This document shows positions 1 through 64,000 of a stretch of 64,000 nucleotides of DNA, piece by piece. Below the pieces are notes generated by a model. That model was not told the origin of the DNA and ran no database searches. It saw nothing but the letters and a program-made list of their open reading frames with translations. The stretch spans positions 256,001 to 320,000 of the forward strand of contig CAVRVY010000004.1 in assembly GCA_963724765.1 (NCBI GenBank), written 5' to 3'. Origin of the DNA: an uncultured delta proteobacterium (lineage in GTDB: Bacteria; Desulfobacterota; Binatia; Binatales; Binataceae). A program made the position numbers and the translations under genes. Numbering within the stretch: position 1 is the stretch's first letter; every line of letters starts with the position of its first letter.

Positions 1-762
1 TTGGCGCTTACGACGATGGAACGCGAGGGCTTCGAGATCTCGCTGCTGTTCGCCGAGCGGCTGGATTTCTATGCGCGTTTCGGATGGCACCCGGTGACGC
101 GCCAGTTCAGCGCACTCGCCGACACCCAGACCATGCGCACCGCCGCAGGCTTGCGGCTCGCGCGCTTCGAGGAGACGCGCGACCTCCCACAAGTCGTCGC
201 GCTCCATCGCGGCTATAGCGGCCGTTTCGATGGCGCCGCGGTCCGCGACTCGGCCGGATGGCGCGGCAATCTCCGCTACGCGGGAAATCCCGATGAATAC
301 TTCATCGTATGCCGCCGCGACGCCGGCGACGGGCTCGCAGCTTATGTGCGCGCGATGCTGTTCCACGGTTTCCCGATGGTGATGGAGTACGGCTACGCGC
401 CGGAGGCGACGGACGCGATGCTCGCACTGGTGCGGCATATTGGTGAGACGGCCTCGGGCGCTACGCCGTCGATCCCGCTGGAGGGCGGAAGCGGCGATGC
501 GGCGACGCTACGCAATCCTGCGGACCCTCCCGGCCCGGCGCTGCTGGTGACCCATAGCGCTCACGACCTGGGGTTGGAGGAAAGCTTGCGCGCAGCCGGC
601 GTCTTCGTGATGCATCATGCGGATAATTTCTTCATGTGGCGCGTAATCGCGCCGCACCTGCTCGGGCAACGCCTCGGGGTCGCGCCCGAGCACGCCGAAG
701 CAGCCCTGTTCGCGATGCTCCAGGCGCCAGACGCGCTATATTGGACCGCGGATCGGTTTTGA
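1..762 (+). CDS. GNAT/Eis-like acetyltransferase (5' truncated by window edge)
   Basis: SLLFAERLDFYARFGW resembles the GNAT 'FY.rfGw' motif; frame is open from position 1. Confidence 0.65.
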   Translation: MALTTMEREGFEISLLFAERLDFYARFGWHPVTRQFSALADTQTMRTAAGLRLARFEETRDLPQVVALHRGYSGRFDGAAVRDSAGWRGNLRYAGNPDEYFIVCRRDAGDGLAAYVRAMLFHGFPMVMEYGYAPEATDAMLALVRHIGETASGATPSIPLEGGSGDAATLRNPADPPGPALLVTHSAHDLGLEESLRAAGVFVMHHADNFFMWRVIAPHLLGQRLGVAPEHAEAALFAMLQAPDALYWTADRF

Positions 763-812
763 TCTGTAACGCGCGCGGCAGCGCGGCTGGGGTGGTTTTG
801 GAGGTTGCGGTT

Positions 813-2069
813 ATGCGCTCGTCCCACTTTTGTTCAGTTCCTTGCTCTCGCGTCGTTCACGGCCGTGGACTCGCATCCGCGACGCCCGCGCTGGCCCTCA
901 TGGTCACGCTGCTGACAATGATGCTTACGATGATGGCGCCGGGTGCCGCGCTCGCGCGCCAGCGCCGATCGAATCCCGCTGCGGCCGCCAAGTCCGCGCA
1001 GCCGGATAAGCTCACTGAACCATACGCCGCCGCGCTCCTGATGGAGCCTGAGACCGGAACCGTGATGTTCGAGAATAACCCGCACAAGCCATGGCCCACC
1101 GCGTCGTTGGCCAAGATGATGATTGCGATGATCGTCGCCGAGAAGCTCGCCGACGGCAGTCTCAAACTTAGCGACAGGGTCACGGCCTCGCGCAAGGCGG
1201 CCGAGATGGGCGGCTCGCAAGTCTACCTCAAGGAGGGCGAGACGTTTTCGCTCGACGACATGATGAAGGCGATCATGGTGCACTCGGCCAACGACGCCTC
1301 GGTCGCGGTGGCCGAGTACGTGGGCGGCTCGACCGAAGCCTTCGTGCAGATGATGAACCGCGAGGCCGCCCGGCTCGGCATGAAAGATACGCATTACTAC
1401 TCGGTCCACGGCCTGCCGCCAGCGCCCGGCCAGCAGGCTGACGTTTCGAGCGCGTGGGACGAGGCCGTGCTGGCGCGCGCGCTGATCCAGTATCCGCAAG
1501 TCTTGCAATGGGCGTCGATTGATACCGCGCCGTTTCGAGGAGGCGCCTTCACCCTGCGCAACACCAATCACCTGGTGCGCACCTTTCCCGGATGCGACGG
1601 GCTCAAGACCGGCTTCTACTACGAGGCCGGCTTCAACGTGGTGGCGACCGCGCATCGGGACGGGATGCGTCTGATTGCCGTGGTGCTGGGCTCGCCCAGG
1701 AAGGGCGGGAACTTCAACTCGGGCGCCGAGCTTCTGGCCCAGGGCTTCGCGAACTACCAGATACGCGTCGTCGGCAAGCAGGGTGCGCCGATCGAGCAGG
1801 CGCTCGTGGTCAGCGATGGTTCTCTCGCGAGTTTAAGACCCGTATGGGCCAGGAACCTGAGCGTCCTGCAGAAACGCGGCGATGAAGCCGCGCTCAAGGT
1901 CGAATTTCAGCTTCCGGCCTCGCTCGCCGCGCCGATTCGCGTCGGACAGCAGGTCGGCGTCGGCGAGGCGACCTCGGGCGGCAAAGTGCTGGCCAGCGCT
2001 CCGCTGATCGCACCAGCGGCGATCGGCCCGCAGCAATCCCTGATGCAACGCCTGCGGAGCGCGCTCTGA
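813..2069 (+). CDS. D-alanyl-D-alanine carboxypeptidase (peptidase S11, PBP5/DacA-like)
   Basis: SxxK (ASLAK), SxN (HSAND) and KTG motifs; signal-like hydrophobic N-region; GGAGG 8 nt before ATG 813. Confidence 0.9.
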   Translation: MRSSHFCSVPCSRVVHGRGLASATPALALMVTLLTMMLTMMAPGAALARQRRSNPAAAAKSAQPDKLTEPYAAALLMEPETGTVMFENNPHKPWPTASLAKMMIAMIVAEKLADGSLKLSDRVTASRKAAEMGGSQVYLKEGETFSLDDMMKAIMVHSANDASVAVAEYVGGSTEAFVQMMNREAARLGMKDTHYYSVHGLPPAPGQQADVSSAWDEAVLARALIQYPQVLQWASIDTAPFRGGAFTLRNTNHLVRTFPGCDGLKTGFYYEAGFNVVATAHRDGMRLIAVVLGSPRKGGNFNSGAELLAQGFANYQIRVVGKQGAPIEQALVVSDGSLASLRPVWARNLSVLQKRGDEAALKVEFQLPASLAAPIRVGQQVGVGEATSGGKVLASAPLIAPAAIGPQQSLMQRLRSAL

Positions 2070-2175
2070 GACCGGCGTCAACTCGGATCGAAAACATCCG
2101 GACGCCAAAGCTCTCGCGCAAATCTGATCAGGTCAACTTTCCTGGCGGGTGCAAGCTCGCTCCGCGGCCTATAAC

Positions 2176-2655
2176 TTAGCCCTTGAAGCCATCAACGAAC
2201 TGCTTCCTGACCCAACCGTCCTCGTACGGCGTAAGAAACAGTATCTTCACTCTCAGATGCTTGAACAGCCAGTTCCCGCCGATCCTGACATACTCATCGT
2301 TATAAACTCCCGCCAGCCACACCGCCTTACCGTCCACGGTGCACGGCTGGAGCAACTTCCACTCGGCCGTAGCTTTGTCTCCCTGCACGTTGATGATCGG
2401 GTTCATGACGTTATGGATCGCGAACTTGAAGGATTTCGAGGCGCCTTTAAAAAACTTCCGAATCGCCTCGCGCCCTTCGAATTTACCGATGCCGTTGCCC
2501 TCCCAGATCGCGTCTTCGGTATATAGAGCGGCGATTCCGTCGGCATCATAGTTGTCATCGCAATAGTGACAGTATTGATGCTTCAGTCTTTTGATGGCCT
2601 CGACATCTTCGAGCGATTGAATCCGCTTCTCGAGATCCCTGGGGTCCATTTCCAT
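2176..2655 (-). CDS. NTF2/SnoaL-like protein (LinA/BaiE-like)
   Basis: LED.EAIKRLK..YC...D, 'GREAIR.FF', and Y.DEY.R..G.W patterns; AGGAGG RBS. Confidence 0.8.
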   Translation of the reverse strand: MEMDPRDLEKRIQSLEDVEAIKRLKHQYCHYCDDNYDADGIAALYTEDAIWEGNGIGKFEGREAIRKFFKGASKSFKFAIHNVMNPIINVQGDKATAEWKLLQPCTVDGKAVWLAGVYNDEYVRIGGNWLFKHLRVKILFLTPYEDGWVRKQFVDGFKG

Positions 2656-2784
2656 CCCTCCTGCATCTTGGCAGCCATTGTGCGATCGACTTCGCCCGCA
2701 GGCAAGGACAATCAGTAGTCGCCCGGCGCGCGCTGAGGGCGCGCACGGCTTGGCCTGAGCCGGTCAGGAGCGGACACTTAATCG

Positions 2785-3699
2785 ATGCCACCAAAGAAGC
2801 TCGCAATCGCCGGCGCAATCGCGCTCGCCGTTTTCATCCTCATAAATCTCGGACTTCACTTTGGCCAGAAGCGTCACGACCGGTTGGACTACTCCGTCAG
2901 CCAGGCCTTCCCACCCGACAAGCCGTTCGTGCCCGGCGAGATCTATGCCACCACGCTCGCCGCGATCATGGAAAACGAGCTCAACGGCTTCTTTGGATGG
3001 CGTCCGAACGATTTCCCGCTGTGGGGCATGCACGTGATGGCCGACAACAACGCCAACCGCCAGCTCGGCATCATCATGGCGGTGCGCGAGACCACGCGCG
3101 TCTTCAAAGACCATCTGACCAAGGTGTCGTCGAACGAATACGACCCGAACCTGGTGATTGCGGATACCGATTTCCGCAACGATGCGCAGAAGTGGATATT
3201 ACCGTCGGCGGAGTCGAAGTATCGCGACGGCGTGCGCCATCTGCACCTTTATGTAGCCGGCCTCCACGCCAATCCCGAGACCTCGCGCGAACTCAACCAG
3301 CGCAACGTCGAACTTGTCCGCCTCCTCCAGGCATGGAGCGACATGCTTGGCGACGCGCACGCCAATCTCTATCGCACCCGCAAGGACAACGGCAGCGCGG
3401 TCCACAGTTGGGACGTCGATGACTACTTCTACCACGCCCAAGGCTACGCGCACGTGATGTTTTACATGATGCAGGCCGTCAAGCGCGAGTATCACCAGTC
3501 GCTCACCACCAAGCCGGTGCTGGCGCAACTGTTCGACGAAACGATCGATGCGCTCGGTAATGCGGCGACGCTCAAGCCGCTGATCGTGCTCGACGGTTCA
3601 CCCCAGGGGATTTTTGCCAATCATCGCCGCGACCTCGATACCTACATTTCCGAGGCGCGCCAGAAAATGTATTCGCTCCGCGAAGAGCTCGAGCGCTAG
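2785..3699 (+). CDS. DUF2333-like exported/membrane-anchored protein
   Basis: N-terminal TM segment; GWRPND, DN..N.QLG, W.LPSAES.Y, DD.FY.AQG and FANH motifs. Confidence 0.7.
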   Translation: MPPKKLAIAGAIALAVFILINLGLHFGQKRHDRLDYSVSQAFPPDKPFVPGEIYATTLAAIMENELNGFFGWRPNDFPLWGMHVMADNNANRQLGIIMAVRETTRVFKDHLTKVSSNEYDPNLVIADTDFRNDAQKWILPSAESKYRDGVRHLHLYVAGLHANPETSRELNQRNVELVRLLQAWSDMLGDAHANLYRTRKDNGSAVHSWDVDDYFYHAQGYAHVMFYMMQAVKREYHQSLTTKPVLAQLFDETIDALGNAATLKPLIVLDGSPQGIFANHRRDLDTYISEARQKMYSLREELER

Positions 3700-3757
3700 G
3701 CTGCACCACCTCGCGCCTGCGTGTCTGATTACTGATCGGCTCGAGGCGGGTGATGAA

Positions 3758-5560
3758 TCAGAAGAACGGACAGAGCAGCAGCGCGCCGCCCCGCACCAGC
3801 AGACCCAGCGTCGCTGGCGCCCATCGCCGCGGCACGCCAATCGTCTCCGCCACCAGCCCGACGCTCCACGGCACGCGCGCCGAGGCGCTCATCGCACGGA
3901 TGCCCGCCAGGATTCCCGGCGCCGGATAGAGCACCAGCTCATGACGCTCGCCGTTTTTGATTCCGGCTCGCGTGCGCGCGATTTCGATAGCCTTGTCGAG
4001 CCCGCCGAGTTCGTCGACGAGTCCGCCTCGCTTGGCGGCGACGCCGCTCCATACCCGCCCGCGCGCCATCGCCTCGGTCTGTGCGGGATCAAGCCCGCGG
4101 CCCTGAGCGACCTTGGCGGTGAAGTTGGCGTACAGTTCGCCGATGGCGCCGTTGAGTTGGCCGAGTTCGGAGGCGCTGAGCGCGCGTGATACCGAGAGTG
4201 CGTCGCTTATCTCTTCGCTCTTGACGAATTCGATTCCCACGCCCATCGCCGCCAGCGCCTTGCCGGCGTTGAAGCGCGCGTAGACGACGCCGATCGACCC
4301 GGTGATCGTGGCCGGGCCGGAGACGATCTTATCCGCGCCCATCGCGACGTAATAGCCGCCCGAGCCGGCCACGTCACCCATCGAGACCACCACTGGTTTG
4401 CCGCGCTGGCGCGCTTCGCCCAGCGCGCGCCACACCAGATCCGAACCGAGCGCCGAGCCGCCCGGTGAATTGACCCGGAAGACGATCGCGCGGACGCTCT
4501 TGTCGCTGGCGGCGCGCCGGAATTGAGCGGCGACTGCCTCGCCGCTCAGAAAATCGCCGGCCGCGGGCGGCTCTCCGGCGACCACCGGCCCCACGCCATG
4601 AATCAGCGCGAGCCGCGGGTCGCGGCCGGGCCGCCGGGCATAGGCGAGACGGCGCAGGTAACGGTTGAGCCCGACGAAAACGCGATCCTCGTACTTGGGG
4701 TCGAACTCGGCGCGCAAATCTTCGATATAGCCAGCGTGATCGATGAGGCGAGCCTCGGTCGCCGCGCGCAGGCTCAGGAAGCCGCTGCCCGCAAGCTCGG
4801 CGGCGCGTTCGGGTGCGAGACCGCGGGCCTCGGCAATTCGCGCCGCCAGCAGTTGCTTGCTGTCGGCGACGATCGCTTCGAGGCTCTCGTGCAACTCGGG
4901 TGACATGCGCTCGCGCGCAAAGGTCTCGGCCGCGCCCTTGTACTCCTTCCATTGCAGCGTCTGCGCCTCGAGCTTCAGCTTGTCCAGTGCGCCGCGTAAA
5001 AAGACCCCGCCCGCGGCGACGCCCAGCATCGTCACGAGCGTGTTGGGATTGGCCACGATTTCGCTCGCGCCGCAGGCGACGAGATACTCGCGGACGCCGG
5101 CGCTGTCGCCCTCCAACAGCGCGATCGTGCGTTTGCCGGCGCGGCCGAGCGCGCGCAACAGCGCATGCAGCTCATCGGCGGTCGCGAGGCCGGTTTCCAG
5201 TCCGGCAATCCTGACGATCACGGCGCTCAGCCGCGGGTCGCGAGCGGCGCTCTCGAAAACCTGGCGCAAATCGAGCAGTGTGGGACCGCCGCGGCCGCGC
5301 AAGTGGTCCAGCGGCGAGCGCGGCGCGCTCTCACGTATCGCACCCGCCAGCTTGATGGTCAGCACGGAGCCACGCGGAATCAGCGCCGGCCGCAGGACCA
5401 TCAAATAGAAGGCGGCTGCGATCGCGGCAGCCACGAGGCAGAGCCCGATTCCGGCCTCCCACAGGCCATAATGGATGGCGAGCGCGCCAACACTGGCCAC
5501 CAGCGCAACCAGTATCGCGATTCTGACCTCGCGTCGCAGTGAACCAATCGCTATCCTCAT
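3758..5560 (-). CDS. sppA: Signal peptide peptidase SppA (S49, long form)
   Basis: YKGAAE Lys; RVNSPGGS; VVVSMGDVAGSGGYY Ser; TITGSIGV; GRVWSG..A...GLVDELGG. Confidence 0.9.
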   Translation of the reverse strand: MRIAIGSLRREVRIAILVALVASVGALAIHYGLWEAGIGLCLVAAAIAAAFYLMVLRPALIPRGSVLTIKLAGAIRESAPRSPLDHLRGRGGPTLLDLRQVFESAARDPRLSAVIVRIAGLETGLATADELHALLRALGRAGKRTIALLEGDSAGVREYLVACGASEIVANPNTLVTMLGVAAGGVFLRGALDKLKLEAQTLQWKEYKGAAETFARERMSPELHESLEAIVADSKQLLAARIAEARGLAPERAAELAGSGFLSLRAATEARLIDHAGYIEDLRAEFDPKYEDRVFVGLNRYLRRLAYARRPGRDPRLALIHGVGPVVAGEPPAAGDFLSGEAVAAQFRRAASDKSVRAIVFRVNSPGGSALGSDLVWRALGEARQRGKPVVVSMGDVAGSGGYYVAMGADKIVSGPATITGSIGVVYARFNAGKALAAMGVGIEFVKSEEISDALSVSRALSASELGQLNGAIGELYANFTAKVAQGRGLDPAQTEAMARGRVWSGVAAKRGGLVDELGGLDKAIEIARTRAGIKNGERHELVLYPAPGILAGIRAMSASARVPWSVGLVAETIGVPRRWAPATLGLLVRGGALLLCPFF

Positions 5561-5612
5561 CTTCGGCTCCTTCGGACTTGGCCCGGGCGTACTTCTAAAC
5601 TAGCCTTTTTCC

Positions 5613-6944
5613 ATGCAGCGATCCCTTCTATCCATCAATCTGTTTATCGGCCTGCTCATTATCGGAGCGCTCAGCTTGAGCGTCGCTTCGTGTTCGTTGT
5701 TCGGGCATGCGCAAAAACCCCCTCCGCCGGTCACGCAGCACACGGCGACCATGGATCTGACGCCCGGCATCACCGTCAACGCGCTGGTCTCGACGCCGCC
5801 CGGTTTCACGCCGATTGTCAATCAGCCGCCGCTGTGGTTGCAGGACGCAAAGGAGTTGGCACTGGCCGGGACGCTTAATGGACGCACGGAGGTGCTCGGT
5901 TTCAGCGGCGCGGGTTTCAAGAAGGTGCGCCTGGTCGCGGCCGACGGTGGACCCGGCGCGCAGAACGGAGCAATCGTCGGCCTCGCCGCGAGTCCGGACG
6001 GGCTGACGCTGGCGGTGGCCGAGGCCGAGCCTGGAAAGATCGAAATCGTGCTGCGCTACGTCATCAGCAACGCCGGACAAAATTCGGTCGCGACCTTCGA
6101 CGGCAACTTCCATGCAGTGAGTATGACCTGGCTCGCGACCAACACACTGGCCGTGGGCCTGGCGGGCGACCCCACTGCTTCTCCGCCCGCGGCTGGTGGG
6201 CTGTACCTGATTCATGTCCTCGGCGCGGTGACCGTCGAGCAGGTCAAATTCACGTGCCCGCCCTCGATGCTGGTTTTCAGCCCCGACGCGCGTTTTGCGG
6301 TCGGCGAAGGCGACGACCATACACCGCCGTCGCTGTTCGACAGCCGTAATGGGACTTGCCGGCAGGTCAGTACCGACGGGCCGATCAGAGTACTTGGCTG
6401 GGCTTCGGGAAACGCCGGCTTTCTGTTTTCGACCGCTGCCGGACGCGGGCATGGCGCGGGGGTTTTCCGCTACAGCATCGCTCGCGGAACGACCGAGCTT
6501 GTCGCGGTCTCCTCCAGCGCCGCCGCATACATCGGCGAGGGTATAGTGATGGCGCTCGGCAACCGCGACCTGAATCCCCAGACCGCCGCGTCGTCGCCCG
6601 ACAAGCGCGTAACCGCGGAGCTCGCGAGCCTCGTGCCCAAGCAGGGCAAGACTGTGATCGATACGCTCGGCAGACCAACCACGCCGGCAATGCTGATGGC
6701 GAGCACGATGAGCTACACGCATGGCTTCGCCGAGCTGGCGCTTCAATTGTTCGTGGCCGCGCCGGGCGGCCCAATGCGCGAAATCCTGACCTTCTCGATC
6801 ATCGACCGCAAGGCATTCGTGCTCGCGAGCGGGCCGGCGCGCGGCGTTGCGGTGATCGGATGGGCGCCCAGCACCAACCATCTGGTGATCTTTGACGGCG
6901 ACGGTGTTACCGGCGCAGTGGCGCTGATCACGCCGGCGCGCTAA
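5613..6944 (+). CDS. Hypothetical lipoprotein, probable beta-propeller
   Basis: Lipobox-like VASC after a hydrophobic stretch; SPDG/FSPD/W-turn repeats; high-GC codon usage. Confidence 0.55.
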   Translation: MQRSLLSINLFIGLLIIGALSLSVASCSLFGHAQKPPPPVTQHTATMDLTPGITVNALVSTPPGFTPIVNQPPLWLQDAKELALAGTLNGRTEVLGFSGAGFKKVRLVAADGGPGAQNGAIVGLAASPDGLTLAVAEAEPGKIEIVLRYVISNAGQNSVATFDGNFHAVSMTWLATNTLAVGLAGDPTASPPAAGGLYLIHVLGAVTVEQVKFTCPPSMLVFSPDARFAVGEGDDHTPPSLFDSRNGTCRQVSTDGPIRVLGWASGNAGFLFSTAAGRGHGAGVFRYSIARGTTELVAVSSSAAAYIGEGIVMALGNRDLNPQTAASSPDKRVTAELASLVPKQGKTVIDTLGRPTTPAMLMASTMSYTHGFAELALQLFVAAPGGPMREILTFSIIDRKAFVLASGPARGVAVIGWAPSTNHLVIFDGDGVTGAVALITPAR

Positions 6945-7049
6945 CGCGCCGATGACCGTATTTCGCGAATGACCCTGCGTCGGCGCGCCAGCACTCAGCA
7001 CCGGCGATGTTCTGTCATTGAACCGATACCGCGTGGCGGTGAAGATCGA

Positions 7050-9215
7050 TCACGAATCGCGTCTGCCCTGCCAGTACCCAGCGGCGGCGGCGAAGGCGGC
7101 GGCCGCGCGCTCGAAGCTGTCGAACACCACCAGGCCGCGGCCCCGCGCCAGCTCCTTGGCGCGCGCGACGATCACCTCGACGTGGGCCGGATGCAGAATC
7201 GCGGCAAAGGGTTTGTGCGAGCGACCGTTGAACTCGGCGAGCTGGTCGAGCAGGCTGGTCAGCTCGTCCTCGTGGGTGGACCATCGTGCGGCGCGCAGTC
7301 CCGTGCCGATCTCCAGCACGATCGCATCGATAGCCGGGTCGCGCTCGAGGATGTCCAGGATGCGGTCGAGGTTGCCCTGGTCGTGGCCCATCCCGATCGT
7401 TCCGCCGGCGTCGAGCGGATTGCGATAGCTGCCGCCGATGATGTTGAAGAAGTTTTTCAACTCCGCGTACGACGCCGCTGAAAGCGCCGGCACTTCGAGC
7501 CCCGCCGCAGCGAAGGTGTCGGTTATCACCACCGATTGACCGCCGGTCATCGCGACCAAACCCATCCCGCGGCCCCCGACCCGGCGTCCGCGCGCCAGCA
7601 GTTCCATCGCGTCGAGCATCGCGTCGAGGCTCGCGACCGAGACCGCCCCGCTCTGCACTATCAGGGCGCGCCAGACCGCGGCCGCGGTTGCGAGCGAGCC
7701 GGTATGCGAGAACGTCGCACGCGCCCCGGCCTCGGTCATTCCGCCCTTCCACACCACCACCGGATGGCGCGCGGCGGCGCTCTTCAGACTCGCAAAAAAA
7801 CGCCGGCCGTCGCGCACGCCCTCCAGGTACATCCCGATCGCGCGCGTGGCGGGATCGTCAGACATCAGGTCGAGGTAGTCCGCCGCCTCCAGCATCAGCA
7901 CGTTGCCGATCGAGGCGGCCTTGTTGATGCGGATACCGCGGATTGGTGCCTGCAAGCAGAAGTTGATGCTGTGGGTGCCGCTTTGCGAGATGAAGCAGAC
8001 GTCGCCGCCGCCGCCGACCGGCAGATCGGGGAAGTTGGACAAACCGATCGACGGGTTGTACAGACCCATGCAGTTGGGACCGACCAGCGCGATGTCCGAT
8101 TCGGCGGCGGTCGCACGCAGTTCGCGCTCCAGCTTCAGGCCCAATTCTTCGCCGGTCTCGGAGAAGCCCGAGGTGAAGAAGCCGACGCCCTTGACGCCGG
8201 CGGCGACACAGTCCCTGAGGATGCGTGGCGCGATCTGGCGCGGCACGGCGCTGATGGCGTAGTCGACCGGCTCGGGCACCTCGGCCAGGCTCCTGCAATT
8301 GGTTACGCCCATCGCCTCGATGCCCGGGATTTCGTTGGGGTCGATTTGCACTGAGTAGAGCTTGCGCGCGAACCGGGACATTGCGCGCAGCCACAGGTAA
8401 CCGCCCATCCGTTTGTCGCCGATGACCGCGACCGCGCGCGCGTTGAAGGCCCGGGCGAGGTTGCCGATGCGTTGCGCCTGGTGTGAATCGGCGGCCGGCG
8501 CGGGCTTGGCGGCAATCGGATCGAGCAGGATGCGCGCGTCGAGCACGCGCAGTCCCCTGGAGTAGGCGACCACCGGGTTGAGGTCCATCTCGCGCACCTC
8601 GGCGTGATCCGCCGCGAGCCTCGATATTTTCGCGATCAGGCTGGCGATCGCGTCAAGGTCGATCGGCGCGCTTCCACCAGCGCCAAAGATCAGCGCCGCG
8701 CCACGCAACTCACCGAGCATCGCGCGCGCGCCGGCAGCGCTAACCGGCGCGATTCTGAGCGCCGTGTCCTTAAAAATCTCGACCAGCGTGCCGCCCATTC
8801 CCACCACCACCAGCGCACCAAAGCGATCGTCGCGCGTCACCCCGACAATCAGCTCGAGCCCCGGCGCCGCCATCGCCTCCACCGCGACCCCGTCGAAGCG
8901 CGCGCCGGGACGGCTGGCGGCAAGGCTCTGGCGGATGCGCTCGAACGCGGCCTTGACCTCGGCGGGCGAGCCCAGGCCGAGTTCCACGCCGCCGACTTCA
9001 CTCTTATGCACCGCCTGCGGCGAGAGCACTTTGAGCGCGGCCGGGAAGCCCCCACGCGCGGCGAGTTCGGCAGCTTCCTCGGCACTCTGCGCGAGATGCG
9101 CGGTAGCGACCGGGATTCCGATCGCGTCTAGGATCTGCTTGGATTCGATTTCCGAAAGCTCCGTGCGGCCGGCGCCGATCGCGTTTGCGAGCATTGTATC
9201 GATAGTGGCGTCCAC
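7050..9215 (-). CDS. Acyl/acetate-CoA ligase (ADP-forming) family, ATP-grasp N-terminal fusion
   Basis: HKSEVGGV, DLNP (ATP-grasp); GPNCMG, SQSG, YLEG, SHTGSLA catalytic His, NPLD. Confidence 0.85.
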   Translation of the reverse strand: MDATIDTMLANAIGAGRTELSEIESKQILDAIGIPVATAHLAQSAEEAAELAARGGFPAALKVLSPQAVHKSEVGGVELGLGSPAEVKAAFERIRQSLAASRPGARFDGVAVEAMAAPGLELIVGVTRDDRFGALVVVGMGGTLVEIFKDTALRIAPVSAAGARAMLGELRGAALIFGAGGSAPIDLDAIASLIAKISRLAADHAEVREMDLNPVVAYSRGLRVLDARILLDPIAAKPAPAADSHQAQRIGNLARAFNARAVAVIGDKRMGGYLWLRAMSRFARKLYSVQIDPNEIPGIEAMGVTNCRSLAEVPEPVDYAISAVPRQIAPRILRDCVAAGVKGVGFFTSGFSETGEELGLKLERELRATAAESDIALVGPNCMGLYNPSIGLSNFPDLPVGGGGDVCFISQSGTHSINFCLQAPIRGIRINKAASIGNVLMLEAADYLDLMSDDPATRAIGMYLEGVRDGRRFFASLKSAAARHPVVVWKGGMTEAGARATFSHTGSLATAAAVWRALIVQSGAVSVASLDAMLDAMELLARGRRVGGRGMGLVAMTGGQSVVITDTFAAAGLEVPALSAASYAELKNFFNIIGGSYRNPLDAGGTIGMGHDQGNLDRILDILERDPAIDAIVLEIGTGLRAARWSTHEDELTSLLDQLAEFNGRSHKPFAAILHPAHVEVIVARAKELARGRGLVVFDSFERAAAAFAAAAGYWQGRRDS

Positions 9216-9323
9216 ACGAGGCCTATAGCAAAGGCGCCCGACAATTTGAAACGTGCCCGCGATTTGAAACGCGGCCGCGCGACAGCGAAGATACGATTAA
9301 GATGCGATGAGCGCGGCAACCCA

Positions 9324-10379
9324 ATGAAGCGTCGGAGCGAACAGGTCAAAGATCACGGCACCGGCGGAGGCGACCTGCGAGTGTTCGTCACTCGACCCGT
9401 CGCAGAGCCCGCGCTACGCCGCCTGGCGGCAATTGCGCGGGTGGATCTGTGGGACGATGAGATGCCGCCGCCGCCGGCTGAGTTGCGTGCGCGCGCGCGC
9501 CAGGCAGACGGCGTGCTCAGCATGGTGACCGATCGTTTCGACGCGGCCATGATCCGCGCTTTGCCGCGGCTTCGTGCGATCAGCAACCTGGCGGTCGGCG
9601 TCGACAACATCGACCTCACCGCGGCCACCCGCGCCGGTATCGCGATCGGCCACACGCCGGGCATCCTGACCGAAACCACTGCCGACCTCGCCTTTGCGCT
9701 GCTGATGGCGGCTGGTCGGCGAATCGCCGAGGGCGACCGTTACGTGCGCGGGGGCCGATGGCGAACGTGGGGGCCGAAAGTCATGCTGGGGCGCGACATT
9801 CACGGCGCCACGCTGGGGATAATCGGATGGGGCGCGATTGGGCAGGCGATGGCGCGGCGCGCGGCCGGCTTTGGGATGCGCGTGCTCTATTTGTCCGGGC
9901 GGCATGCGGGGCGCTCAGCGCGAGGCCGGCGTTCGAGCGCATCCGCCGGCGCCGGGCCTTCGACAGCAGAGCCGATGAGCCTCGAGCGGTTGCTGGCGGA
10001 ATCGGATTTCGTCTCGTTGCACGTGCCGCTGATGGCAGCGACTCGTCACATGATCGGCGCCGCCGAACTCGCGCTGATGAAGCGCACCGCCATCCTCATC
10101 AACACCGCACGCGGCGCGATCGTCGACTCGCAAGCGCTGATCGGCGCGCTTCGTGCCGGCCGCCTGGCCGGCGCCGGGCTCGACGTAACCGATCCCGAGC
10201 CGATCGGCGCAGACGATCCGCTTCTCAAGCTACCCAACGTCGTCATCACGCCGCACATCGGCAGCGCGAGTCATACGACGCGGCTCAAGATGGCCGAACT
10301 CGCGGTGGATAATCTGATCGACGTATTTGAAGGACGGCGGCCACGGCATTGCGCCAACCCGACGGTGCGAACGCGTTGA
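9324..10379 (+). CDS. D-2-hydroxyacid dehydrogenase (glyoxylate reductase/D-glycerate dehydrogenase)
   Basis: VGVDNID, GIIGWGAIG, INTARG, LDV..PEP, TPHIGS; start codon uncertain. Confidence 0.9.
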   Translation: MKRRSEQVKDHGTGGGDLRVFVTRPVAEPALRRLAAIARVDLWDDEMPPPPAELRARARQADGVLSMVTDRFDAAMIRALPRLRAISNLAVGVDNIDLTAATRAGIAIGHTPGILTETTADLAFALLMAAGRRIAEGDRYVRGGRWRTWGPKVMLGRDIHGATLGIIGWGAIGQAMARRAAGFGMRVLYLSGRHAGRSARGRRSSASAGAGPSTAEPMSLERLLAESDFVSLHVPLMAATRHMIGAAELALMKRTAILINTARGAIVDSQALIGALRAGRLAGAGLDVTDPEPIGADDPLLKLPNVVITPHIGSASHTTRLKMAELAVDNLIDVFEGRRPRHCANPTVRTR

Positions 10380-10423
10380 TGCTACGCCGGCGTTGCTACT
10401 TGATCAGAACTCGCACTGCTCTC

Positions 10424-10858
10424 CTACTGGGAAACGAGCATCCGCGCGGTCGCGGTCAGGGGCAGGGTCCTGGACGGCAGAAAAGGTATTCGCAGACTGT
10501 AATTCAGGGAGACGGTGCATTGCGCATCGTCGGAGGAGGGCAGATTGGGATCGGCCGGCCAGGTTACCGCGACATCACCGGGTAATAGCTGGTTTGGCGC
10601 CGACAGATCAGCATAAGCAACCGTGATGCCCTTGATCTGCGAGGTGGTCGCGGGGCTCGGGCCAGTCGGCGAATGTACGATCGCATAGCGCACGCATTCG
10701 CGGGCGGCATGGCTGATGGTGTTGTACGAATACACCACCATCGCCAATTCGATGGTCGCGAACGTCAGCAGGAGAAAGATCGTGCTGCCTAAGGCGAACT
10801 CCATCGCCGTCGTGCCTGAAGAATGCTTCGCCAGCGCAGAGCTGAACGGTCGCTTCAC
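10424..10858 (-). CDS. TadE/TadF-like pseudopilin (cassette copy 1)
   Basis: Prepilin motif G/TTAME-F followed by a hydrophobic helix and AARE..RYA. Confidence 0.8.
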   Translation of the reverse strand: MKRPFSSALAKHSSGTTAMEFALGSTIFLLLTFATIELAMVVYSYNTISHAARECVRYAIVHSPTGPSPATTSQIKGITVAYADLSAPNQLLPGDVAVTWPADPNLPSSDDAQCTVSLNYSLRIPFLPSRTLPLTATARMLVSQ

Positions 10859-11340
10859 TGTTGTTGAACCTGCATCACGGCCTGGCTTTTCAGCGTGACC
10901 GAGGAAGGAACCCCGGGGTATTTTACCAGGGTGTTGAAGGGAGCCTGTGTATTGACCACAACATAGTTCCCCTGCGGGTCATTGGTGCAGTAATTCGACG
11001 AACAGGCGAGAATGAATGCGGTCGGGGTTCCACACGTGCACTGGCTGGTAGTGACCGTCAGATTGGCAACATTAATACCATCCTGCTTGGCCGCCGCGAC
11101 CATCCCGGTTGAGTCGGCGGCGGTGATGACGCTATTCGATCCGTACTGCGCCGCCGCCCGCGCGGCATTGATTACCTCGAGATAGGCGTAGAAGAGCCGT
11201 CCGAAGTCGGCTGCCACCACCAGAATGAGCGCGAGCACAGGCAGCGCGAAAGCCAGTTCGACATAGCTCTGGCCACGCGCGGCCCAAAAGCGCCGCCGTC
11301 CCGGCACAGGCGTCTTGGCGTTCGAGCGATGGCTATTCAT
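10855..11340 (-). CDS. TadE-like pseudopilin (cassette copy 1)
   Basis: RG/QSYVE-LA..LP..DFGR, NAARAAAQY; Cys-rich loop. Confidence 0.8.
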   Translation of the reverse strand: MNSHRSNAKTPVPGRRRFWAARGQSYVELAFALPVLALILVVAADFGRLFYAYLEVINAARAAAQYGSNSVITAADSTGMVAAAKQDGINVANLTVTTSQCTCGTPTAFILACSSNYCTNDPQGNYVVVNTQAPFNTLVKYPGVPSSVTLKSQAVMQVQQQ

Positions 11341-12862
11341 AGAGTGCGCTCGATTTTATCGGCGCGCCGTCGGCCAGCGAGGAATAGTTGTTGCCCATGC
11401 TTAGATTGGCATTGCCCGTCACCGATACGGTGTAAGCAATCACGATCGTGTAGCCCGAGCCGCTGGAATTGCCCACATACGTGAGTGTGGTTGTCGGGAA
11501 GTACATGATGCCGTCAAAGCTGGACGACGAGTTGCCGACTATGGTGGCACCGGGGGATCCAACCGCGACCGAGGGGTCCTGGAAGAACAGAAATCCCTCT
11601 AACGTACCCGAGGTGGGAGCACTCAGATTGGCCGTTTCATTGCCCTTCAAGTAGATGGCGCCGTATGGGTAGCCAGTAGCGTTGGTGTCGTAAAATGTCA
11701 CTCCGGTGCCGTTCAAGGTGGAGTTGCCGGTAACCGACAATCCGCCGCCCGCCAGAATATAGGTGCCGGGACTGAAGGTCACGTCGGCGTTGCCGCTGAT
11801 GTTGATTCCGCCAAAATACGTGCCCGGCTGCAGAGTCACCGTGCTGTTCCCTTTGATGTCAACCGCGCCGCAGAATGTGTAAGTCCCGGGATTGAAGATC
11901 GTACCAGTAGTATTTCCACTCAGCGTGATGCTGTCGCCACTGCCCCCGTTCTGGTACTGCCCGGGATTGAAAATCAGGCCGCCGCTGTTCCCAGAGAAAC
12001 TGACCGTGTTCCCCCACGTGCCGCCGTTTAAGGTCAGTGAGCCCAGCAGATTTCCCGTAATCTGCACGCCGCCCCCATAAAGAAAAGGGCCTATGCTCTG
12101 AGCGGGAATATTGCCGCTTATGGTATCAGATCCGCTCGCGGCACCGCCCCTCTGAGTGCAGGTGCCGGCGCTGGGTGCGATGCTCTTGGCGCGGCTAGCA
12201 AGCGGGTCATCCAGCGCAGCAACATTGGTCACAGGCTTCGGAGAAATGGTGGCGTTTCCTGTTTGAGTAAAACTGCTTCCGGATACTCCGACTGATGTCG
12301 CCTTCAGCGTCGAGTTGCCGCTGACCGAAAGCCCGGATAAGGAAGTCGAGTCATCGACTACGCCGCACTGTGAAGTCACGTTCGCGTTGCCACTCAACGA
12401 AAAAGTGTTCGCGTCGCTCGGATCGAGCGCATATATGCATGCAGGTCCCGCAATGGCGCCGCTCACCGCCCGCGCGGCCACCTTCATGGAATTGTAGCCC
12501 AGCACGCGCAGGAAAAATGTCGGTACGTTCTGCGAGATGTCGACCTCGACGTAGGTCACATCGCTCGGATACGGCGACGGCAGCGTTGGTTCGCTCACCG
12601 TCACCGCTACATTGTTCTGTGAGTTGGTGAAGCCGTTGAATGAACTAACGTCATCGGCGGCCTTGGTGTAATCCTCTCCGTCGCGAAGCGCGGTAGCTCC
12701 CGCCACGGCCGCCGCGTCGGCCGCTGTCTGCATGCGCCGCCGCGTGGAATAGAGGTAACCCATGTCCACCGCCAGCGCGGTGAAGCCGAGCAAAACGACC
12801 ATGGAAATGGTCGCCAGCACGAGAATCTGGCCAGAGAACTGTCGACGGTAAGGAAGCTTCAT
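11333..12862 (-). CDS. TadG-like pilus-associated adhesin with G/N/S/T-rich beta-helix-like body (cassette copy 1)
   Basis: GQ..hydrophobic..LAVD.G...QTAADAAA.AGA Tad_N motif; repeated PG.Y/i.Gn motifs; start set where homology to copy 2 begins. Confidence 0.8.
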   Translation of the reverse strand: MKLPYRRQFSGQILVLATISMVVLLGFTALAVDMGYLYSTRRRMQTAADAAAVAGATALRDGEDYTKAADDVSSFNGFTNSQNNVAVTVSEPTLPSPYPSDVTYVEVDISQNVPTFFLRVLGYNSMKVAARAVSGAIAGPACIYALDPSDANTFSLSGNANVTSQCGVVDDSTSLSGLSVSGNSTLKATSVGVSGSSFTQTGNATISPKPVTNVAALDDPLASRAKSIAPSAGTCTQRGGAASGSDTISGNIPAQSIGPFLYGGGVQITGNLLGSLTLNGGTWGNTVSFSGNSGGLIFNPGQYQNGGSGDSITLSGNTTGTIFNPGTYTFCGAVDIKGNSTVTLQPGTYFGGINISGNADVTFSPGTYILAGGGLSVTGNSTLNGTGVTFYDTNATGYPYGAIYLKGNETANLSAPTSGTLEGFLFFQDPSVAVGSPGATIVGNSSSSFDGIMYFPTTTLTYVGNSSGSGYTIVIAYTVSVTGNANLSMGNNYSSLADGAPIKSSALYE

Positions 12863-13216
12863 GTCAAACGGCCTCACTTGCTGTCTTATTCGTCTGAGAT
12901 GAGCTATGCGTCGCGTCATATTAGGCGAACGATTGACGACTTCGCCTTTGCAGGCCACGTCATCTCCAATTCGTCGAAGGACGTTAAGCCTCGGCCCAGA
13001 ACCCGAAACCCCCGCCAGCTTATACCGACTCACCTATGTTATGCTTTGGCATTCTGTACGCTTTAACTATGGGAGACAAGACCGGTTCTGTGCGCCGATA
13101 GCGCTTTTGCTCCAGATGAAGTTTAATTTCTTGATTTCTTACGCTTCTTCCAGAATAGACGAGGTAGGTCAAAGCCACGCCCGATCATCGTGGCGGAAGA
13201 AGGTGGCTTCGCCGCG

Positions 13217-13951
13217 CTACACTGTAGCGGCGATCGCTTGTGAGAGGGTGAATCGTTCTTCGTAAAGCGCGCGACCCGTAATTACGCCAGCTATTCCGCA
13301 CGGGAACAGCCGACTCAACGCGATGACATCGTCGATTCGCGCGACCCCGCCGGAAGCAATTACCGGCGTCTCCGAGGATCGCGCAACCGCCGCGTACATT
13401 TGGATGTCGACCCCGCCCTCGGTACCATCGCGAGATACGTCAGTTAATATAACCGCGGCTACTCCAGCCTGCTGAAAGCGCTTCAAAGCGTCGGCCGCGA
13501 CAAGCTGACTTGTCTCGCGCCAACCCTTGATCGCCAAGCGCCCCTCACGCACATCAAGCGAGCCAAATACGCGTCCGGGATACTCGCGGCAGGCCTCGGC
13601 AAGCATCGGCGGGTTGAGCATCGCGGCCGATCCGATCGACACGTAGTCCGCACCCGCCGCGATCGCCGCGCGCACCGAATCGGCGGTTCTCAGCCCTCCA
13701 CTTACGTCCACCGCGCAGGCGACCGCGGCGCGAATTGCGCGGATCGATTCCAGGTTGCGCGGCGCGCCGGCGATCGCACCGTCGAGATCCACGACGTGGA
13801 TTATCCGCGCGCCCTCATTCTCGAAGGCGCGCGCGGTCGCCGCGGGATCGTTGCCGTAAACGGTTGCACGGTCCATCTCGCCGCGCAAAAGGCGCACAAC
13901 TTCACCTCCCTTGAGGTCGATCGAGGGAATGACGGTGAACTGCTCGAACAA
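13217..13951 (-). CDS. hisA: ProFAR isomerase HisA
   Basis: IPSIDL..G.VVRL..G, HVVDLDGA, SGGLR, TD..RDGT..G, IASGG, GRALY. Confidence 0.95.
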   Translation of the reverse strand: MFEQFTVIPSIDLKGGEVVRLLRGEMDRATVYGNDPAATARAFENEGARIIHVVDLDGAIAGAPRNLESIRAIRAAVACAVDVSGGLRTADSVRAAIAAGADYVSIGSAAMLNPPMLAEACREYPGRVFGSLDVREGRLAIKGWRETSQLVAADALKRFQQAGVAAVILTDVSRDGTEGGVDIQMYAAVARSSETPVIASGGVARIDDVIALSRLFPCGIAGVITGRALYEERFTLSQAIAATV

Positions 13952-13963
13952 GCGCGTGTTTTA

Positions 13964-14647
13964 CTACGACGAAAGCGTGCCCTTGGTTGATAGCACGCCG
14001 CCGCCCGAGCGCGGCTCGCGGGCGGTCGCCTGGTCCATCGCGCGCGCGAGCGCTTTGAAAGTGGCCTCGATGACGTGATGGGGATTGCGGCCGCCGACCA
14101 GGTTGAGATGCAGGTTCATCCCGGCCTCATCACTGAACGCTTTCATGAAGTCGTGCACCAGCTCAGTCTGGAAGGTTCCCACCCGCTCCTGTGCGATCGG
14201 GACGTTGTAGACGAGGTAGCTCCTGCCGCTGATGTCGACCACCGCCGAGCACAACGCCTCGTCCAGCGGAACCATCGCCTCGCCGAAGCGCCGGATGCCC
14301 GAGCGGTCGCCGAGCGCCTGGCGAAAGGCGCGCCCGAGCACAATACCGACGTCCTCGACCGTGTGATGCTCGTCGATATGAAGATCGCCGCTCGCCTGGA
14401 CCACGAGATCGAAGAAGCCGTGGCGCGCGAAGCTCTCCAGCATGTGGTCGAGGAACGGCACGCCGGTCTCGACCGCGCCGCGCCCGCCGCCGTCGAGATT
14501 GAGGGCGACCTTGACCTCGGTCTCGCGCGTCTTGCGTTCGACCGCGGCCGAGCGGGCGGAAAGCGGCTCGCCACCGGCGCTCGCGCGCGGCTTGTCCGCG
14601 GGCGCGACTTTCAAGCGCGAAGCCTTAAACTGAGACTTGTTGGCCAT
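13964..14647 (-). CDS. hisB: Imidazoleglycerol-phosphate dehydratase HisB (monofunctional)
   Basis: RKTRET, FLDHML, DEHHTVED, NPHHVIEA.FKA, STKG. Confidence 0.97.
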   Translation of the reverse strand: MANKSQFKASRLKVAPADKPRASAGGEPLSARSAAVERKTRETEVKVALNLDGGGRGAVETGVPFLDHMLESFARHGFFDLVVQASGDLHIDEHHTVEDVGIVLGRAFRQALGDRSGIRRFGEAMVPLDEALCSAVVDISGRSYLVYNVPIAQERVGTFQTELVHDFMKAFSDEAGMNLHLNLVGGRNPHHVIEATFKALARAMDQATAREPRSGGGVLSTKGTLSS

Positions 14648-14735
14648 CTTTTTCAGAAGATACCTGCCTAGAGCATATTACCCGTCAGACGGGATTTGGG
14701 TAACTCGCGCGGCAGAATTTTTTCCCTCTCGACCA

Positions 14736-14802
14736 AGGCCGTTCATCAACGGCCTCTAAACCGGAACGATCTGATTTGTAGGGCCCGTTCGTGAACGGCC
14801 TC

Positions 14803-14803
<1 letters not shown>
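14736..14803. repeat. Pair of REP-like palindromes in opposite orientation (GTAG-type)
   Basis: aggccgttcatcaacggcct (14736-14755) and gtagggcccgttcgtgaacggcctct (14778-14803) between hisD and hisB. Confidence 0.7.
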
Positions 14804-16149
<1,346 letters not shown>

Positions 16150-16160
16150 CGCATCGCATC

Positions 16161-17429
<1,269 letters not shown>

Positions 17430-17581
17430 TCGAAGATGTAGTTTTCCCCCCGGGGCCGTCGAATCGAAGCCTGCGTGCGCGGCCAGCATCTCAGCGCCGT
17501 CCACTTTCGCTGGTAAGTATCGTTTACCAACGATGGTAAGTAAAAGGTGTGCGACCGAAATGCGCGACAAAGGCCCCGGGT

Positions 17582-17625
17582 TGTCATCCCGAGCGAGTCC
17601 GCGAGTCGCGGGACCCGGATCCTCT
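17582..17625 (+). repeat. GTCATCC-type short palindromic repeat element
   Basis: tgtcatcccgagcgag... resembles 63611 (ctgtcatcctgagcg) and the reverse complement of 37026-37061. Confidence 0.5.
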
Positions 17626-17729
17626 CCGCGAAGGCGAGTAGCTTCTTCGTGGCGCCTGGCGTTCCCGTTCTCGGTTGGAACGTCCGCCACAGAGCTACTT
17701 TAACCGCGAGCGATTATCAGGCAGCCAAT

Positions 17730-19016
17730 CTATAACGCGGTGAACTTGCCGCCGATGAGCTTGAACGTCACCTTTTCGCCGTTAACTTCCGAGAGAACAC
17801 TGTTCCGGATTTCGGGCGTATCCTCGGTCAGGTAGACGTGGAGCGCCGCGCTATCGGGGGTGTCTCCTGCACCAATCCCAACTGCAGCGACCCCGCGCTG
17901 CGCGAGCAGTTTTTGCCCGTGAGTCTGCTTGACGCTGCGCACGTGCTCGATGGACGCGCGGAGCGTGTCGCTGATCTCGGCCGACCGAACTGAGCCCTCG
18001 ACTTGCAACTCCAGCGGGGGCGCCGTGCACGTCTGCCCGACAAGTGACACCTTGAGCGTGGTAAGAATGGTTTGGATCGGATTAACCGCCACGATCGTGC
18101 CGCCCGAATCAGGTCCGGCGCCAGAGGCGCCCGCGAACACCATGCCAATCGCCTGCGGGCAGGTGAAGTCCGCGGTGACCACTATCGCGCCTGAATCACC
18201 ACTACTGGCAAAACCGCAGCTTCCGGGTTGACCTGGCACTTCGCCGAAAATCAGAATCTGATGGTCAAACAGGGCCGTACCCGACGCTGCGATATTACAG
18301 GTATTGGTGTAAACCACCTGACCCATCGCATCGAATGCGTCGACCACGCCAGAAGTCAGACAGCTCGACCGCCCCATCTTCATGACCGGCAGACCGACAA
18401 CCAGATTGTCGAACGGAAACGGGGTGGTGCTAATCTGCCCGATGTTAAGGATCGCACCTGAGAGGTCGACGCCTGGCACCGAAGGGCCGACCGGACCTTG
18501 GTTTGCCATCACAACCTTGGCGATCGCTGCATCTAACAAATTTTCGCCACCCGCGAAGTTGATCGGCGTCCATTTTGAAAGCTGCGCCACAGTGTCGCCC
18601 CTATCCTGCCAGCAGGCAAGATCGAGCAGACCCGGCTGGACGATCGGTTCCAATAGATTGGCACTTGCGGATCCACTGCTGGTGCGCGCTAACACGTGGT
18701 TGGTGCTCAAGACAAACGGAACACCGGTGCTGTTTTGCACGAGGGCGCCAAAAGTACCCGCACAGCAGGTGACCCCGGTCTTCTTGGATTTCGTCACACT
18801 GTGGAAGTTACCGCCCGAGACGCCAAACAACGAAGGCGGTTCTTCCGCGCCCGTCTCACATTCGGCGGCCGCGCCGCTGGGCAGCGTGGTAATCGAGCAG
18901 CTTAGTGCCGGGGTAGCCGAGGGGGTCGGCGTTGTCTGCGCGTTAGCCGTTACTGTACCGAGCATCACGGCCAGCACCACCAGCAAAGCCGCCCCGCATA
19001 ATGAACGCTCCTTCAC
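17730..19016 (-). CDS. Secreted trypsin-like (Nal1-like) serine protease
   Basis: LSTNHVL (His), DAAIAK (Asp), KMGRSS.LT.G, GDSGA (Ser); signal peptide; GAGGAGG before GTG 19016. Confidence 0.75.
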   Translation of the reverse strand: MKERSLCGAALLVVLAVMLGTVTANAQTTPTPSATPALSCSITTLPSGAAAECETGAEEPPSLFGVSGGNFHSVTKSKKTGVTCCAGTFGALVQNSTGVPFVLSTNHVLARTSSGSASANLLEPIVQPGLLDLACWQDRGDTVAQLSKWTPINFAGGENLLDAAIAKVVMANQGPVGPSVPGVDLSGAILNIGQISTTPFPFDNLVVGLPVMKMGRSSCLTSGVVDAFDAMGQVVYTNTCNIAASGTALFDHQILIFGEVPGQPGSCGFASSGDSGAIVVTADFTCPQAIGMVFAGASGAGPDSGGTIVAVNPIQTILTTLKVSLVGQTCTAPPLELQVEGSVRSAEISDTLRASIEHVRSVKQTHGQKLLAQRGVAAVGIGAGDTPDSAALHVYLTEDTPEIRNSVLSEVNGEKVTFKLIGGKFTAL

Positions 19017-19465
19017 GAGACCCTCCTCCCCCAGTCGGGCTCCGCAGAGCCGAAGCGCGAACATCCATCAGTTGGCCCATTGCGCCGCGCGCAGTTGCCG
19101 AAGGATTATCAGAATGCCAATGAGAAGGAAATAGGTCTCGGTGACCAGAGATTTAATCATTTTGATTGACCAGATATGGATCAGCGCCGATCGCCGATAG
19201 GAAGCTGGACAAAACTTAGCGATTCGTGCCTTGAAGCCGATTTGCCCTAAGTTTTAGTATAAGGGACGTTAGCCACGAAGCAGATATCTCTGGGCATGAG
19301 AAAGAGCGGCGCGATCGGTCTTGCTGTTAAGTAAGCCGGATAGACCCGACAATGTTATCGTTTGCGTGTTGTATTTAAAGCGATCGTATAAGTTGCGCGG
19401 CCGAGATGCCGATAGAGCTGGTTATCCGACCCACCTCTTCAGTCATCCTGACCGAAGACCGGTTA

Positions 19466-20419
19466 CTAAAGAGCGCGGCCGGCGCGCACCACCCGTTCGA
19501 CGCCCGCGAGGTCGCGGACCCGCACGCTCACAGCGCATCCGGCTGCACGCATCATCGCCTCAACCGCTTCCGCCTGTTCCGCGCCTACTTCAAGTATCAC
19601 TTCACCGCCGGGGACCAGCCATCGCATTAGCCCGTCGGCGATCTTGCGATAGAATTCCATGCCGTCAGGACCACCCTCAAGTGCGATCCGCGGCTCGAAG
19701 TCGCGCACCTCGGGCGCCAGCGCGGCAAGCTCGGCCTCGGCGATGTAAGGCGGATTGGACACGATCAGATTGAATCGATCGAACGGCGGCGCGATGGCAT
19801 CGAGCGCGGCATAGCAATCGCTCTTAAGGAAACTGATCCGGTCGGCGCATCGATGGCGTCGCGCGTTGTCGGCGGCGACCTCAAGCGATACTTTAGATAT
19901 GTCCAGCGCGACGATCTTTGCCCCGGGCGCGTTTGCGGCGATCGCAATAGCGATCGCGCCCGACCCCGTACCGATGTCGAGCACTCTAACAGTGGGATGA
20001 GAGGGACGTTCACGAACGGCCCCAACTGCACAAGGGTCCCGGCGGCGTTCTCGTGCGCGCAGAAAATCCAGCGCGGCCTCGACCACGGTCTCGGTCTCGG
20101 GCCGCGGGATCAGCACGCCGGGGCGCACCGCGAGTTCGAGCGAAAAGAACTCGCGCCGCCCGACAATATAGGCGAGCGGCTCGCGACTCTCGCGCCGCGC
20201 GACCATCCGCTCGAAGCGCTCCGAGGCGGCCGTGTCAATTTCCCCGATGCCGGCGACGATCGCCGCGCGCGAGATACCCGCCGCCGCGGCCATCAGCAAC
20301 TCAGCGTCCAGGCGCGCGCTATCAATCCCGATGCGCGCCAGACGCGCGCTCGCGGCCGCGAGCATCGCCGCAGCTTCACGCCCGGCCGTATGCGGCTTGG
20401 CGATAGCTTCGGGATTCAT
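19466..20419 (-). CDS. prmC: Release factor glutamine methyltransferase PrmC/HemK
   Basis: EPLAYI.G..EF, LIPRPETE, LDIGTGSGAI, SNPPY; directly downstream of prfA. Confidence 0.95.
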   Translation of the reverse strand: MNPEAIAKPHTAGREAAAMLAAASARLARIGIDSARLDAELLMAAAAGISRAAIVAGIGEIDTAASERFERMVARRESREPLAYIVGRREFFSLELAVRPGVLIPRPETETVVEAALDFLRARERRRDPCAVGAVRERPSHPTVRVLDIGTGSGAIAIAIAANAPGAKIVALDISKVSLEVAADNARRHRCADRISFLKSDCYAALDAIAPPFDRFNLIVSNPPYIAEAELAALAPEVRDFEPRIALEGGPDGMEFYRKIADGLMRWLVPGGEVILEVGAEQAEAVEAMMRAAGCAVSVRVRDLAGVERVVRAGRAL

Positions 20420-20424
20420 CGGCG

Positions 20425-21492
20425 TTACGTGCTCAGCGCTTCGGCCTGCTCGCGCGTGGCCAGCGCATCGATCAGCGGATCGATCGCGCCGTCGAGCACC
20501 TGGTCGAGTTGATGCAGCGTGAGGTTGACGCGATGGTCGGTGACGCGGGACTGCGGAAAATTGTAGGTGCGGATGCGCTCGGAGCGATCGCCGGTGCCCA
20601 CCATCGAGCGGCGCGTCGCGGCCATCTTAGCGTCCTGCTCGGCCTGCGCCGCTTCCAGCAGGCGCGCGCGCAGAATTTTGAGCGCCCGCGCCTTGTTCTT
20701 GTGCTGCGATTTTTCGTCGCGGCAGACGATCACCATCCCGGTCGGAATGTGCGTGATGCGCACGGCCGAATCGGTGGTGTTAACGCTCTGGCCGCCGGGT
20801 CCCGAGGCGCGCATCACGTCGATGCGCAGGTCTTTTTCCTCGTTGATGTTGACTTCGACGTCGTCGGCTTCAGGCATCACCGCCACGGTGACGGCCGAGG
20901 TATGGATGCGACCCGACGCTTCGGTGGCGGGCACGCGCTGCACGCGATGCACGCCGCCCTCGAACTTGAGCCGGCTGTAAGCGCCGCGGCCCGCGATAAG
21001 CGCGATCACTTCCTTGATTCCGCCAAGGCCAGTGGTGCTGAGGCTCAGCGACTCGACTTTCCATCGATGGCGCTCGGCGTAGCGCGTGTACATCCGAAAG
21101 AGTTCGCCCGCGAAGAGCGAAGCTTCCTCGCCGCCGGTGCCGGCGCGAATCTCGAGCAGCACGTTGCGGTCGTCGTTGGGATCGCGCGGCGTGATCAGTA
21201 TCTTGATTCGTTCTTCGAGCTCGGCCTGGCGCTTTTGCAGCGTCGGCAACTCGCCCTTGGCCAGCTCGCGCAAGTCCTCGTCGTCGCCCTCGAGCACGGC
21301 GCGATGGTCGGCGATGTCGCTCAGCGTGTGGCGATACTCGCGGATGGCGCCGATCACTTCCATGAGCGAGGACCGTTCGCGGGCGAGCTGCGCATATTCG
21401 CGATTATTGGCGATTACCGCCGGGTCGCTGATGCGCCGCTCCAGTTCGGCGAAGCGCTCTTCGATTCCCTTGAGCTTGTCGAGCATCGGCAC
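20425..21492 (-). CDS. prfA: Peptide chain release factor 1
   Basis: EIRAGTGGEEA, HRVQRVPAT (PxT), GGQ, ERIRTYNFPQ. Confidence 0.98.
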   Translation of the reverse strand: MPMLDKLKGIEERFAELERRISDPAVIANNREYAQLARERSSLMEVIGAIREYRHTLSDIADHRAVLEGDDEDLRELAKGELPTLQKRQAELEERIKILITPRDPNDDRNVLLEIRAGTGGEEASLFAGELFRMYTRYAERHRWKVESLSLSTTGLGGIKEVIALIAGRGAYSRLKFEGGVHRVQRVPATEASGRIHTSAVTVAVMPEADDVEVNINEEKDLRIDVMRASGPGGQSVNTTDSAVRITHIPTGMVIVCRDEKSQHKNKARALKILRARLLEAAQAEQDAKMAATRRSMVGTGDRSERIRTYNFPQSRVTDHRVNLTLHQLDQVLDGAIDPLIDALATREQAEALST

Positions 21493-21634
21493 CTAAGTCG
21501 TGACGGAGCGTGGATTCAGCACCGCACGGGACAAAAATTTAGCGCGGCTACCAAGTGTTGGGCCAGCCGCGCCATCAAGACCGATCCCCCGCCCACCCGG
21601 ACGCATCATGGCGCGCCGCGGGCAGCGGAGGTTG

Positions 21635-21841
21635 CTATGCTACTTTACGACCGTACTTGCGATTGAAGCGCTCGATCCGGCCGGCCGTGTCGACCAGCCG
21701 CTGCGTGCCGGTGTAGAAGGGATGGCAATTCGAGCAGACCTCGACGTGCAATTCGTTCACCGTCGAACGCGTCTCGAACGTGTTGCCGCATGCGCAGGTG
21801 ACTACGCAGCGATGGTATTCGGGATGGATTCCGGGTTTCAT
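21635..21841 (-). CDS. rpmE: 50S ribosomal protein L31 (Zn-binding type)
   Basis: [23 protein letters not shown]. Confidence 0.98.
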
Positions 21842-22108
21842 TGGCTTCCTTCTGTTCGGAGTAGTGTATCATCAGGCGGCAGGTCACTCAATTGACTTCC
21901 GATCACTTGCCGATTCGGTCGCAATTCACTCGCAATCGGTCCGCGATTCAGCCATAAAGGAGCCCGCCACCCGTTTGACCTTGAGCTAAGATAACCACGA
22001 ATCGGCGCTTTGTCATTGTCCGCTGCGACCCTTCGGTACTAAAATCGTGCGCTCGCGGCGCGAGCGTCAGAATTCGGAATCACGGGATTTTTCTCCGCCA
22101 GGACGGTA

Positions 22109-22918
22109 ATGCGACACGGTTTAATGCCCTCGGTCCGCGCCAGTGTGCGCGCCGTCACGACGGACGGCCGGCCTGGCGTAACGGCCACGCTGGGCGCGGC
22201 GATTCTCGCAGCGATGATGGTTATTGGATGCTCATCGCAAAAGCCTGCCGTCGCCGCCCCATCCCCGCCCCCTCCACCGCCGCCGGCCGCGGCCCCCGGC
22301 TCGCCGCATGTGATCACTGATCTCTCGCAGCTTTCGTCCAGCGATACCGATGCCGCCTCGCTCAACACTGCCGCGAAAGTGCTGAAATCCGACCCGTCCC
22401 GGGACGAGACCGCGATGGTCACGCACGGCTTCGGCAGAGACACACCCTCCACGCTGCGCCGGCTGTTCCTGGATGATCCCGAATCCCCGCGATACGCCGA
22501 GACCGGGATTCCCCATACCCAGGAGCGGCTGCTCAATGCCAAGGCGGCCGAGTATCCAAGCTTCGCCAACATGATGCTCACGCAACTGCTCGCCGATATG
22601 GTCGAGAACGAGAAGACGGAACCGATGGTGACGCTGGAGTTGGGCGAAGAGATCAAACCCGTAATCGTGACTGCCATCCTCGACGACAAGGGCCAGCTAA
22701 GGGAGCTGATTTACCATCAGCATTCCGGACTCGCTGCGATCGACGACTTCGTAATTGCCGCCTGCAAGCGATCGCTGTGGGCCAACAACATGCCTAAGGG
22801 TGCCTTGTCCGAAGACGGCACCTACCGTTTGCGTATTGAAGCCCAGCTTAGCAAGTATAGTGCGGACAGAGAGGGCAGGCAGACGTTCACCACGCGGCTT
22901 GGCCTGGGAATCCTGTGA
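22109..22918 (+). CDS. Hypothetical lipoprotein with Pro-rich linker and possible TonB/TolA C-terminal-like domain
   Basis: VIGC lipobox-like; PPPPPP linker; VIVTAILDDKG...HSG...IDD..IAA resembles TonB_C; start uncertain. Confidence 0.5.
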   Translation: MRHGLMPSVRASVRAVTTDGRPGVTATLGAAILAAMMVIGCSSQKPAVAAPSPPPPPPPAAAPGSPHVITDLSQLSSSDTDAASLNTAAKVLKSDPSRDETAMVTHGFGRDTPSTLRRLFLDDPESPRYAETGIPHTQERLLNAKAAEYPSFANMMLTQLLADMVENEKTEPMVTLELGEEIKPVIVTAILDDKGQLRELIYHQHSGLAAIDDFVIAACKRSLWANNMPKGALSEDGTYRLRIEAQLSKYSADREGRQTFTTRLGLGIL

Positions 22919-23010
22919 TCCCCGGGCCTGCGCGGATTTTCCTCGACGGAATTTCGCTGAGCCGTTTTTTTCGATCACGAGGCGCGGATTACAGCGTGGA
23001 TCACAGATAG

Positions 23011-24195
23011 ATGACAAACCGGAGACAACTGAGACTTGTCGGACGGCGGCGGGCGGCCCGGCGCACCGGCGAGCGCGAAGTTCATCGCTACGTGCCCAAC
23101 GCGGGGCTTTCGGTGCCGGTCGTCACCATCCTCGACCGCTCGGGTGAGGTGCTCGAAGACGAGCAGCGCGCGGTGGTGCGCTGGGCGGTGCAGAGCGGCC
23201 ATGGCGCCAACATCATCTTCGCCGCCGGCACTACCGGCGAGTGGGACAAGCTGGACAATCCGCGCCGCCAGCAAATCGCCCGCGTGGTGGTCGACGAATG
23301 CCGTCACATCAACGCCGCCGGCGTCGCGGTCGAGGCCTGGGTCGGCATCACCGGGCATACGCGCGCGGAGACGCTGGAGAACCTCGAGTATGCGTTGGAG
23401 TTGAACGCCGAGGCGGCAGTGGTCGCGCCGCTTTCGATTCGCGACTCGGAAGATCCAGTCGGCTTCGTCAACCGCGAGATCAACGCGCTGTTCGAACGCT
23501 CAAAGCGATGGATTCCGGTCTTCCTCTACGACAACGCCGAGATTTCCGCGCCCGGCCACGCGCCGCACATGCATACGCGCGACGTCAAACAGATGAGCCG
23601 GATGGATTACGTGCGCGGGATCAAGGTCACGGCCGGTAAGGCGGTGCTCGGCAATTACACGCGCGCCGCATCACACTTCAACCGCGGCGGCGATTTTGCG
23701 ATTTACGCCGGCGACCCATATCTCATTTTCGATCTGTTCGCGCCGCCCAAGGGCGCGGGCGGATGGACCCGGCACTACTGGAACCGCTACTGGACGCGCG
23801 ATTCGCTGCCCTACGGAATCGTGGCCGGGCCGAGCAACGCGATGCCGCGCGAGTGGCAACGGGCGTTGCGCGTGTGCCGCAACGGCGATTCCGCCCTGAT
23901 GCATCGCTACGCCCAGGTGCTCGAGGAGTTCCGCGCCGCGTGCGAGTTCAATCGTGGGGGCCGCGGCTTCCGTCCCACGCTTGCCTGCCTCAAAGCGGCC
24001 TTGGTCGAGATGGGCGTATGCCGCAGCGAAGCGCTCGCGCCCGGAACGCCTGCGTTCAGCGACGGCGAGCGGCGCGAGTTCGCGCGCCGCTTCAAGGACC
24101 TGCGCCGGCGCGCGGCGGCCACGCTGGAGCCCGGATGGCTCAGCGAGGCCGACGCGGAGCGTCCGCAGGCGAGGCGCGCACTCAAGGATGGCTGA
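23011..24195 (+). CDS. DHDPS/N-acetylneuraminate lyase family class I aldolase
   Basis: GTTGE, FLYDN Tyr, GIKVT Schiff-base Lys. Confidence 0.8.
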   Translation: MTNRRQLRLVGRRRAARRTGEREVHRYVPNAGLSVPVVTILDRSGEVLEDEQRAVVRWAVQSGHGANIIFAAGTTGEWDKLDNPRRQQIARVVVDECRHINAAGVAVEAWVGITGHTRAETLENLEYALELNAEAAVVAPLSIRDSEDPVGFVNREINALFERSKRWIPVFLYDNAEISAPGHAPHMHTRDVKQMSRMDYVRGIKVTAGKAVLGNYTRAASHFNRGGDFAIYAGDPYLIFDLFAPPKGAGGWTRHYWNRYWTRDSLPYGIVAGPSNAMPREWQRALRVCRNGDSALMHRYAQVLEEFRAACEFNRGGRGFRPTLACLKAALVEMGVCRSEALAPGTPAFSDGERREFARRFKDLRRRAAATLEPGWLSEADAERPQARRALKDG

Positions 24196-25861
24196 GCCAA
24201 AACTCGACGTCGCCGGCTGCGGCAGCATGGTGGTGGACTTGTTCTACCGCACGCCGAAGTTCGTCCACGCCGAGCAGAAAGTCGCGCTCGATGCCCATCA
24301 CGGCGATGGCCGCATGGAACGCGCGGCGGTCGGCGGCCTGGTACTCAACCATCTCGGATGGGCGCGCGTGCTGGGGCTCGAAGCCGGCGTGTTCGGCAAA
24401 ATCGGCGCCGATCGCCACGGCGAGTTCCTGCGCCGCGGGATGGACCAGCTCGGGATTCGGCATCATCTGACCACCGACGGCTCGGCCAGCTCATTCGCCA
24501 AGGTCTTCGTCGACGGGCGCGGCGGGCGCGCCATCTATATGGCGCGCGGAGCCACCGCCGAGCTTGCGCCCGATGAAATTCGCCGCCGCCACGCCGGCTT
24601 TATCCGGCACGCCCGGATGATCTCTACCGAAATTTCGCAGCTCCCGCTGCGCACCGTAATCGCGCTGCTGCTATTCGCGCGCGCCAATTCCATCCCGACC
24701 GTGCTCGACGTCGATCTGCCGCCCGCCGACGCCTGTCCCGCGCTTGGAACCCGCGCCGAACTGGACCGCGCGCTTCGCCTGGCGACGATTCTCAAACCGA
24801 CCCGTCTCACGGCACGCGCGCTCGTGGGCGCGGGGCGCGGCGACACATTGAAGCTCGCGCAGGCGATGCGCGCGCGCTACCAGAGCCAGGCGGTGGTCGT
24901 CACCGACGGCGAGCGCGGATGCGCGATCGCGGCGGCGGGGACCGCGCTCAAGCTGCCGGCGTTCGCGGTCAAAGCGGTGGACACGACCGGCGCCGGCGAT
25001 GCGTTCCTGGGCGCGATGCTCGCGGGGCTGCGATGGGGCTGGCCGTGGCGCGCGATCGGGACGCTCGCCAATGCGGCCGGCGCGGTATGCGTGGGGCGGC
25101 TGGGCGCGTTTCCGGCCGGCTTCGAGGTGCGCGACGAAGTGCTCGCGTTGTTCCGCGACGCGATGCCCGATCAGGCGCTGCCGGAGATCGAAACACCGCC
25201 GCAGGCCGGCGGACCGCTCGATCCCTCGGTCGAGGTCAACCGTTTCCTGGAATTGTGCCTGAGCGAGCTTGGGACGCTGCGGCGCGAGATCGACCTCAAC
25301 CACATTCGCGCCGCGGTCGACATGATCCGCATCGCCGAAGCCCACGGCGGCCGCGTCCATCTTACCGGCGTCGGCAAGCCCGAACACGTCGCCCGTTATG
25401 CGGCGAGCCTGCTCTGTTCCGTGGGGACACAAGCGACCTTCCTCCATGCGACCGAAACGCTGCATGGCAGTCTCGGCCAAGTCGATCCCAAGGATATAGT
25501 GATCGCGATCTCCAACAGCGGCAATACGCGTGAGTTGTGCGAAGCCACCGTGGCGATCAAGGAGCACGGCGCGCAGTTAATCGCGGTCACCGGCAACCCG
25601 GCCTCCGAACTCTCGCACCTGGCCGACCTCGTGATTAACGCTCCGGTCGAGCAAGAGGGCGGCGTGCTCGGCCTCGCGCCACGCATCAGCGTGCTCGCCG
25701 AGGTATGCGTACTCGCCGCGCTGTCGGTCGCGCTGGAAGCGGCGCGCGGGCTGACCCTGGAGCAGTACGGCCGATGGCATCGCGCGGGCACGCTCGGCGC
25801 AGCGGCGCGCCGCCTGGTCTCGGGACGCCAGGCCCGGCGCAAACTCAAAGCGGTAAAATAA
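24188..25861 (+). CDS. PfkB sugar kinase fused to a KdsD/GutQ-like SIS isomerase domain
   Basis: DTTGAGDAF (PfkB); TGVGKPEHVA...FLHATETLHGSLG, ISNSGNT.E, H.AG.LG (SIS); overlaps aldolase stop. Confidence 0.85.
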   Translation: MAEPKLDVAGCGSMVVDLFYRTPKFVHAEQKVALDAHHGDGRMERAAVGGLVLNHLGWARVLGLEAGVFGKIGADRHGEFLRRGMDQLGIRHHLTTDGSASSFAKVFVDGRGGRAIYMARGATAELAPDEIRRRHAGFIRHARMISTEISQLPLRTVIALLLFARANSIPTVLDVDLPPADACPALGTRAELDRALRLATILKPTRLTARALVGAGRGDTLKLAQAMRARYQSQAVVVTDGERGCAIAAAGTALKLPAFAVKAVDTTGAGDAFLGAMLAGLRWGWPWRAIGTLANAAGAVCVGRLGAFPAGFEVRDEVLALFRDAMPDQALPEIETPPQAGGPLDPSVEVNRFLELCLSELGTLRREIDLNHIRAAVDMIRIAEAHGGRVHLTGVGKPEHVARYAASLLCSVGTQATFLHATETLHGSLGQVDPKDIVIAISNSGNTRELCEATVAIKEHGAQLIAVTGNPASELSHLADLVINAPVEQEGGVLGLAPRISVLAEVCVLAALSVALEAARGLTLEQYGRWHRAGTLGAAARRLVSGRQARRKLKAVK

Positions 25862-25927
25862 TTAAATAGTCAAATAGCCAGAATACCGCGCCGCCTAGCG
25901 CGCGAGTCGAAGACCGAGGGGCCGACG

Positions 25928-26752
25928 ATGAAGTATGGAATCACGATCCGCAACATGGGGCCGCAGTCGACCCGCGAGACAATCGTTGCGTGCGCCCGCG
26001 CCGCCGAACAACTCGGCTTCGACGCGCTCTTCGTTTCCGATCACCTGGCGCTGCCGCCCGACGATGTCGAGGGCTCGGGCGGGCGCTACCTCGACGTACT
26101 GGCGACGCTCGCGTTTCTCGCCGGGACGACCGAGCGAATCCGTCTGGGCGTGTCGGTGCTCGTGCTGCCATATCGTCCGGCCGTGCTCACCGCCAAGCAG
26201 GTCGCGACGATCCAGGAACTATCAGGCGGCCGGATGATCCTCGCTACGGACGTCGGATGGATGCGCCGCGAGTTCGACGCGCTGGGCGTCGACCCCGGCC
26301 AGCGCGGCGCGCTGACCACCGAAACGCTCCGCGTATTGCATCAATTGTTCTCGAGCGACGTCGCGTCGTACGAGGGCGCGCTGGTGCGCTTTGCGCCGAT
26401 CGTGTTTCTGCCGCGGCCGCCGCGCCCGCCGATTTGGATCGGCGGCAACGGCGACAACGCGATCGCGCGCGTGCTGGAATTCGGCGACGGATGGCATCCG
26501 ATGCTGCCGGCGGACAAGCTCGGCCCGGCGGTGGTCGCTCTACGCGAGCAGGCTCGCGCACGCGGCCGTGCCGAGCCCGAAATAGTGGTGCGCCGCGGGC
26601 TCAAGCTCGACGATGTCGCCGCCGCCCGCGCCCGGCTGGAGGCCGAGCACGCGGCCGGCGCGACGTACTTCATCCTCGACCTCGGCCGCTATGCGGAGGA
26701 ACGCGAGTTCGTCCGCGGCGCCGAGGCGTTCATGACGCGCGTCGCACGCTGA
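25928..26752 (+). CDS. LLM-class (probably F420-dependent) oxidoreductase
   Basis: AEQLGFD...SDH, T.RIRLG.SVLVLPYR, PPIWIGG, DGW.P. Confidence 0.85.
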   Translation: MKYGITIRNMGPQSTRETIVACARAAEQLGFDALFVSDHLALPPDDVEGSGGRYLDVLATLAFLAGTTERIRLGVSVLVLPYRPAVLTAKQVATIQELSGGRMILATDVGWMRREFDALGVDPGQRGALTTETLRVLHQLFSSDVASYEGALVRFAPIVFLPRPPRPPIWIGGNGDNAIARVLEFGDGWHPMLPADKLGPAVVALREQARARGRAEPEIVVRRGLKLDDVAAARARLEAEHAAGATYFILDLGRYAEEREFVRGAEAFMTRVAR

Positions 26753-26900
26753 GGCGCGCGCCGCGCTTATTGGATCGCGCCGCAGGCATGCAGCAGCAGC
26801 CGTGCAGCGGGGACTTTGCAGAATGACGGGGCGGGCGCGGCCATCCGCCGCGCCCGCCCACGTCGTTTAGGTGCGCCGCCGCTGCGCGGCGCGCGCGAAT

Positions 26901-28139
26901 CTAAATCAGCTTGTCGCGTTTGAGCTCTTCGATCTCTCCCAGCTTGAGCCCCAGGAGCTCGCCGTATACGCGCTCGTTGTCGTGGCCAACGCCGACCGCG
27001 CCGCGGAAGATCTTGCCCGGCGTGGCCGAAAACTTCGGCACAACTCCGATACCCTTGACCTTGCCCGCCTGCTCGTCGGTCCATTCGACGTGCATGTCGC
27101 GCGCCTGGTATTGCTCGTTTTCCGCCATGTCCTTGCTCGACATGATCCGGTTACAGGCCACGTTATTCTCGTTCATGTGCCGCACGACTTCGACGGCGGG
27201 GCGCTCGTTGATCCACCCACGCAGCAACGCGTCGAACTCGATCCCTTCCATCGATTCGATGTCCAGGCGCGCCTTCTGCCATTTCGGATCAGCCGGGTCC
27301 AGGCCGATCGCCCGCACCACGCGATCGTAAACCTCGCCAATCGCGCCCAGCACCACCCATCCGTCGCTCGCCTCGAAGCTGTCGAGCGGCTGGAAGCCCT
27401 GCGCCTTGTTGCCCGAGCGTTCGCGCACCAATCCCTGTTGGAAGTACTCGACCATCGTGCCGCCGAGCGTGCGATGGATCGCTTCGTACTGTGCGATGTC
27501 GATCGCCTGGCCCTTGCCGAAGCTTCGCGCGTAGGTCAGCCCCGCCAGCGACGACCATAGGGTGAACAACGCCGTCAGGTAGTCGCCCGTCCACGGTGCG
27601 GCGCGCGAGGGCGGGGTCTCGGGAAAGCCGGTCTGATGCATGATGCCGCCGAAGGCCTGGCCCACGATGTCGTACGAGGTGCGCCCGATATAGTCGGGAT
27701 GGCCATATTGGCCGTAAGAGCTGACGTGGGTAATCACCAGCTTCGGATTGACTTTCCATACCGAGGCGTCGTCGAGGCCCCATTTCGGATAGGTCCCGGC
27801 CTTCGAGCTTTCCATCCAGATGTCGGCGCGCTCGACCAGGCGCAGGAACAGGTCGCGCCCGCGCGGCCGAGTGAGGTCAAGCGAGACGCAGAAGACGTTG
27901 CGCCGCTCCTGCACCCAGTTGGTCGCGGTCTCGCCCTTGCCGTCGCGCGTCTTGAGCCGGATGCCGACGGTGCGCCATCCCAGGTCGCCCACGCCGGGGC
28001 GTTCGATCTGGATGACCTCGGCGCCCATCTCGGCGGCCAGCGCCGCACCAAACGGCTGCGCGATCAAGGTGCCGCTCGAGACGATTTTGACCCCCTGGAG
28101 CGGTCCAAATGCCTCGGGTACAAGGGTTTTCTCCGCCAT
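26901..28139 (-). CDS. Class III CoA-transferase (CaiB/BaiF family)
   Basis: GPLQGVK, AEMGAEVI.IE.P, RN...LDL, GDY catalytic Asp. Confidence 0.85.
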   Translation of the reverse strand: MAEKTLVPEAFGPLQGVKIVSSGTLIAQPFGAALAAEMGAEVIQIERPGVGDLGWRTVGIRLKTRDGKGETATNWVQERRNVFCVSLDLTRPRGRDLFLRLVERADIWMESSKAGTYPKWGLDDASVWKVNPKLVITHVSSYGQYGHPDYIGRTSYDIVGQAFGGIMHQTGFPETPPSRAAPWTGDYLTALFTLWSSLAGLTYARSFGKGQAIDIAQYEAIHRTLGGTMVEYFQQGLVRERSGNKAQGFQPLDSFEASDGWVVLGAIGEVYDRVVRAIGLDPADPKWQKARLDIESMEGIEFDALLRGWINERPAVEVVRHMNENNVACNRIMSSKDMAENEQYQARDMHVEWTDEQAGKVKGIGVVPKFSATPGKIFRGAVGVGHDNERVYGELLGLKLGEIEELKRDKLI

Positions 28140-28435
28140 CGTGACCTCCTGGTGAAATACCGCCGTTCATCAAAACCGAATCATGCACCGTTTGCGCCGA
28201 AGGGGGCAACCCAAGCGCGTCTCAAGCGCATCTGATGACTAATCGCACTTCGCCGGACGTTTGCCGCATCTGCAAGCCGGGTTATTATACTGATGAATGC
28301 CGCGATTCACGGGCGGGGCGGGTGTGAAATCCGCGCCAGATCTATGCCAGATTTTTTGCCGAACTCTGTGACACACTCTTCGTCAAATCCAGAGACCCCA
28401 ATCATAAGACCCAGTCATAAGAAAGGTCCGCCGCG

Positions 28436-29764
28436 ATGAACGACGCGATTGACCAGCGCGAGCTTACCTTCATGGCCCTGGCCGGCCTCATCGGCGGCGC
28501 GCTCGGATGGCTTCCGGTCGAGCTGGTCAGCCACGGACACACGATCACGCAGGTCGAGAACATCTGGACCCAGCTCGCGGGGGTCGCCTCGATGGCGCTG
28601 TTCTGGGGGCTGGTCGGCGGCTTCATCGTCGCGGCGCAGGGCAAAAGCCTGCAATTCACACCGGCAGTCACGCGGCGTTTCCTGGTTGGACTTGTGGTCT
28701 GCTTCCTTATCGGACTGCCCGCGGTTTATTACTCCAACGTCGTCTTCACGATGATCCTCTCGGCCGGCGGATGGGGCGCCAATCAGGCCGGTTCGGAGAT
28801 CTATCTGCGCGTTGCGCGGGTGATCGGATGGGTCCTGATGGGGTTCATCTGCGGCGCCGGCGTAGGCCTGGCGAGCGGCTCGCTCAGGGATCTCGCGGGA
28901 TCGCTGCGCAACATCGTAAAGGGAGCGGTCGGCGGATGGGTGGGCGGCTTCGTCGGCGGCGTGGCCTTCGATATCATCGGGGCTAACGCGAGCGGTCTCT
29001 ACTCGCGGCTGTTTGGGCTGTGCGCGCTCGGATTGGCGGTCGGACTGCTGATCGGGCTGGTGCAGGAGTTGACCAAGAGCGCGTGGCTCAACGTCCAGGC
29101 GGGACGGCTGCGCGGACGCAGCTTCAATATCGATCGTGCGGTGGCGACGCTCGGGCGCGCCGAAGAAAACGTGGTCGGGCTTTTCGGCGATCCCGGCGTG
29201 CAGCCGCGCCATGCGGTGATCGAACGCCACGGCAACAGTTACGTGCTGAAGAATCTCGCCGTGCAGCAGGGCGTGTTCCTCAACGGCAACCGGATCGAAA
29301 CCGCCGAGCTGAACGAGGGCGACCGGATCAGGATTTCCGACTACGAACTGAGCTTTCATCTCAAGCGCGCCAGCGCCGGGCCGCGCCCTGCCGTCGTGCG
29401 CCAAAACGGTCAAAACGGCCGAGACGGCGCGCCGGCCTCCGTGTCCGCCGGGCCCGCGATGGCGCCGCACGTCGGACGGATGGCGACGCCGTGCCTGGTC
29501 GGCGCCAACGGACGCCGCTACGAACTGCGTCCGGGAGCGCCAACGACGTTGGGCCGCGCGATCGACAACGACATCGTTATCTCCGACGCTTCGGTCTCGC
29601 GCCGCCACGCGACTATCGTGCCGCAGGACGGCGGTTTCGCGCTGCGCGACCTGGCCAGCCAGAACGGCACTTTCATCCGCGGCCAACGGATCGACGGCGC
29701 ACGTCAGCTCGCCAACGGCGACGACGTGCGGTTGGGCGACGCGCCGTTTGTGTTCCATGGCTGA
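28436..29764 (+). CDS. Multi-pass membrane protein with two C-terminal FHA domains
   Basis: About 6-7 Gly-rich TM segments; FHA1 LGR...QPRH...GVFLNG; FHA2 LGR...SRRH...DLAS.NGT. Confidence 0.85.
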   Translation: MNDAIDQRELTFMALAGLIGGALGWLPVELVSHGHTITQVENIWTQLAGVASMALFWGLVGGFIVAAQGKSLQFTPAVTRRFLVGLVVCFLIGLPAVYYSNVVFTMILSAGGWGANQAGSEIYLRVARVIGWVLMGFICGAGVGLASGSLRDLAGSLRNIVKGAVGGWVGGFVGGVAFDIIGANASGLYSRLFGLCALGLAVGLLIGLVQELTKSAWLNVQAGRLRGRSFNIDRAVATLGRAEENVVGLFGDPGVQPRHAVIERHGNSYVLKNLAVQQGVFLNGNRIETAELNEGDRIRISDYELSFHLKRASAGPRPAVVRQNGQNGRDGAPASVSAGPAMAPHVGRMATPCLVGANGRRYELRPGAPTTLGRAIDNDIVISDASVSRRHATIVPQDGGFALRDLASQNGTFIRGQRIDGARQLANGDDVRLGDAPFVFHG

Positions 29765-30179
29765 AACCGGCATGGCTGAAATGGTCAGAACCGAAACGGG
29801 CAGGAATGAAACCGCAACGACACGGGCGCGGTTCTGTTCGCAATGCGGCCAGCCGGTAGTAGTGGCCGAAGCGGTGTACTGCAAGCAGTGCGGCGCGCGA
29901 CTGGGTGGCGGGGAATGGCTCGGCGATCTGAGGTCACCTGCATTGATCGCGGTCGTGCTAAGCCTGGTGCCGGGGCTCGGCCATTTTTATGCCGGGCGCG
30001 CGGGGCGCGCGATCGGATGGTTCTTCGGGACACTTTGGGCTTACGATATTTCACCGTCGCTAGGCGTGCTGATTCACTTGGTATGCGCAGTGTCGGCGGC
30101 GCGCGCCGCCGCGCTTGATGCTGAGCGGCGCGGGACTCGCGCCTCCGGGGCGTTGACGGCAGGGCCGCCACCGCAGTAA
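29757..30179 (+). CDS. Zinc-ribbon membrane protein (TM2-like)
   Basis: CSQCG..CKQCG; SLVPGLGHFY.G; overlaps the FHA gene stop. Confidence 0.7.
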   Translation: MAETGMAEMVRTETGRNETATTRARFCSQCGQPVVVAEAVYCKQCGARLGGGEWLGDLRSPALIAVVLSLVPGLGHFYAGRAGRAIGWFFGTLWAYDISPSLGVLIHLVCAVSAARAAALDAERRGTRASGALTAGPPPQ

Positions 30180-30197
30180 TTACCCGCGACCTTAGCG

Positions 30198-31862
30198 ATG
30201 ATTGCGCCAAACACCATAGTCGGCGGCCGTTACCGCGTCGTGAAGCCGCTCGGCGGCGGCGGGATGAAGCTGGTCTACCTGGCCGAGGACCTGCGGCTGG
30301 CGGCGCGCCGGTGCGCGCTGGCCGAGGTGGTCGATAATTTCACCAACCCCGACGCGCAGCGTCAGGCGGTCGACGCCTTCCAGCGCGAGGCCGACATGCT
30401 GGCGCGGCTTAACAACGAGCATATCCCCCGCGTCTTCGACCGCTTCAGCGAACAAAACCATCACTACCTGGTGATGGAATATATCGACGGTGCGACGCTC
30501 GAGGAGGAGACGAAGCTGGCGGGGGGCCGGCTGGCTCAGGCGCGCGTCATCGACATCGCGCTGCAAATCCTCGATACGCTCGAGTACCTGCACGGGCTCG
30601 AGCCGCCGGTCATCTATCGTGACCTCAAACCGTCCAACGTCATGATGATGGCCAATGGACAGGCCAAGCTCATCGACTTCGGTATCGCGCGCCATTTCCA
30701 GCCGCAGCAGAACGCGACCATGATCGGCACGCAGGGGTATGCGCCGCCCGAGCAATATCGCGGCAAGGTCGAACTGCGCTCGGACCTCTACGCGCTCGGC
30801 GCGACGATGCATCATGCGCTCAGCGGCCGCGACCCGGCCAACGAAGCGCCGTTCAGCTTTCCACCGCTCGCCACGTCATGTCCCGGCGCCGAACCAGCGC
30901 TGGCAGCGCTGGTCGACGACGCGCTCGCCTACGACGTCGAGCATCGCGTGCAAAGCGCGGCGGAATTCAAGCGCCGGCTGCAAGATATACGCGACGGCAC
31001 TCGCGCCGGCGTCGCTCCCACCGATGCGACAGCGCCATCAGTGACACTGGAACACGCAAACGGCGGAGAACATACACTCGCGACGGGAGCATCGCAGTCA
31101 ACCGCGCCGTCGCAGACGGCCACCGGCTCGCGCTCGCAGCTTCGGCTGCCGCTCGGAAGCGCCAGCGCGCCACGTCCCGCATCGCCGTCCGCGCCAACGG
31201 TGTTGCGTACGGCATCGGAGATCGATTGTACGAAATGCGGCCGGGCGATTCCCTCCGATTCGCGCTTCTGTTCCTTTTGCGGCGCGGAGGTGAGTGACGC
31301 GCACGCCGCGGCCGGCGTCGCATCCAATCACGAGGCCGAGACCGTGCTCCTTTCGGTGCCGCCCTCGGCCCAAGAGCGGCCGCGCGTGACGCCCCGCGGC
31401 GCGCGACTTTACCATCGGACGCGCAGCGCGCGCCGTCCCCTGCTGATCCTGGTGTTGATCTTCGTGAGCGCATTCGCGACGGTCAGAGCGGTCTCATGCC
31501 TGCAAATGAGCGACAATTCGGACGGCAACCCGCCCGACGCAACGCGCGCCGACGCACCAATACCCGCGATGCCCGCGCCTGACGCCTCGGCGCCCGGCAC
31601 AGAGCCCGAACCTTTTCCGCCTGACTCTCCGTCCTCGGCTCCGGAGTTTCGCGCCGCGCGGCTGGATGCCTTTCGGGCAGCGCTTGACGCCGGCGGATTA
31701 ACCGGCGTGCACTTCCGGATGGTGGGCGACACGATGGTGTTGACCGGGACGGTGCCGACCACGACCGACGAAGCGATGGTGCAAATGCTGGCGTTGAACG
31801 TCGCAGGCGTCGCTTCGCTCAAAGATCATATCCGCGTGCAGGACGGCTCCGCCGGCCCATAG
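30198..31862 (+). CDS. Hanks-type Ser/Thr kinase (atypical lysine position) - zinc ribbon - TM - BON-like domain
   Basis: FQREA alphaC Glu, YRDLKPSN, DFG, GT.GYAPPE; CTKCG..CSFCG; TM LLILVLIFV; C-terminal V.L.G.V...V.GV....D.I.V. Confidence 0.9.
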   Translation: MIAPNTIVGGRYRVVKPLGGGGMKLVYLAEDLRLAARRCALAEVVDNFTNPDAQRQAVDAFQREADMLARLNNEHIPRVFDRFSEQNHHYLVMEYIDGATLEEETKLAGGRLAQARVIDIALQILDTLEYLHGLEPPVIYRDLKPSNVMMMANGQAKLIDFGIARHFQPQQNATMIGTQGYAPPEQYRGKVELRSDLYALGATMHHALSGRDPANEAPFSFPPLATSCPGAEPALAALVDDALAYDVEHRVQSAAEFKRRLQDIRDGTRAGVAPTDATAPSVTLEHANGGEHTLATGASQSTAPSQTATGSRSQLRLPLGSASAPRPASPSAPTVLRTASEIDCTKCGRAIPSDSRFCSFCGAEVSDAHAAAGVASNHEAETVLLSVPPSAQERPRVTPRGARLYHRTRSARRPLLILVLIFVSAFATVRAVSCLQMSDNSDGNPPDATRADAPIPAMPAPDASAPGTEPEPFPPDSPSSAPEFRAARLDAFRAALDAGGLTGVHFRMVGDTMVLTGTVPTTTDEAMVQMLALNVAGVASLKDHIRVQDGSAGP

Positions 31863-31961
31863 AGCGTTCGCGGCAGCGCTGAAAAAGAAATCAACCCGGC
31901 GCGCGTCGGATCGCGCGGCGGCTTTCCAAGCCACGCCGGCAAATGTGAGAATCGTTGCGTC

Positions 31962-32636
31962 ATGCTCATCGACCTGCACGTCCATACGCTGCTCTCCTCG
32001 GATTCCAACATCGCACCCGAGCAATACGTCGAGGCCGCCGCGCGCGGCCCGCGCCGCCTCGACGCCATCTGCTTCACCGAGCATCGCCTGTTCCCCGCCG
32101 ATCCGGAGCTCGACCGGCGCTATGCCGAGCTGACGCAGCAGTTCGGTGTGATGGTATTCAAAGGAATCGAGGCCGACACCAACCTGGGCCATCTGCTGCT
32201 GTTCGGAGTGACGCGCGAAGTGATTCGCCGCTTCGATCTGAGTTCGCGGATGCTCAAAAGCGACACGCTGATCGAAGTCATCCACGGCGAGGGCGGAATC
32301 GCGATCCCGGCGCATCCGTTTCGCGATTCGGGCTTCGGTCCGCAGCTCGACGATCTGCTCGCGCGCCACGGCGCCGCGCTCGGCGTAATCGAGGCGCTCA
32401 ACGGACAGAACTCGCCGCGCGAGAACGACGCCGCGCTGGTCGCGATGGAGAAGCTCGGGCTGGTCGGCGTCGGCGGCAGCGACGCGCATTTCGTAACCCC
32501 GAAATGGTTCCTCAGCTGCGCGACCGAGCTGGAGCGGACAGTGAGCGATATCGAGGGACTCTGTGCCGAACTGCGCGCCGGCCGCGCCCGCCCCTTCCGC
32601 TTTGAGGACGAGACAACTCCGTCAGCGAACGAATAG
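31962..32636 (+). CDS. PHP-family phosphoesterase
   Basis: IDLHVHT, TEH, GIE....GH, AHPFR, GGSDAH. Confidence 0.85.
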   Translation: MLIDLHVHTLLSSDSNIAPEQYVEAAARGPRRLDAICFTEHRLFPADPELDRRYAELTQQFGVMVFKGIEADTNLGHLLLFGVTREVIRRFDLSSRMLKSDTLIEVIHGEGGIAIPAHPFRDSGFGPQLDDLLARHGAALGVIEALNGQNSPRENDAALVAMEKLGLVGVGGSDAHFVTPKWFLSCATELERTVSDIEGLCAELRAGRARPFRFEDETTPSANE

Positions 32637-32713
32637 GCGCAGCGCCGCGCGTCGGTCTCTTCGGTCATCAACGAACGAACAGGCGGAGCGCCGCGCGCCC
32701 TCTCTTCTGTGAT

Positions 32714-33799
32714 CTAGCTACGCCACGGCTCGACCAGGATTTTCGCGTGCCGCTCGGGTGACGCTAAATCCTCGAAGGCCTGCGCGACGCCTTCGACTCC
32801 GACCTTGCCGGTCACCAGCGGGTCGCCATTGACCTTGCCCTCGCACAGGTTGCGCAGCGTGGCGGCGAACTCCTGGCCGGTATAGCCGAGTACGAACTGC
32901 AGATTGAGTTCCTTGTTGATGCCGAACAGTGGCTCGATATGATCGCGCTCCATGCAGACGCCGACCACGACCATCCGCGCGTGGGCCGGGGCCGCGGCCA
33001 TTATCGACTCGATCACGCCCGGCACTCCGACACACTCGAAAATCACCGCGGGCCGCAGCGCCGGCCCGGGCATCCACGGCGGCAGTTGCGGCGCGCGAGC
33101 GGGGTCTTTGTAAGCGGCAAGCTCGCGCCAGCTCTCGTAGGGCGACTTCTCCTTGGGATCGATCACGACGTCGGCGCCCATCTGCAGCGCGAGAGCGCGG
33201 CGGCGGGGCGAGAAATCCGCTGCGACGATCGGATGCACCCCCTTGAGCTTGAGCGCCGCGATAACCGCCAGGCCTACCGGGCCGCATCCGATCACCAGCG
33301 GCGCGTCGTCCTGCTCCATCCGCGCCTTGGCCACCGCATGATAACCGACCGCGAGCGGCTCGGTCAGCGCAGCGCGCTCGGTCGGAAGTCCGTTGGGCAC
33401 TTCGAGCAGCAGCTTCTCGGTCAGCCGCATGTATTCGCCGTAGCCGCCGGGATGGTCGTTCGAGTAGCCGACCGTCTCGACACCGGTGGCGCGAATCAGC
33501 ACGGGCATCGCACACACTCGCGCGCCAGGCTTAAAGCGGCGCTGGGTTTGAGGTCCGTAGTCGACGACCTCGGCGCAGAACTCGTGGCCCATCACGATGT
33601 CGCGTTTGAGATCCATGATGAACGGGCCGCCAGAGCGCCGCGCCCCTTCGACCAGTTTCTCGGCGTGCTTGAGCGCATGCAGATCGGAGCCGCAGATTCC
33701 GCAGGCGAGCGTCTTGACCAGCGCCTCGCCGGGGCCCGGCGCGGGCGTGGCAATATCGTCGACCACGAGCTTCTTGTTACGCATCACGGCAGCGCGCAT
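32714..33799 (-). CDS. Zinc-binding medium-chain dehydrogenase
   Basis: CGICGSDLH, GHEF, EPLAV, GCGPVG; lacks the structural-Zn Cys loop. Confidence 0.9.
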   Translation of the reverse strand: MRAAVMRNKKLVVDDIATPAPGPGEALVKTLACGICGSDLHALKHAEKLVEGARRSGGPFIMDLKRDIVMGHEFCAEVVDYGPQTQRRFKPGARVCAMPVLIRATGVETVGYSNDHPGGYGEYMRLTEKLLLEVPNGLPTERAALTEPLAVGYHAVAKARMEQDDAPLVIGCGPVGLAVIAALKLKGVHPIVAADFSPRRRALALQMGADVVIDPKEKSPYESWRELAAYKDPARAPQLPPWMPGPALRPAVIFECVGVPGVIESIMAAAPAHARMVVVGVCMERDHIEPLFGINKELNLQFVLGYTGQEFAATLRNLCEGKVNGDPLVTGKVGVEGVAQAFEDLASPERHAKILVEPWRS

Positions 33800-33882
33800 G
33801 AGGTAGTCCTCCGAATCGTGACGTTATCCCAGGAGTCGGTTGAGCAATAGCTAATCACTGAGCAATAGCCTTGGGCGCGCCG

Positions 33883-35907
33883 CTACAATTGCTCCAGCTC
33901 GCGCACGAAGCGGCGTAAATCGGACGGACGGCCGGCGGCCATAATGGTGTCGCCGGGATTGAGCTTGCGCTCGGGCGTAATCGGCACGAACCCGTCTTCG
34001 CTCGCGCCGGCTTTTTGCACCGCGAGCACGCTCACGCCGAAGCGCGTGCGCGGCGCAAGCTCGACCATCGTCTTACCTTGCGCGGTTGGCGGCACGATGA
34101 TGCGCATCAGACGATAGCCGGTCGCCCAGAAGATACTGGTGCCGGTGTTGGCGAGCGTCGAAAGCGACACCGCCATCCGGTTCAGCACCTGGCCAATCTC
34201 CTTGCGCGCGATAAGGCCGGCCAGGTGCCGGCCGCGCTGGCCGGCGGTGCTATCAACCACCGGCAATTCCTCGAGGTCCTCGGACTCCATCAGTTGCGCG
34301 GCCTCGTCGAGATTGGAATCGCCGCTCACCACCGGGCAATTGCGCCGGCAGATGTCGTAGGCGTTGACCAAGCCCACCACGTCGGCCTGGCTGCTCAGCA
34401 TCGCGACCAGGTCGCGCGTCACGATAAGGCCGGCCAGTCCGCCAGCGTCGTCGACCACCGGCAGCGTCGCCTGCGCGGTGTCGCCCGCCGCGCGCAAAAC
34501 TTCCGCGAGCGGGGCCTTGGATTGCACGACCGCCGGGTCGTGCGTCATCACGCTCTCGACCGGAATCTGCGTCAGCACCAGCCGTTCGCGGCCAATCTCG
34601 AGCGTCTTGCCTTCGCGCGCCAGACGATAGGTGTCGATCGACTCATGCTCGAGCGAGCGCGAAACTACCAACGCCGTCACCACCGCGATCATCGCCGGCA
34701 GCGCGACCTGGTAATTCTGGGTCATATCGAGCAGCAAAAAAAGCGCGGTCAACGGCGCGTGCGTCACGCCGCACAGGAAGGTGCTCAATCCGACCAGCGC
34801 GTACGACCCGCGCGGTCCGGTCAGCTTCGGCACTATCGAGGCCATCGCGCGCTGAAACGTCGCCCCCGCCATCGTGCCGATGAAAAACGTCGGGCCGAAG
34901 ACGCCGCCAGGCGCGCCGCACCCGAGCGACACGCTGGAGGTGAAGAACTTGGCCGCGGTCAGCGCGAACGTGATCCCGATGGCGAAGCGGCCCTCCATCG
35001 CGCGGTTGATCATCGGATAGCCGTCGGAGAGGTTCTGCGGCAATGGAATCGCGACCAGGCCGACGACCAGCAGGCCCAACGCCAGACGGGCCCACTGCGG
35101 CCCTTTCATCCTGCGGAAAGCCGCTGCGGTGGCATGGAAGAAATGGATGTAGCCAGCGCTGAGCGCGCCCAGCAGAGCACCCATCAAGGTGTATGACAGC
35201 AGTTCCCAATAACTGCGCATCACAAAGACCGGGGTCTGGAAGACCGCGGCGTCGCCGGTAATCGCACGCGAAAAGACCACTGCGCTCACGGTCGAGACCA
35301 GCAACAGCGTCAGGTTGCTAAGCTCGGTCTCGCCGAGCAGGACGATCTCCTGGGCAAAGAGCACACCACCGACCGGAGCGTTGAAGGTGGTGGCGATCCC
35401 GGCGCCCGCACCGGCGGCGATCAGGACCTTGGCGCGGTCGGCCGGCAAGCGGCGCAATTGCGCGACCGCCGAGCCGATCGCTCCGCCGATTTGCGCGATC
35501 GGCCCCTCGCGTCCGACCGAGGCGCCGCAGCCGAGCGACAACGCCGCGCCCACAGCCTTAAGCACGATCCAGCGCCGCTTGATCCGCGCGCTGCCGAGAT
35601 TCACCATTTCGAGGAAATTCGGAAAGCCGTAGCCGAGCACGTCGCCCGGAAACAGCCAGTTGAGCAGGATCATCCCAACGCCGCCGCTCAGCAGCACCAC
35701 CGGCACCAGCCCAAGCCGCAGGCCGCCGTGCGCGATTCCGAGCGCATCCCATTCCATGCCCAGGAACACCCAAGTGAAGAATTCGATCAGCGCGCGAAAG
35801 CCCAGATTGCCAAGCGCGGCCAGCACGCCGACCACCGCCGCCAGCAGAATCTGCAGCGTGTAGTTGAACTCGTCAGTACGTAACGATAGCGGCCGCAATA
35901 TCCGCAT
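33883..35907 (-). CDS. CLC-family anion channel/transporter with CBS pair and TrkA_C (RCK-C) domain
   Basis: GREGP, FNAP, GGVFGP; CBS LPVVD twice; C-terminal GKT..EL..R..FGV.VLA...L..GD. Confidence 0.9.
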   Translation of the reverse strand: MRILRPLSLRTDEFNYTLQILLAAVVGVLAALGNLGFRALIEFFTWVFLGMEWDALGIAHGGLRLGLVPVVLLSGGVGMILLNWLFPGDVLGYGFPNFLEMVNLGSARIKRRWIVLKAVGAALSLGCGASVGREGPIAQIGGAIGSAVAQLRRLPADRAKVLIAAGAGAGIATTFNAPVGGVLFAQEIVLLGETELSNLTLLLVSTVSAVVFSRAITGDAAVFQTPVFVMRSYWELLSYTLMGALLGALSAGYIHFFHATAAAFRRMKGPQWARLALGLLVVGLVAIPLPQNLSDGYPMINRAMEGRFAIGITFALTAAKFFTSSVSLGCGAPGGVFGPTFFIGTMAGATFQRAMASIVPKLTGPRGSYALVGLSTFLCGVTHAPLTALFLLLDMTQNYQVALPAMIAVVTALVVSRSLEHESIDTYRLAREGKTLEIGRERLVLTQIPVESVMTHDPAVVQSKAPLAEVLRAAGDTAQATLPVVDDAGGLAGLIVTRDLVAMLSSQADVVGLVNAYDICRRNCPVVSGDSNLDEAAQLMESEDLEELPVVDSTAGQRGRHLAGLIARKEIGQVLNRMAVSLSTLANTGTSIFWATGYRLMRIIVPPTAQGKTMVELAPRTRFGVSVLAVQKAGASEDGFVPITPERKLNPGDTIMAAGRPSDLRRFVRELEQL

Positions 35908-35994
35908 CAGCCAGCTCCCCTCCCCTGCCTCCCCGCGCTCGCGCGCGCCAACGTCCCGCGCACGCGGCTCCGCGCCTCACCCCGGGGCCGAGCG

Positions 35995-36888
35995 CTACAA
36001 ACCGAGGAAGCGATGGACCACGGCGAGGAACTCCGCGAGCTGATCGTGATGAACCCAGTGGCCGGCCTTGCGAATCGTCACCAGCTCGGAAGTGCGGAAA
36101 GAGTCCAGGCGCCCGTCGCGCTCCCAGTCGCCGGCCCACGACTCGTCACCGCGTACCAGCAGCGTCGGGCAGCGGATGCGGCTCCAGATTTCGGTCGCGT
36201 CCTTGAGGTTGAACAGGTATGGCGAATGGGCGCGGGTGTAATTGTCGAATTTCCATGAGTAGGTGCCGTTCTCGTTGCGCCGCACGCCGTGGATCGTCAG
36301 ATGGCGCGCCTGCTCGAGACTGAGATGCGGGTTGGCGACGCGCATTCGCTCCAGCGCCTCCTCGATATTCGGGTACTCGCGCGGCCTGCGCTGGGCGAGC
36401 GCGCGCATATCACCGACCCAGTTATCCATCCGCTCGTAGGCCGGGGTTTCACGCAGCATCGCGGAGGGCGGCCCCAGGCCCTCGATCGCGATCAGCGCCT
36501 TGACCAAATCGGGGAATACGCCGGCCACTTGCAGCGCGACGCCCGCGCCCAGCGAATGGCCGATCAGCGTGACCGGCCCGCCGGCGATCGCGTTGGTCAA
36601 CTGGTAGAGATCGAGCACGTGATCGATCATGGCGTAGCTGCCGCCAATCGCCCAATCGGAATCGCCATGGCCGCGAAGATCGGGGGCGACCAGATGGAAG
36701 TGCTGGCGCAACTCGAGCGCGACCCAATCCCAGTTGCGGCAATGGTCGCGTCCGCCGTGCACCAGGATCGCCATCGGCTTGTCCGCGTTGCCCCAGTCGA
36801 CATAGTGAAGCTTCAGCCGCTGGGAATAGAAGTAATGCGAAGTGGGGCCGATAATGTCCGTCATGATATTCGTGACGACCTCCGCCAT
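35995..36888 (-). CDS. Alpha/beta hydrolase
   Basis: HGG, DLRGHGDS, GHSLG nucleophile, AGHWVHHD; AAGGAGG before ATG 36888. Confidence 0.9.
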   Translation of the reverse strand: MAEVVTNIMTDIIGPTSHYFYSQRLKLHYVDWGNADKPMAILVHGGRDHCRNWDWVALELRQHFHLVAPDLRGHGDSDWAIGGSYAMIDHVLDLYQLTNAIAGGPVTLIGHSLGAGVALQVAGVFPDLVKALIAIEGLGPPSAMLRETPAYERMDNWVGDMRALAQRRPREYPNIEEALERMRVANPHLSLEQARHLTIHGVRRNENGTYSWKFDNYTRAHSPYLFNLKDATEIWSRIRCPTLLVRGDESWAGDWERDGRLDSFRTSELVTIRKAGHWVHHDQLAEFLAVVHRFLGL

Positions 36889-37025
36889 GGCGCCTCCTTG
36901 GGCCGTGCGCGCGCGGCCCTGACCCATCCGCGGCCATCCGCCAGGCCGGGGCGCGCGGGACCCGCCCTATAATCCAATGGAAAGCCGCCGCAGCCGCAAG
37001 AGGCCGGCTGCGAAACTCCGCGCCG

Positions 37026-37106
37026 GAATTCCTCGCTTCGCAGACTTCGCTCGGAATGACATTGTCGACTTTTTCTAAAAAGGGCCGCTCGCGAGCGGCC
37101 CTTGCA
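37026..37106. repeat. Composite repeat locus: GTCATTCCGAGC-type element plus REP-like palindrome
   Basis: Reverse complement gtcattccgagcgaagtctgcgaagcgaggaattc; palindrome agggccgctcgcgagcggccct at 37081-37102. Confidence 0.55.
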
Positions 37107-37117
37107 CCAGAACGGTA

Positions 37118-38458
37118 CTACCGCAGATTCGGGTGCACGTCGTCGAGCGTCGCACGCAGCCGACTCACGATGTATTCAATTTCGTCGGTGCCGATCACAA
37201 ACGGCGGCGTGACCATCACCGCGTCGCCGCCCGGCCGCGCCATCCCGGTCGCCGGATAGACGAACAGTCCGCGCTTGAGTCCCGCCGCGACCACTCTGCT
37301 CGCAACCTTCATCGCCGGCGGATACGGCGCGCGCGAGGCGCGGTCGCGCACCATCTCGACGCCCCAGAACATCCCGGTGCCGCGGATATCGCCGACCATC
37401 GGATGCCCCGACAGTTCCTCCTTGAGTTGCGCGCCCAGCCGCGCGCCCATCTCGGCCGCGCGCTCGATCAGATGCTCGCGCTCCATGATTTCGAGCACGC
37501 GGTCGGCGACCGCGCAGGCGGTCGGATGCGAGCTGTAGGTGTAGAACATGAAGTCGGCGCCCTTCGCTTCGCACTGCTCGACCAGGCTCTCCTGCACCGC
37601 GATCATGCCCATCGGCATGTAGCCGCCGGTCAGTCCTTTGCCGCCGACCAGGATGTCGGGGATGACGTTCCAATGGTCCACGGCGAAGCGGCGTCCGGTG
37701 CGTCCGAACCCGGTCATCACTTCGTCGGCGATCAGCAGCACGCCGTGGCGCTGGCAGATCTCGGCGAGGCGCGGCCAGTACTCCTTAACCGGCGGCACCG
37801 AGCCGCCCGCCGAACCCATCATCGGCTCGGCGATAAACGCCGCGATCGTGTCCTCGCCCTGGCGATCGATCTCCTCTTCGAGCGCATTGGCGCAATCGAT
37901 ATCGCATCCGGGGTAGGTCTTGTCCCACGGACAGCGGTAACAATACGACGGTTTGATCTTCGGCCAATCGAACAGCACGCGCTCGTAGTCGGCGCGGCGC
38001 AGGCTTGCGCCAACCGAAAGCGCGGCGATGGAGTTGCCGTGGTAGGAAGCCTCGCGCGCGATAATTTTCGTGCGCTCGGGGCGGCCGTGCACCTTGTGAT
38101 ACATCAGCGCGAACTTGAGCGCCGCCTCGACCGCCTCCGATCCGCCCGAAGTGAAGAAAAAGCGCGTGAGGCCCGGCGGAGTCCATCGCGCGAGCCGCTC
38201 GACCAGCCGCTGGCGCTGCGGCGTCGACCAGATCGGAACGACGTAGTTGGCGCGGCGCACCTCTTCGGCCATCAGTTGCGCGATTTCCTCGCGCCCTTGC
38301 CCGATGTTGGTCACCACGGCGCCGGCCGCCGCGTCGAGGATTTTTCCGCCGTCGGCGGTGTAGAGCCACGCCCCCTCGGCATGGTCGATCAGCAGCGGCT
38401 CATAGGGACCGCGAATGAAGGTTAACGGCAGCTTGGGTGACTCGGGTATCTCGGCCAT
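37118..38458 (-). CDS. Class III aminotransferase
   Basis: SGGSEAVE, SYHG, FIAEP, LIADEVMTGFGRTG, GKGL.GG (PLP Lys). Confidence 0.92.
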   Translation of the reverse strand: MAEIPESPKLPLTFIRGPYEPLLIDHAEGAWLYTADGGKILDAAAGAVVTNIGQGREEIAQLMAEEVRRANYVVPIWSTPQRQRLVERLARWTPPGLTRFFFTSGGSEAVEAALKFALMYHKVHGRPERTKIIAREASYHGNSIAALSVGASLRRADYERVLFDWPKIKPSYCYRCPWDKTYPGCDIDCANALEEEIDRQGEDTIAAFIAEPMMGSAGGSVPPVKEYWPRLAEICQRHGVLLIADEVMTGFGRTGRRFAVDHWNVIPDILVGGKGLTGGYMPMGMIAVQESLVEQCEAKGADFMFYTYSSHPTACAVADRVLEIMEREHLIERAAEMGARLGAQLKEELSGHPMVGDIRGTGMFWGVEMVRDRASRAPYPPAMKVASRVVAAGLKRGLFVYPATGMARPGGDAVMVTPPFVIGTDEIEYIVSRLRATLDDVHPNLR

Positions 38459-38485
38459 TGCCACGCTCCTCACACCGATCGCGCC

Positions 38486-39691
38486 CTAACGGATCGCGCC
38501 CTCGGCACGCCAGCGCTCGATATCGTTCTGATTGTAGCCGAGGTCGGTCAGGATTTCGTCGGTATGCTGGCCGAGCTTGGGCGCGAGCGAGCGGATCGAT
38601 CCAGGGGTCTCGGAGAGCTTGACCGAAATTCCGACCTGCTTGACCTTTTCGCCGGTGGGCGCTTCGACCTCGACGATCATGTTGCGCGCGCGGATTTGCG
38701 GGTCGTGCTCGAGTTCGTCCAGCGTCAGCATCCGGCCCACGCAGATATCGGCTTTGGTCAGCACTTCCCACCACTCGTCGCGGGTTTTGGTCTTGAAGAT
38801 CTCGGCGAAGCGCAGCTTGATCTCGTCGAAGCGGGAGCTGTTGTACTCGTCTTGGATAAATTCCTCGGTGCCGAGCGCGCGGCACAAATTGGAGTAGAAC
38901 CACGGCTCGACAGAACCGATCGTGATATATTTGTCGTCCTTGGTCAGATAAAGGTTGTAATACGGCGCCGAGCCGTCCAGCGTGGTTGCGCCGCGCCGCG
39001 GAATCCATCCCTTGCCGTAATGGTTGGAGAGCGCCTGCGCGATCAGCAGCATCGTCCCGTCCAGCATCGCGATATCCACATACTGTCCGCGGCCGGTCTG
39101 ATGGCGCGCGAGCAGCGCCGCAAGCACGCCGATCGCCGCGTGCATCCCGCCCCCCGCGTAATCCGCGAGCAGATTCTGCGGAATCGTCGGTGGCTGGTCC
39201 TTGCGCCCGATCATCGAGAGCGCACCCGACTGCGCGATATAGTTGAGGTCGTGGCCGACGAAATCGCGATACGGCCCGGTTTGGCCGAAGCCGGTCACCG
39301 CGCAGTAGACCAGGCGCGGATTGCGCGCCGAGAGCATCGGGAAGTCGATTCCCAGCCGCTTGGCAACGCCGGGGCGGAATTCCTCGACCACCACGTCGGC
39401 GCGCTGCGCCATCCGCAGAAAGACCTCGCGCCCCGCCCCACTTTTGAGATTTAGCCCGATCGATTTCTTGTTGCGTCCAAGCGCGTTGTGCACGCCCAGG
39501 CCAGTCGCCGGGCGCTGCGTCTTGCCCGAGGCCGCGGCCTGCTCGGCGCGCCGTCCGGTGGGCGGCCCGGGTTCTTCGACCTTGATGATATCCGCGCCAA
39601 GGTCGCCGAGGATCATCGTGCAATGCGGTCCGGGAGCGAGCTTGGTGAGGTCGATAACCTTGATGCCGCTGAGCGGTGCGATTGAAGCCAT
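38486..39691 (-). CDS. Class III CoA-transferase (CaiB/BaiF, AMACR-like)
   Basis: PLSGIKVIDL, LGDLGA, RNKKS..LNLK, FRPGV, GHDLNY, LADYAGG. Confidence 0.9.
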   Translation of the reverse strand: MASIAPLSGIKVIDLTKLAPGPHCTMILGDLGADIIKVEEPGPPTGRRAEQAAASGKTQRPATGLGVHNALGRNKKSIGLNLKSGAGREVFLRMAQRADVVVEEFRPGVAKRLGIDFPMLSARNPRLVYCAVTGFGQTGPYRDFVGHDLNYIAQSGALSMIGRKDQPPTIPQNLLADYAGGGMHAAIGVLAALLARHQTGRGQYVDIAMLDGTMLLIAQALSNHYGKGWIPRRGATTLDGSAPYYNLYLTKDDKYITIGSVEPWFYSNLCRALGTEEFIQDEYNSSRFDEIKLRFAEIFKTKTRDEWWEVLTKADICVGRMLTLDELEHDPQIRARNMIVEVEAPTGEKVKQVGISVKLSETPGSIRSLAPKLGQHTDEILTDLGYNQNDIERWRAEGAIR

Positions 39692-39840
39692 GAGCTTGCA
39701 GTGTCTCCTTCGTTACGGCGTGCGCGCGTCAAAGGCGCGCGCAATTGCATTGGTGATGATGTACTTTCTTTAAATCGTCGCGTCCACGCGCGCAAACCCT
39801 CGATGCCGGCCGTCGCGCTCCGCGGCCTCGCGCGTGTGGC

Positions 39841-40677
39841 TTAGACCACCGCCGCGCGCAGCCGCGAAAGCCGCTCGTTCAGCGCGCGCAGCCCCTCGAC
39901 CATGTGCACGCCGTACCAGTGCAGGTCGCGACCGCTGATCAGCAGCACCCGGCGCCCCAGCGCCGCCGGCAGCATCGCTTTAAGCTCATCGAGGTCGCCC
40001 TGGCCGAATTCGTACGGTTCGTCGGGCAACAGCACGATATCGGGGCGATGCTCGACGGCCTCTTCGATCGTGGTGCGCGGATAGCGCTCGCCGGCGGCAG
40101 CATAGACGTTGTTGAAGCCCATCATGCGCAGCACGTCATGCGCATAGGTATCGCCGTTGAAGGTCATCCAGGGCTTTTTCCAAATAGGACAGAACACGCG
40201 CAGCCGAAGCTTGCTCCAGACGCCGAGCCCGGCCTCGACTCCGCTCACCGAGAGCGTTATCTCGCGCGCGAGCGTCGCCGCCTGCGATTCGCGATCCAGC
40301 GCGCGGCCGATACGCAGGATCGATTCGACCGCGCCCGGCACCGTGCGCGGATAGGTGGTGAGCACCGGCACTCCCTGCTCACGCAGACGCTCGATATCCT
40401 CGCGGCGGTTTTCCTCCGCGTTGGCGATCACCAGGTCCGGCTTGAGCTTCGCGATCTCGCGCAGGTTGGGATTTTTGGTGCCGCCCACCTTGGGGATCGC
40501 CGCGAGTGCCTGGGCCGGCTCGACGCAAAAGCGCGTTGCCGCGACCACCATCTCACCCGCGCCCAGCGCGAACAGCGTCTGCGTCCAGCTCGGCACCAGT
40601 GAGACAACGCGAGACGGCGGGCGCTCGAGCTCAACCTTTAGACCGATATCGTCGCTGAGTTGAAGCCATAAGGCCAT
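39841..40677 (-). CDS. Helical-backbone metal/cobalamin-binding protein (BtuF-like), no obvious signal peptide
   Basis: RVVSLVPS.T, FC..P, VGGTKNP, EEN, PDEPY. Confidence 0.75.
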   Translation of the reverse strand: MALWLQLSDDIGLKVELERPPSRVVSLVPSWTQTLFALGAGEMVVAATRFCVEPAQALAAIPKVGGTKNPNLREIAKLKPDLVIANAEENRREDIERLREQGVPVLTTYPRTVPGAVESILRIGRALDRESQAATLAREITLSVSGVEAGLGVWSKLRLRVFCPIWKKPWMTFNGDTYAHDVLRMMGFNNVYAAAGERYPRTTIEEAVEHRPDIVLLPDEPYEFGQGDLDELKAMLPAALGRRVLLISGRDLHWYGVHMVEGLRALNERLSRLRAAVV

Positions 40678-40688
40678 CGGGGTTCGAC

Positions 40689-41030
40689 CTACCTGCCGCT
40701 GCTCTTTTGCCGCACTATCTGATCGAGCGCACGGCGGTCGGAGTCGGTCAGGCGCTCGGTCGTGCCGTCGTTCAACGGCTGCGCCGACTGCAACGGCTGC
40801 GCCGGCTGCAACCGCTGCGTCGACTGCAATGGCTGCGCCGGCTGGCCCGGCCGAGACTCGCCCGCTATCGCAGGCAACCGCGTCGCGCAGCGATGGGTCA
40901 GGAAATTCATCGCACGCGGCGCCAGCACGCGCCGGGTGATGAATCCGGCCACGAGCACGAGCAAGGCCACCATCAGGATCATGCTGGGACGCTTACGCCT
41001 GACGCGTGACCGCCGCCGCCGTTTTGCCAT
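40689..41030 (-). CDS. Small membrane protein with (QPLQ/SAQ) hexapeptide repeats
   Basis: Basic N-terminus, TM helix, ~18-bp repeats at 40772-40840, C-terminal E.L..SDR.ALD. Confidence 0.55.
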   Translation of the reverse strand: MAKRRRRSRVRRKRPSMILMVALLVLVAGFITRRVLAPRAMNFLTHRCATRLPAIAGESRPGQPAQPLQSTQRLQPAQPLQSAQPLNDGTTERLTDSDRRALDQIVRQKSSGR

Positions 41031-41256
41031 CGAGAAAAACCCCGCGCGAACCGTCAGACACCCCTCATCCGTCACACTTCCGCCATCCAATCCGCCGCCG
41101 CGGGCCGGATAACCCATCCGTCACAGATGCGGGCTGCGGAATCCTAGCGCACCGCGATGCTAATTAGAACCGGCCATACGCATCCACGTCGTCGAAGCGC
41201 GAGCTGGAAGCGCGAGCTGCAAGCGGGAGCTGAGTGACGTCGTCAAAAACGGCACG

Positions 41257-41297
41257 TGGCGGGCGGCTCCCCTGCTCCAGGGATACCCGCCCGCCGC
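41257..41297 (-). terminator. Hairpin downstream of the DegP-like gene
   Basis: ggcgggcgg...ccgcccgcc stem; T-run nearby on the minus strand. Confidence 0.5.
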
Positions 41298-41309
41298 TTG
41301 TTTTACTGA

Positions 41310-41424
41310 TCTCTTGGAAGGCCCGTTGGCGTCCCAGCTCAGTTCTTCGGTTTGGTGACCGTGCGCATCCTCTCTTGGAAGCCCGTTGGCGTCCAGCTCA
41401 GTTCTACGGTTTGGTGACCGTGTG
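41310..41424. repeat. Two-unit ~60-bp direct tandem repeat
   Basis: tctcttggaa(g)gcccgttggcgtc(c)cagctcagttct(t/a)cggtttggtgaccgtg at 41310 and 41371. Confidence 0.9.
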
Positions 41425-41441
41425 CCTCATGGCGTTATCGC

Positions 41442-43058
41442 TCAGCCCGCTGGCTTGATCACCGTGTACATCGTGGCGTTGCCGCGCTGCACCAGGAGGA
41501 GAGCCGAGTTCTTGTCCTTCTTGGCCTCCTTGGCAGCCGACAGGAAATCGTCGACGGTGTTGACCTTTGCGTGATTGACCTCGAGCACGACGTCGCCCTG
41601 CTGGATTCCAGCGTCAGCCGCCGGGCTGTCGGGTTGCACGCCGCGAACCACCACGCCCTTGGTATTGTTTAGGTTGAGCTGGTTGGCGATGTCGGGCGTG
41701 ATAGACTGAACCTGGAGGCCCCAGTTGGAGCCGGGTTCCTCGCTCTTGGCGCTGGCGAGCTGCTCTTCCTTGAGCTCGGCGACTTTGACCGGGATCGTAA
41801 GATGCTTGCCGTTACGGATCACTTCGACCGAAACGGTATCGCCGATCGGCGTCTGCGCCACGAGTTCGGGGAGCTGATGCTCGTCCTGCACCTCGGTGCC
41901 ATTGAACTTGACGATGATGTCGCCGCGCAGGATGCCTGACTTGAGCGCCGGGCCCTCCTTCTCGACGTTGGCTACCAACGCGCCCTCGGGCTTGGGCAGG
42001 TTGAAGGACTGAGCGAGGTCAGGCGTGACTTCCTGAATTTCGACTCCCAGCCACCCGCGCACCACCTTGCCATGGTCCTTGAGCTGCTGCATCACCTGCT
42101 TGGCGATGTCGATCGGTATAGCGAAGCCGATCCCGGCGTTGCTGCCGGTGCTGCTGTAGATGGCCGTGTTGATACCGATTACTTGGCCCTTGGCGTTGAA
42201 CAGCGGGCCACCCGAGTTGCCCGGGTTTATCGACGCGTCGGTCTGGATGAAGTCGTCGTAGTTGCCGCCGAGCGCGCGCCCCTTGGCGCTGATGATCCCG
42301 GCCGTGACCGTCGAGTTGAAACCGAACGGGCTGCCGATCGCGATTACCCAGTCACCAACCTCCGCCGAGTTGGAATCGCCCAGCGGCGCCACCGGCAGGG
42401 GCTGCTTGGTGTCGATCTTGATAAGAGCAAGATCGGTCTTGGGATCTTTGCCGACGACCTTGGCGGTAAACTCGCGCTTGTCGAGCAGCCGGACGTGAAT
42501 CTCATCGGCGTGTCCGGCCACGTGATTGTTGGTCAGGATATAGCCGTCGGGCGAGACGATTACGCCCGAGCCGAGCCCGTGCTGCTTGTATTCATGGGGA
42601 ATCTGGCCGAAGAAGCGGCGGAACTGGTCGAAGGGATTTTGCTGCTGACCAAACGGCCCGCCGGGCCCCTGATCGTTAGGTCCATTCGGTCCGCCCGAAT
42701 CCGGTCCTTCGGGTCCGTCCGGTGAGTCACCCGGTCCAGCCTGGTCGCCGGGTCCGAATGGCGCCCCGGACTTCACCTGCTGAACCACGCTGACATTGAC
42801 CACCGAGGGCATTACCCGCTTGACCAACGGCGCGAAAGACGGAATCAGAACGCCGGCCTCGTTGGGTTCGGGCTGATTAGCCGGCGCAGGTTCGGGATTC
42901 GGCTCCGCTTGGGCAGTTCGTTCGGCGGGGGGAGACTGGGACTTGGCGTGCTCCTGCTGTGGGCTGGAACTCCAGAACGGAAAGGCTCCGGCGCGCGCAA
43001 AGGCTATTAGAATACCCAGGAACACGCCGCAGGATACTGCGGCGATCTTCTTAAACAT
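41442..43058 (-). CDS. DegP/DegQ (Do-family) periplasmic serine protease with two PDZ domains
   Basis: GSGVI, TNNHV, TDLAL, QTDASINPGNSGGPL, two PDZ domains; signal peptide. Confidence 0.95.
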   Translation of the reverse strand: MFKKIAAVSCGVFLGILIAFARAGAFPFWSSSPQQEHAKSQSPPAERTAQAEPNPEPAPANQPEPNEAGVLIPSFAPLVKRVMPSVVNVSVVQQVKSGAPFGPGDQAGPGDSPDGPEGPDSGGPNGPNDQGPGGPFGQQQNPFDQFRRFFGQIPHEYKQHGLGSGVIVSPDGYILTNNHVAGHADEIHVRLLDKREFTAKVVGKDPKTDLALIKIDTKQPLPVAPLGDSNSAEVGDWVIAIGSPFGFNSTVTAGIISAKGRALGGNYDDFIQTDASINPGNSGGPLFNAKGQVIGINTAIYSSTGSNAGIGFAIPIDIAKQVMQQLKDHGKVVRGWLGVEIQEVTPDLAQSFNLPKPEGALVANVEKEGPALKSGILRGDIIVKFNGTEVQDEHQLPELVAQTPIGDTVSVEVIRNGKHLTIPVKVAELKEEQLASAKSEEPGSNWGLQVQSITPDIANQLNLNNTKGVVVRGVQPDSPAADAGIQQGDVVLEVNHAKVNTVDDFLSAAKEAKKDKNSALLLVQRGNATMYTVIKPAG

Positions 43059-43656
43059 TCAGTCTCCTCCTGGAGATGGCAACGTTCATGTCAACCCGCT
43101 TATGCACGGCAAGATATAAGGTTTAAGACGATACGGGGCGGCTTAAATTCAGGCGACGCGCCGCGAGCCAGTTTCCCGGCGGCAACGCCGCTTGCGTGCC
43201 GCTCGAACCGGCCGATTCATTTCGACTAATTAGTAAATCAGAAAAGCATCGCCAAGCAAAACCCCGCGCCGCCTTCGCTTCGTCGCACCGGTGCTCCGCG
43301 ATGCACCGCCAAGGGCCGGAGCAGCGCTTGGGCAAGACTGGTGAAAGAATGGAGCAAGCTTCGGACAAGACCGGAACAATACCTAAGGCAATGGACGGAC
43401 TAAGGGACGACTAAAAGGAAGGACCAAAAGGATGGACTGGGGCCTGACTCTGTCAGCGCGCCACAGAGACCATCACTCATTCCCGTCCCGGCCCAGACCA
43501 CCCGGCCCTATGTACGATCGCAGGACAACCATGCGTGGGACCAGCCCGCTCTGCTTGCGCGGGGCGAGTCCCGCTCCACGCCCTTCCTTGTCGCGAGGTC
43601 GATTGGTGCGGGGTGGATTGCGCGCGCGTCGGCCGCCGCCATACGATATTGATGTG

Positions 43657-44199
43657 ATGAGCGTGGTTTGTATCGGCGGACTTTTCGGCGCGGGGCTCCT
43701 CACCTGGACCTTCCTGGAGTACGCGATTCACGGCTGGATGGGCCATCGGTTCGCGACTTTCGTGACCCCGCTCCACCACGTCCATCATCGCGATCCCCGC
43801 GCGGCTTTCGCGCTCGGCGCATGGCTGCCGGCCCTGCTCCCCTTACTTATCGGCGCCGCCCACGGAACGCACGGATGGACGATCTTCTACGGCGGCATCC
43901 TGGCCGGGTTCGCGATCTACGAGTTATTGCACTACCGGATCCACTTCAGCGCGCCGCTCTGCCGCGCGGAGGCCCGGATGCGCACGCGTCACTTAATCCA
44001 TCACTATTGCGCGCCGGCGCTGTGTTTCGGAGTCACCACGGCAATGTGGGACCGGGTCTTCGGAACCAGTGCGAGCGGCGCCAACGCTGCTCTGCTGGCG
44101 GCCCGCGTCGCCACGATAGCACCCCTTGAGGGCCCGTCGAACGTCGCCGCGCCGGGTGCCGTGATGCGCCGGCTGATAGCCACAATCGCGATTCGCTAA
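43657..44199 (+). CDS. Fatty acid hydroxylase/sterol desaturase family membrane protein
   Basis: EY.IH...H, HHVHH, YE..H...H, HLIHH, FGVT...WD.VFGT His-boxes. Confidence 0.85.
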   Translation: MSVVCIGGLFGAGLLTWTFLEYAIHGWMGHRFATFVTPLHHVHHRDPRAAFALGAWLPALLPLLIGAAHGTHGWTIFYGGILAGFAIYELLHYRIHFSAPLCRAEARMRTRHLIHHYCAPALCFGVTTAMWDRVFGTSASGANAALLAARVATIAPLEGPSNVAAPGAVMRRLIATIAIR

Positions 44200-44678
44200 T
44201 CCGTCCGAGCCGCGGGCGCGCCCCGGCGGCCCGGACGGCGCGTGAGCGGTGGTTCGAGCGGCAATATATTGTCACTTCCCTGGTCTGTTTGGAGCCAGTT
44301 TCTCGTCACTAGCTAATCCCGCGCCGTCTGCGCCGCGCAAATCCGCTCTTATTTCTACCTAATTTCCGGGCACGCTATGTGCTCCGGCGCAATGGGTCGC
44401 GCTAGAAGCGCGGGCGCGCGACACGTTGCGCGGACGATCCGCTCGAAGTCTTAACGCAAGGACGAGGGCACGCTGCTCAAGGCTCAGGTGGCCACGCGAT
44501 TCGTCCATAGCGCGGCGGCGTGAATTCGCCGGGGGGGGGTTGGTGGGGGAGTTCCGCCTAATCGCTTAAGCGCTTAGGCGCACGATTTCAATAGTCAGTC
44601 GGCGCCGGTGTACTACCGCGAGCGATTACTCGTCGCGCGGATCGCGCCGAACACGACGACAACGAGCAGGGAGTATCT

Positions 44679-46789
44679 ATGCGACGAGTCTTAGGCTTGG
44701 TCCCGGGTCCGATTCTGGTCGACGAAAGCGGACGTCACACGCGAGATATGCGGGCGCGCGCAACCCAGGCTCACGCGCTCCGGGCATACGCGCTCCGGGC
44801 ATACGCAAAGACGTGCCTGGCGAGCGCGGCGATGCTGATGACGGTTGGGCTCGGATGGGCGGTGGCCGCGCGCGCCCAGGCCAACATAACGCTCAGCAAC
44901 ACCGGCCTGACCGGCGCGATCGCCACCAATACGAACTGGTCGATTGCCAAAAGCGGGGGCGTCGCCAGCGGCACGGCGAGCTGGACGGTTGGGGTGACGA
45001 AGGTCTCCGTGAGCGATCAGATAATCGAGGTCGACGGCCAGGTCCGGATAAACAATACCGGCACGGGACCGGCCCCGCTCGGCAACATTATCGTCAATCT
45101 GCAGCGCCCCTGCGGTGCGGTATGGGTTTCGGCGGCGGCAGGCGTAGCCGACGCGACCTTCGGCCAGGCGGCAACTTACGGCAACTTTATCTCCACTGCG
45201 ACTTACGAGAACGCCACGCGCAACAGCCCGAGCTCGGCCTGCCGCGGACCGGGTAACTATGTGGTCACTACCACCGTCGACGGGCACGCAGTCAAGGAAG
45301 GCACGTTTTTCAGTACCGGCGCCTCGGGCAAGGTCGACTTCGTTAACGCGGCCGACAACTCGGTCTTCTCGATGGTGCCCGAAGTCCAACTGGCTGCCGG
45401 GGCATCGATCAGGCTCTTCTACACTGCGACCTTCGACAACACCATCCTGGGAATCGCGCCGGGAACCGAGCTGCGACCCGAGGTCATCGTCAGCGTGGCC
45501 GCCGCTCAGCAAACCGCCTTGAACGTGTCACGGCTCGTCGACGTCGACGACCAGGACGGGCCGGCCGGCGGAGACGACGCCGGATGGTCACAAAGCGCCG
45601 CGATACGGCAGTCGTTTAAGCCCAAACCAGCGCAGTGCAACCAGACCATCACGTTGAGCGACGCACGAAACAATAGCAATCCGGCGCTGACCGGAACCGC
45701 CACGATGACCAGCTTCACCAGCTTCAACGATACCGGGACGCTGACGATCGACGGCTCGTCGATGAGCGACGGGCAGACCAACACGCAGGACGTAAGCGCC
45801 GCGGTCAACGGCGGCGTCAGCGGCGGCACCATCACCAACTGCGCCGGCATCACCGGCCCCAACACGACCATCAAGCTTGTCGTGGGCAACTTCAGCAAGG
45901 TCTTCAGCGTATGCACCGGAGTAAACGATACCGCTTGCGATGAAGAGGACGTGCCCAGCAATGCGGGCCCGGCCACGCCTACTCCGGCACCGTCCCCGGT
46001 CGTGACGCCCACACCGGTTGTCACGCCCACTCCAGTCGTAACGCCCACTCCGGTTGTCACGCCCAGTCCAATCGTCACGCCCACTCCGGTCGTGACACCG
46101 ACGCCGACCGCCACGCCTACTGCTGTGGTACCGCCGTACAGCAAGAATGAGTTCTGCACCTACAGCGAGGCGCATTGGTCGCATACCTGCGGCGAATGCG
46201 ACGGCGGACGCTACGGCGGCGAAGAGCATAGCGCTGCGCAGAGCCTCAAGCACGGAGAGGATGATGACTGCGTCGGGGAGGGCAGTCAGGCCCATAACCT
46301 CTTGACCGAGAACTTCGACACCGTGTACGGCGCCAGCGGTGGCGTGCATGTAGGCCTCAGCTGCGCCAGCGATCAGTTCGGGATGACCTTCACCTCGGCG
46401 GCCGCGATCCAGAACTACTTGCCCGCGGGCGGACCGGCCGAAGTGCTCAACGCGTGTCTCGTCAACCCGTCAAGCTCGCACTCGGGCAATCTCGGCGGCG
46501 AAGTCCTGGCGCTGGAACTCAACGTCGACTTCAGCGCGGCCGGTATCACAGAGGGTACGGGTGGTCCGTTCGGTAACCTGAATCTGTGCGGCAGCGGCAC
46601 CTCGTTCGACGGCATGTCGATCGCGGAGATTCTCGCGGCCGCCAACAAGGCGCTGGGCAACGGCGGGATGCCCGCAGAGCTCGATCCAGACTCTCTGGCG
46701 ACCTGCTCCATCAGCTCAACAACTCGTTTGACGAATGCTATCCGCACGGTTTCGCCCAGAAGTACCTGACCGGCGGAGCTTGTCCGTAA
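44679..46789 (+). CDS. Secreted Cys-containing surface protein with VVTPTP linker; apparent 1-nt frameshift near 46707
   Basis: Signal peptide, PT repeats at 45975-46120; annotated frame stops at 46769, but the shifted frame reads GDLLHQLNNSFDEC...ACP* to 46789. Confidence 0.65.
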
Positions 46790-46828
46790 AGCTGAGCCTG
46801 TCTGTAAAGCGATTTGTCCGCGACGAAC

Positions 46829-46862
46829 GAAAGGGCCGGCCCCTGTGGGCCGGCCCTTTTTC
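46829..46862. terminator. Bidirectional intrinsic terminator
   Basis: gaaagggccggccc-ctgt-gggccggccctttttc between convergent genes. Confidence 0.85.
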
Positions 46863-46904
46863 ATTGCCTCGTTGTGAACCGAATCCGCCGTCAGCGATCG
46901 GCGC

Positions 46905-48941
46905 TCAGCTGACCGCCGCGGCGGCTGACGATGACTGGCACAGCAGCGTCCGCGCGCAATAGGCAGCGGTTATCCGCCACACGGTTAGCGAAAATTGCTT
47001 GCGCAGCCGCTTGCCCGAAGCATCGATCACTCGAATCGTCGGATGCCAGGTGCCCTCCCTGGTTGCGACTCCCATGATAGCGCCGGCGGCCTGGTCGATC
47101 GAAAGGCCTGGCGGCAGGTAACCCAGGATCACGGCGATCGTATAGGGCGCGCGGCCACCGCTGATATCCAGCGAAGTATCGTAGATAACCGTGGTATGTG
47201 CGCTGGGTAAAATCGCACTGGCGCCAATCTTCAGCGGCGATGGCGCCGGGGTCGGCGTCGATGTAGGGGCCGCAGTGGGCGTCGCGGTCGGCTTGGGTGT
47301 AGGCGTCGCCGCAGGAGTGAGTGTAGCGGTCGGCATCGGTGTCGCGGCCGACGCGCCAGGGGTTATCGAGCCCCACCACGTACCCCACATATTGCTTTGA
47401 CCGGCGTACTCCTGGATGGTCCACATCGAGGTGTCGTCGACCGGATCGACCACGGTCGCGGTGAAGTCGCCCCATCGGTTCTCGCCGGTGCCGAAGTCCT
47501 TGAAGTAGGACGCCTCACCCGCCTTCAGGATCACTTCGCTTCCCATCGTGTTCGGAGGGTCGCTCGCCAGGTGTATCGAGTAGGCCGCGCTCGCATATAT
47601 CCCGGTCCCGAAATGTGTATAGCCGAGCATCATGTCGCCGTACTGGTTAACGGCCAGCGACGGGTAGGCGTAAAAGTTGGCGGCGCTGGGATCGTCGATG
47701 CGTCCGAACTGCTGCACCTGGCCAAACGCCGAGGCGCTCATATTGATCTGCCACCATTGCGCGGCAGTGCGAGTCGGAGTTCCAGTCGCGGGAAGGTAGA
47801 CGGTATGCGAGGCCCAGAGAGAGCCATTGCGATACACGCAGCTCTGGATCCGCCCGTCCTCGGTCTGGATGTTCTCGCTGGAGCCGAGTTGCGGAGCGAA
47901 ATTAGCGACCGGCGAGAACGCCTGCCAGGCCGACGGCCCGGTCGGATAGGCTACGCCGCTCGTCAGCACTTCGGACCCGACCGGGCCCGTTATGGTGTCG
48001 ACCCGGAGCTCGCCGGCACCCGAGCTGCTCTGCTCCAGCAGGTACATGGTCGAAAGATTGGGATCCAACGTAGTGGCCGGGACCTGAGTATAGCCACTGG
48101 TCGGTGTGAGCACGGTATATTTGCCCGTGCCGCCGGCGTACAGGTCTGCCTTGTCAAAAGCCCAAATCATCGAGTTGACGAAATTGTTGCCGGCGACGGT
48201 GAAGATGTTGGCCTGCACGACGATCCAGTTCTTATTGAATCCGAGGGTCGGATAATCGACCCAATTGACTGACGAACCAAGGTTTATCTTGTAGATATTC
48301 CAGCCGGCGGTGGGATCGCTGGTTTGCGAGACACCGATCAGGATGGCCGCGTTCGAGGACATCTCTCCGGCGGCGGATGAGAAGATCCAGCGTTGGGCAT
48401 ACGGATCGTAAAGGATATGCGCGTCGAATGACTCGGTCACGCCCAGAGCCGACCAGAAGGTCCAGTTGGTGATTGCGCTCAGAACGTTGCCCGACCTGTC
48501 CTGGATCACGACCTGGCTGTTGAGCGCTTCCATCAGATGATGGGGCCCGACCGCTCCCTCGGAGTCGGGCGGAATCACCGTGCCGTTGTCAGCCACCGCC
48601 AAGAAGCTGTTGACGGGCGGGAGCGATTGCACGGTCGAAACTGCGGGCGGCGGCGCTTCGCTCTCGGGCGCGGCAACCGCTTCCTCACTCTCTGTGGTGC
48701 TTTCGATTTGCGGTGCGAACGGGCGATGAATTTTACGATGCTCATTGAGCGGCATCGGACCAAGCGCCTCGTCACGAGCGACCCCCTTGAAGTTTATTGA
48801 GGCGCGCTGCGCCGCCTCGCCTGCCGTGCCGTTTACCTGGACCGGAGACGCCCCGGCGAGTGTTTGAACGGCGGCGACGCCTACAAGCGCGATAGCCGCC
48901 GAGAAAATAAATTGCCGAATTCGCCGCGTGGTCGATATCAC
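46905..48941 (-). CDS. Secreted protein (PPD..GAVGP / RWGD family) with PT linker and Ig-like (He_PIG-like) C-terminus; paralog of 54166-56583
   Basis: Signal peptide; PPDSEGAVGP, YDP...RW, DYP, RWGDF; GG..PY......LPPGL. Confidence 0.7.
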   Translation of the reverse strand: MISTTRRIRQFIFSAAIALVGVAAVQTLAGASPVQVNGTAGEAAQRASINFKGVARDEALGPMPLNEHRKIHRPFAPQIESTTESEEAVAAPESEAPPPAVSTVQSLPPVNSFLAVADNGTVIPPDSEGAVGPHHLMEALNSQVVIQDRSGNVLSAITNWTFWSALGVTESFDAHILYDPYAQRWIFSSAAGEMSSNAAILIGVSQTSDPTAGWNIYKINLGSSVNWVDYPTLGFNKNWIVVQANIFTVAGNNFVNSMIWAFDKADLYAGGTGKYTVLTPTSGYTQVPATTLDPNLSTMYLLEQSSSGAGELRVDTITGPVGSEVLTSGVAYPTGPSAWQAFSPVANFAPQLGSSENIQTEDGRIQSCVYRNGSLWASHTVYLPATGTPTRTAAQWWQINMSASAFGQVQQFGRIDDPSAANFYAYPSLAVNQYGDMMLGYTHFGTGIYASAAYSIHLASDPPNTMGSEVILKAGEASYFKDFGTGENRWGDFTATVVDPVDDTSMWTIQEYAGQSNMWGTWWGSITPGASAATPMPTATLTPAATPTPKPTATPTAAPTSTPTPAPSPLKIGASAILPSAHTTVIYDTSLDISGGRAPYTIAVILGYLPPGLSIDQAAGAIMGVATREGTWHPTIRVIDASGKRLRKQFSLTVWRITAAYCARTLLCQSSSAAAAVS

Positions 48942-49762
48942 CTTCGATAGCCTCCCAAGCGCGCCTTCGCTGGAGCGGGCTTGCTCGTTTCAAGGCTATG
49001 AAGCGCAATGATAGGACCACGCGAACCATTTTCATCTTCGACACACCATCACTGCTGGAATTAGAACAAGCCGGAGCACACGGCGAGACATCGAAGCGCA
49101 TAAAAGCGCTCATGCTTCGATTCGAATCAGAATGTCTGAACGAATACGGATTTATCGCACGACGGTCTTCGCCTCACGATGGCTCAGACAAGACCACCGA
49201 TCGCTGCCGCCCGATCCATCCAAACTGTGTCGGGTCCGAGACACGAATCGTTTGTGCGGTACCCAGCTCCACTGAAATCCGAGTGACTACTTGGATGAGA
49301 CTTGTGCTGCCCGGATACGAAACAGGATGCTTAAAGCTTATTCAGCCCGCCCCGGCTCGGGCCCGCCCTCGATGTAGATCGCGGGTAGATTTCGCCGCGC
49401 GAATCGACCGCGGCGGGGCCGTCGAGCCCGAGGCGCTCAGGCGTCGCCCCCCTGACCATTCCGCCGCCGCGCCCGCCGGCCGGCGCCGCCGACCGTCCGA
49501 CCATCCGTCGCTGCGCGGGGCTCTCCCTTGCGGCTCCTGCCCAGGGAGCGCCCAAAATCGCCGATCGCAAATCGCGCTAGGTCCCGTCCGTCAGCTAAGT
49601 TTCCCAGGATTTAAACAAGCCGCTTTCCATCCTCAACGCGCACAGCGACTCCCAGGATTTGATAGCCCCGTGAGCATCCGGACGTAGTTTCGCCCGACTG
49701 CACGCGCTTTCATTGCCTTGAGATACGGTCATAAGCATGTTAAAAGATAAGAATGATAGGTA

Positions 49763-49791
49763 TTGCGTTTTAAGAATACGTGTATCATGAT
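49763..49791 (+). promoter_or_regulatory. Possible sigma70-like promoter
   Basis: TTGCGT-17-CATGAT in an AT-rich patch, -35 lies 64 nt before ATG 49827. Confidence 0.4.
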
Positions 49792-49826
49792 TAAGATGCG
49801 GCTGGACGAATAGGAGTTCTTAATTT

Positions 49827-50039
49827 ATGCGTCAGATTGTGGAGCTGAGAACGAAAGATGGCGGCAAAGTCAGCATTGTCCTTGATCACTGGGGCTCCGG
49901 GTTGGACGATGCGATGCGCCGTTGGGTACTGGTAGATGGTTACTGGAGGTGCACTGACAACGGAGACCTCGCAGAGGAAGCTCGCTTGAGTGGCCTCAAG
50001 GTTTTTAATGCTTCGCCCCCTTTGCTTGGCTTGAGATGA
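49827..50039 (+). CDS. 70-aa hypothetical protein
   Basis: AGGGAG RBS; a degenerate paralog at 50924 supports coding origin. Confidence 0.6.
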   Translation: MRQIVELRTKDGGKVSIVLDHWGSGLDDAMRRWVLVDGYWRCTDNGDLAEEARLSGLKVFNASPPLLGLR

Positions 50040-50085
50040 GAGTTCAAGACGAGCAAATCGCCGGCCGCGGGCTGGGCTAGTGCGG

Positions 50086-50436
50086 TTATCTTTTGCGATG
50101 GCCTCCGGTCAAATTATAGTCCCCGGTCAATCTCAAGCCCGTCGCGGGCATCTCCGTTACGGCCTCGACGTCCAGGTTCGACACTTTGTATTCGTAGCTG
50201 ATGTTCGACACCTCGAGACTCTTCAGTCCGAGCAAGATCAGCAGTTCGTCCCAGAACCGAACCTGCGGGACATACTCCTTGGCCAGAACTACATCGCCGG
50301 TCCAATAGTTGATGGAACCAACTTTCCTGGTTTCGGACCACATCTGACCAGAGCCATTGTCCCGAACACCGAAGTCGCTGTCTGTGCCTGGGAGACCGTA
50401 AATCCGCACTGACCCTGGGATGATGTACTTCCGCAT
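50086..50436 (-). CDS. Hypothetical protein with phage-structural-like motif
   Basis: IPGSVRI...DNGSG...GSINYWTG; coding-like codon usage. Confidence 0.5.
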   Translation of the reverse strand: MRKYIIPGSVRIYGLPGTDSDFGVRDNGSGQMWSETRKVGSINYWTGDVVLAKEYVPQVRFWDELLILLGLKSLEVSNISYEYKVSNLDVEAVTEMPATGLRLTGDYNLTGGHRKR

Positions 50437-50659
50437 GATCGGCCGTCGTCTCTCAGTGAAGATTTAACGTTGAGCCAGGCTGTTGGCGTGCCGATCGCAT
50501 AGCTCCCGCTGCCGAAGCGACCTGCCCTGATTGTCGGTGTACCGCGCGATCATGGGAACCCCGACTCGCGGAATTGCCAGCGGTAGAGCATCCCAAGTAC
50601 TCGCAGGCGAGTAGTTGAATCTCCGGAGCCACGCCAGCGGATCCTAACGAAACGGCTAA

Positions 50660-50700
50660 ATCAAAAGAAAGGGCGGTTCCCAGCACAAGGACCCGCCCTC
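50660..50700 (-). terminator. Intrinsic terminator-like hairpin with no convincing upstream CDS
   Basis: Minus strand gagggcgggtcc...ggaaccgccctttcttttgattt. Confidence 0.55.
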
Positions 50701-50923
50701 CCGCGCGGCGTCGGAATCGTCGGTACCAGGCCCCGCTCGGCGGTGAAAATGGGGCACTGGCTGGCGACGCGGCGGCGAGAGTCGCGGATCTACGAGGTCA
50801 GCCAGACAGGATCTCTGAAGGTATTCAAAAAGTATCAAAGAAGAGATTGAGACGTTATTGCATCATAAAAGTGAATCTGTAATCATTAACATCGTAAAGA
50901 GTGGCCATAGGAACACACGGACC

Positions 50924-51060
50924 ATGACACGACTAGTCAAACTGCGTACGAGCGATGGAAACACAGTCTGTGTCGTTCTTGAGCGTTGGGGCTCCGGCTC
51001 GGATCACACTTCTACGTCGCTGGACATTGGCCGGAAGCCACTAGGAGTGCATGAACGATG
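50924..51060 (+). pseudogene. Degraded paralog of the 49827-50039 ORF
   Basis: MTRLVKLRTSDGNTVCVVLERWGSG aligns to MRQIVELRTKDGGKVSIVLDHWGSG; frameshift near 51010, then LRRWTLAGSH*ECMN with TAG at 51042 where the paralog has Trp. Confidence 0.7.
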
Positions 51061-51108
51061 TTCGCCGGATCTCCTGATTCGCTCTAACAGCAAATGAGGT
51101 CATTGGAG

Positions 51109-52629
51109 ATGAAGCTTCCTTACCGTCGGCAGTTCTCTGGCCAGATTCTCATACTGGCAGCCATATCCATGGTCCTTTTGCTCGGCTTCACCGCGCTGGC
51201 GGTGGATATGGGTTACCTCTACTCCACGCGGCGGCGCATGCAGACAGCGGCCGACGCGGCGGCCGTGGCGGGAGCTACCGCGCTTCGCGACGGAGAGGAT
51301 TACACCAAGGCCGCCGATGACGTTAGTTCATTCAACGGCTTCGTCAACTCACAGAACAATGTAGCGGTGACGGTTAGCGAACCAACGCTGCCGTCGCCGT
51401 ATCCGAGCGATGTGACCTACGTCGAGGTCGACATCTCGCAGAACGTACCGACATTTTTCCTGCGCGTGCTGGGCTACAATTCCATGAAGGTGGCCGCGCG
51501 GGCGGTGAGCGGCGCCGTAGCCGGACCGGCCTGCATATACACACTTGCCCCGAGCGGTTCCGACACCTTCAGCTTAACCGGCAATGCCAACGTCACCGCC
51601 CAGTGCGGCCTAATCGACAATTCGAGTTCCTCATCCGGGCTTTCACTTACCGGCAACATCACACTGAAGGCCACGTCGATCGGGGTGGTCGGGAGCAGCT
51701 TTTCCAAGTCCGGCAATGTCACCATCTCGCCGCAGCCGGTCGAGAATCTCGCAGCGCTATCTGACCCGCTCGCGGGACGCGCCGCGAGCGCAGCGCCCAG
51801 CGCCGGCACCTGCACTCAGCAGACCGGCGCCTCCGGAAGCGAAAGCTGGAGTGGCAATATCGGCACGCTCACGGTCCCTGCCGGAGTATACAAGGACGGC
51901 GTCAGCATCAGCGGCAACGTCACCGCGGTAACCTTCTCCGCCGGCAACTATGGAAACACTGTCGACTTCAACGGCAACGGCGGCAACCTGACTTTCAATC
52001 CTGGCCAGTACCAGAATGGTGGCAGTGGCAACAGCATCACGCTGAGTGGAAATACCGCGACCACCTTCAATGCCGGAACGTACACGTTCTGCGGCGCGGT
52101 CGATATCACCGGCAACAGTAGTGTCACCCTGCAGCCGGGCACGTATTTTGGTGGAATCAGCATAACCGGCAACGCCAACGTGACCTTCAGTCCCGGCACC
52201 TATATCCTGGCGGGCGGCGGACTGACGGTTACCGGCAACTCCGCCTTGAAGGGAACCGGGGTCACCTTCTACAACACGAGCGCGACCGGCTATGCATACG
52301 CGCCGATCGATTTGACCGGCAATGAAACCGCAAATCTGAGTGCTCCCACCTCGGGGACCTTCGAGGGCTTCCTCTTCTTCCAGGATCCGTCGATCCCGGT
52401 CGGCTCATCCGGCATCACCGTAGTTGGCAACTCGTCGTCGACTTTCGATGGCATCGTCTACTCGCCCACCACCGCGATCACATACGTCGGCAACTCCAGC
52501 GGCTCCGGCTATACGATTCTGATCGGATATACCATCTCGGTGACCGGCAACTCTTCGTTTACCATCGGTAACAACTATTCTTCGCTGGCCGACGGCGCAC
52601 CGATAAAGTCGAGCGCACTCTATGAATAG
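51109..52629 (+). CDS. TadG-like adhesin (cassette copy 2)
   Basis: Same Tad_N motif and beta-helix-like body as 11333-12862; alternative start at 51094. Confidence 0.8.
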   Translation: MKLPYRRQFSGQILILAAISMVLLLGFTALAVDMGYLYSTRRRMQTAADAAAVAGATALRDGEDYTKAADDVSSFNGFVNSQNNVAVTVSEPTLPSPYPSDVTYVEVDISQNVPTFFLRVLGYNSMKVAARAVSGAVAGPACIYTLAPSGSDTFSLTGNANVTAQCGLIDNSSSSSGLSLTGNITLKATSIGVVGSSFSKSGNVTISPQPVENLAALSDPLAGRAASAAPSAGTCTQQTGASGSESWSGNIGTLTVPAGVYKDGVSISGNVTAVTFSAGNYGNTVDFNGNGGNLTFNPGQYQNGGSGNSITLSGNTATTFNAGTYTFCGAVDITGNSSVTLQPGTYFGGISITGNANVTFSPGTYILAGGGLTVTGNSALKGTGVTFYNTSATGYAYAPIDLTGNETANLSAPTSGTFEGFLFFQDPSIPVGSSGITVVGNSSSTFDGIVYSPTTAITYVGNSSGSGYTILIGYTISVTGNSSFTIGNNYSSLADGAPIKSSALYE

Positions 52630-53107
52630 CCATCGCTCGAACGCCAAGACGCCTGTGCCGGGACGGCGGCGCTTTTGGGCCGCGCGTGGCCAGAGCTATG
52701 TCGAACTGGCTTTCGCGCTGCCTGTGCTCGCGCTCATTCTGGTGGTGGCAGCCGACTTCGGACGGCTCTTCTACGCCTATCTCGAGGTGATCAATGCCGC
52801 GCGGGCGGCGGCACAGTACGGATCGAATAGCGTCATCACCGCCGCCGACTCAACCGGGATGGTCGCGGCGGCCAAGCAGGACGGTATTAATGTTGCCAAT
52901 CTGACGGTCACCGCCAGCCAGTGCACGTGTGGAACCGCGACCGCATCCGTTCCCGCCTGTTCGTCGAATTACTGCACCAATGACCCGCAGGGGAACTATG
53001 TTGTGGTCAATACACAGGCTCTCTTCAACACCCTGGTAAAATACCCTGGGGTTCCTTCCTCGGTCACGCTGAAAAGCCAGGCCGTGATGCAGGTTCAACA
53101 ACAATGA
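52622..53107 (+). CDS. TadE-like pseudopilin (cassette copy 2)
   Basis: G/QSYVE prepilin motif; 6 aa differences from copy 1. Confidence 0.8.
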   Translation: MNSHRSNAKTPVPGRRRFWAARGQSYVELAFALPVLALILVVAADFGRLFYAYLEVINAARAAAQYGSNSVITAADSTGMVAAAKQDGINVANLTVTASQCTCGTATASVPACSSNYCTNDPQGNYVVVNTQALFNTLVKYPGVPSSVTLKSQAVMQVQQQ

Positions 53108-53538
53108 AGCGACCGTTCATCTCTGCGCTGGCGAAGCATTCTTCAGGCGCGACGGCGGTGGAGTTTGCGTTAGGCAGCACGATCTTTCTCCTGCTGACGT
53201 TCGCGACCATCGAGTTGGCGATGGTGGTGTATTCGTACAACACCATCAGCCATGCCGCCCGCGAATGCGTGCGCTATGCGATCGTACATTCGCCGACCGG
53301 CCCGAATCCCGCGACCACCTCGCAGATCAAGAGCATCACGGTTGCTTATGCTGATCTGCCGGCGCCAAACCAGCTATTACCCGGTGATGTCGCGGTAACC
53401 TGGCCGGCCGATCCCAATCTGCCCTCCTCCGACGATGCGCAATGCACCGTCTCCCTGAATTACAGTCTGCGAATACCTTTTCTGCCGTCCAAGACCCTGC
53501 CCCTGACCGCGACCGCGCGGATGCTCGTTTCCCAGTAG
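53104..53538 (+). CDS. TadE/TadF-like pseudopilin (cassette copy 2)
   Basis: G/ATAVEF prepilin motif; 7 aa differences from copy 1. Confidence 0.8.
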   Translation: MKRPFISALAKHSSGATAVEFALGSTIFLLLTFATIELAMVVYSYNTISHAARECVRYAIVHSPTGPNPATTSQIKSITVAYADLPAPNQLLPGDVAVTWPADPNLPSSDDAQCTVSLNYSLRIPFLPSKTLPLTATARMLVSQ

Positions 53539-53548
53539 GGGAGCAGGT

Positions 53549-54133
53549 GTGATGGCTAATCGACGGTTCACCCAACTATCGCCTCGCTGGCGAATGACGC
53601 TGGTTGTGCTTACCCTGATCGTTTTACCGGCCGAATTGCTAGTGCATGGTATTCTGGCCAAGGAATATTATTACCTCAACATCAAGAACCTTCAGCTTGT
53701 GGCTCTTGCGTCGGTAAAGATGGGAGCCCAATATCTGCCGACGGATCCGCGTGCTGCGGTATGGGTCGCAGATGCATATGCGCAGAGTCAAGGAATCGCG
53801 CCGGCCGAGATCGTCTTCACGAGACCCTCTTCTAATAACAGCGAGCTGACAATCAGGTTTGACTGCAAGATTCCTCGATACCTCGCGGTGCTCGCGATGG
53901 GAGGGCTGCCGGCGCGAGATATCAGCGTGACGGCCTCGGCATGGCGGCAAGGCGCACGAGACTCTTTGCGCACTCAGATCCTTGATGTTCCGGGTCGATC
54001 CGCCCATCGCGAGTGTTTGTTGCTCCAAGGCATCCCACGCGCGCGAAAGGTATTATTGTTCGGCATTGCTGCCGTTCCGCGTGTCCGCCGACTATCTAAC
54101 CGACCTGCTCGTTCACTTCGCGAATATCAGTAG
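53549..54133 (+). CDS. Divergent short Tad-like protein, possibly decaying
   Basis: TM helix, then LQ..A.A....GAQYLP...A...A.AYA...G and V.A.A pattern; GGAG RBS; non-conserved tail. Confidence 0.5.
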   Translation: MMANRRFTQLSPRWRMTLVVLTLIVLPAELLVHGILAKEYYYLNIKNLQLVALASVKMGAQYLPTDPRAAVWVADAYAQSQGIAPAEIVFTRPSSNNSELTIRFDCKIPRYLAVLAMGGLPARDISVTASAWRQGARDSLRTQILDVPGRSAHRECLLLQGIPRARKVLLFGIAAVPRVRRLSNRPARSLREYQ

Positions 54134-54165
54134 CCATTTGAGACTAGTGCTGCGCGGAATTGAGA

Positions 54166-56583
54166 TTACGAACCGATCGATATCTGAAACGTCCGGCTCG
54201 CCGATGCGTGACCCCGGTCAGTGACGTAGACCGTGAAGCTCGAGACCCCCGCGAAGCCCGGCGTCCCGCTGATCTCGCCGCTAAAGGTATTGAGCGCGAG
54301 TCCGCGCGGCAGCGCACCCGCACTGACGTAGACGAGATAGGGCGGCGTACCGCCGCTCAACTCCAGCGAGGCGTGATAGAAGATGCCGACGCTGCCGCCG
54401 GAAAGCGTCGCGGCGCCGATCGTCAGCGTCGGAGTGGGCGTCGCGGTCGGGACCGGTGACGGCGTGGGATTGGGTGTAGGCGAAGACGTCGGCGCCGGGG
54501 TCGGCGTTGGAGTCGGAGTCGGCGATGGTGATGGCGTTGGGCTTGACGAAGAAACCGGTGTCGGTGTGGGCGTGGGGGTGGAGGTCGGCGTCGGTGATGG
54601 CGTTGGAGTCTTCGAAGGCGTTGGAGTCGGAGTCGGGGTTGCCGTGGGCGTTGGAGCTGGGGTCGGCGACGGTGACGGCGTGGGCGTAGGCGAAGCGGTG
54701 GCGGTAGGCGTTGGCGAAGCGGTGGTGGTCGGTGTCGCCGTGGGCGTTGCACTGGGTGTAGGGCTAGGGGTCGGCGTCGCTCCTCCTCCTATAGATAGCT
54801 CGGCCCACCAGGTGCCCCAATCGTTGTCGGTCGCTGCATACTCCTGGAGCGTCCATAAGCTGAGATCGTCGATCGGATCCACCATCGTGGTGCTAAAATC
54901 GCCCCATCGATTGTCTCCGGTGCCGAAGTCCTTGAAATAAGGCGCCTGGCCCGCCTTGACCACGGTGCTTGGGGCGCGCAATGTACTGGGCGCGTCAGTA
55001 CCCATCCGCATCGAGAAGCTGGCGCCCGCGTACTGCGCCGCCGAAAACTGAGCGTACCCGACCATCGCGTCGTTTTCCGAATTGACGCCGATCGAGGGGT
55101 ACGCGAAAAACTGTTGCGCAGTCGGGTCGTCGATCCGCCCAAGCTGCTGGATTCCGCCCAAGTCGCCCGCTGTTGTGTCGATCTGCCACCACTGCACCGA
55201 GCATCGATTGGGCGTACCGCTGGCGGGCAGGAAAATGGTCTGCGCGGTCCACAGCGAGCCGTTTCGATAGGCCGTCCAATCCAACCGATCGTCGTCGGTA
55301 TCGATGTCTTCGGTCGATCCCAGTTGCGGTGCGAAGTTGATCGTAGGCTCTACCGCCTGCCACGGCTGCGGTGAAGTCGGCAAGGCGACGCCGGTAGTGA
55401 GGACCTCGGAGCCGACCGCGCCGGTGATCGTACTCATCCGCAGCAGGCCGTTGGCCGAGCTCCACGACTCCAGAAGATAGAGCGTCGTGAGATTGGGATC
55501 ATAAGTTAGCGCCGGATTCATCGAGAAACCGCCGGTATCGTCCTGCATCAATGTAAAGAGCCCGGAACCACCCGCGTAGAGGTCCGCCTTGTCGAAAGCA
55601 TAGATGTTCTCATACTCGAAGAAAGTGCCCTGGATAGTGAACAGGTTGATCCCGACCACGATCCAGTTTTTGTTGAACCCAACGATGGGAAAGTCGCCCC
55701 ATAGCTGGCCCGTAGCATCGACCGGCACACGGTAGAGATTCCAGCCCGCGGTCGGGTCACTGTTCTGCGAGACGCCAATCAGGACCGCGGAGCCTGAAGT
55801 CTGCGGGTCACCCGCGGTGATGATAATCCATCGCTGACCGTACGGATCGTATACCACTCGCGGATCGGTGATGGCGCCGACGCCCAGGCTGGACCAGAAA
55901 CTGAGCAGGCTGGCGGTGCTTATCGGCGTACCCGTGCGGGTCTGAATTTCGATCTGACTATTGAGCGCCAGGACCAGATTGTCCGGTCCCACGGCACCGT
56001 CGGCGTCGGGCGGAATCGCGGTGTTATTGTCGCCGAGTCCCGCAAACCCGCTGAGCGTTTCGTCCGTCAGGTTTTTGGCAGGCGTGAGGATCGCCGGCTT
56101 TTTCGGCTGCACCAGCGGCACTTCAACGAGGGCCGGAGTCGCAACAAATGGATTGCCTTGCGGGCGTACGCCGAGATGACGGCGCGCCGGCATAAGGATA
56201 CCGCGCGCTTCGTCACGGGCGAGCGCCCTGAAGTTTATCGTGACATGAACGGAAGCGTGGTCGGAGCGTCCGGCGATCCGTCGCGCGACGGGAAACGCCT
56301 GGCGTGACGCAACCGCTCCCGAAGCGGCAGCCGCTCCTGAGGTGACAGGAGCCGCGGAATATGCGTTGGAATTGCCACCAGGAGTACTCTCGGCGCTGGG
56401 CTCGTTTGCAGCGGGGGTGTTTGCTGAGCTTGCCGTCGTGCCCGTCGCGAGACTTGTCTCAAAATTTCTCTCGAGACTTGCCGCGGCCCATGGCCGGGCG
56501 ACAACGAGAGCCGTCCATCCCGTTATCAGCAGAACCATCAGCCGCACAACGGTCGCAGACCGCTTGCGGATAGGTTTTGTCAA
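54166..56583 (-). CDS. Secreted protein (PPD..GAVGP / RWGD family) with long PT/PS linker and Ig-like C-terminus
   Basis: Signal peptide; [23 protein letters not shown]; PT linker 54425-54780; GG.PPY..GALP.GL..SG.ISGTP. Confidence 0.7.
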
Positions 56584-56842
56584 ACGCCGCCCGCGCCCTT
56601 TGGCTCTCGTTGCCGCCTTGGCTCAACAGGGTCGGAGTTTTTCGATCGGTCGTCTCCCCTTGCGGTCGGTGCGGCTCCGGCCAAGCGAAACCAAACGGTT
56701 CCGACTGTCCCCCCGCCGCCTCACCTGCGAAGCCGCGCGCAACCTCCGGCTCGATCGATAACTCCTTCCGCAGGCTTTTCGAGCAAAAGGCGGGCCGCTG
56801 AAAATCGCCCTTCGAGACAAGTGTTTCCGTGCCGGGGCGCCA

Positions 56843-56874
56843 AAAAAATGACGCCCGCGCTACACGCGGGGTTG
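56843..56874 (-). terminator. Intrinsic terminator after the acyl-CoA dehydrogenase gene
   Basis: Minus strand cccgcgtgtagcgcggg followed by cgtca and T7. Confidence 0.55.
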
Positions 56875-56917
56875 AGTTCCGGTAGTGCTTCGCTGTGAAA
56901 CGGCTGCGCGCTCGCCC

Positions 56918-58078
56918 TCAGATGCGGTTGCGATTGAGCAGGCCGCGCGCGATCACCAACGCCTGAATCTCGCTGGTCCCCTCTCCGATGATCATCAGCG
57001 GCGCATCACGGTAAAAGCGCTCGACCGGAAACTCGGCCGTGTAGCCATAGCCGCCCAGCACGCGCATCGCGTCCAGCGTTACTTTGACGCAAGCCTCCGA
57101 GGCAAACAGCTTGGCCATCCCCGCCTCGACGTCGCAGCGCTCGCCCGCGTCCTTCTTCTCGGCCGCGCTCTGCACCATCAGCCGCGCCGCCTCGACTCGC
57201 GTCCCCATATCGGCCAGCAGCAGTTGCACCGCCTGATGCTCGCAGATCGGTTTGCCAAAAGTGGTGCGCTGCTGTGAGTAGCGGATCGCGTTCTCGAACG
57301 CCGCCTGCCCGACTCCGACCGCGCGCGCGGCAACGTTGATCCGCCCGACCTCGAGCGCGCTCATCACCTGCTTGAAGCCCTGTCCCTCCTGGCCGCCGAT
57401 AAGATTGCCGGCCGGGACCTCGAGCTCCTCGAACAGCACCTCGCAGGTGTCGACTCCCTTGTAGCCGAGCTTCTTGATGTTGCGGCTGACGGTCGGCCCG
57501 TGCTCGTTTTTCTCCACCGCGAACATGCTGATCCCGGCGTAAGCCGGCTTAGCCTTGGGATCGGTCTTGGCTGCGACCGCCAGCATCGTGCCGTGGCGGG
57601 CGTTGGTGATGAACATCTTGCTGCCCTTGAGCACGTAGTTGTCGCCGTGGCGGACCGCCGTGGTGCGGATCGATTGCACGTCGCTGCCGGCGTGCGGCTC
57701 GGTGAGCGCCAGGCCGCCGCGTTTCTCACCGGCCGCCATCGCAGGCAAAAAGCGCTTGCGCTGCTCGTCGGTGCCGTGATGCGTGATGACGTAGGCCATG
57801 ATGAGATGGCTGTTGATCACGCCCGCCAGGCTCATCCAGCCGCGCGACAGCTCCGTCATCAGCCGCGCATAACTGACGAAGCTCAGTCCCAAGCCGCCAT
57901 GCTCGACCGGGATGGTCGCGCCGAACAGCCCCAGCTCGCGCATCGTGGCAACCAGCGCGTGCGGGTATTCGTCGGCATGCTCCAGCTCGGAGGCGACCGG
58001 GATGACGTCGCGCTCGACAAAGCGGCGCACTGCCTCGATTACGTCGTAATCCATCGTCTCTGCCATCTCGTGTGCCAT
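56918..58078 (-). CDS. Acyl-CoA dehydrogenase
   Basis: LTEP.AGSD, GSKMFITN, KLG, GR...AA, LGGYGY..E..VER.YRDA....IGEGT. Confidence 0.95.
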   Translation of the reverse strand: MAHEMAETMDYDVIEAVRRFVERDVIPVASELEHADEYPHALVATMRELGLFGATIPVEHGGLGLSFVSYARLMTELSRGWMSLAGVINSHLIMAYVITHHGTDEQRKRFLPAMAAGEKRGGLALTEPHAGSDVQSIRTTAVRHGDNYVLKGSKMFITNARHGTMLAVAAKTDPKAKPAYAGISMFAVEKNEHGPTVSRNIKKLGYKGVDTCEVLFEELEVPAGNLIGGQEGQGFKQVMSALEVGRINVAARAVGVGQAAFENAIRYSQQRTTFGKPICEHQAVQLLLADMGTRVEAARLMVQSAAEKKDAGERCDVEAGMAKLFASEACVKVTLDAMRVLGGYGYTAEFPVERFYRDAPLMIIGEGTSEIQALVIARGLLNRNRI

Positions 58079-58502
58079 CTCGCAGTTCCTTTCAACGATC
58101 CAACAAATTGATAAAAATCAGCGGGCGCCGGACGCCCGTGCGGCGAGAGACTAACAGAACGAATCAGTGGGCTGCCAACCGGGAGGGAAAGCCTCCGAAA
58201 ATCTGGTCCGCAGGATCAGCAAGCCGTCAGCGGGCCGTCAGTGGGCTGTCAAAGGGGCTTGCGAAGCGTCAGAAACCTGGCCGGAGCGACGAGGATTTGG
58301 CGGCCAGTGCGGTCGGAGGCGCCGCCGACCTTGTAACTCCAGCGCTGGCGACGACCGCGGCGAGCAGGTGCGTGCGCAATAACGCGCGATCAGAACCCAG
58401 CTCGGTCTGGACTGAAGCTCCCCGGCCTTCGCATGCGTCCACATGCGTCGGCGAGCTACCGACTCCATCGCCCTTGCAAGCGCGGTCGGCGTGTTGATAG
58501 AC

Positions 58503-58523
58503 TAAATGTCAAATTGACGCAAA
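58503..58523. promoter_or_regulatory. NrtR-type operator candidate upstream of nadA
   Basis: taaatGTcaaattgACgcaaa, an AT-rich imperfect palindrome with GT-N7-AC core; NrtR-like gene at 63760. Confidence 0.65.
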
Positions 58524-58539
58524 CTATGGGAACTCTCAG

Positions 58540-59562
58540 ATGACGCTTGAAGTGCAATCCTCGACCGTAACCGCCGCCGCCGCGCGGCTCCATCACAAGC
58601 TCGCCGCCCTCGGACAAGACGGCTACGACCAGGTGGCGTGCGAGCGCTACGCCGTGCAGATCGACGAGATCAACCGGCTCAAGGCCGAGCGCAGCGCGGT
58701 CGTGCTCGCGCACAACTACCAGCGCCCGGAGATCTTCGAGGTCGCCGACTTTATCGGCGACTCGCTGGAACTCGCGTACAAGGCGCGCGAGGTCCGCGAC
58801 GCAGGAATCATCGTGTTTTGCGGCGTCCATTTCATGGCCGAGACCGCCAAGGTTTTCAACCCGGATCGAATGGTGCTGCTGCCGGACATGCGGGCCGGAT
58901 GCTCGCTGGCGGAGAGCATCACGGCTGAGGCGCTGGCCGAGCGCAAGGCCGAGTTACGTGAAATCTATCCCGACCTCAAAGTCGTCTCCTACGTCAACTG
59001 CACGGCCGACGTTAAGGCCGAATCCGACGCCTGCTGCACGTCGGCCAACGCGCTCAAGGTGGTCGAGGCGATCGACTCCCGTCACGTGTTGTTCGTCCCC
59101 GACCAGAATCTCGCCAACTACGTGCAGAGCCAGACCAGCAAGCAGATCATCTCATGGGACGGCAACTGCTACGTACATCATCAGATAACCGCCGAGGAGG
59201 TAGACCGGGTCAAGCGCGCGATTCCCGGAATCAGGGTGCTGGCCCATCCTGAATGCCGCACCGACGTGCTGCGGCTGGCCGACGCGGTGCTCTCGACCAG
59301 CGCGATGGTGCGCTATGCCGAGAACAGCGAAGCCGATAAGTTCCTGGTGGTGACGGAGTGCGGGCTTTCGGACCGGTTGCTGATGGAGATTCCCAACAAG
59401 CACTTTTACAAGGCGTGCAAGCTCTGCCGTTATATGAAAATGATAACGCTCGGCGGTACGCTCGATTCGCTGCGCAACCTGCGCTTCGAGATTGAACTGC
59501 CCGAAGAGGTGCGCGAAGGTGCGCGCCGCGCGCTGGAGCGAATGCTCGAGCTGGGCGCGTAG
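58540..59562 (+). CDS. nadA: Quinolinate synthase
   Basis: LAHNYQ, GDSLEL, FCGVHFMAETAK, AGCSLA, YVN, CYVH, HPEC, C.YMK. Confidence 0.95.
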   Translation: MTLEVQSSTVTAAAARLHHKLAALGQDGYDQVACERYAVQIDEINRLKAERSAVVLAHNYQRPEIFEVADFIGDSLELAYKAREVRDAGIIVFCGVHFMAETAKVFNPDRMVLLPDMRAGCSLAESITAEALAERKAELREIYPDLKVVSYVNCTADVKAESDACCTSANALKVVEAIDSRHVLFVPDQNLANYVQSQTSKQIISWDGNCYVHHQITAEEVDRVKRAIPGIRVLAHPECRTDVLRLADAVLSTSAMVRYAENSEADKFLVVTECGLSDRLLMEIPNKHFYKACKLCRYMKMITLGGTLDSLRNLRFEIELPEEVREGARRALERMLELGA

Positions 59563-59714
59563 CCAGCCGCGGCTACTGACCTGTCCTGCTCGAGCAGCGT
59601 CATCTTCGCGTCTTTCAGTTTGGAGGTATCGAGGCCAGCCCGTTGGACTGCGAAATCGGGCTCGAACTTAGCGTTTGCCAAACCTGGCGCCGGTGGAAGT
59701 CTGAATCAGAATTT

Positions 59715-61178
59715 ATGAAAATCCCGATAAAAAGAAAGTGTAACGCGGGGGTCGCGAGCAGGCGGACATCGGTCGCGCTGAGCATAGTTTTACTATCGGG
59801 TTTACTTTCGGCGTTAGGTCTGAGCGGCGTCGCGGCTGCGCAGGACCTCCCGACGCGGGCGGACTACACCGCGTGGCTGGCCAAATATGCCCAGGCCGCG
59901 CCATCCTTCAAGCCTGGCGACGTCCTGACCCGCAAAGACCTCGAACGGATGCGTCCGTTCGTGCCGCCCGGATACCTCGAGCAGCTCGACTTCCCCGACG
60001 TTCGGATGGAAATCGGCGCCCCGCAAGATCACACGCCGCGCATGGACTTCATGGAGTGCACGGAAAAGTACTCGGACCAGGTGCGGCTCGGCGCTGCCGG
60101 CGACCTGCAGAACTACATCTGCGGCCAGCCTTTTCTGGGCGACGCGATCGTGCCGTCGGACCCGCAGGCGGGAATCGAAACGGCGTGGAATTTTGAATAC
60201 CGTTGGCAGAACTTTGGCTTCGCGGCGTACAGCGTGCCGTGGATCTGGGTGAAGTTTGGCGGCTCTCACTCGCCGGTTGAGATCGAAAAGCCGCCGGTAA
60301 ACTGGAACACCACCGGTTTCAACGCTCCGCTGCCCACCACTGCCGAAACCGCGACGATGTTCGCGGGTGGCGGGACTTTCCAGCGGATGCTGCAGTCCAC
60401 TTTTCAACGGGTCTATTTCAACCACCTGGCGGCGCTGATGAACGCGCACGGGGTGCTCCCCGTGCCGGACGCCAGTCAGTTCGAGTTCAAGGATTTCCTC
60501 GGCTTCTTCGATCCCTTCGATATACGCGGCGCGGCGTTCATCATTTACCGCTACAACGACCCGTTGCGCGCTGACGACGCCTGGGGCTATCTCCCCAACC
60601 TCAGGAACGTCCGCCGCATATCGGTCGAGATCAAGTCAGACTCGGTTCTGGGCACCGACCTGACGTTGGAGGATTTCTTCGGCTTCTCCGGCCGCGTTCT
60701 GGAGTGGCATTGGAAGTTCCTGGGCTGGAAGGATGTGCTGGCGGTCATGAATTCGAAGTACGACGACGCGCACTATTTCGGACCCAACGGAACCATCCCC
60801 AACGATCGCTGGACCGTGCGCAGATTCGCGGTAGTCGAACGCACACCGATAAGGAGCGGGCATCCCTATAGCAGCGCGATCGAATTCCTGGACGCTCAGA
60901 ACTGGGATGCCTCCTACCTGGTCGCCTTCGACCACACGCAGCACCTCTGGAAGATCTTTCAGTTCACCGACGTATGGAGCGAGGATCTCAAGGCGCCAGC
61001 CTTGCAGAAGATCAACGCAGGCATTCACGCCAGTCACCTTCAAGGCACGGTGGCCCTGGATTTGCGGAATCGACGCGCCACTCTGTTTTCGACCTACGGA
61101 GGAGGCTTTCCCGAAGTTACAGCAGAGCATGTGAACTCAATCTTCGATCCCAACTCACTGGAGCAAAGCCACCGCTGA
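59715..61178 (+). CDS. DUF1329-family exported protein
   Basis: Signal peptide; NY..G.PF, DP.AG...AWN, P.D.RG, DD.W.Y.P.LR.VRR, HPYS, D....LWK. Confidence 0.75.
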   Translation: MKIPIKRKCNAGVASRRTSVALSIVLLSGLLSALGLSGVAAAQDLPTRADYTAWLAKYAQAAPSFKPGDVLTRKDLERMRPFVPPGYLEQLDFPDVRMEIGAPQDHTPRMDFMECTEKYSDQVRLGAAGDLQNYICGQPFLGDAIVPSDPQAGIETAWNFEYRWQNFGFAAYSVPWIWVKFGGSHSPVEIEKPPVNWNTTGFNAPLPTTAETATMFAGGGTFQRMLQSTFQRVYFNHLAALMNAHGVLPVPDASQFEFKDFLGFFDPFDIRGAAFIIYRYNDPLRADDAWGYLPNLRNVRRISVEIKSDSVLGTDLTLEDFFGFSGRVLEWHWKFLGWKDVLAVMNSKYDDAHYFGPNGTIPNDRWTVRRFAVVERTPIRSGHPYSSAIEFLDAQNWDASYLVAFDHTQHLWKIFQFTDVWSEDLKAPALQKINAGIHASHLQGTVALDLRNRRATLFSTYGGGFPEVTAEHVNSIFDPNSLEQSHR

Positions 61179-61214
61179 TTGGCTGCGGCTGATCTGTGGC
61201 CGAGACCTGACAGA

Positions 61215-61300
61215 TCGCCCAAGCTCGGCCGAGCCTGGCGTGTCGAAGCCTTCCGTGAACCAGCCGTAATCGGAGCGAGCATCGCCCGCGTTTCGGCGCG
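61215..61300 (-). pseudogene. C-terminal remnant of an adenylate/guanylate cyclase-ATPase-TPR type gene
   Basis: YGWFTEGFDTP matches the terminal 'Y.WFTEGFDT.DL' motif of that family; no intact ORF. Confidence 0.55.
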
Positions 61301-61439
61301 GCGTAGCCTGCTCTGAGGCTACGCCGGAGGGATCCATCGCTTTGAATTCGGAGCGACTTTCTCGCTATGCTCGCATCGACGGTCCCGTTGAGCAGCTCCA
61401 CGCAGCCGCTTGTAACTACGTGACAAACGGGGAGGGACA

Positions 61440-63497
61440 ATGTCGAACTCGGCCCAATCGTTGTCCGACGAACGGCAGGTTTCCGGGGTCCATCTGGTAG
61501 GCAGTGTTCCGCTTGCGGATGCCGACCAGGTGTTTCGAAGGGTAAGTGCGGATCTCGGCGACCGACTAAGACGCATCCCAGATGGCGAGACCGGTCCGCG
61601 AGCGGACTGGATCATCTGGCAGTATCCGGTTCTCAGTTCGCGGCCGGAGTTCGAGATCTGCCCTCCCGGGCCGGACCATTATCGGGCGCTGCCGAGGCTG
61701 CGTCTTGGTGAAGGTGTCTCGGCCGCGGATATCGCCTTCGAACGGCTCGGCTACGCACAAACGGCGGTCGCGTCTTACCGCTTATTCGCAACCCTCAAGC
61801 GTGACGGAGTAGTGCCGGGGCATTGCCGCTTCCAGGTCTCGTTGCCCACTCCGCTGGCGCCCATCAGCGCCTTCGTTGCGAGCGACGCCCAGAGCGCCGT
61901 CGAGCCGGTCTATGAAGCCAGGATGCTGGAAGAGGTGGCGCTGATCATACAAGCGATTCCGGCCGATCAACTTGCTATTCAATGGGATACGAATGTCGAG
62001 TTTGCGATGCTGGAGGGCTCGGTCCCGGCATGGTTCGAGGACGTGCGCGGGGGCATCATGGAAAGGCTATTGCGCCTGAGCCGCCGCATACCGCCCCCGG
62101 TCGAACTGGGTTATCACCTGTGTTATGGCGACGGCCGCCATCGCCACACCGCCGCCAAAGACGCGCGCAAGCTGGTTGAAATCGCAAACGCGCTCAGCGC
62201 CAGTCTGGACCGACCGCTGAACTGGTTGCACATGCCGGTGCCCGCGCGGGCCGAGGAGTCCTACTTCGCGCCGATGGCTAACTTGATACTGCGTCCGGAG
62301 ACCGAACTTTATCTCGGGATAATTGATCCGTCGGACGGACTCGAGGGCGCGTTCGGGCGGATCGGGATGGCCCGGTCTTTCGTTGACGGGTTCGGAGCCT
62401 CCACGGTGTGCGGATGGGGGCGGCAACCCGAGCGGATCGTTCCTGACCTGATCAAGCTGCACGCCGCGGTTGCACGACCCGTGGTCTCGTCCACGGACCC
62501 GCACGTATCGTTCTTATGGCCGAGCGGCTTCGATCGAATACCTGACGAGGATTGGACTCATCAGCCGGTGGAACGTTTCGGCCTCGCCTATGACAAGGTC
62601 GAGCGGCACAGTTGGTACCGGAACCTCGATCCGATCGTCGAGGACCTTGCCGGCAATCTGAAAGAAAACGACATCATGGTGGATTATTCGGGCGGCACCG
62701 GGATCCTCCTCGATCGCCTGAAGTTGAGGATTTTCGACCGCGGCGCCGGCATCCTTATCGTCGACAGCTCGCCCCGGTTTTTACGGGTCGCGGTCGAGAA
62801 ATTCGCCGCCGACCCCCGCGTTGCCTTCCGCCTGCTGCGCTTCCTGAAAGAGGAAAAACGCCTCCAGCGAATCAACGAGGTGCTGAGCCCGTCGCTGCTC
62901 GAGCGCGGAGTTGACAAAATTGCATGCACCAACGCCGTCCATCTCTATACTGATTTCGAGGATACCGCTTGCGCATGGGCTTCCGTGTTGCGGCCCGGCG
63001 GTAAGTTGTTCCTCAATTCCGGAAACATCCGTAACCCTCGCGCGAAGCCTAATCAGTGGATCCTCGATGAAACCGTATGGGTCATTAATGACCTTGCGGA
63101 GGGTATCGTCAGGAGCGATCCCCGCTACGCGGCGTATCGATCCATCCTCGACGACGGAGAACGCATGGAGGCGCATAGCGCGTTTCGAAATCGAGTGTTC
63201 GTCGATCCTCGGCGGCTCGACTTCTATCTGAACACCCTGCGAAGCGCCGGCTTTCAGATCGAGGCAGTGACGGAACACAACATCCGCGCCCGCGTTGACG
63301 ACTGGTACGAATTTTTGAGTGCCTACCATGACGCAGTCCTGGGATGGGTCGGCGGCAATGAGAAAGTCGACGGCCGGGCGCCGGCCGCGGAGGCTATCGC
63401 CGACAGGCTCTCACTAATCCGACAGGCAATAGATACTCTGTTCGGCGGCCGCACGGAGTTCGATGCCTGCTGGACCTATATCAACTGCACGCGTTGA
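61440..63497 (+). CDS. Fusion of a UROD/MetE-like barrel and a class I SAM methyltransferase
   Basis: HLVGSVPL, PDGETG.R..WI, FQVSLPTP, IQWD, HLCYGD, CGWGR; then VDYSGGTG, VDSS, NAVH.Y, LRPGG. Confidence 0.75.
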   Translation: MSNSAQSLSDERQVSGVHLVGSVPLADADQVFRRVSADLGDRLRRIPDGETGPRADWIIWQYPVLSSRPEFEICPPGPDHYRALPRLRLGEGVSAADIAFERLGYAQTAVASYRLFATLKRDGVVPGHCRFQVSLPTPLAPISAFVASDAQSAVEPVYEARMLEEVALIIQAIPADQLAIQWDTNVEFAMLEGSVPAWFEDVRGGIMERLLRLSRRIPPPVELGYHLCYGDGRHRHTAAKDARKLVEIANALSASLDRPLNWLHMPVPARAEESYFAPMANLILRPETELYLGIIDPSDGLEGAFGRIGMARSFVDGFGASTVCGWGRQPERIVPDLIKLHAAVARPVVSSTDPHVSFLWPSGFDRIPDEDWTHQPVERFGLAYDKVERHSWYRNLDPIVEDLAGNLKENDIMVDYSGGTGILLDRLKLRIFDRGAGILIVDSSPRFLRVAVEKFAADPRVAFRLLRFLKEEKRLQRINEVLSPSLLERGVDKIACTNAVHLYTDFEDTACAWASVLRPGGKLFLNSGNIRNPRAKPNQWILDETVWVINDLAEGIVRSDPRYAAYRSILDDGERMEAHSAFRNRVFVDPRRLDFYLNTLRSAGFQIEAVTEHNIRARVDDWYEFLSAYHDAVLGWVGGNEKVDGRAPAAEAIADRLSLIRQAIDTLFGGRTEFDACWTYINCTR

Positions 63498-63555
63498 CCG
63501 GTGCGGCGAATCGAATCTGCCAGGCTATCGAGAAACATAAAAATCGCTTCGCGTC

Positions 63556-63640
63556 GATCCTGCACACTTCGGTAACCCTTGTTCAGGATGACAGCAAAAA
63601 GGCGCCCTTTCTGTCATCCTGAGCGTCAGCGAAGGATCTC
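63556..63640. repeat. Inverted pair of GTCATCCTGAGC-type elements
   Basis: gttcaggatgacag (63581-63594) and ctgtcatcctgagc...cgaaggatct (63611-63639). Confidence 0.75.
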
Positions 63641-63707
63641 CGCGAAGCGATGGATCTTTTTCCCAGCATTTATCAACACCCGGCTCCAGGCCCAGGTTTT
63701 CTCTTCT

Positions 63708-63733
63708 GTAGGGGCCGCTGGGGAGCGGCTCTC
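63708..63733 (+). repeat. GTAG-type REP-like palindrome
   Basis: gtaggggccgctgggagcggctctct. Confidence 0.55.
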
Positions 63734-63759
63734 TTTGAACAAGACACGATTTGGCGGAT

Positions 63760-64000
63760 ATGCTTGCGTCGGTGAACGCCGAATCGCCGCCGCCGCGATC
63801 GAGAAGGGCGAACAAGGCCGCCGACCTCGCCGCCGCGCGAAGCCATCGCGCGGCGCGGCCCAAGGTCGCCGTCGATACCGTGGTGTTCGCGGTCGAGGGC
63901 GGCCGGCTCAGGACCTATCTCGTGCAGTTGCGCCGCGGCGCGGTGCGTGGGCGATGGGCCTTTGCCGGCGGCCTGGTGCGGATGGGCGAAATGCTCGACG
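63760..64000 (+). CDS. NrtR-like NUDIX-domain protein (3' truncated by window edge)
   Basis: My translation PKVAVDTVVFAVEGGRLRTYLVQLRRGAVRGRWAFAGGLVRMGEMLD matches the NrtR/NUDIX N-terminus; absent from the ORF track because no stop is in the window. Confidence 0.7.
   Translation, partial: MLASVNAESPPPRSRRANKAADLAAARSHRAARPKVAVDTVVFAVEGGRLRTYLVQLRRGAVRGRWAFAGGLVRMGEMLD

Follow-up and report, generated by a model that had tools for sequence, protein, structure and literature searches.

The analyzed window, a 64-kb stretch of DNA from an uncultured Binataceae bacterium, carries the gene triad tadG-tadE-tadE twice, as copy A (10416-12884, reverse strand) and copy B (51087-53546, forward strand), which are inverted relative to each other with 38.2 kb in between (Table 1). 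The two copies have near-identical base parts and old, differing heads. The gene identities proposed in a sequence-only reading of this DNA hold, with the Pfam domains Tad (PF13400) and Tad_C (PF09977) found in both tadG genes and TadE (PF07811) in the four small genes, in a scan that left 13 of the 50 larger ORFs of the window without any Pfam match. On protein level, copies A and B share 79% identity in TadG, 96.3% in TadE1 and 94.4% in TadE2. The G/XXXXE motif is conserved in both small pilins, G23 and E28 of TadE1 being invariant in 58 of 58 aligned homologues and G15 and E20 of TadE2 being kept in at least 90% of 75 sequences.

Table 1. Coordinates of the features at the twin tadG-tadE-tadE locus.
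Feature	Position	Strand	Remarks
tadE2-A, TadE-like pseudopilin	10424-10858	-	144 aa, GTG start; Pfam TadE 1.5e-12
tadE1-A, TadE-like pseudopilin	10855-11340	-	161 aa; Pfam TadE 3.8e-10
3' constant block, copy A	10416-11392	-	last 21 TadG codons, tadE1, tadE2, fourth-gene remnant
Head-coding segment, copy A	11393-12454	-	1062 nt; ~72% nt identity to B
tadG-A, large TadG-like minor pilin	11333-12862	-	509 aa; Pfam Tad 1e-12, Tad_C 8e-6
5' constant block, copy A	12455-12884	-	ribosome-binding site and TadG codons 1-136
Upstream region, cassette A	12863-13216	-	AT-rich stretches; 3' of hisA, same strand
Segment between repeats	12885-51086		38.2 kb; housekeeping genes; invertible by 5'-block crossover
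hisA (His_biosynth)	13217-13951	-	Pfam
L31 gene	21635-21841		inside the 38.2-kb interval
Upstream region, cassette B	50437-51108	+	AT-rich near 50830-50910; contains small ORF 50858-51097
5' constant block, copy B	51087-51516	+	pairs with 12455-12884
tadG-B, large TadG-like minor pilin	51109-52629	+	506 aa; Pfam Tad 4.6e-13, Tad_C 9e-6
Head-coding segment, copy B	51517-52569	+	1053 nt; divergent from copy A
Hypervariable head patch	51823-52044	+	TadG-B residues 239-312
3' constant block, copy B	52570-53546	+	pairs with 10416-11392
tadE1-B	52622-53107	+	Pfam TadE 3.6e-10
tadE2-B	53104-53538	+	Pfam TadE 7.6e-14
Fourth gene, cassette B only	53549-54133	+	194 aa; hydrophobic N-terminus

Alignment of the copies resolved three collinear inverted-repeat arms of 1494 nt (10416-11909/52053-53546, 91%), 125 nt (11910-12034/51931-52055, 79%) and 745 nt (12140-12884/51087-51831, 85%), with A and B differing at 336 aligned columns (B coordinates, 51087-53546). 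Together with sliding identity and junction sequences, these arms reproduce the earlier picture of twin inverted cassettes with constant ends and a variable body. The 5' block (430 nt) is 96.0% identical and the 3' block (977 nt, 29 differences) 97.0%, so that 46 of 1407 pooled constant positions differ. The abrupt loss of identity after GGCGCC (51511-51516) and the return to near-identity at about 52570/11392, which lasts until some 10 nt beyond the last stop, were both found as described, and informative sites among sequence triplets place the switch points within 51504-51517 and within 52569-52575. Other details of the sequence-only reading needed correction. Homology does not start exactly at the tadG ATG but about 22 nt upstream (12884/51087), thereby including the GAGG ribosome-binding site, with 19 of 25 positions identical up to and including the ATG. 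The 408 nt described as near-identical are indeed highly similar (97.1%) but contain 12 differences, and instead of a single indel the TadG protein alignment has three one-codon indels (509 versus 506 aa). Within the 5' block, 12 of the 17 differences sit in the first 89 nt and 5 in the remaining 341 nt (Fisher p=8e-6, with the split chosen post hoc), the last 141 nt being identical.

An AF2 model of TadG-B (mean pLDDT 85.1) shows a helix at residues 12-60, a sheet at 85-138 and a beta-rich body at 140-506. Accordingly modelled, the first ~138 residues would constitute a pilin module of a long N-terminal helix plus a small sheet, and the remaining ~365 a beta-rich, solenoid-like head. TadG codons 1-136 of the 5' block encode the leader, the alpha-1 helix and the small pilin-like sheet, and the constant/variable junction (TadG residue 136/137) coincides with the end of the pilin module. 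Since the split falls at this boundary between module and head, it is explicable by the functional modularity of a pilus tip, and no switch is needed to account for it.

The heads of A and B differ at 290 columns per 1053, with a dN of 0.195 and a dN/dS of about 0.2; a three-point split of pairwise distances gave a head omega of ~0.25 for branch A and ~0.13 for branch B. Judged by their intact ORFs and the pairwise dN/dS, both heads look functional and under purifying selection. Variation peaks in a hypervariable patch, in which A and B share an amino acid identity of 0.38 at residues 241-280 and the 30 closest homologues average 0.53-0.66 in pairwise identity. On DNA level, this patch is 80-93% identical between B and a copy from another species (L004), and 48-73% between B and a further related copy (L001). 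Segment-wise mosaicism of the head was also seen among species. The head belongs to no family, as none of 286 PDB matches reached E<=0.001 and Pfam gave no match; its role may be adhesive. Relatives of TadG-B are up to 90% identical, and the best match of the copy A head besides itself in a search of 5.8 billion proteins was 76%.

Synonymous divergence along the cassette is strongly non-uniform. Between A and B, dS amounts to 0.065 in the TadG N-part, 0.051 in tadE1 and 0.045 in tadE2 (range along the ends 0.04-0.065), versus 0.99 in the head. Against L004, the ends have a dS of 0.50-0.82, and in the head the B-L004 distance (0.58) is smaller than that of A-B (0.98). Correspondingly, the tree of the ends joins A with B at 100/100 and rejects a grouping of B, L004 and L001 without A (p=4e-10); for the head, the AU test rejects a clade of A and B (p=0.012), B being nearer to the copy of the other species. 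Informative sites with L004 as third sequence, counted in the order A+B, B+L004 and A+L004, were 83/4/9 in the 5' block, 51/170/83 in the head and 150/20/7 in the 3' block. As the segment trees disagree, the cassettes are a mosaic generated by recombination rather than by uniform decay of a duplicate; the non-uniform dS together with the tree conflict rejects a plain old duplication left undisturbed and indicates that the copies recombined in the past, with each other or with a third allele. A partial protein of another assembly (P0244), carrying copy-A sequence over residues 1-156 followed by a non-A head, looks like a mosaic allele of the kind that the sequence-only reading called for.

Could one of the copies, or the mosaic, be an artefact of assembling or polishing repeated sequence in a metagenome-assembled genome (MAG)? 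The source contig is apparently metagenome-assembled and its relatives are MAGs. However, each copy has different unique flanks on both sides, the 336 differing columns respect codons, leaving both frames intact with three in-frame indels, and each head has a separate phylogenetic position. Each protein sequence furthermore occurs on two contigs, though these possibly represent one assembly in two archives. We therefore regard an artefact as very improbable.

Further cassettes, which the sequence-only reading had proposed to look for, were found in numbers of several per genome, on the same contig as well as in related loci. The paralogues P0036, P0041 and P0180 share the 1,752,473-nt contig with A and B; in the constant parts, P0036 (N-part) is 75% and P0180 74% identical. 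P0041 is a 351-aa form starting ~20 residues past the junction. A TadE1 homologue is present in 61 of 79 related loci, and the complete triad in 18 of 21 loci among those listed, with unrelated flanks. Second TadG(vWA)-TadE-TadE cassettes adjoin those of L003 and L007, and L022 and L024 contain tadG in tandem arrays. Tad machinery was located within 10 kb in one of nine scanned loci (L021, with a CpaC secretin and CpaB) and was absent from the ORFs scanned at L002-L005 and L007, the scans covering some of the ORFs at L002, L005 and L007 and excluding L001. In the window itself, neither Flp pilin nor prepilin peptidase, CpaF/TadA, TadB/C or secretin was found, and the reported lack of a recombinase and of Tad machinery was confirmed in 50 larger, 44 small intergenic and 2 further small ORFs, which also contained no transposase domain. 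By its genomic distribution, tadG-tadE-tadE is a conserved stand-alone module.

The present anatomy may have arisen by conversion of the ends of old paralogues or by a recent cassette duplication with subsequent head replacement. We prefer gene conversion between the ends of old paralogues as the history of their near-identity. That dS is equal at the two ends agrees with one recent duplication; the position of 12 of the 17 5'-block differences within its first 89 nt fits repeated conversion. Under the duplication scenario, which we consider possible but distinctly less probable, A would be a recent promoter-less duplicate of B (dS about 0.05), the head of which was later replaced by a double crossover from a diverged allele of another strain or a third paralogue, involving no conversion between paralogues and leaving the function as in our main reading. 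The similar dS of the 5' block, tadE1 and tadE2, the sharp end of homology at the ribosome-binding site and just beyond the last stop, and the remnant of a fourth gene in copy A, reduced to its ribosome-binding site and GTG, are all consistent with it, as are the other paralogues, which are not homogenised. Inter-species mosaicism and P0244 likewise show that head segments do move. On the other hand, the uneven 5'-block differences suggest at least two events, the search of 5.8 billion proteins gave no donor-like head (best 76%), and the flanks of a foreign donor, being ~72-85% identical, would be a poor substrate for homologous recombination. The isolated position of the copy A head also weighs on our own reading, since a conserved paralogue of that age should have closer relatives, barring poor sampling of the lineage.

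Cassette A follows hisA in the same orientation at a distance of 354 nt, and read-through from hisA might reach it. The upstream regions of A and B have no similarity to each other, and pattern scans for sigma-70 and sigma-54 promoters yielded hits at or below chance. Two small ORFs near cassette B (49827-50039 and 50858-51097) have a 62-nt motif in common. Pfam matches in the 38.2-kb interval comprise hisA, hisB, an EPSP_synthase-family gene, PrmC, RF-1 and others.

As claimed earlier, both 5' ends face this interior, and a crossover in the 5' blocks would exchange the upstream regions between the bodies; a RecA-type inversion of the interval is thus geometrically possible. The sequence-only reading had gone further and proposed a candidate allele-switching system. 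In such a switch, RecA-dependent crossovers or conversions in the constant blocks would be frequent and selected for, and the pilus tip would undergo phase or antigenic variation. Either a 38-kb inversion would bring the other head under one strong upstream region, or conversion would replace the head that is expressed. The opposed orientation with a common 430-nt block ending in 141 identical nt, the demonstrated past exchange between copies (dS, trees, informative sites), breakpoints at a module boundary and the hypervariable patch with mosaicism between species are in line with this proposal. P0244 adds to them by showing re-assortment of heads on an A-type 5' end in related populations, so that recombination may exceed the role of a by-product. 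P0041 could be a 5'-truncated, body-only copy, but may equally be a frameshifted or mis-called gene. Repeats in active exchange normally stay almost identical, whereas the constant blocks differ at a dS of about 0.05, probably more than frequent exchange would leave. Moreover, neither cassette qualifies as a silent, partial one, each having a start codon, its own ribosome-binding site and separate AT-rich upstream DNA. Purifying selection acts on the head, the window yielded no recombinase, paralogues elsewhere on the contig lack these constant blocks, the interval consists of housekeeping genes instead of a compact promoter element, and no comparable near-identical pair was found in other genomes of the 79 loci (at most two loci sampled per genome). 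The switching proposal is hence unsupported, and we consider it improbable.

Known switching systems differ in the same respects. The S-layer sap locus of Campylobacter fetus contains opposed homologues with conserved 5' regions and divergent bodies, in which homologous recombination inverts the intervening DNA and re-joins upstream DNA to another body. The inverted genes, conserved 5' ends and divergent bodies recur in our locus; however, sap has one promoter on a compact invertible segment within a tight cluster of many cassettes and an experimentally observed switch, as opposed to two upstream regions, a 38-kb housekeeping interval, one end-sharing pair and an inversion that is only geometrically possible. 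Neisseria pilE/pilS and Borrelia vlsE combine one expression site with promoter-less, truncated silent donors, giving mosaics by non-reciprocal recombination. They share with our cassettes the conserved flanks around variable segments of a surface filament or protein, but both copies here are complete operons and further paralogues lack the shared flanks.

Related processes are known from other systems. The inverted paralogues tufA and tufB of Salmonella are kept alike by RecA-dependent gene conversion, with occasional inversions of the interval. Concerted evolution by gene conversion has likewise been reported for palindrome arms (PMC3723533). Inverted paralogues would be homogenised similarly here, although, unlike in tufA/tufB, only in the shared-base modules, ending at a protein-domain boundary and leaving an old divergent middle. 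In restriction-modification specificity genes, target-recognition domains are described to move by recombination at conserved flanks (PMC3467074). As in that description, a variable specificity domain lies between conserved recombination substrates and would re-assort among paralogues within a genome; the protein class is another one, and movement here denotes an inferred history plus the P0244 fragment only.

Functionally, the nearest counterpart is found in Myxococcus xanthus, where four paralogous kilLMN clusters (Tip1-4) of the Kil/Tad pilus are presented as tips that can replace one another, sharing a conserved helix bundle and differing in the KilN head, which consists of two long helices plus a beta-scaffold; the same account models TadEFG of other bacteria likewise and states kil-type tips to be undetectable by sequence beyond Myxococcota (Herrou et al. 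2025, PMC12075869). As far as described there, both systems have several paralogous three-gene clusters per genome, mostly apart from machinery genes, each encoding one large pilin of the TadG/KilN type and two small ones. Prepilin-peptidase motifs and a conserved N-terminal helix base are common to both systems, as is a C-terminal domain on the large pilin that varies and is proposed to occupy the end of the pilus and determine specificity; the Binataceae tip complex is a predicted one. In contrast to the Myxococcus tips, described merely as paralogous, the bases here have a dS of about 0.05 and the heads of about 1; the head is beta-rich, solenoid-like and without family, unlike KilN, and the host, an uncultured Binataceae, is not known to be predatory.

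We thus propose, as the probable explanation, that both cassettes are stand-alone paralogues encoding minor-pilin tips of a Tad (type IVc) pilus, that they are separately expressed and that inversion is a by-product. By analogy to the KilLMN/TadEFG tips, TadG and the two TadE would bundle their N-terminal helices, and this bundle would prime and cap an Flp filament assembled by machinery encoded elsewhere, so that the head of TadG is exposed at the end of the pilus. A mutual fit, and a fit to the shared filament, would be required of the pilin module of TadG and of both TadE proteins. The near-identity of these bases would stem from intragenomic homologous recombination, and the heads would represent old, distinct, selectively maintained alleles; given a shared base and two maintained heads, the cell could therefore place two heads on one kind of pilus. 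The choice of head would most likely be made by ordinary expression of two separate transcription units, presumably from independent promoters. RecA-type crossovers in the inverted blocks may occasionally flip the 38-kb interval, as a by-product rather than by a dedicated switch.

The 3' homology also covers the GTG start and ribosome-binding site of the fourth gene, which is complete in copy B only; in copy A its frame meets a stop after seven codons. The encoded protein had no match in Pfam or NCBIfam. An Atlas search gave a lead, and no more than a lead, to small PF13400 proteins (score 0.90), and the product is possibly a small Tad/TadG-like minor pilin. It matched 5 of the 79 loci by tblastn, lying immediately 3' of tadE2 in L003, L005, L027 and L040.

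Two copies of a tadG-tadE1-tadE2 cassette lie in inverted orientation in the window, copy A on the minus and copy B on the plus strand, and were recovered by several routes. The repeat finder reported three collinear inverted arm pairs, which jointly span both cassettes, the ORF lists contained on each strand one large gene and, behind it, two small genes that overlap (see table), and all four small proteins matched the Pfam family TadE (PF07811) with 40.2-52.0 bits at a gathering cut-off of 22.9. In a global alignment evaluated with a 60-nt sliding window, A-B identity is ~0.9-1.0 from 51111 to about 51500, falls to 0.45-0.85 across the following ~1.05 kb, and is again 0.9-1.0 from about 52570 to about 53540, with random level beyond both limits. 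This confirmed the inverted twin cassettes described in the sequence-only reading. The abrupt drop it had placed after a GGCGCC motif is directly seen in the junction sequence past 51511-51516, and the return to near-identity was located at a junction near 52570. Other details had to be revised: homology does not begin exactly at the tadG ATG, but ~22 nt earlier, thereby including the ribosome-binding site, and the protein alignment contains three single-codon indels instead of one. The proposed 3' limit just past the last stop holds as far as the tadE2 end is concerned, with the addition that homology extends into a fourth gene present only in cassette B, of which it covers the ribosome-binding site and GTG. 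In copy A, nothing else of this gene is left and its reading frame ends after 7 codons.

Coordinates of the twin cassettes and neighboring features, with divergence between copies A and B (dS and dN as Nei-Gojobori estimates)
Feature	Position (strand)	Length	A-B differences	A-B dS and dN
Cassettes (joint span of arm pairs)	A 10416-12884 (-); B 51087-53546 (+)			
tadG, tadE1, tadE2 genes	A 12862-10424 (-); B 51109-53538 (+)			
5' block	A 12455-12884; B 51087-51516	430 nt	17	dS 0.065, dN 0.018 (TadG codons 1-136)
Head (body)	A 11393-12454; B 51517-52569	1062 nt (A), 1053 nt (B)	290 differing aligned columns	dS 0.99, dN 0.195
3' block	A 10416-11392; B 52570-53546	977 nt	29	tadE1 dS 0.051, dN 0.017; tadE2 dS 0.045, dN 0.026
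Fourth gene, cassette B only	53549-54133 (+)			
Interval between the cassettes	12885-51086	38.2 kb		
ORF without family match	44679-46769 (+)	696 aa		
Tandem repeat in the 696-aa ORF	45978-46139	seven 18-nt units		
Large paralogue, first	46905-48941 (-)	678 aa		
Large paralogue, second	54166-56583 (-)	805 aa		
Small ORF, first	49827-50039 (+)			
Small ORF, second	50858-51097 (+)			

Both TadG copies match the Pfam families Tad (PF13400; 48.6 and 49.7 bits, cut-off 22.3) and Tad_C (PF09977; 27.2 and 27.1 bits, cut-off 22.1). TadE1 and TadE2 share a glycine, a glutamate five residues on, and a subsequent hydrophobic helix; G23 and E28 of TadE1 are invariant (58/58 sequences), and G15 and E20 of TadE2 show conservation of at least 90% among 75 sequences. 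We take such a G/XXXXE ahead of a hydrophobic helix to be the motif of TadV/CpaA-processed pseudopilins. An AlphaFold2 model of TadG-B (118-sequence alignment, mean pLDDT 85.1, pTM 0.76) predicts a small sheet (85-138) between a long helix (12-60) and a strand-rich body that extends to residue 504, i.e., a pilin-like fold of long N-terminal helix and sheet with an extra C-terminal domain. According to these model domains, the constant/variable junction (residue 136/137) coincides with the end of the predicted pilin module. In the comparison of the model with the PDB, 0/286 matches reached E<=0.001; the weak top-ranking entries were beta-solenoids (curli CsgA, ice-binding proteins, tapirin, ComZ), which is consistent with a solenoid-like body. 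A beta-helix-like head is plausible from the model, and the head may act as an adhesin. No Pfam family was found for the head, and DUF7305, an Atlas lead with a score of 0.96 for a family on 14% of members, was rejected for having no Pfam support even at E<=5. The protein encoded by the fourth gene has a hydrophobic N-terminus, and a fourth ORF directly after tadE2 recurs in related loci of other genomes (L003 12430-12900, L005 12441-12770, L027 12386-12691, and L040 12637-12993). An Atlas lead (score 0.90) connects it to small Tad-domain proteins; HMM searches gave no match, and a BLASTP comparison of this ORF with TadG yielded no hit.

Under an ordinary old duplication, the sequence-only reading had expected uniform synonymous divergence along the cassette. 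Instead, dS is strongly non-uniform, ranging from 0.045 to 0.065 at the ends compared with 0.99 in the head (see table). Head dN/dS is ~0.2 between A and B, and a three-point split of the A/B/L004 head distances yields an omega of ~0.25 for the branch to A and ~0.13 for the branch to B. The comparison set comprised 79 related loci from species-representative genomes, the nearest being the Binataceae-type MAGs L004, L001, L002, L005, and L003. In the end blocks, A and B share 97% DNA identity, whereas either copy reaches only 71-85% to other species, and dS is 0.50-0.82 for B-L004 in comparison to 0.04-0.06 for A-B. Head DNA identity is 64-79% for A-B and 79-87% for B-L004, with dS values of 0.98 (A-B), 0.79 (A-L004), and 0.58 (B-L004). 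The maximum likelihood tree of the ends joined A and B with 100/100 support, and a grouping of B with L004 and L001 without A was rejected (AU p=4e-10). In the head tree, also calculated by maximum likelihood, A and B are not sisters, and a forced A+B clade was rejected (AU p=0.012). Informative sites of the triplet with L004, given as A=B / B=L004 / A=L004, amounted to 83/4/9 in the 5' block, 51/170/83 in the head, and 150/20/7 in the 3' block. Best switch points fall within 51504-51517 and 52569-52575. From these comparisons, the split of the two heads is at least as old as the split of these species, while the ends share a much more recent ancestor.

Old heads in combination with recent ends require recombination. 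Either the ends of two old paralogues were made alike by conversion, or a recent cassette duplicate later had its head replaced. The equal dS at both ends favors the one recent event of a duplication, whereas the clustering of the 5'-block differences, 12/17 of which fall within the first 89 nt (Fisher p=8e-6 for a post hoc split), favors more than one conversion event. Tentatively, we lean toward conversion over head replacement. A patch inside the head (52142-52232) was considered as a conversion tract and dropped, since its high identity is equally kept in all species pairs. Among the 79 loci, the same-genome pairs L001/L034, L006/L012, L007/L014, L019/L047, and L032/L039 revealed no near-identical mosaic, with 64-75% identity or no match. 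Flank synteny with relatives was found for neither cassette, and GC skew was too weak to reveal a past inversion.

A search for further cassettes in the genome and in relatives, as suggested in the sequence-only reading, returned several. The 1,752,473-nt contig that carries A and B encodes at least three further homologous proteins: P0036 (501 aa, 66%; N-part 75% to A and 74% to B), P0180, a TadE2 paralogue with 74% to TadE2-B, and P0041, a 351-aa TadG paralogue without N-part. The near-identical A/B blocks are not present in these other copies (P0036 N-part, P0180). P0041 starts about 20 residues past the constant/variable junction, and its head is B-like (78% over the body); it may represent a truncated copy, a frameshift, or a start codon called wrongly. 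Genomes commonly carry several cassettes. Among relatives, the module stands alone in unrelated neighborhoods, and a TadE1 homologue was found in 61 of the 79 related loci. Tad machinery within 10 kb was detected in one of nine loci scanned, namely L021, where a CpaC-type secretin (Secretin and T2SS-T3SS_pil_N) and RcpC/CpaB are encoded at 845-3844 (-), 6-9 kb upstream of the cassette. Tad machinery is therefore present in the family. The ORFs scanned for L002-L005 and L007 contained none, with only some ORFs covered for L002, L005, and L007, and with L001 outside the scan. A second, different minor-pilin cassette lies a few kb off in L003 (13781-15630, -), L007 (13288-15667, +), and L005 (2008-3081, -), consisting in L003 and L007 of a TadG with von Willebrand A domain and TadE-TadE. 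L003 furthermore carries a small HTH_17 gene just upstream of tadG, and transposase-like genes were found nearby in L005 and L007. Tandem tadG-like arrays of three genes in L022 (688-4517) and two in L024 (2231-4928), with 67-76% mutual identity, are another way to multiply heads.

The closest described system is the set of kilLMN clusters of Myxococcus xanthus. Four paralogous clusters are described in PMC12075869, each modelled as a heterotrimeric tip in which the N-terminal helix bundle is conserved and the KilN head is variable. Genetics showed that any single kilLMN tip can prime the pilus and that prey range differs between tips; TadE/F/G of other bacteria were modelled likewise, the mode of tip selection being unknown according to the authors, and the kil tip1-4 families are stated to be restricted to Myxococcota (PMC12075869). 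A and B, together with P0036, P0041, and P0180 on the same contig, share with these KilLMN/TadEFG tips the presence of several paralogous three-gene minor-pilin clusters per genome and a variable domain on the large pilin, a likeness of layout. We consider it probable that A and B are two pilus-tip cassettes with a shared base, formed by the TadG pilin module and two TadE, and with different heads. The base-coding DNA would have been kept, or made, alike through intragenomic recombination, and selection would maintain two distinct heads.

The sequence-only reading had proposed an allele-switching system. That the twin cassettes constitute a RecA-driven, sap-like switch, exchanging the Tad pilus-tip head by inversion and conversion, seems to us improbable. 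Its geometry is correct, with opposed cassettes and conserved 5' regions, and we agree with the earlier claim that a 5'-block crossover would flip the intervening DNA and swap upstream regions between heads. In such a switch, the 5' and 3' blocks would be preserved to serve as substrates for recombination, crossovers flipping the 38-kb interval would re-pair upstream regions with the other head, and conversion with partly truncated copies, e.g., P0041, would yield mosaic heads such as that of P0244 (see below). A 3'-block crossover would let each head move with its own upstream region, so that the exchange is limited to the tadE pairs and what lies downstream. With 141 and 180 nt of uninterrupted A-B identity available, RecA-type events are bound to take place at some low rate. 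If the switch were true, it would provide heritable yet reversible variation in pilus binding in an environmental uncultured bacterium. Against this, each cassette is complete and has its own equipment, the blocks still differ by 3-4%, and no silent partial donors with the blocks were found. The intervening stretch is long and rich in housekeeping genes (hisA, hisB, an EPSP_synthase-family gene, prmC, prfA, rpmE, and numerous genes of metabolism). In line with the sequence-only reading, no domains of recombinases, transposases, Flp pilin, or Tad machinery were found in the 50 + 44 + 2 window ORFs scanned. Nothing indicates a dedicated or frequent switch, and in this respect the earlier proposal was not borne out.

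Systems of the pilE/pilS type employ promoter-less, 5'-truncated donors, one expression locus, and conserved recombination flanks common to the cassettes. In the window, A and B are instead both full-length with ribosome-binding site and start codon, and the flanks are not common to all cassettes, as seen for P0036 and P0180. In the C. fetus sap type, opposed genes have conserved 5' regions flanking invertible DNA, with a single promoter on that segment and both orientations present in a population; the window shares the opposed genes with conserved 5' regions. It has two different AT-rich upstream regions. Shufflons and fim/hin switches depend on short inverted sites and on a recombinase encoded next to them, whereas the same 50 + 44 + 2 ORFs contain no integrase, resolvase, or invertase domain and the window repeats are 2.46-kb gene copies. 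Cassette A follows hisA in the same direction at a distance of 354 nt, and cassette B is preceded by about 2 kb of DNA with little coding content and lower GC. The sequences upstream of the two cassettes are unrelated to each other, with AT-rich stretches in each. Promoter and terminator pattern scans gave results at or below chance; the sigma-54 consensus had 21 matches compared with 25.2 expected, none of them in the ~780 nt preceding either tadG. Rfam and tRNA scans of the window found nothing.

The possibility of a switch is kept alive by the truncated P0041 and by P0244, a 218-aa fragment from another assembly that belongs to the 90%-identity cluster of copy B. Residues 1-156 of P0244 are identical to copy A, including six A-specific states at 137-152, and residues 157-211 show 80% to A, 87% to B, and 91% to the homologous proteins P0003 and P0013 (segment contrast 137-156 vs 157-211, Fisher p=0.03). 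Its last seven residues match neither A nor B. Based on these identities P0244 looks like a natural mosaic allele, being a protein fragment only, for which a chimeric assembly is possible. The best relative of the copy A head reached 76% in a 5.8-billion-protein search, and the copy B head has relatives at about 90%. Within 51517-51640, A is closer to L004 than B is (23 vs 9 sites), and within 51641-52060, B is far closer (101 vs 25 sites). A hypervariable patch of the family extends over ~51823-52044 (residues 239-312); for residues 241-280, mean pairwise identity is 0.53-0.66 among the 30 closest proteins and 0.38 between A and B. One type of this patch is common to B, L004, and L002 and absent from L001. 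This shows that head segments of the TadG family re-assort among lineages.

Tad tip cassettes in paralogous sets are known, and so is partial concerted evolution. Our literature search returned no account combining a base homogenized to the domain boundary, old heads, an inverted layout, and a Binatota host, and no prior description of TadG with gene conversion, phase variation, or paralogues, or of Binatota Tad pili. The modular signature is unusually clean, the base DNA being alike at two loci and the predicted exposed head different, with breakpoints at the domain boundary. If A and B do encode alternative tips, they would represent, outside predatory bacteria and within the poorly known phylum Binatota, a natural case of Tad pili with interchangeable tips. 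They also offer a concrete head pair on an otherwise identical scaffold for probing Tad tip specificity. A new category of mechanism would be reached only if active switching were demonstrated.

Further observations concern the surroundings of the cassettes. G+C content is lower at 10001-14000 and 48001-54000 (0.58-0.60) than in most of the window (0.62-0.69), which could result from Ser/Thr/Asn/Gly-rich proteins or from foreign origin. Cassette B is flanked by two large paralogous proteins in direct orientation. They are 50% identical over 502 aa and have signal-like N-termini, linkers rich in Pro and Thr, and a He_PIG Ig-like domain at the C-terminus; their ~500-aa core has no family match. 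The 696-aa ORF, without Pfam or NCBIfam match, contains a tandem repeat encoding Pro-Val-Val-Thr-Pro-Thr-like units. Upstream of tadG-B, two small ORFs, neither with a family match, have a 62-nt (about 29-aa) motif in common, and the first of them matched L040 by tblastn immediately ahead of tadG (9453-9638).

Follow-up and report, generated by a model that had tools for sequence, protein, structure and literature searches.

The window analysed here (the whole stretch of DNA, 64,000 nucleotides) encodes a Hanks-type (eukaryotic-like) bacterial Ser/Thr kinase that is distinguished by the absence of the lysine of strand beta3. Judged from its sequence, the protein is probably a catalytically competent receptor-type kinase, the ATP-positioning lysine of which is no longer on beta3 but has shifted to the beginning of strand beta2. 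Its mechanism would be WNK-like; by descent, the kinase is not a WNK. The beta3 lysine is one of the three residues by which kinases are sorted from pseudokinases.

Active-site residues and fold of the kinase

The gene and the elements of its kinase domain are listed below. Sequences with a lysine at position 24 and none at position 42 are hereafter called K/A, and aligned sequences are called rows.

30198..31862, + strand: receptor-type Ser/Thr kinase gene, 554 amino acids, stop codon included (open reading frame list, translation)
30198..31007, + strand: kinase domain, residues 1-270 (AlphaFold2 model, mean pLDDT 94.3, pTM 0.90)
30252..30278, + strand: glycine-rich loop (G-loop) G19-Y27, reading G19-G-G21-G-M-K24-L-V-Y
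30267-30269, + strand: codon of Lys24, at the third glycine position of GxGxxG (translation, alignment, model)
30321..30323, + strand: codon of Ala42, at the normal position of the ATP-anchoring beta3 lysine; beta3 reads C39-A-L-A42-E
30387..30389, + strand: Glu64 of helix alphaC (FQRE64A), with which the catalytic lysine is expected to form a salt bridge (58 of 59 K/A rows have Glu)
30615..30638, + strand: catalytic loop Y140-R-D142-L-K144-P-S-N147 (translation, counts in K/A rows)
30675..30752, + strand: activation segment from D160-F-G to A-P-P-E185, with the conserved Thr174 and Thr178 (translation, counts in K/A rows)

The N-terminus of the kinase is kept in homologues, and the protein matched Pfam Pkinase (PF00069) with an E-value of 1.3e-34 (120.2 bits against a cut-off of 31.7 bits). 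The Hanks-kinase hallmarks D142, N147, D160, E64 and A182PPE are all present, and Glu64 is invariant in a homologue alignment (A1). The invariant lysine of beta3 (VAIK) is absent. In phmmer alignments with the solved chains of StkP, Ala42 was aligned with the Lys of 'vavk' and Lys24 with the residue after the G-loop Met. Ala42 therefore occupies the beta3-lysine column, and Lys24 the third position of GxGxxG. The translation and the StkP alignment thus led to the same two codons as the earlier note, which had placed Lys24 in the Gly-rich loop and Ala42 at the site of the beta3 Lys. Its statement that the alphaC Glu, YRDLKPSN, DFG and APPE are intact was likewise borne out, at the coordinates listed above.

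In the kinase-domain model, which is confident (pLDDT 94.3), Lys24 opens strand beta2 (strand 24-31). The top PDB matches of this model in Foldseek were PknB, Stk1 and PknA, with E-values of about 1e-19, and no WNK was found at ranks 1-50. WNK was also absent from the 60 best PDB sequence matches shown, which were bacterial kinases, Aurora, CDPK and others. The NCBIfam model PknB_PASTA_kin gave 192 bits against a cut-off of 450 bits. Since both the sequence and the fold searches group the kinase with bacterial PknB-like kinases, homology to WNK was rejected.

We take position 55 of PKA to be the third glycine of the G-loop. In the accessible part of Kannan et al. (2007), the lysine of WNK is shifted to PKA position 55 in the G-loop. 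On that account of WNK, the two kinases are alike in having a small residue at beta3 and a lysine at the third glycine position of the G-loop (beta2), and in retaining the alphaC Glu, an HRD-type catalytic loop and the activation segment. They differ in several other respects. The closest sequences and structures of the present kinase are the bacterial PknB, Stk1 and PknA. It has Ala where WNK has Cys at beta3, and DFG where WNK has DLG. It carries the G-loop Met and the gatekeeper Met described for bacterial kinases in the portions of the literature consulted. Unlike WNK, it is a receptor that crosses the membrane once and has a domain in the periplasm, and WNK accessory domains are lacking: Pfam finds only the kinase, a zinc ribbon and a weak BON match.

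Conservation of the K24/A42 pair and probable catalytic competence

The earlier note had raised the question of whether Lys24 is conserved among homologues that lack the beta3 Lys. K24 and A42 were both kept in 119 of 120 close homologues (53-100% identity), the remaining one being a fragment without the N-lobe. A second search, with the divergent member P0193, yielded 75 new proteins, and all 75 had the same lysine and alanine. Lys24 is thus conserved in such homologues.

The kinase domain was also used for a HMMER scan of 1.84 billion cluster representatives, in which the best 150 of about 940,000 matches gave 215 domain rows. Rows with at least 200 filled columns among these top 150 representatives were counted. 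Position 24 was Lys in 59 of the 59 K/A rows, and none of them had Lys at position 42 (Ala 57, Ser 1, Ile 1). The residue at position 42 was therefore small (Ala or Ser) in 58 of 59, as needed for room. In the 95 canonical rows, position 42 was always Lys (95/95) and position 24 was Gly in 70, Ser in 10, Ala in 9 and another residue in 6; Lys was found at position 24 in 0 of 95. The contrast between the K/A and canonical rows is circular by itself, because both groups are defined by the trait. Judged from the homologue alignments, the pairing of K24 with A42 in the kinase is more than chance.

The catalytic residues were then counted in the same 59 K/A rows. E64 was retained in 58, R141 in 57, D142 in 57, K144 in 58, N147 in 58 and D160 in 59; G162 was retained in 58, E185 in 58, T174 in 56 and T178 in 53. 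This retention at least equals that of the 95 canonical rows. Most of the exceptions came from one row, P0239, which has Lys at the loop position together with a degraded catalytic loop and DFG. Loss of activity therefore does occur near the K/A clade.

When the K/A kinase domain of the window was compared with its counterparts in five other genera of the family, the identity was 74-80%. For the two canonical paralogues of these genomes, the same comparison gave 79-87% and 73-82%. The K/A domain falls somewhat behind the better-conserved of the two paralogues (74-80% against 79-87%). Since its cross-genus identity resembles that of the canonical paralogues, the K/A domain is constrained like a working kinase domain. 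The best reading is a probably active kinase with a convergently relocated lysine, because the catalytic residues are kept and the conservation is paralogue-like. By the precedent of WNK and POMK, Lys24 would reach under the G-loop, contact ATP and pair with Glu64 of alphaC.

There is another interpretation of these counts, which we regard as unlikely. Loss of the beta3 Lys may have abolished phosphotransfer, and the protein would then serve as a nucleotide-binding or purely structural scaffold within a complex at the membrane that includes the FHA protein encoded upstream; Lys24 would be kept for another reason, for example loop stability or contact with a partner or with lipid. By the standard sequence definition, a missing beta3 lysine does make a pseudokinase, and retained catalytic residues also occur in some ATP-binding pseudokinases. 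The two canonical kinases of the genome could phosphorylate the ligands of the FHA partner, and P0239 is an example of further decay in the catalytic motifs. Against this stand the retention of D142, K144, N147, D160 and E64 in 57-59 of 59 rows, which is the level of the canonical relatives, a rate of change similar to that of a canonical paralogue, and the location of the gene in a predicted operon with the gene of a protein that has two FHA domains. In addition, the compensating lysine lies exactly at the position that rescues catalysis in WNK, according to the accessible part of Kannan et al. (2007).

The catalogue of bacterial pseudokinases bears on this interpretation in both directions. 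Several bacterial families without the beta3 lysine are described in the available part of the 2025 atlas (ActPs1-3, GLW, CP1, DYD and DLHK), and in this they resemble the K/A kinase. However, these families mostly lose the HRD and/or DFG aspartates. Their descriptions in the atlas, with Arg substitutions and/or loss of the HRD or DFG Asp, and with other taxa and other partners, set them apart from the K/A kinase, which loses only the beta3 Lys and does not fit them. A compensating G-loop lysine is not described for the catalogued families in that part of the atlas.

Relocation of the positive charge has precedents elsewhere, as far as the accessible portions of the respective papers go. Among functional eukaryotic-type kinase families, WNK was described as the only one to lack the beta3 lysine, and POMK was added later. 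In POMK (SGK196) and in CAK-chloro, the positive charge has also moved from beta3 to the beta2/G-loop position, and in both WNK and POMK the lysine that supports catalysis is one relocated to beta2. POMK differs in that it is a sugar kinase and re-routes the equivalents of DFG and HRD, whereas the Binataceae kinase is otherwise canonical. CAK-chloro differs as a small-molecule kinase subfamily in which Arg is used and the alphaC Glu is lost. No description of a bacterial Hanks kinase with a WNK-like lysine relocation was found in the literature, as far as it was accessible, two apparent leads having proved irrelevant, and an earlier mention is possible.

Receptor architecture and gene neighbourhood

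The kinase domain is followed by a variable linker, a zinc ribbon, a hydrophobic helix, a proline-rich spacer and a domain of 65 residues. Three features were located in this part of the protein.

31227..31292, + strand: cytoplasmic four-Cys zinc ribbon, residues 344-365 (Pfam Zn_Ribbon_1, E=1.2e-6, above the cut-off)
31440..31502, + strand: single hydrophobic transmembrane segment, about residues 415-435 (sequence; helix 412-439 in the model)
31638..31838, + strand: extracytoplasmic BON-like domain, residues 481-547, alpha-beta-beta-alpha-beta (Pfam, model, fold and profile searches)

In the predicted layout, the kinase domain and the zinc ribbon lie in the cytoplasm, a single helix spans the membrane and the BON-like domain lies in the periplasm. 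The cysteines of the zinc ribbon are kept in orthologues. Among 37 members of the K/A clade, the domain partners were zinc-ribbon families in 11, Sel1/TPR in 4 and FGE-sulfatase in 3.

The 65-residue domain matched Pfam BON (PF04972) with an E-value of 0.0098 and 16.6 bits, below the cut-off of 27 bits, and in the second half of the profile only. Three orthologues have a precomputed match to PF04972. The model of the domain has the alpha-beta-beta-alpha-beta topology with pLDDT values of 81-95. In a Foldseek search of the PDB with this domain, OsmY was at the top (E=1.2e-3), followed by DolP and BonA, none of them below 1e-3. OsmY was also at the top of a profile search of the PDB (E=0.0081), in which OmpATb reached 0.34. 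These lines of evidence are individually weak and point in the same direction, and the assignment of the periplasmic domain as BON-like is moderately supported. The earlier note had called it BON-like, of the OsmY family. The call stands to a moderate degree: the tops of the fold and profile searches agree with it, but the Pfam score does not reach the cut-off. The domain is predicted to have the same small fold as OsmY, DolP and BonA. In the kinase, however, there is a single copy, fused via a transmembrane helix, and the similarity lies below curated thresholds.

Three neighbouring genes on the same strand were considered together with the kinase gene.

28436..29764, + strand: gene of a membrane protein that is hydrophobic in its N-terminal half and has two FHA (phosphothreonine-binding) domains at the C-terminal end (Pfam FHA, E=1.1e-34, two stretches)
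29748..30179, + strand: gene of a small zinc-ribbon protein with a TM2-like membrane segment, start codon uncertain (Pfam Zn_ribbon_NUD, E=4.5e-6; TM2, E=0.0024)
31962..32636, + strand: gene of a PHP-family metallohydrolase, downstream of the kinase (Pfam PHP and PHP_C; NCBIfam CehA/McbA below the cut-off)

The best NCBIfam match of the FHA protein was FhaB/FipA, below the cut-off. Its gene lies directly upstream in loci L001-L005 and L085-L088, and the gene order FHA, zinc ribbon, kinase recurs in nine related loci. A gap of 18 nt separates the end of the small zinc-ribbon gene from the kinase start. In this region a single sigma-70-like site was found, ahead of the FHA gene. The kinase gene would be co-transcribed with the genes of the FHA membrane protein and of the small zinc-ribbon membrane protein. 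The PHP gene, which is kept downstream of the kinase in L002-L005, may also belong to the operon. We propose that an envelope signal would be received by or near the BON-like domain, that the kinase would autophosphorylate on Thr174 and Thr178 of the activation loop, and that the FHA partner would then be recruited or phosphorylated.

This arrangement is similar to that of PknB and Stk1, which likewise carry the kinase at the N-terminus, cross the membrane with one helix and have an extracellular sensor, with an FHA gene in the operon and PP2C in the genome. Here, two PP2C phosphatases are encoded in the genome, near the canonical kinases on another contig. PknB and Stk1 have the canonical beta3 lysine and PASTA or other sensors, whereas the Binataceae clade has K24/A42, the zinc ribbon and the BON-like sensor.

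About 2 kb downstream, the opposite strand carries a CLC gene whose product has CBS and TrkA_C domains, and the relation of the kinase to WNK might be extended to physiology on this basis. In its broader form, the idea is that the relocation was adaptive and freed the beta3/alphaC region for regulation by anions or envelope stress via the BON-like domain, the kinase being a counterpart of WNK in physiology and mechanism, with CLC and, in a paralogue, Hsp20 genes. We consider this very improbable. In the narrower form, the kinase would sense chloride or osmolarity and control the CLC transporter encoded nearby; this is highly improbable in our estimate. CLC is a neighbour of the kinase in L002-L005 as well, and the sensor domain resembles OsmY. 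However, the wider block of CoA-transferase, FHA, zinc ribbon, kinase, PHP, CLC and hydrolase recurs as a whole in L002-L005, and a luciferase-like gene also belongs to the block that is syntenic in close relatives. Synteny among close relatives extends over the entire block, and the adjacency of CLC therefore carries no specific signal. In the window, PHP and CLC are separated by an ADH gene. Moreover, a K/A paralogue in another genome (G401) adjoins two Hsp20 genes and has no CLC gene within ±5 kb. BON domains are general envelope or lipid-binding modules. WNKs have a DLG motif with the chloride site there, whereas the motif of the present kinase is DFG. The osmotic or chloride idea, which the earlier note had itself flagged as speculative, thus gained no support.

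Origin and distribution of the K24/A42 pair

That the pair is an artefact of sequencing, assembly or alignment, or the mark of a gene in decay, has next to no probability, and this explanation was refuted: K24/A42 recurs in hundreds of independently assembled sequences and across the homologue searches, with synonymous codon variation at K24 (both AAA and AAG are used across orthologues), in a gene with an open, full-length reading frame and a confidently predicted fold.

For the phylogenetic analysis, columns 24 and 42 were masked. The tree comprised 146 rows, namely the query and 145 rows in which both positions were present and at least 230 columns were filled; 70 rows were dropped (fragments, rows missing one trait position and repeat pieces). 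In the FastTree tree of the 146 rows, 59 K/A rows (58 from the database and the query) fell on one side of a branch with an SH-like support of 99, requiring one change. For IQ-TREE (LG+G4, short search), 11 further rows from six proteins were removed on account of long branches or odd composition. In this reduced set, the SH-aLRT support of the K/A branch was 100, again with one change. The kinase phylogeny suggested in the earlier note hence resolved the K/A rows as one clade.

The K/A clade is placed among canonical bacterial kinases with GGM-G…A-V-K-E, YRD-x-KP-x-N and APPE in common. Two canonical paralogues in the genome of the window are about 52% identical to the K/A kinase. Neither a K/K nor a no-lysine intermediate was seen inside the K/A clade among the rows of the top 150 representatives. 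Because of the placement among canonical bacterial kinases, the swap is read as having happened once, in a bacterial lineage, and as convergent with WNK. The phylogeny of these sequences supports an origin of the lysine swap once, inside a canonical bacterial kinase clade and apart from WNK. The swap has since become fixed in the clade, of which WNK is no ancestor. The convergent relocation proposed in the earlier note agrees with the one change in the tree and with the nearest sequences and structures, which are of the PknB/Stk1/PknA type. It should be noted that, since the swap evolved only once, the 'co-variation' of K24 and A42 is unreplicated and rests on conservation after the event.

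If the preferred reading of an active kinase with a relocated lysine is true, this strictly conserved bacterial clade would be an independent natural replicate of the WNK relocation, and the route of relocation across the fitness landscape would be reachable repeatedly. The clade would give a simple, soluble bacterial system for the costs and benefits of relocation. Pseudokinase calls based on motifs would mislabel such proteins in bacterial genomes.

The distribution of the pair was analysed in genome samples by a strict DNA pattern for the K…A motif, which requires Met23, Cys39, Ala40 and exact spacing and can miss divergent members because of these required residues and spacing. In a sample of the phylum, the pattern was found in 5 of 401 genomes, all in the family of the window (f1). 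In a sample of the class it was found in 15 of 121 genomes, namely the genome of the window and 14 of the 14 others in f1, and in 0 of 106 genomes of 18 other families. In a scan of species genomes, only L001-L006 were K/A among the 80 loci that made up the best 80 of at least 600 stretches. The K/A clade is present in every sampled Binataceae genome and, among the genomes sampled, is confined to Binataceae. Two proteins in the search with P0193 bear labels outside Binataceae, P0277 (a Beijerinckiaceae MAG) and P0302 (an Acidoferrales MAG); these labels, which point to other phyla, may reflect binning errors. The named members of the 120 best homologues are mostly Candidatus Binataceae.

A search of sequencing runs listed no RNA datasets, and the matching DNA runs were peat and soil metagenomes. 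The FHA membrane protein, the zinc-ribbon protein and the BON-linked kinase would constitute a lineage-specific signalling module in an abundant, uncultured family of soil and peat. Some genomes have two K/A copies, and one genome within the class counts (G475) has three. The genome of L006 carries an orthologue and a paralogue located after two Hsp20 genes.

Genes around the kinase

The following features lie around the kinase gene in the window, those on the forward strand being placed first.

28436-30179, forward strand: FHA-protein gene and small zinc-ribbon gene, followed by the kinase gene
32714-33799, reverse strand: inserted zinc-type alcohol dehydrogenase gene
33883-35907, reverse strand: CLC-family gene; its product has two CBS domains and, at the C-terminus, a TrkA_C domain

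The upstream gene encodes a membrane protein with two FHA domains in its C-terminal half, and the small zinc-ribbon protein encoded between it and the kinase carries a TM2-like segment. Since the kinase also has a zinc ribbon, adjoining its membrane helix, the proteins encoded by all three genes seem to belong to a single membrane complex. On the other side, the CLC-family gene is a neighbour kept across the Binataceae loci L002-L005; in the window, the inserted dehydrogenase gene parts it from the PHP gene. Elsewhere in the window (23954-25861, forward strand), a single ORF joins a PfkB carbohydrate-kinase domain and a SIS sugar-isomerase domain.

The K/A clade and a second paralogue

Among the kinases with Lys at the G-loop position and Ala at beta3 (the K/A clade), the C-terminal modules in the alignment of kinase-domain matches differ widely, including zinc ribbons, Sel1/TPR repeats and FGE-sulfatase domains. 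The kinase core with the relocated lysine has thus been combined repeatedly, with several different sensor or partner modules. The related genome G401 holds both an orthologue (locus L091, 71% identical) and a second K/A paralogue, the kinase domain of which is 59% identical.

G401, locus L006, 3310-6869, forward strand: second K/A paralogue

Two Hsp20/alpha-crystallin genes directly precede this paralogue, and neither an FHA gene nor a CLC gene was found among its neighbours in the ±5 kb around it.

Canonical kinases and unusual relatives

The genome of the window has two canonical Hanks kinases. Together with a third, weaker kinase-like gene and the genome's two PP2C phosphatases, they form a cluster spanning about 20 kb at a distance from the K/A kinase.

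Contig C3, about 1.427-1.446 Mb: kinase/phosphatase cluster (loci L082-L084, L092, L093)

The kinase-domain profile scan also returned P0239, in which the G-loop position is Lys and the beta3 position Ile. Its catalytic loop is decayed (YGGLAPSK) and DMP stands instead of DFG; P0239 is probably a true pseudokinase. It was left out of the trees because it is too short. Another match, P0136 (1069 aa), aligns to the kinase domain only from the catalytic loop to DFG, and does so in 15 tandem copies, each with HRDIKPGN and DFG. P0136 is an odd repeat protein made from a kinase fragment.
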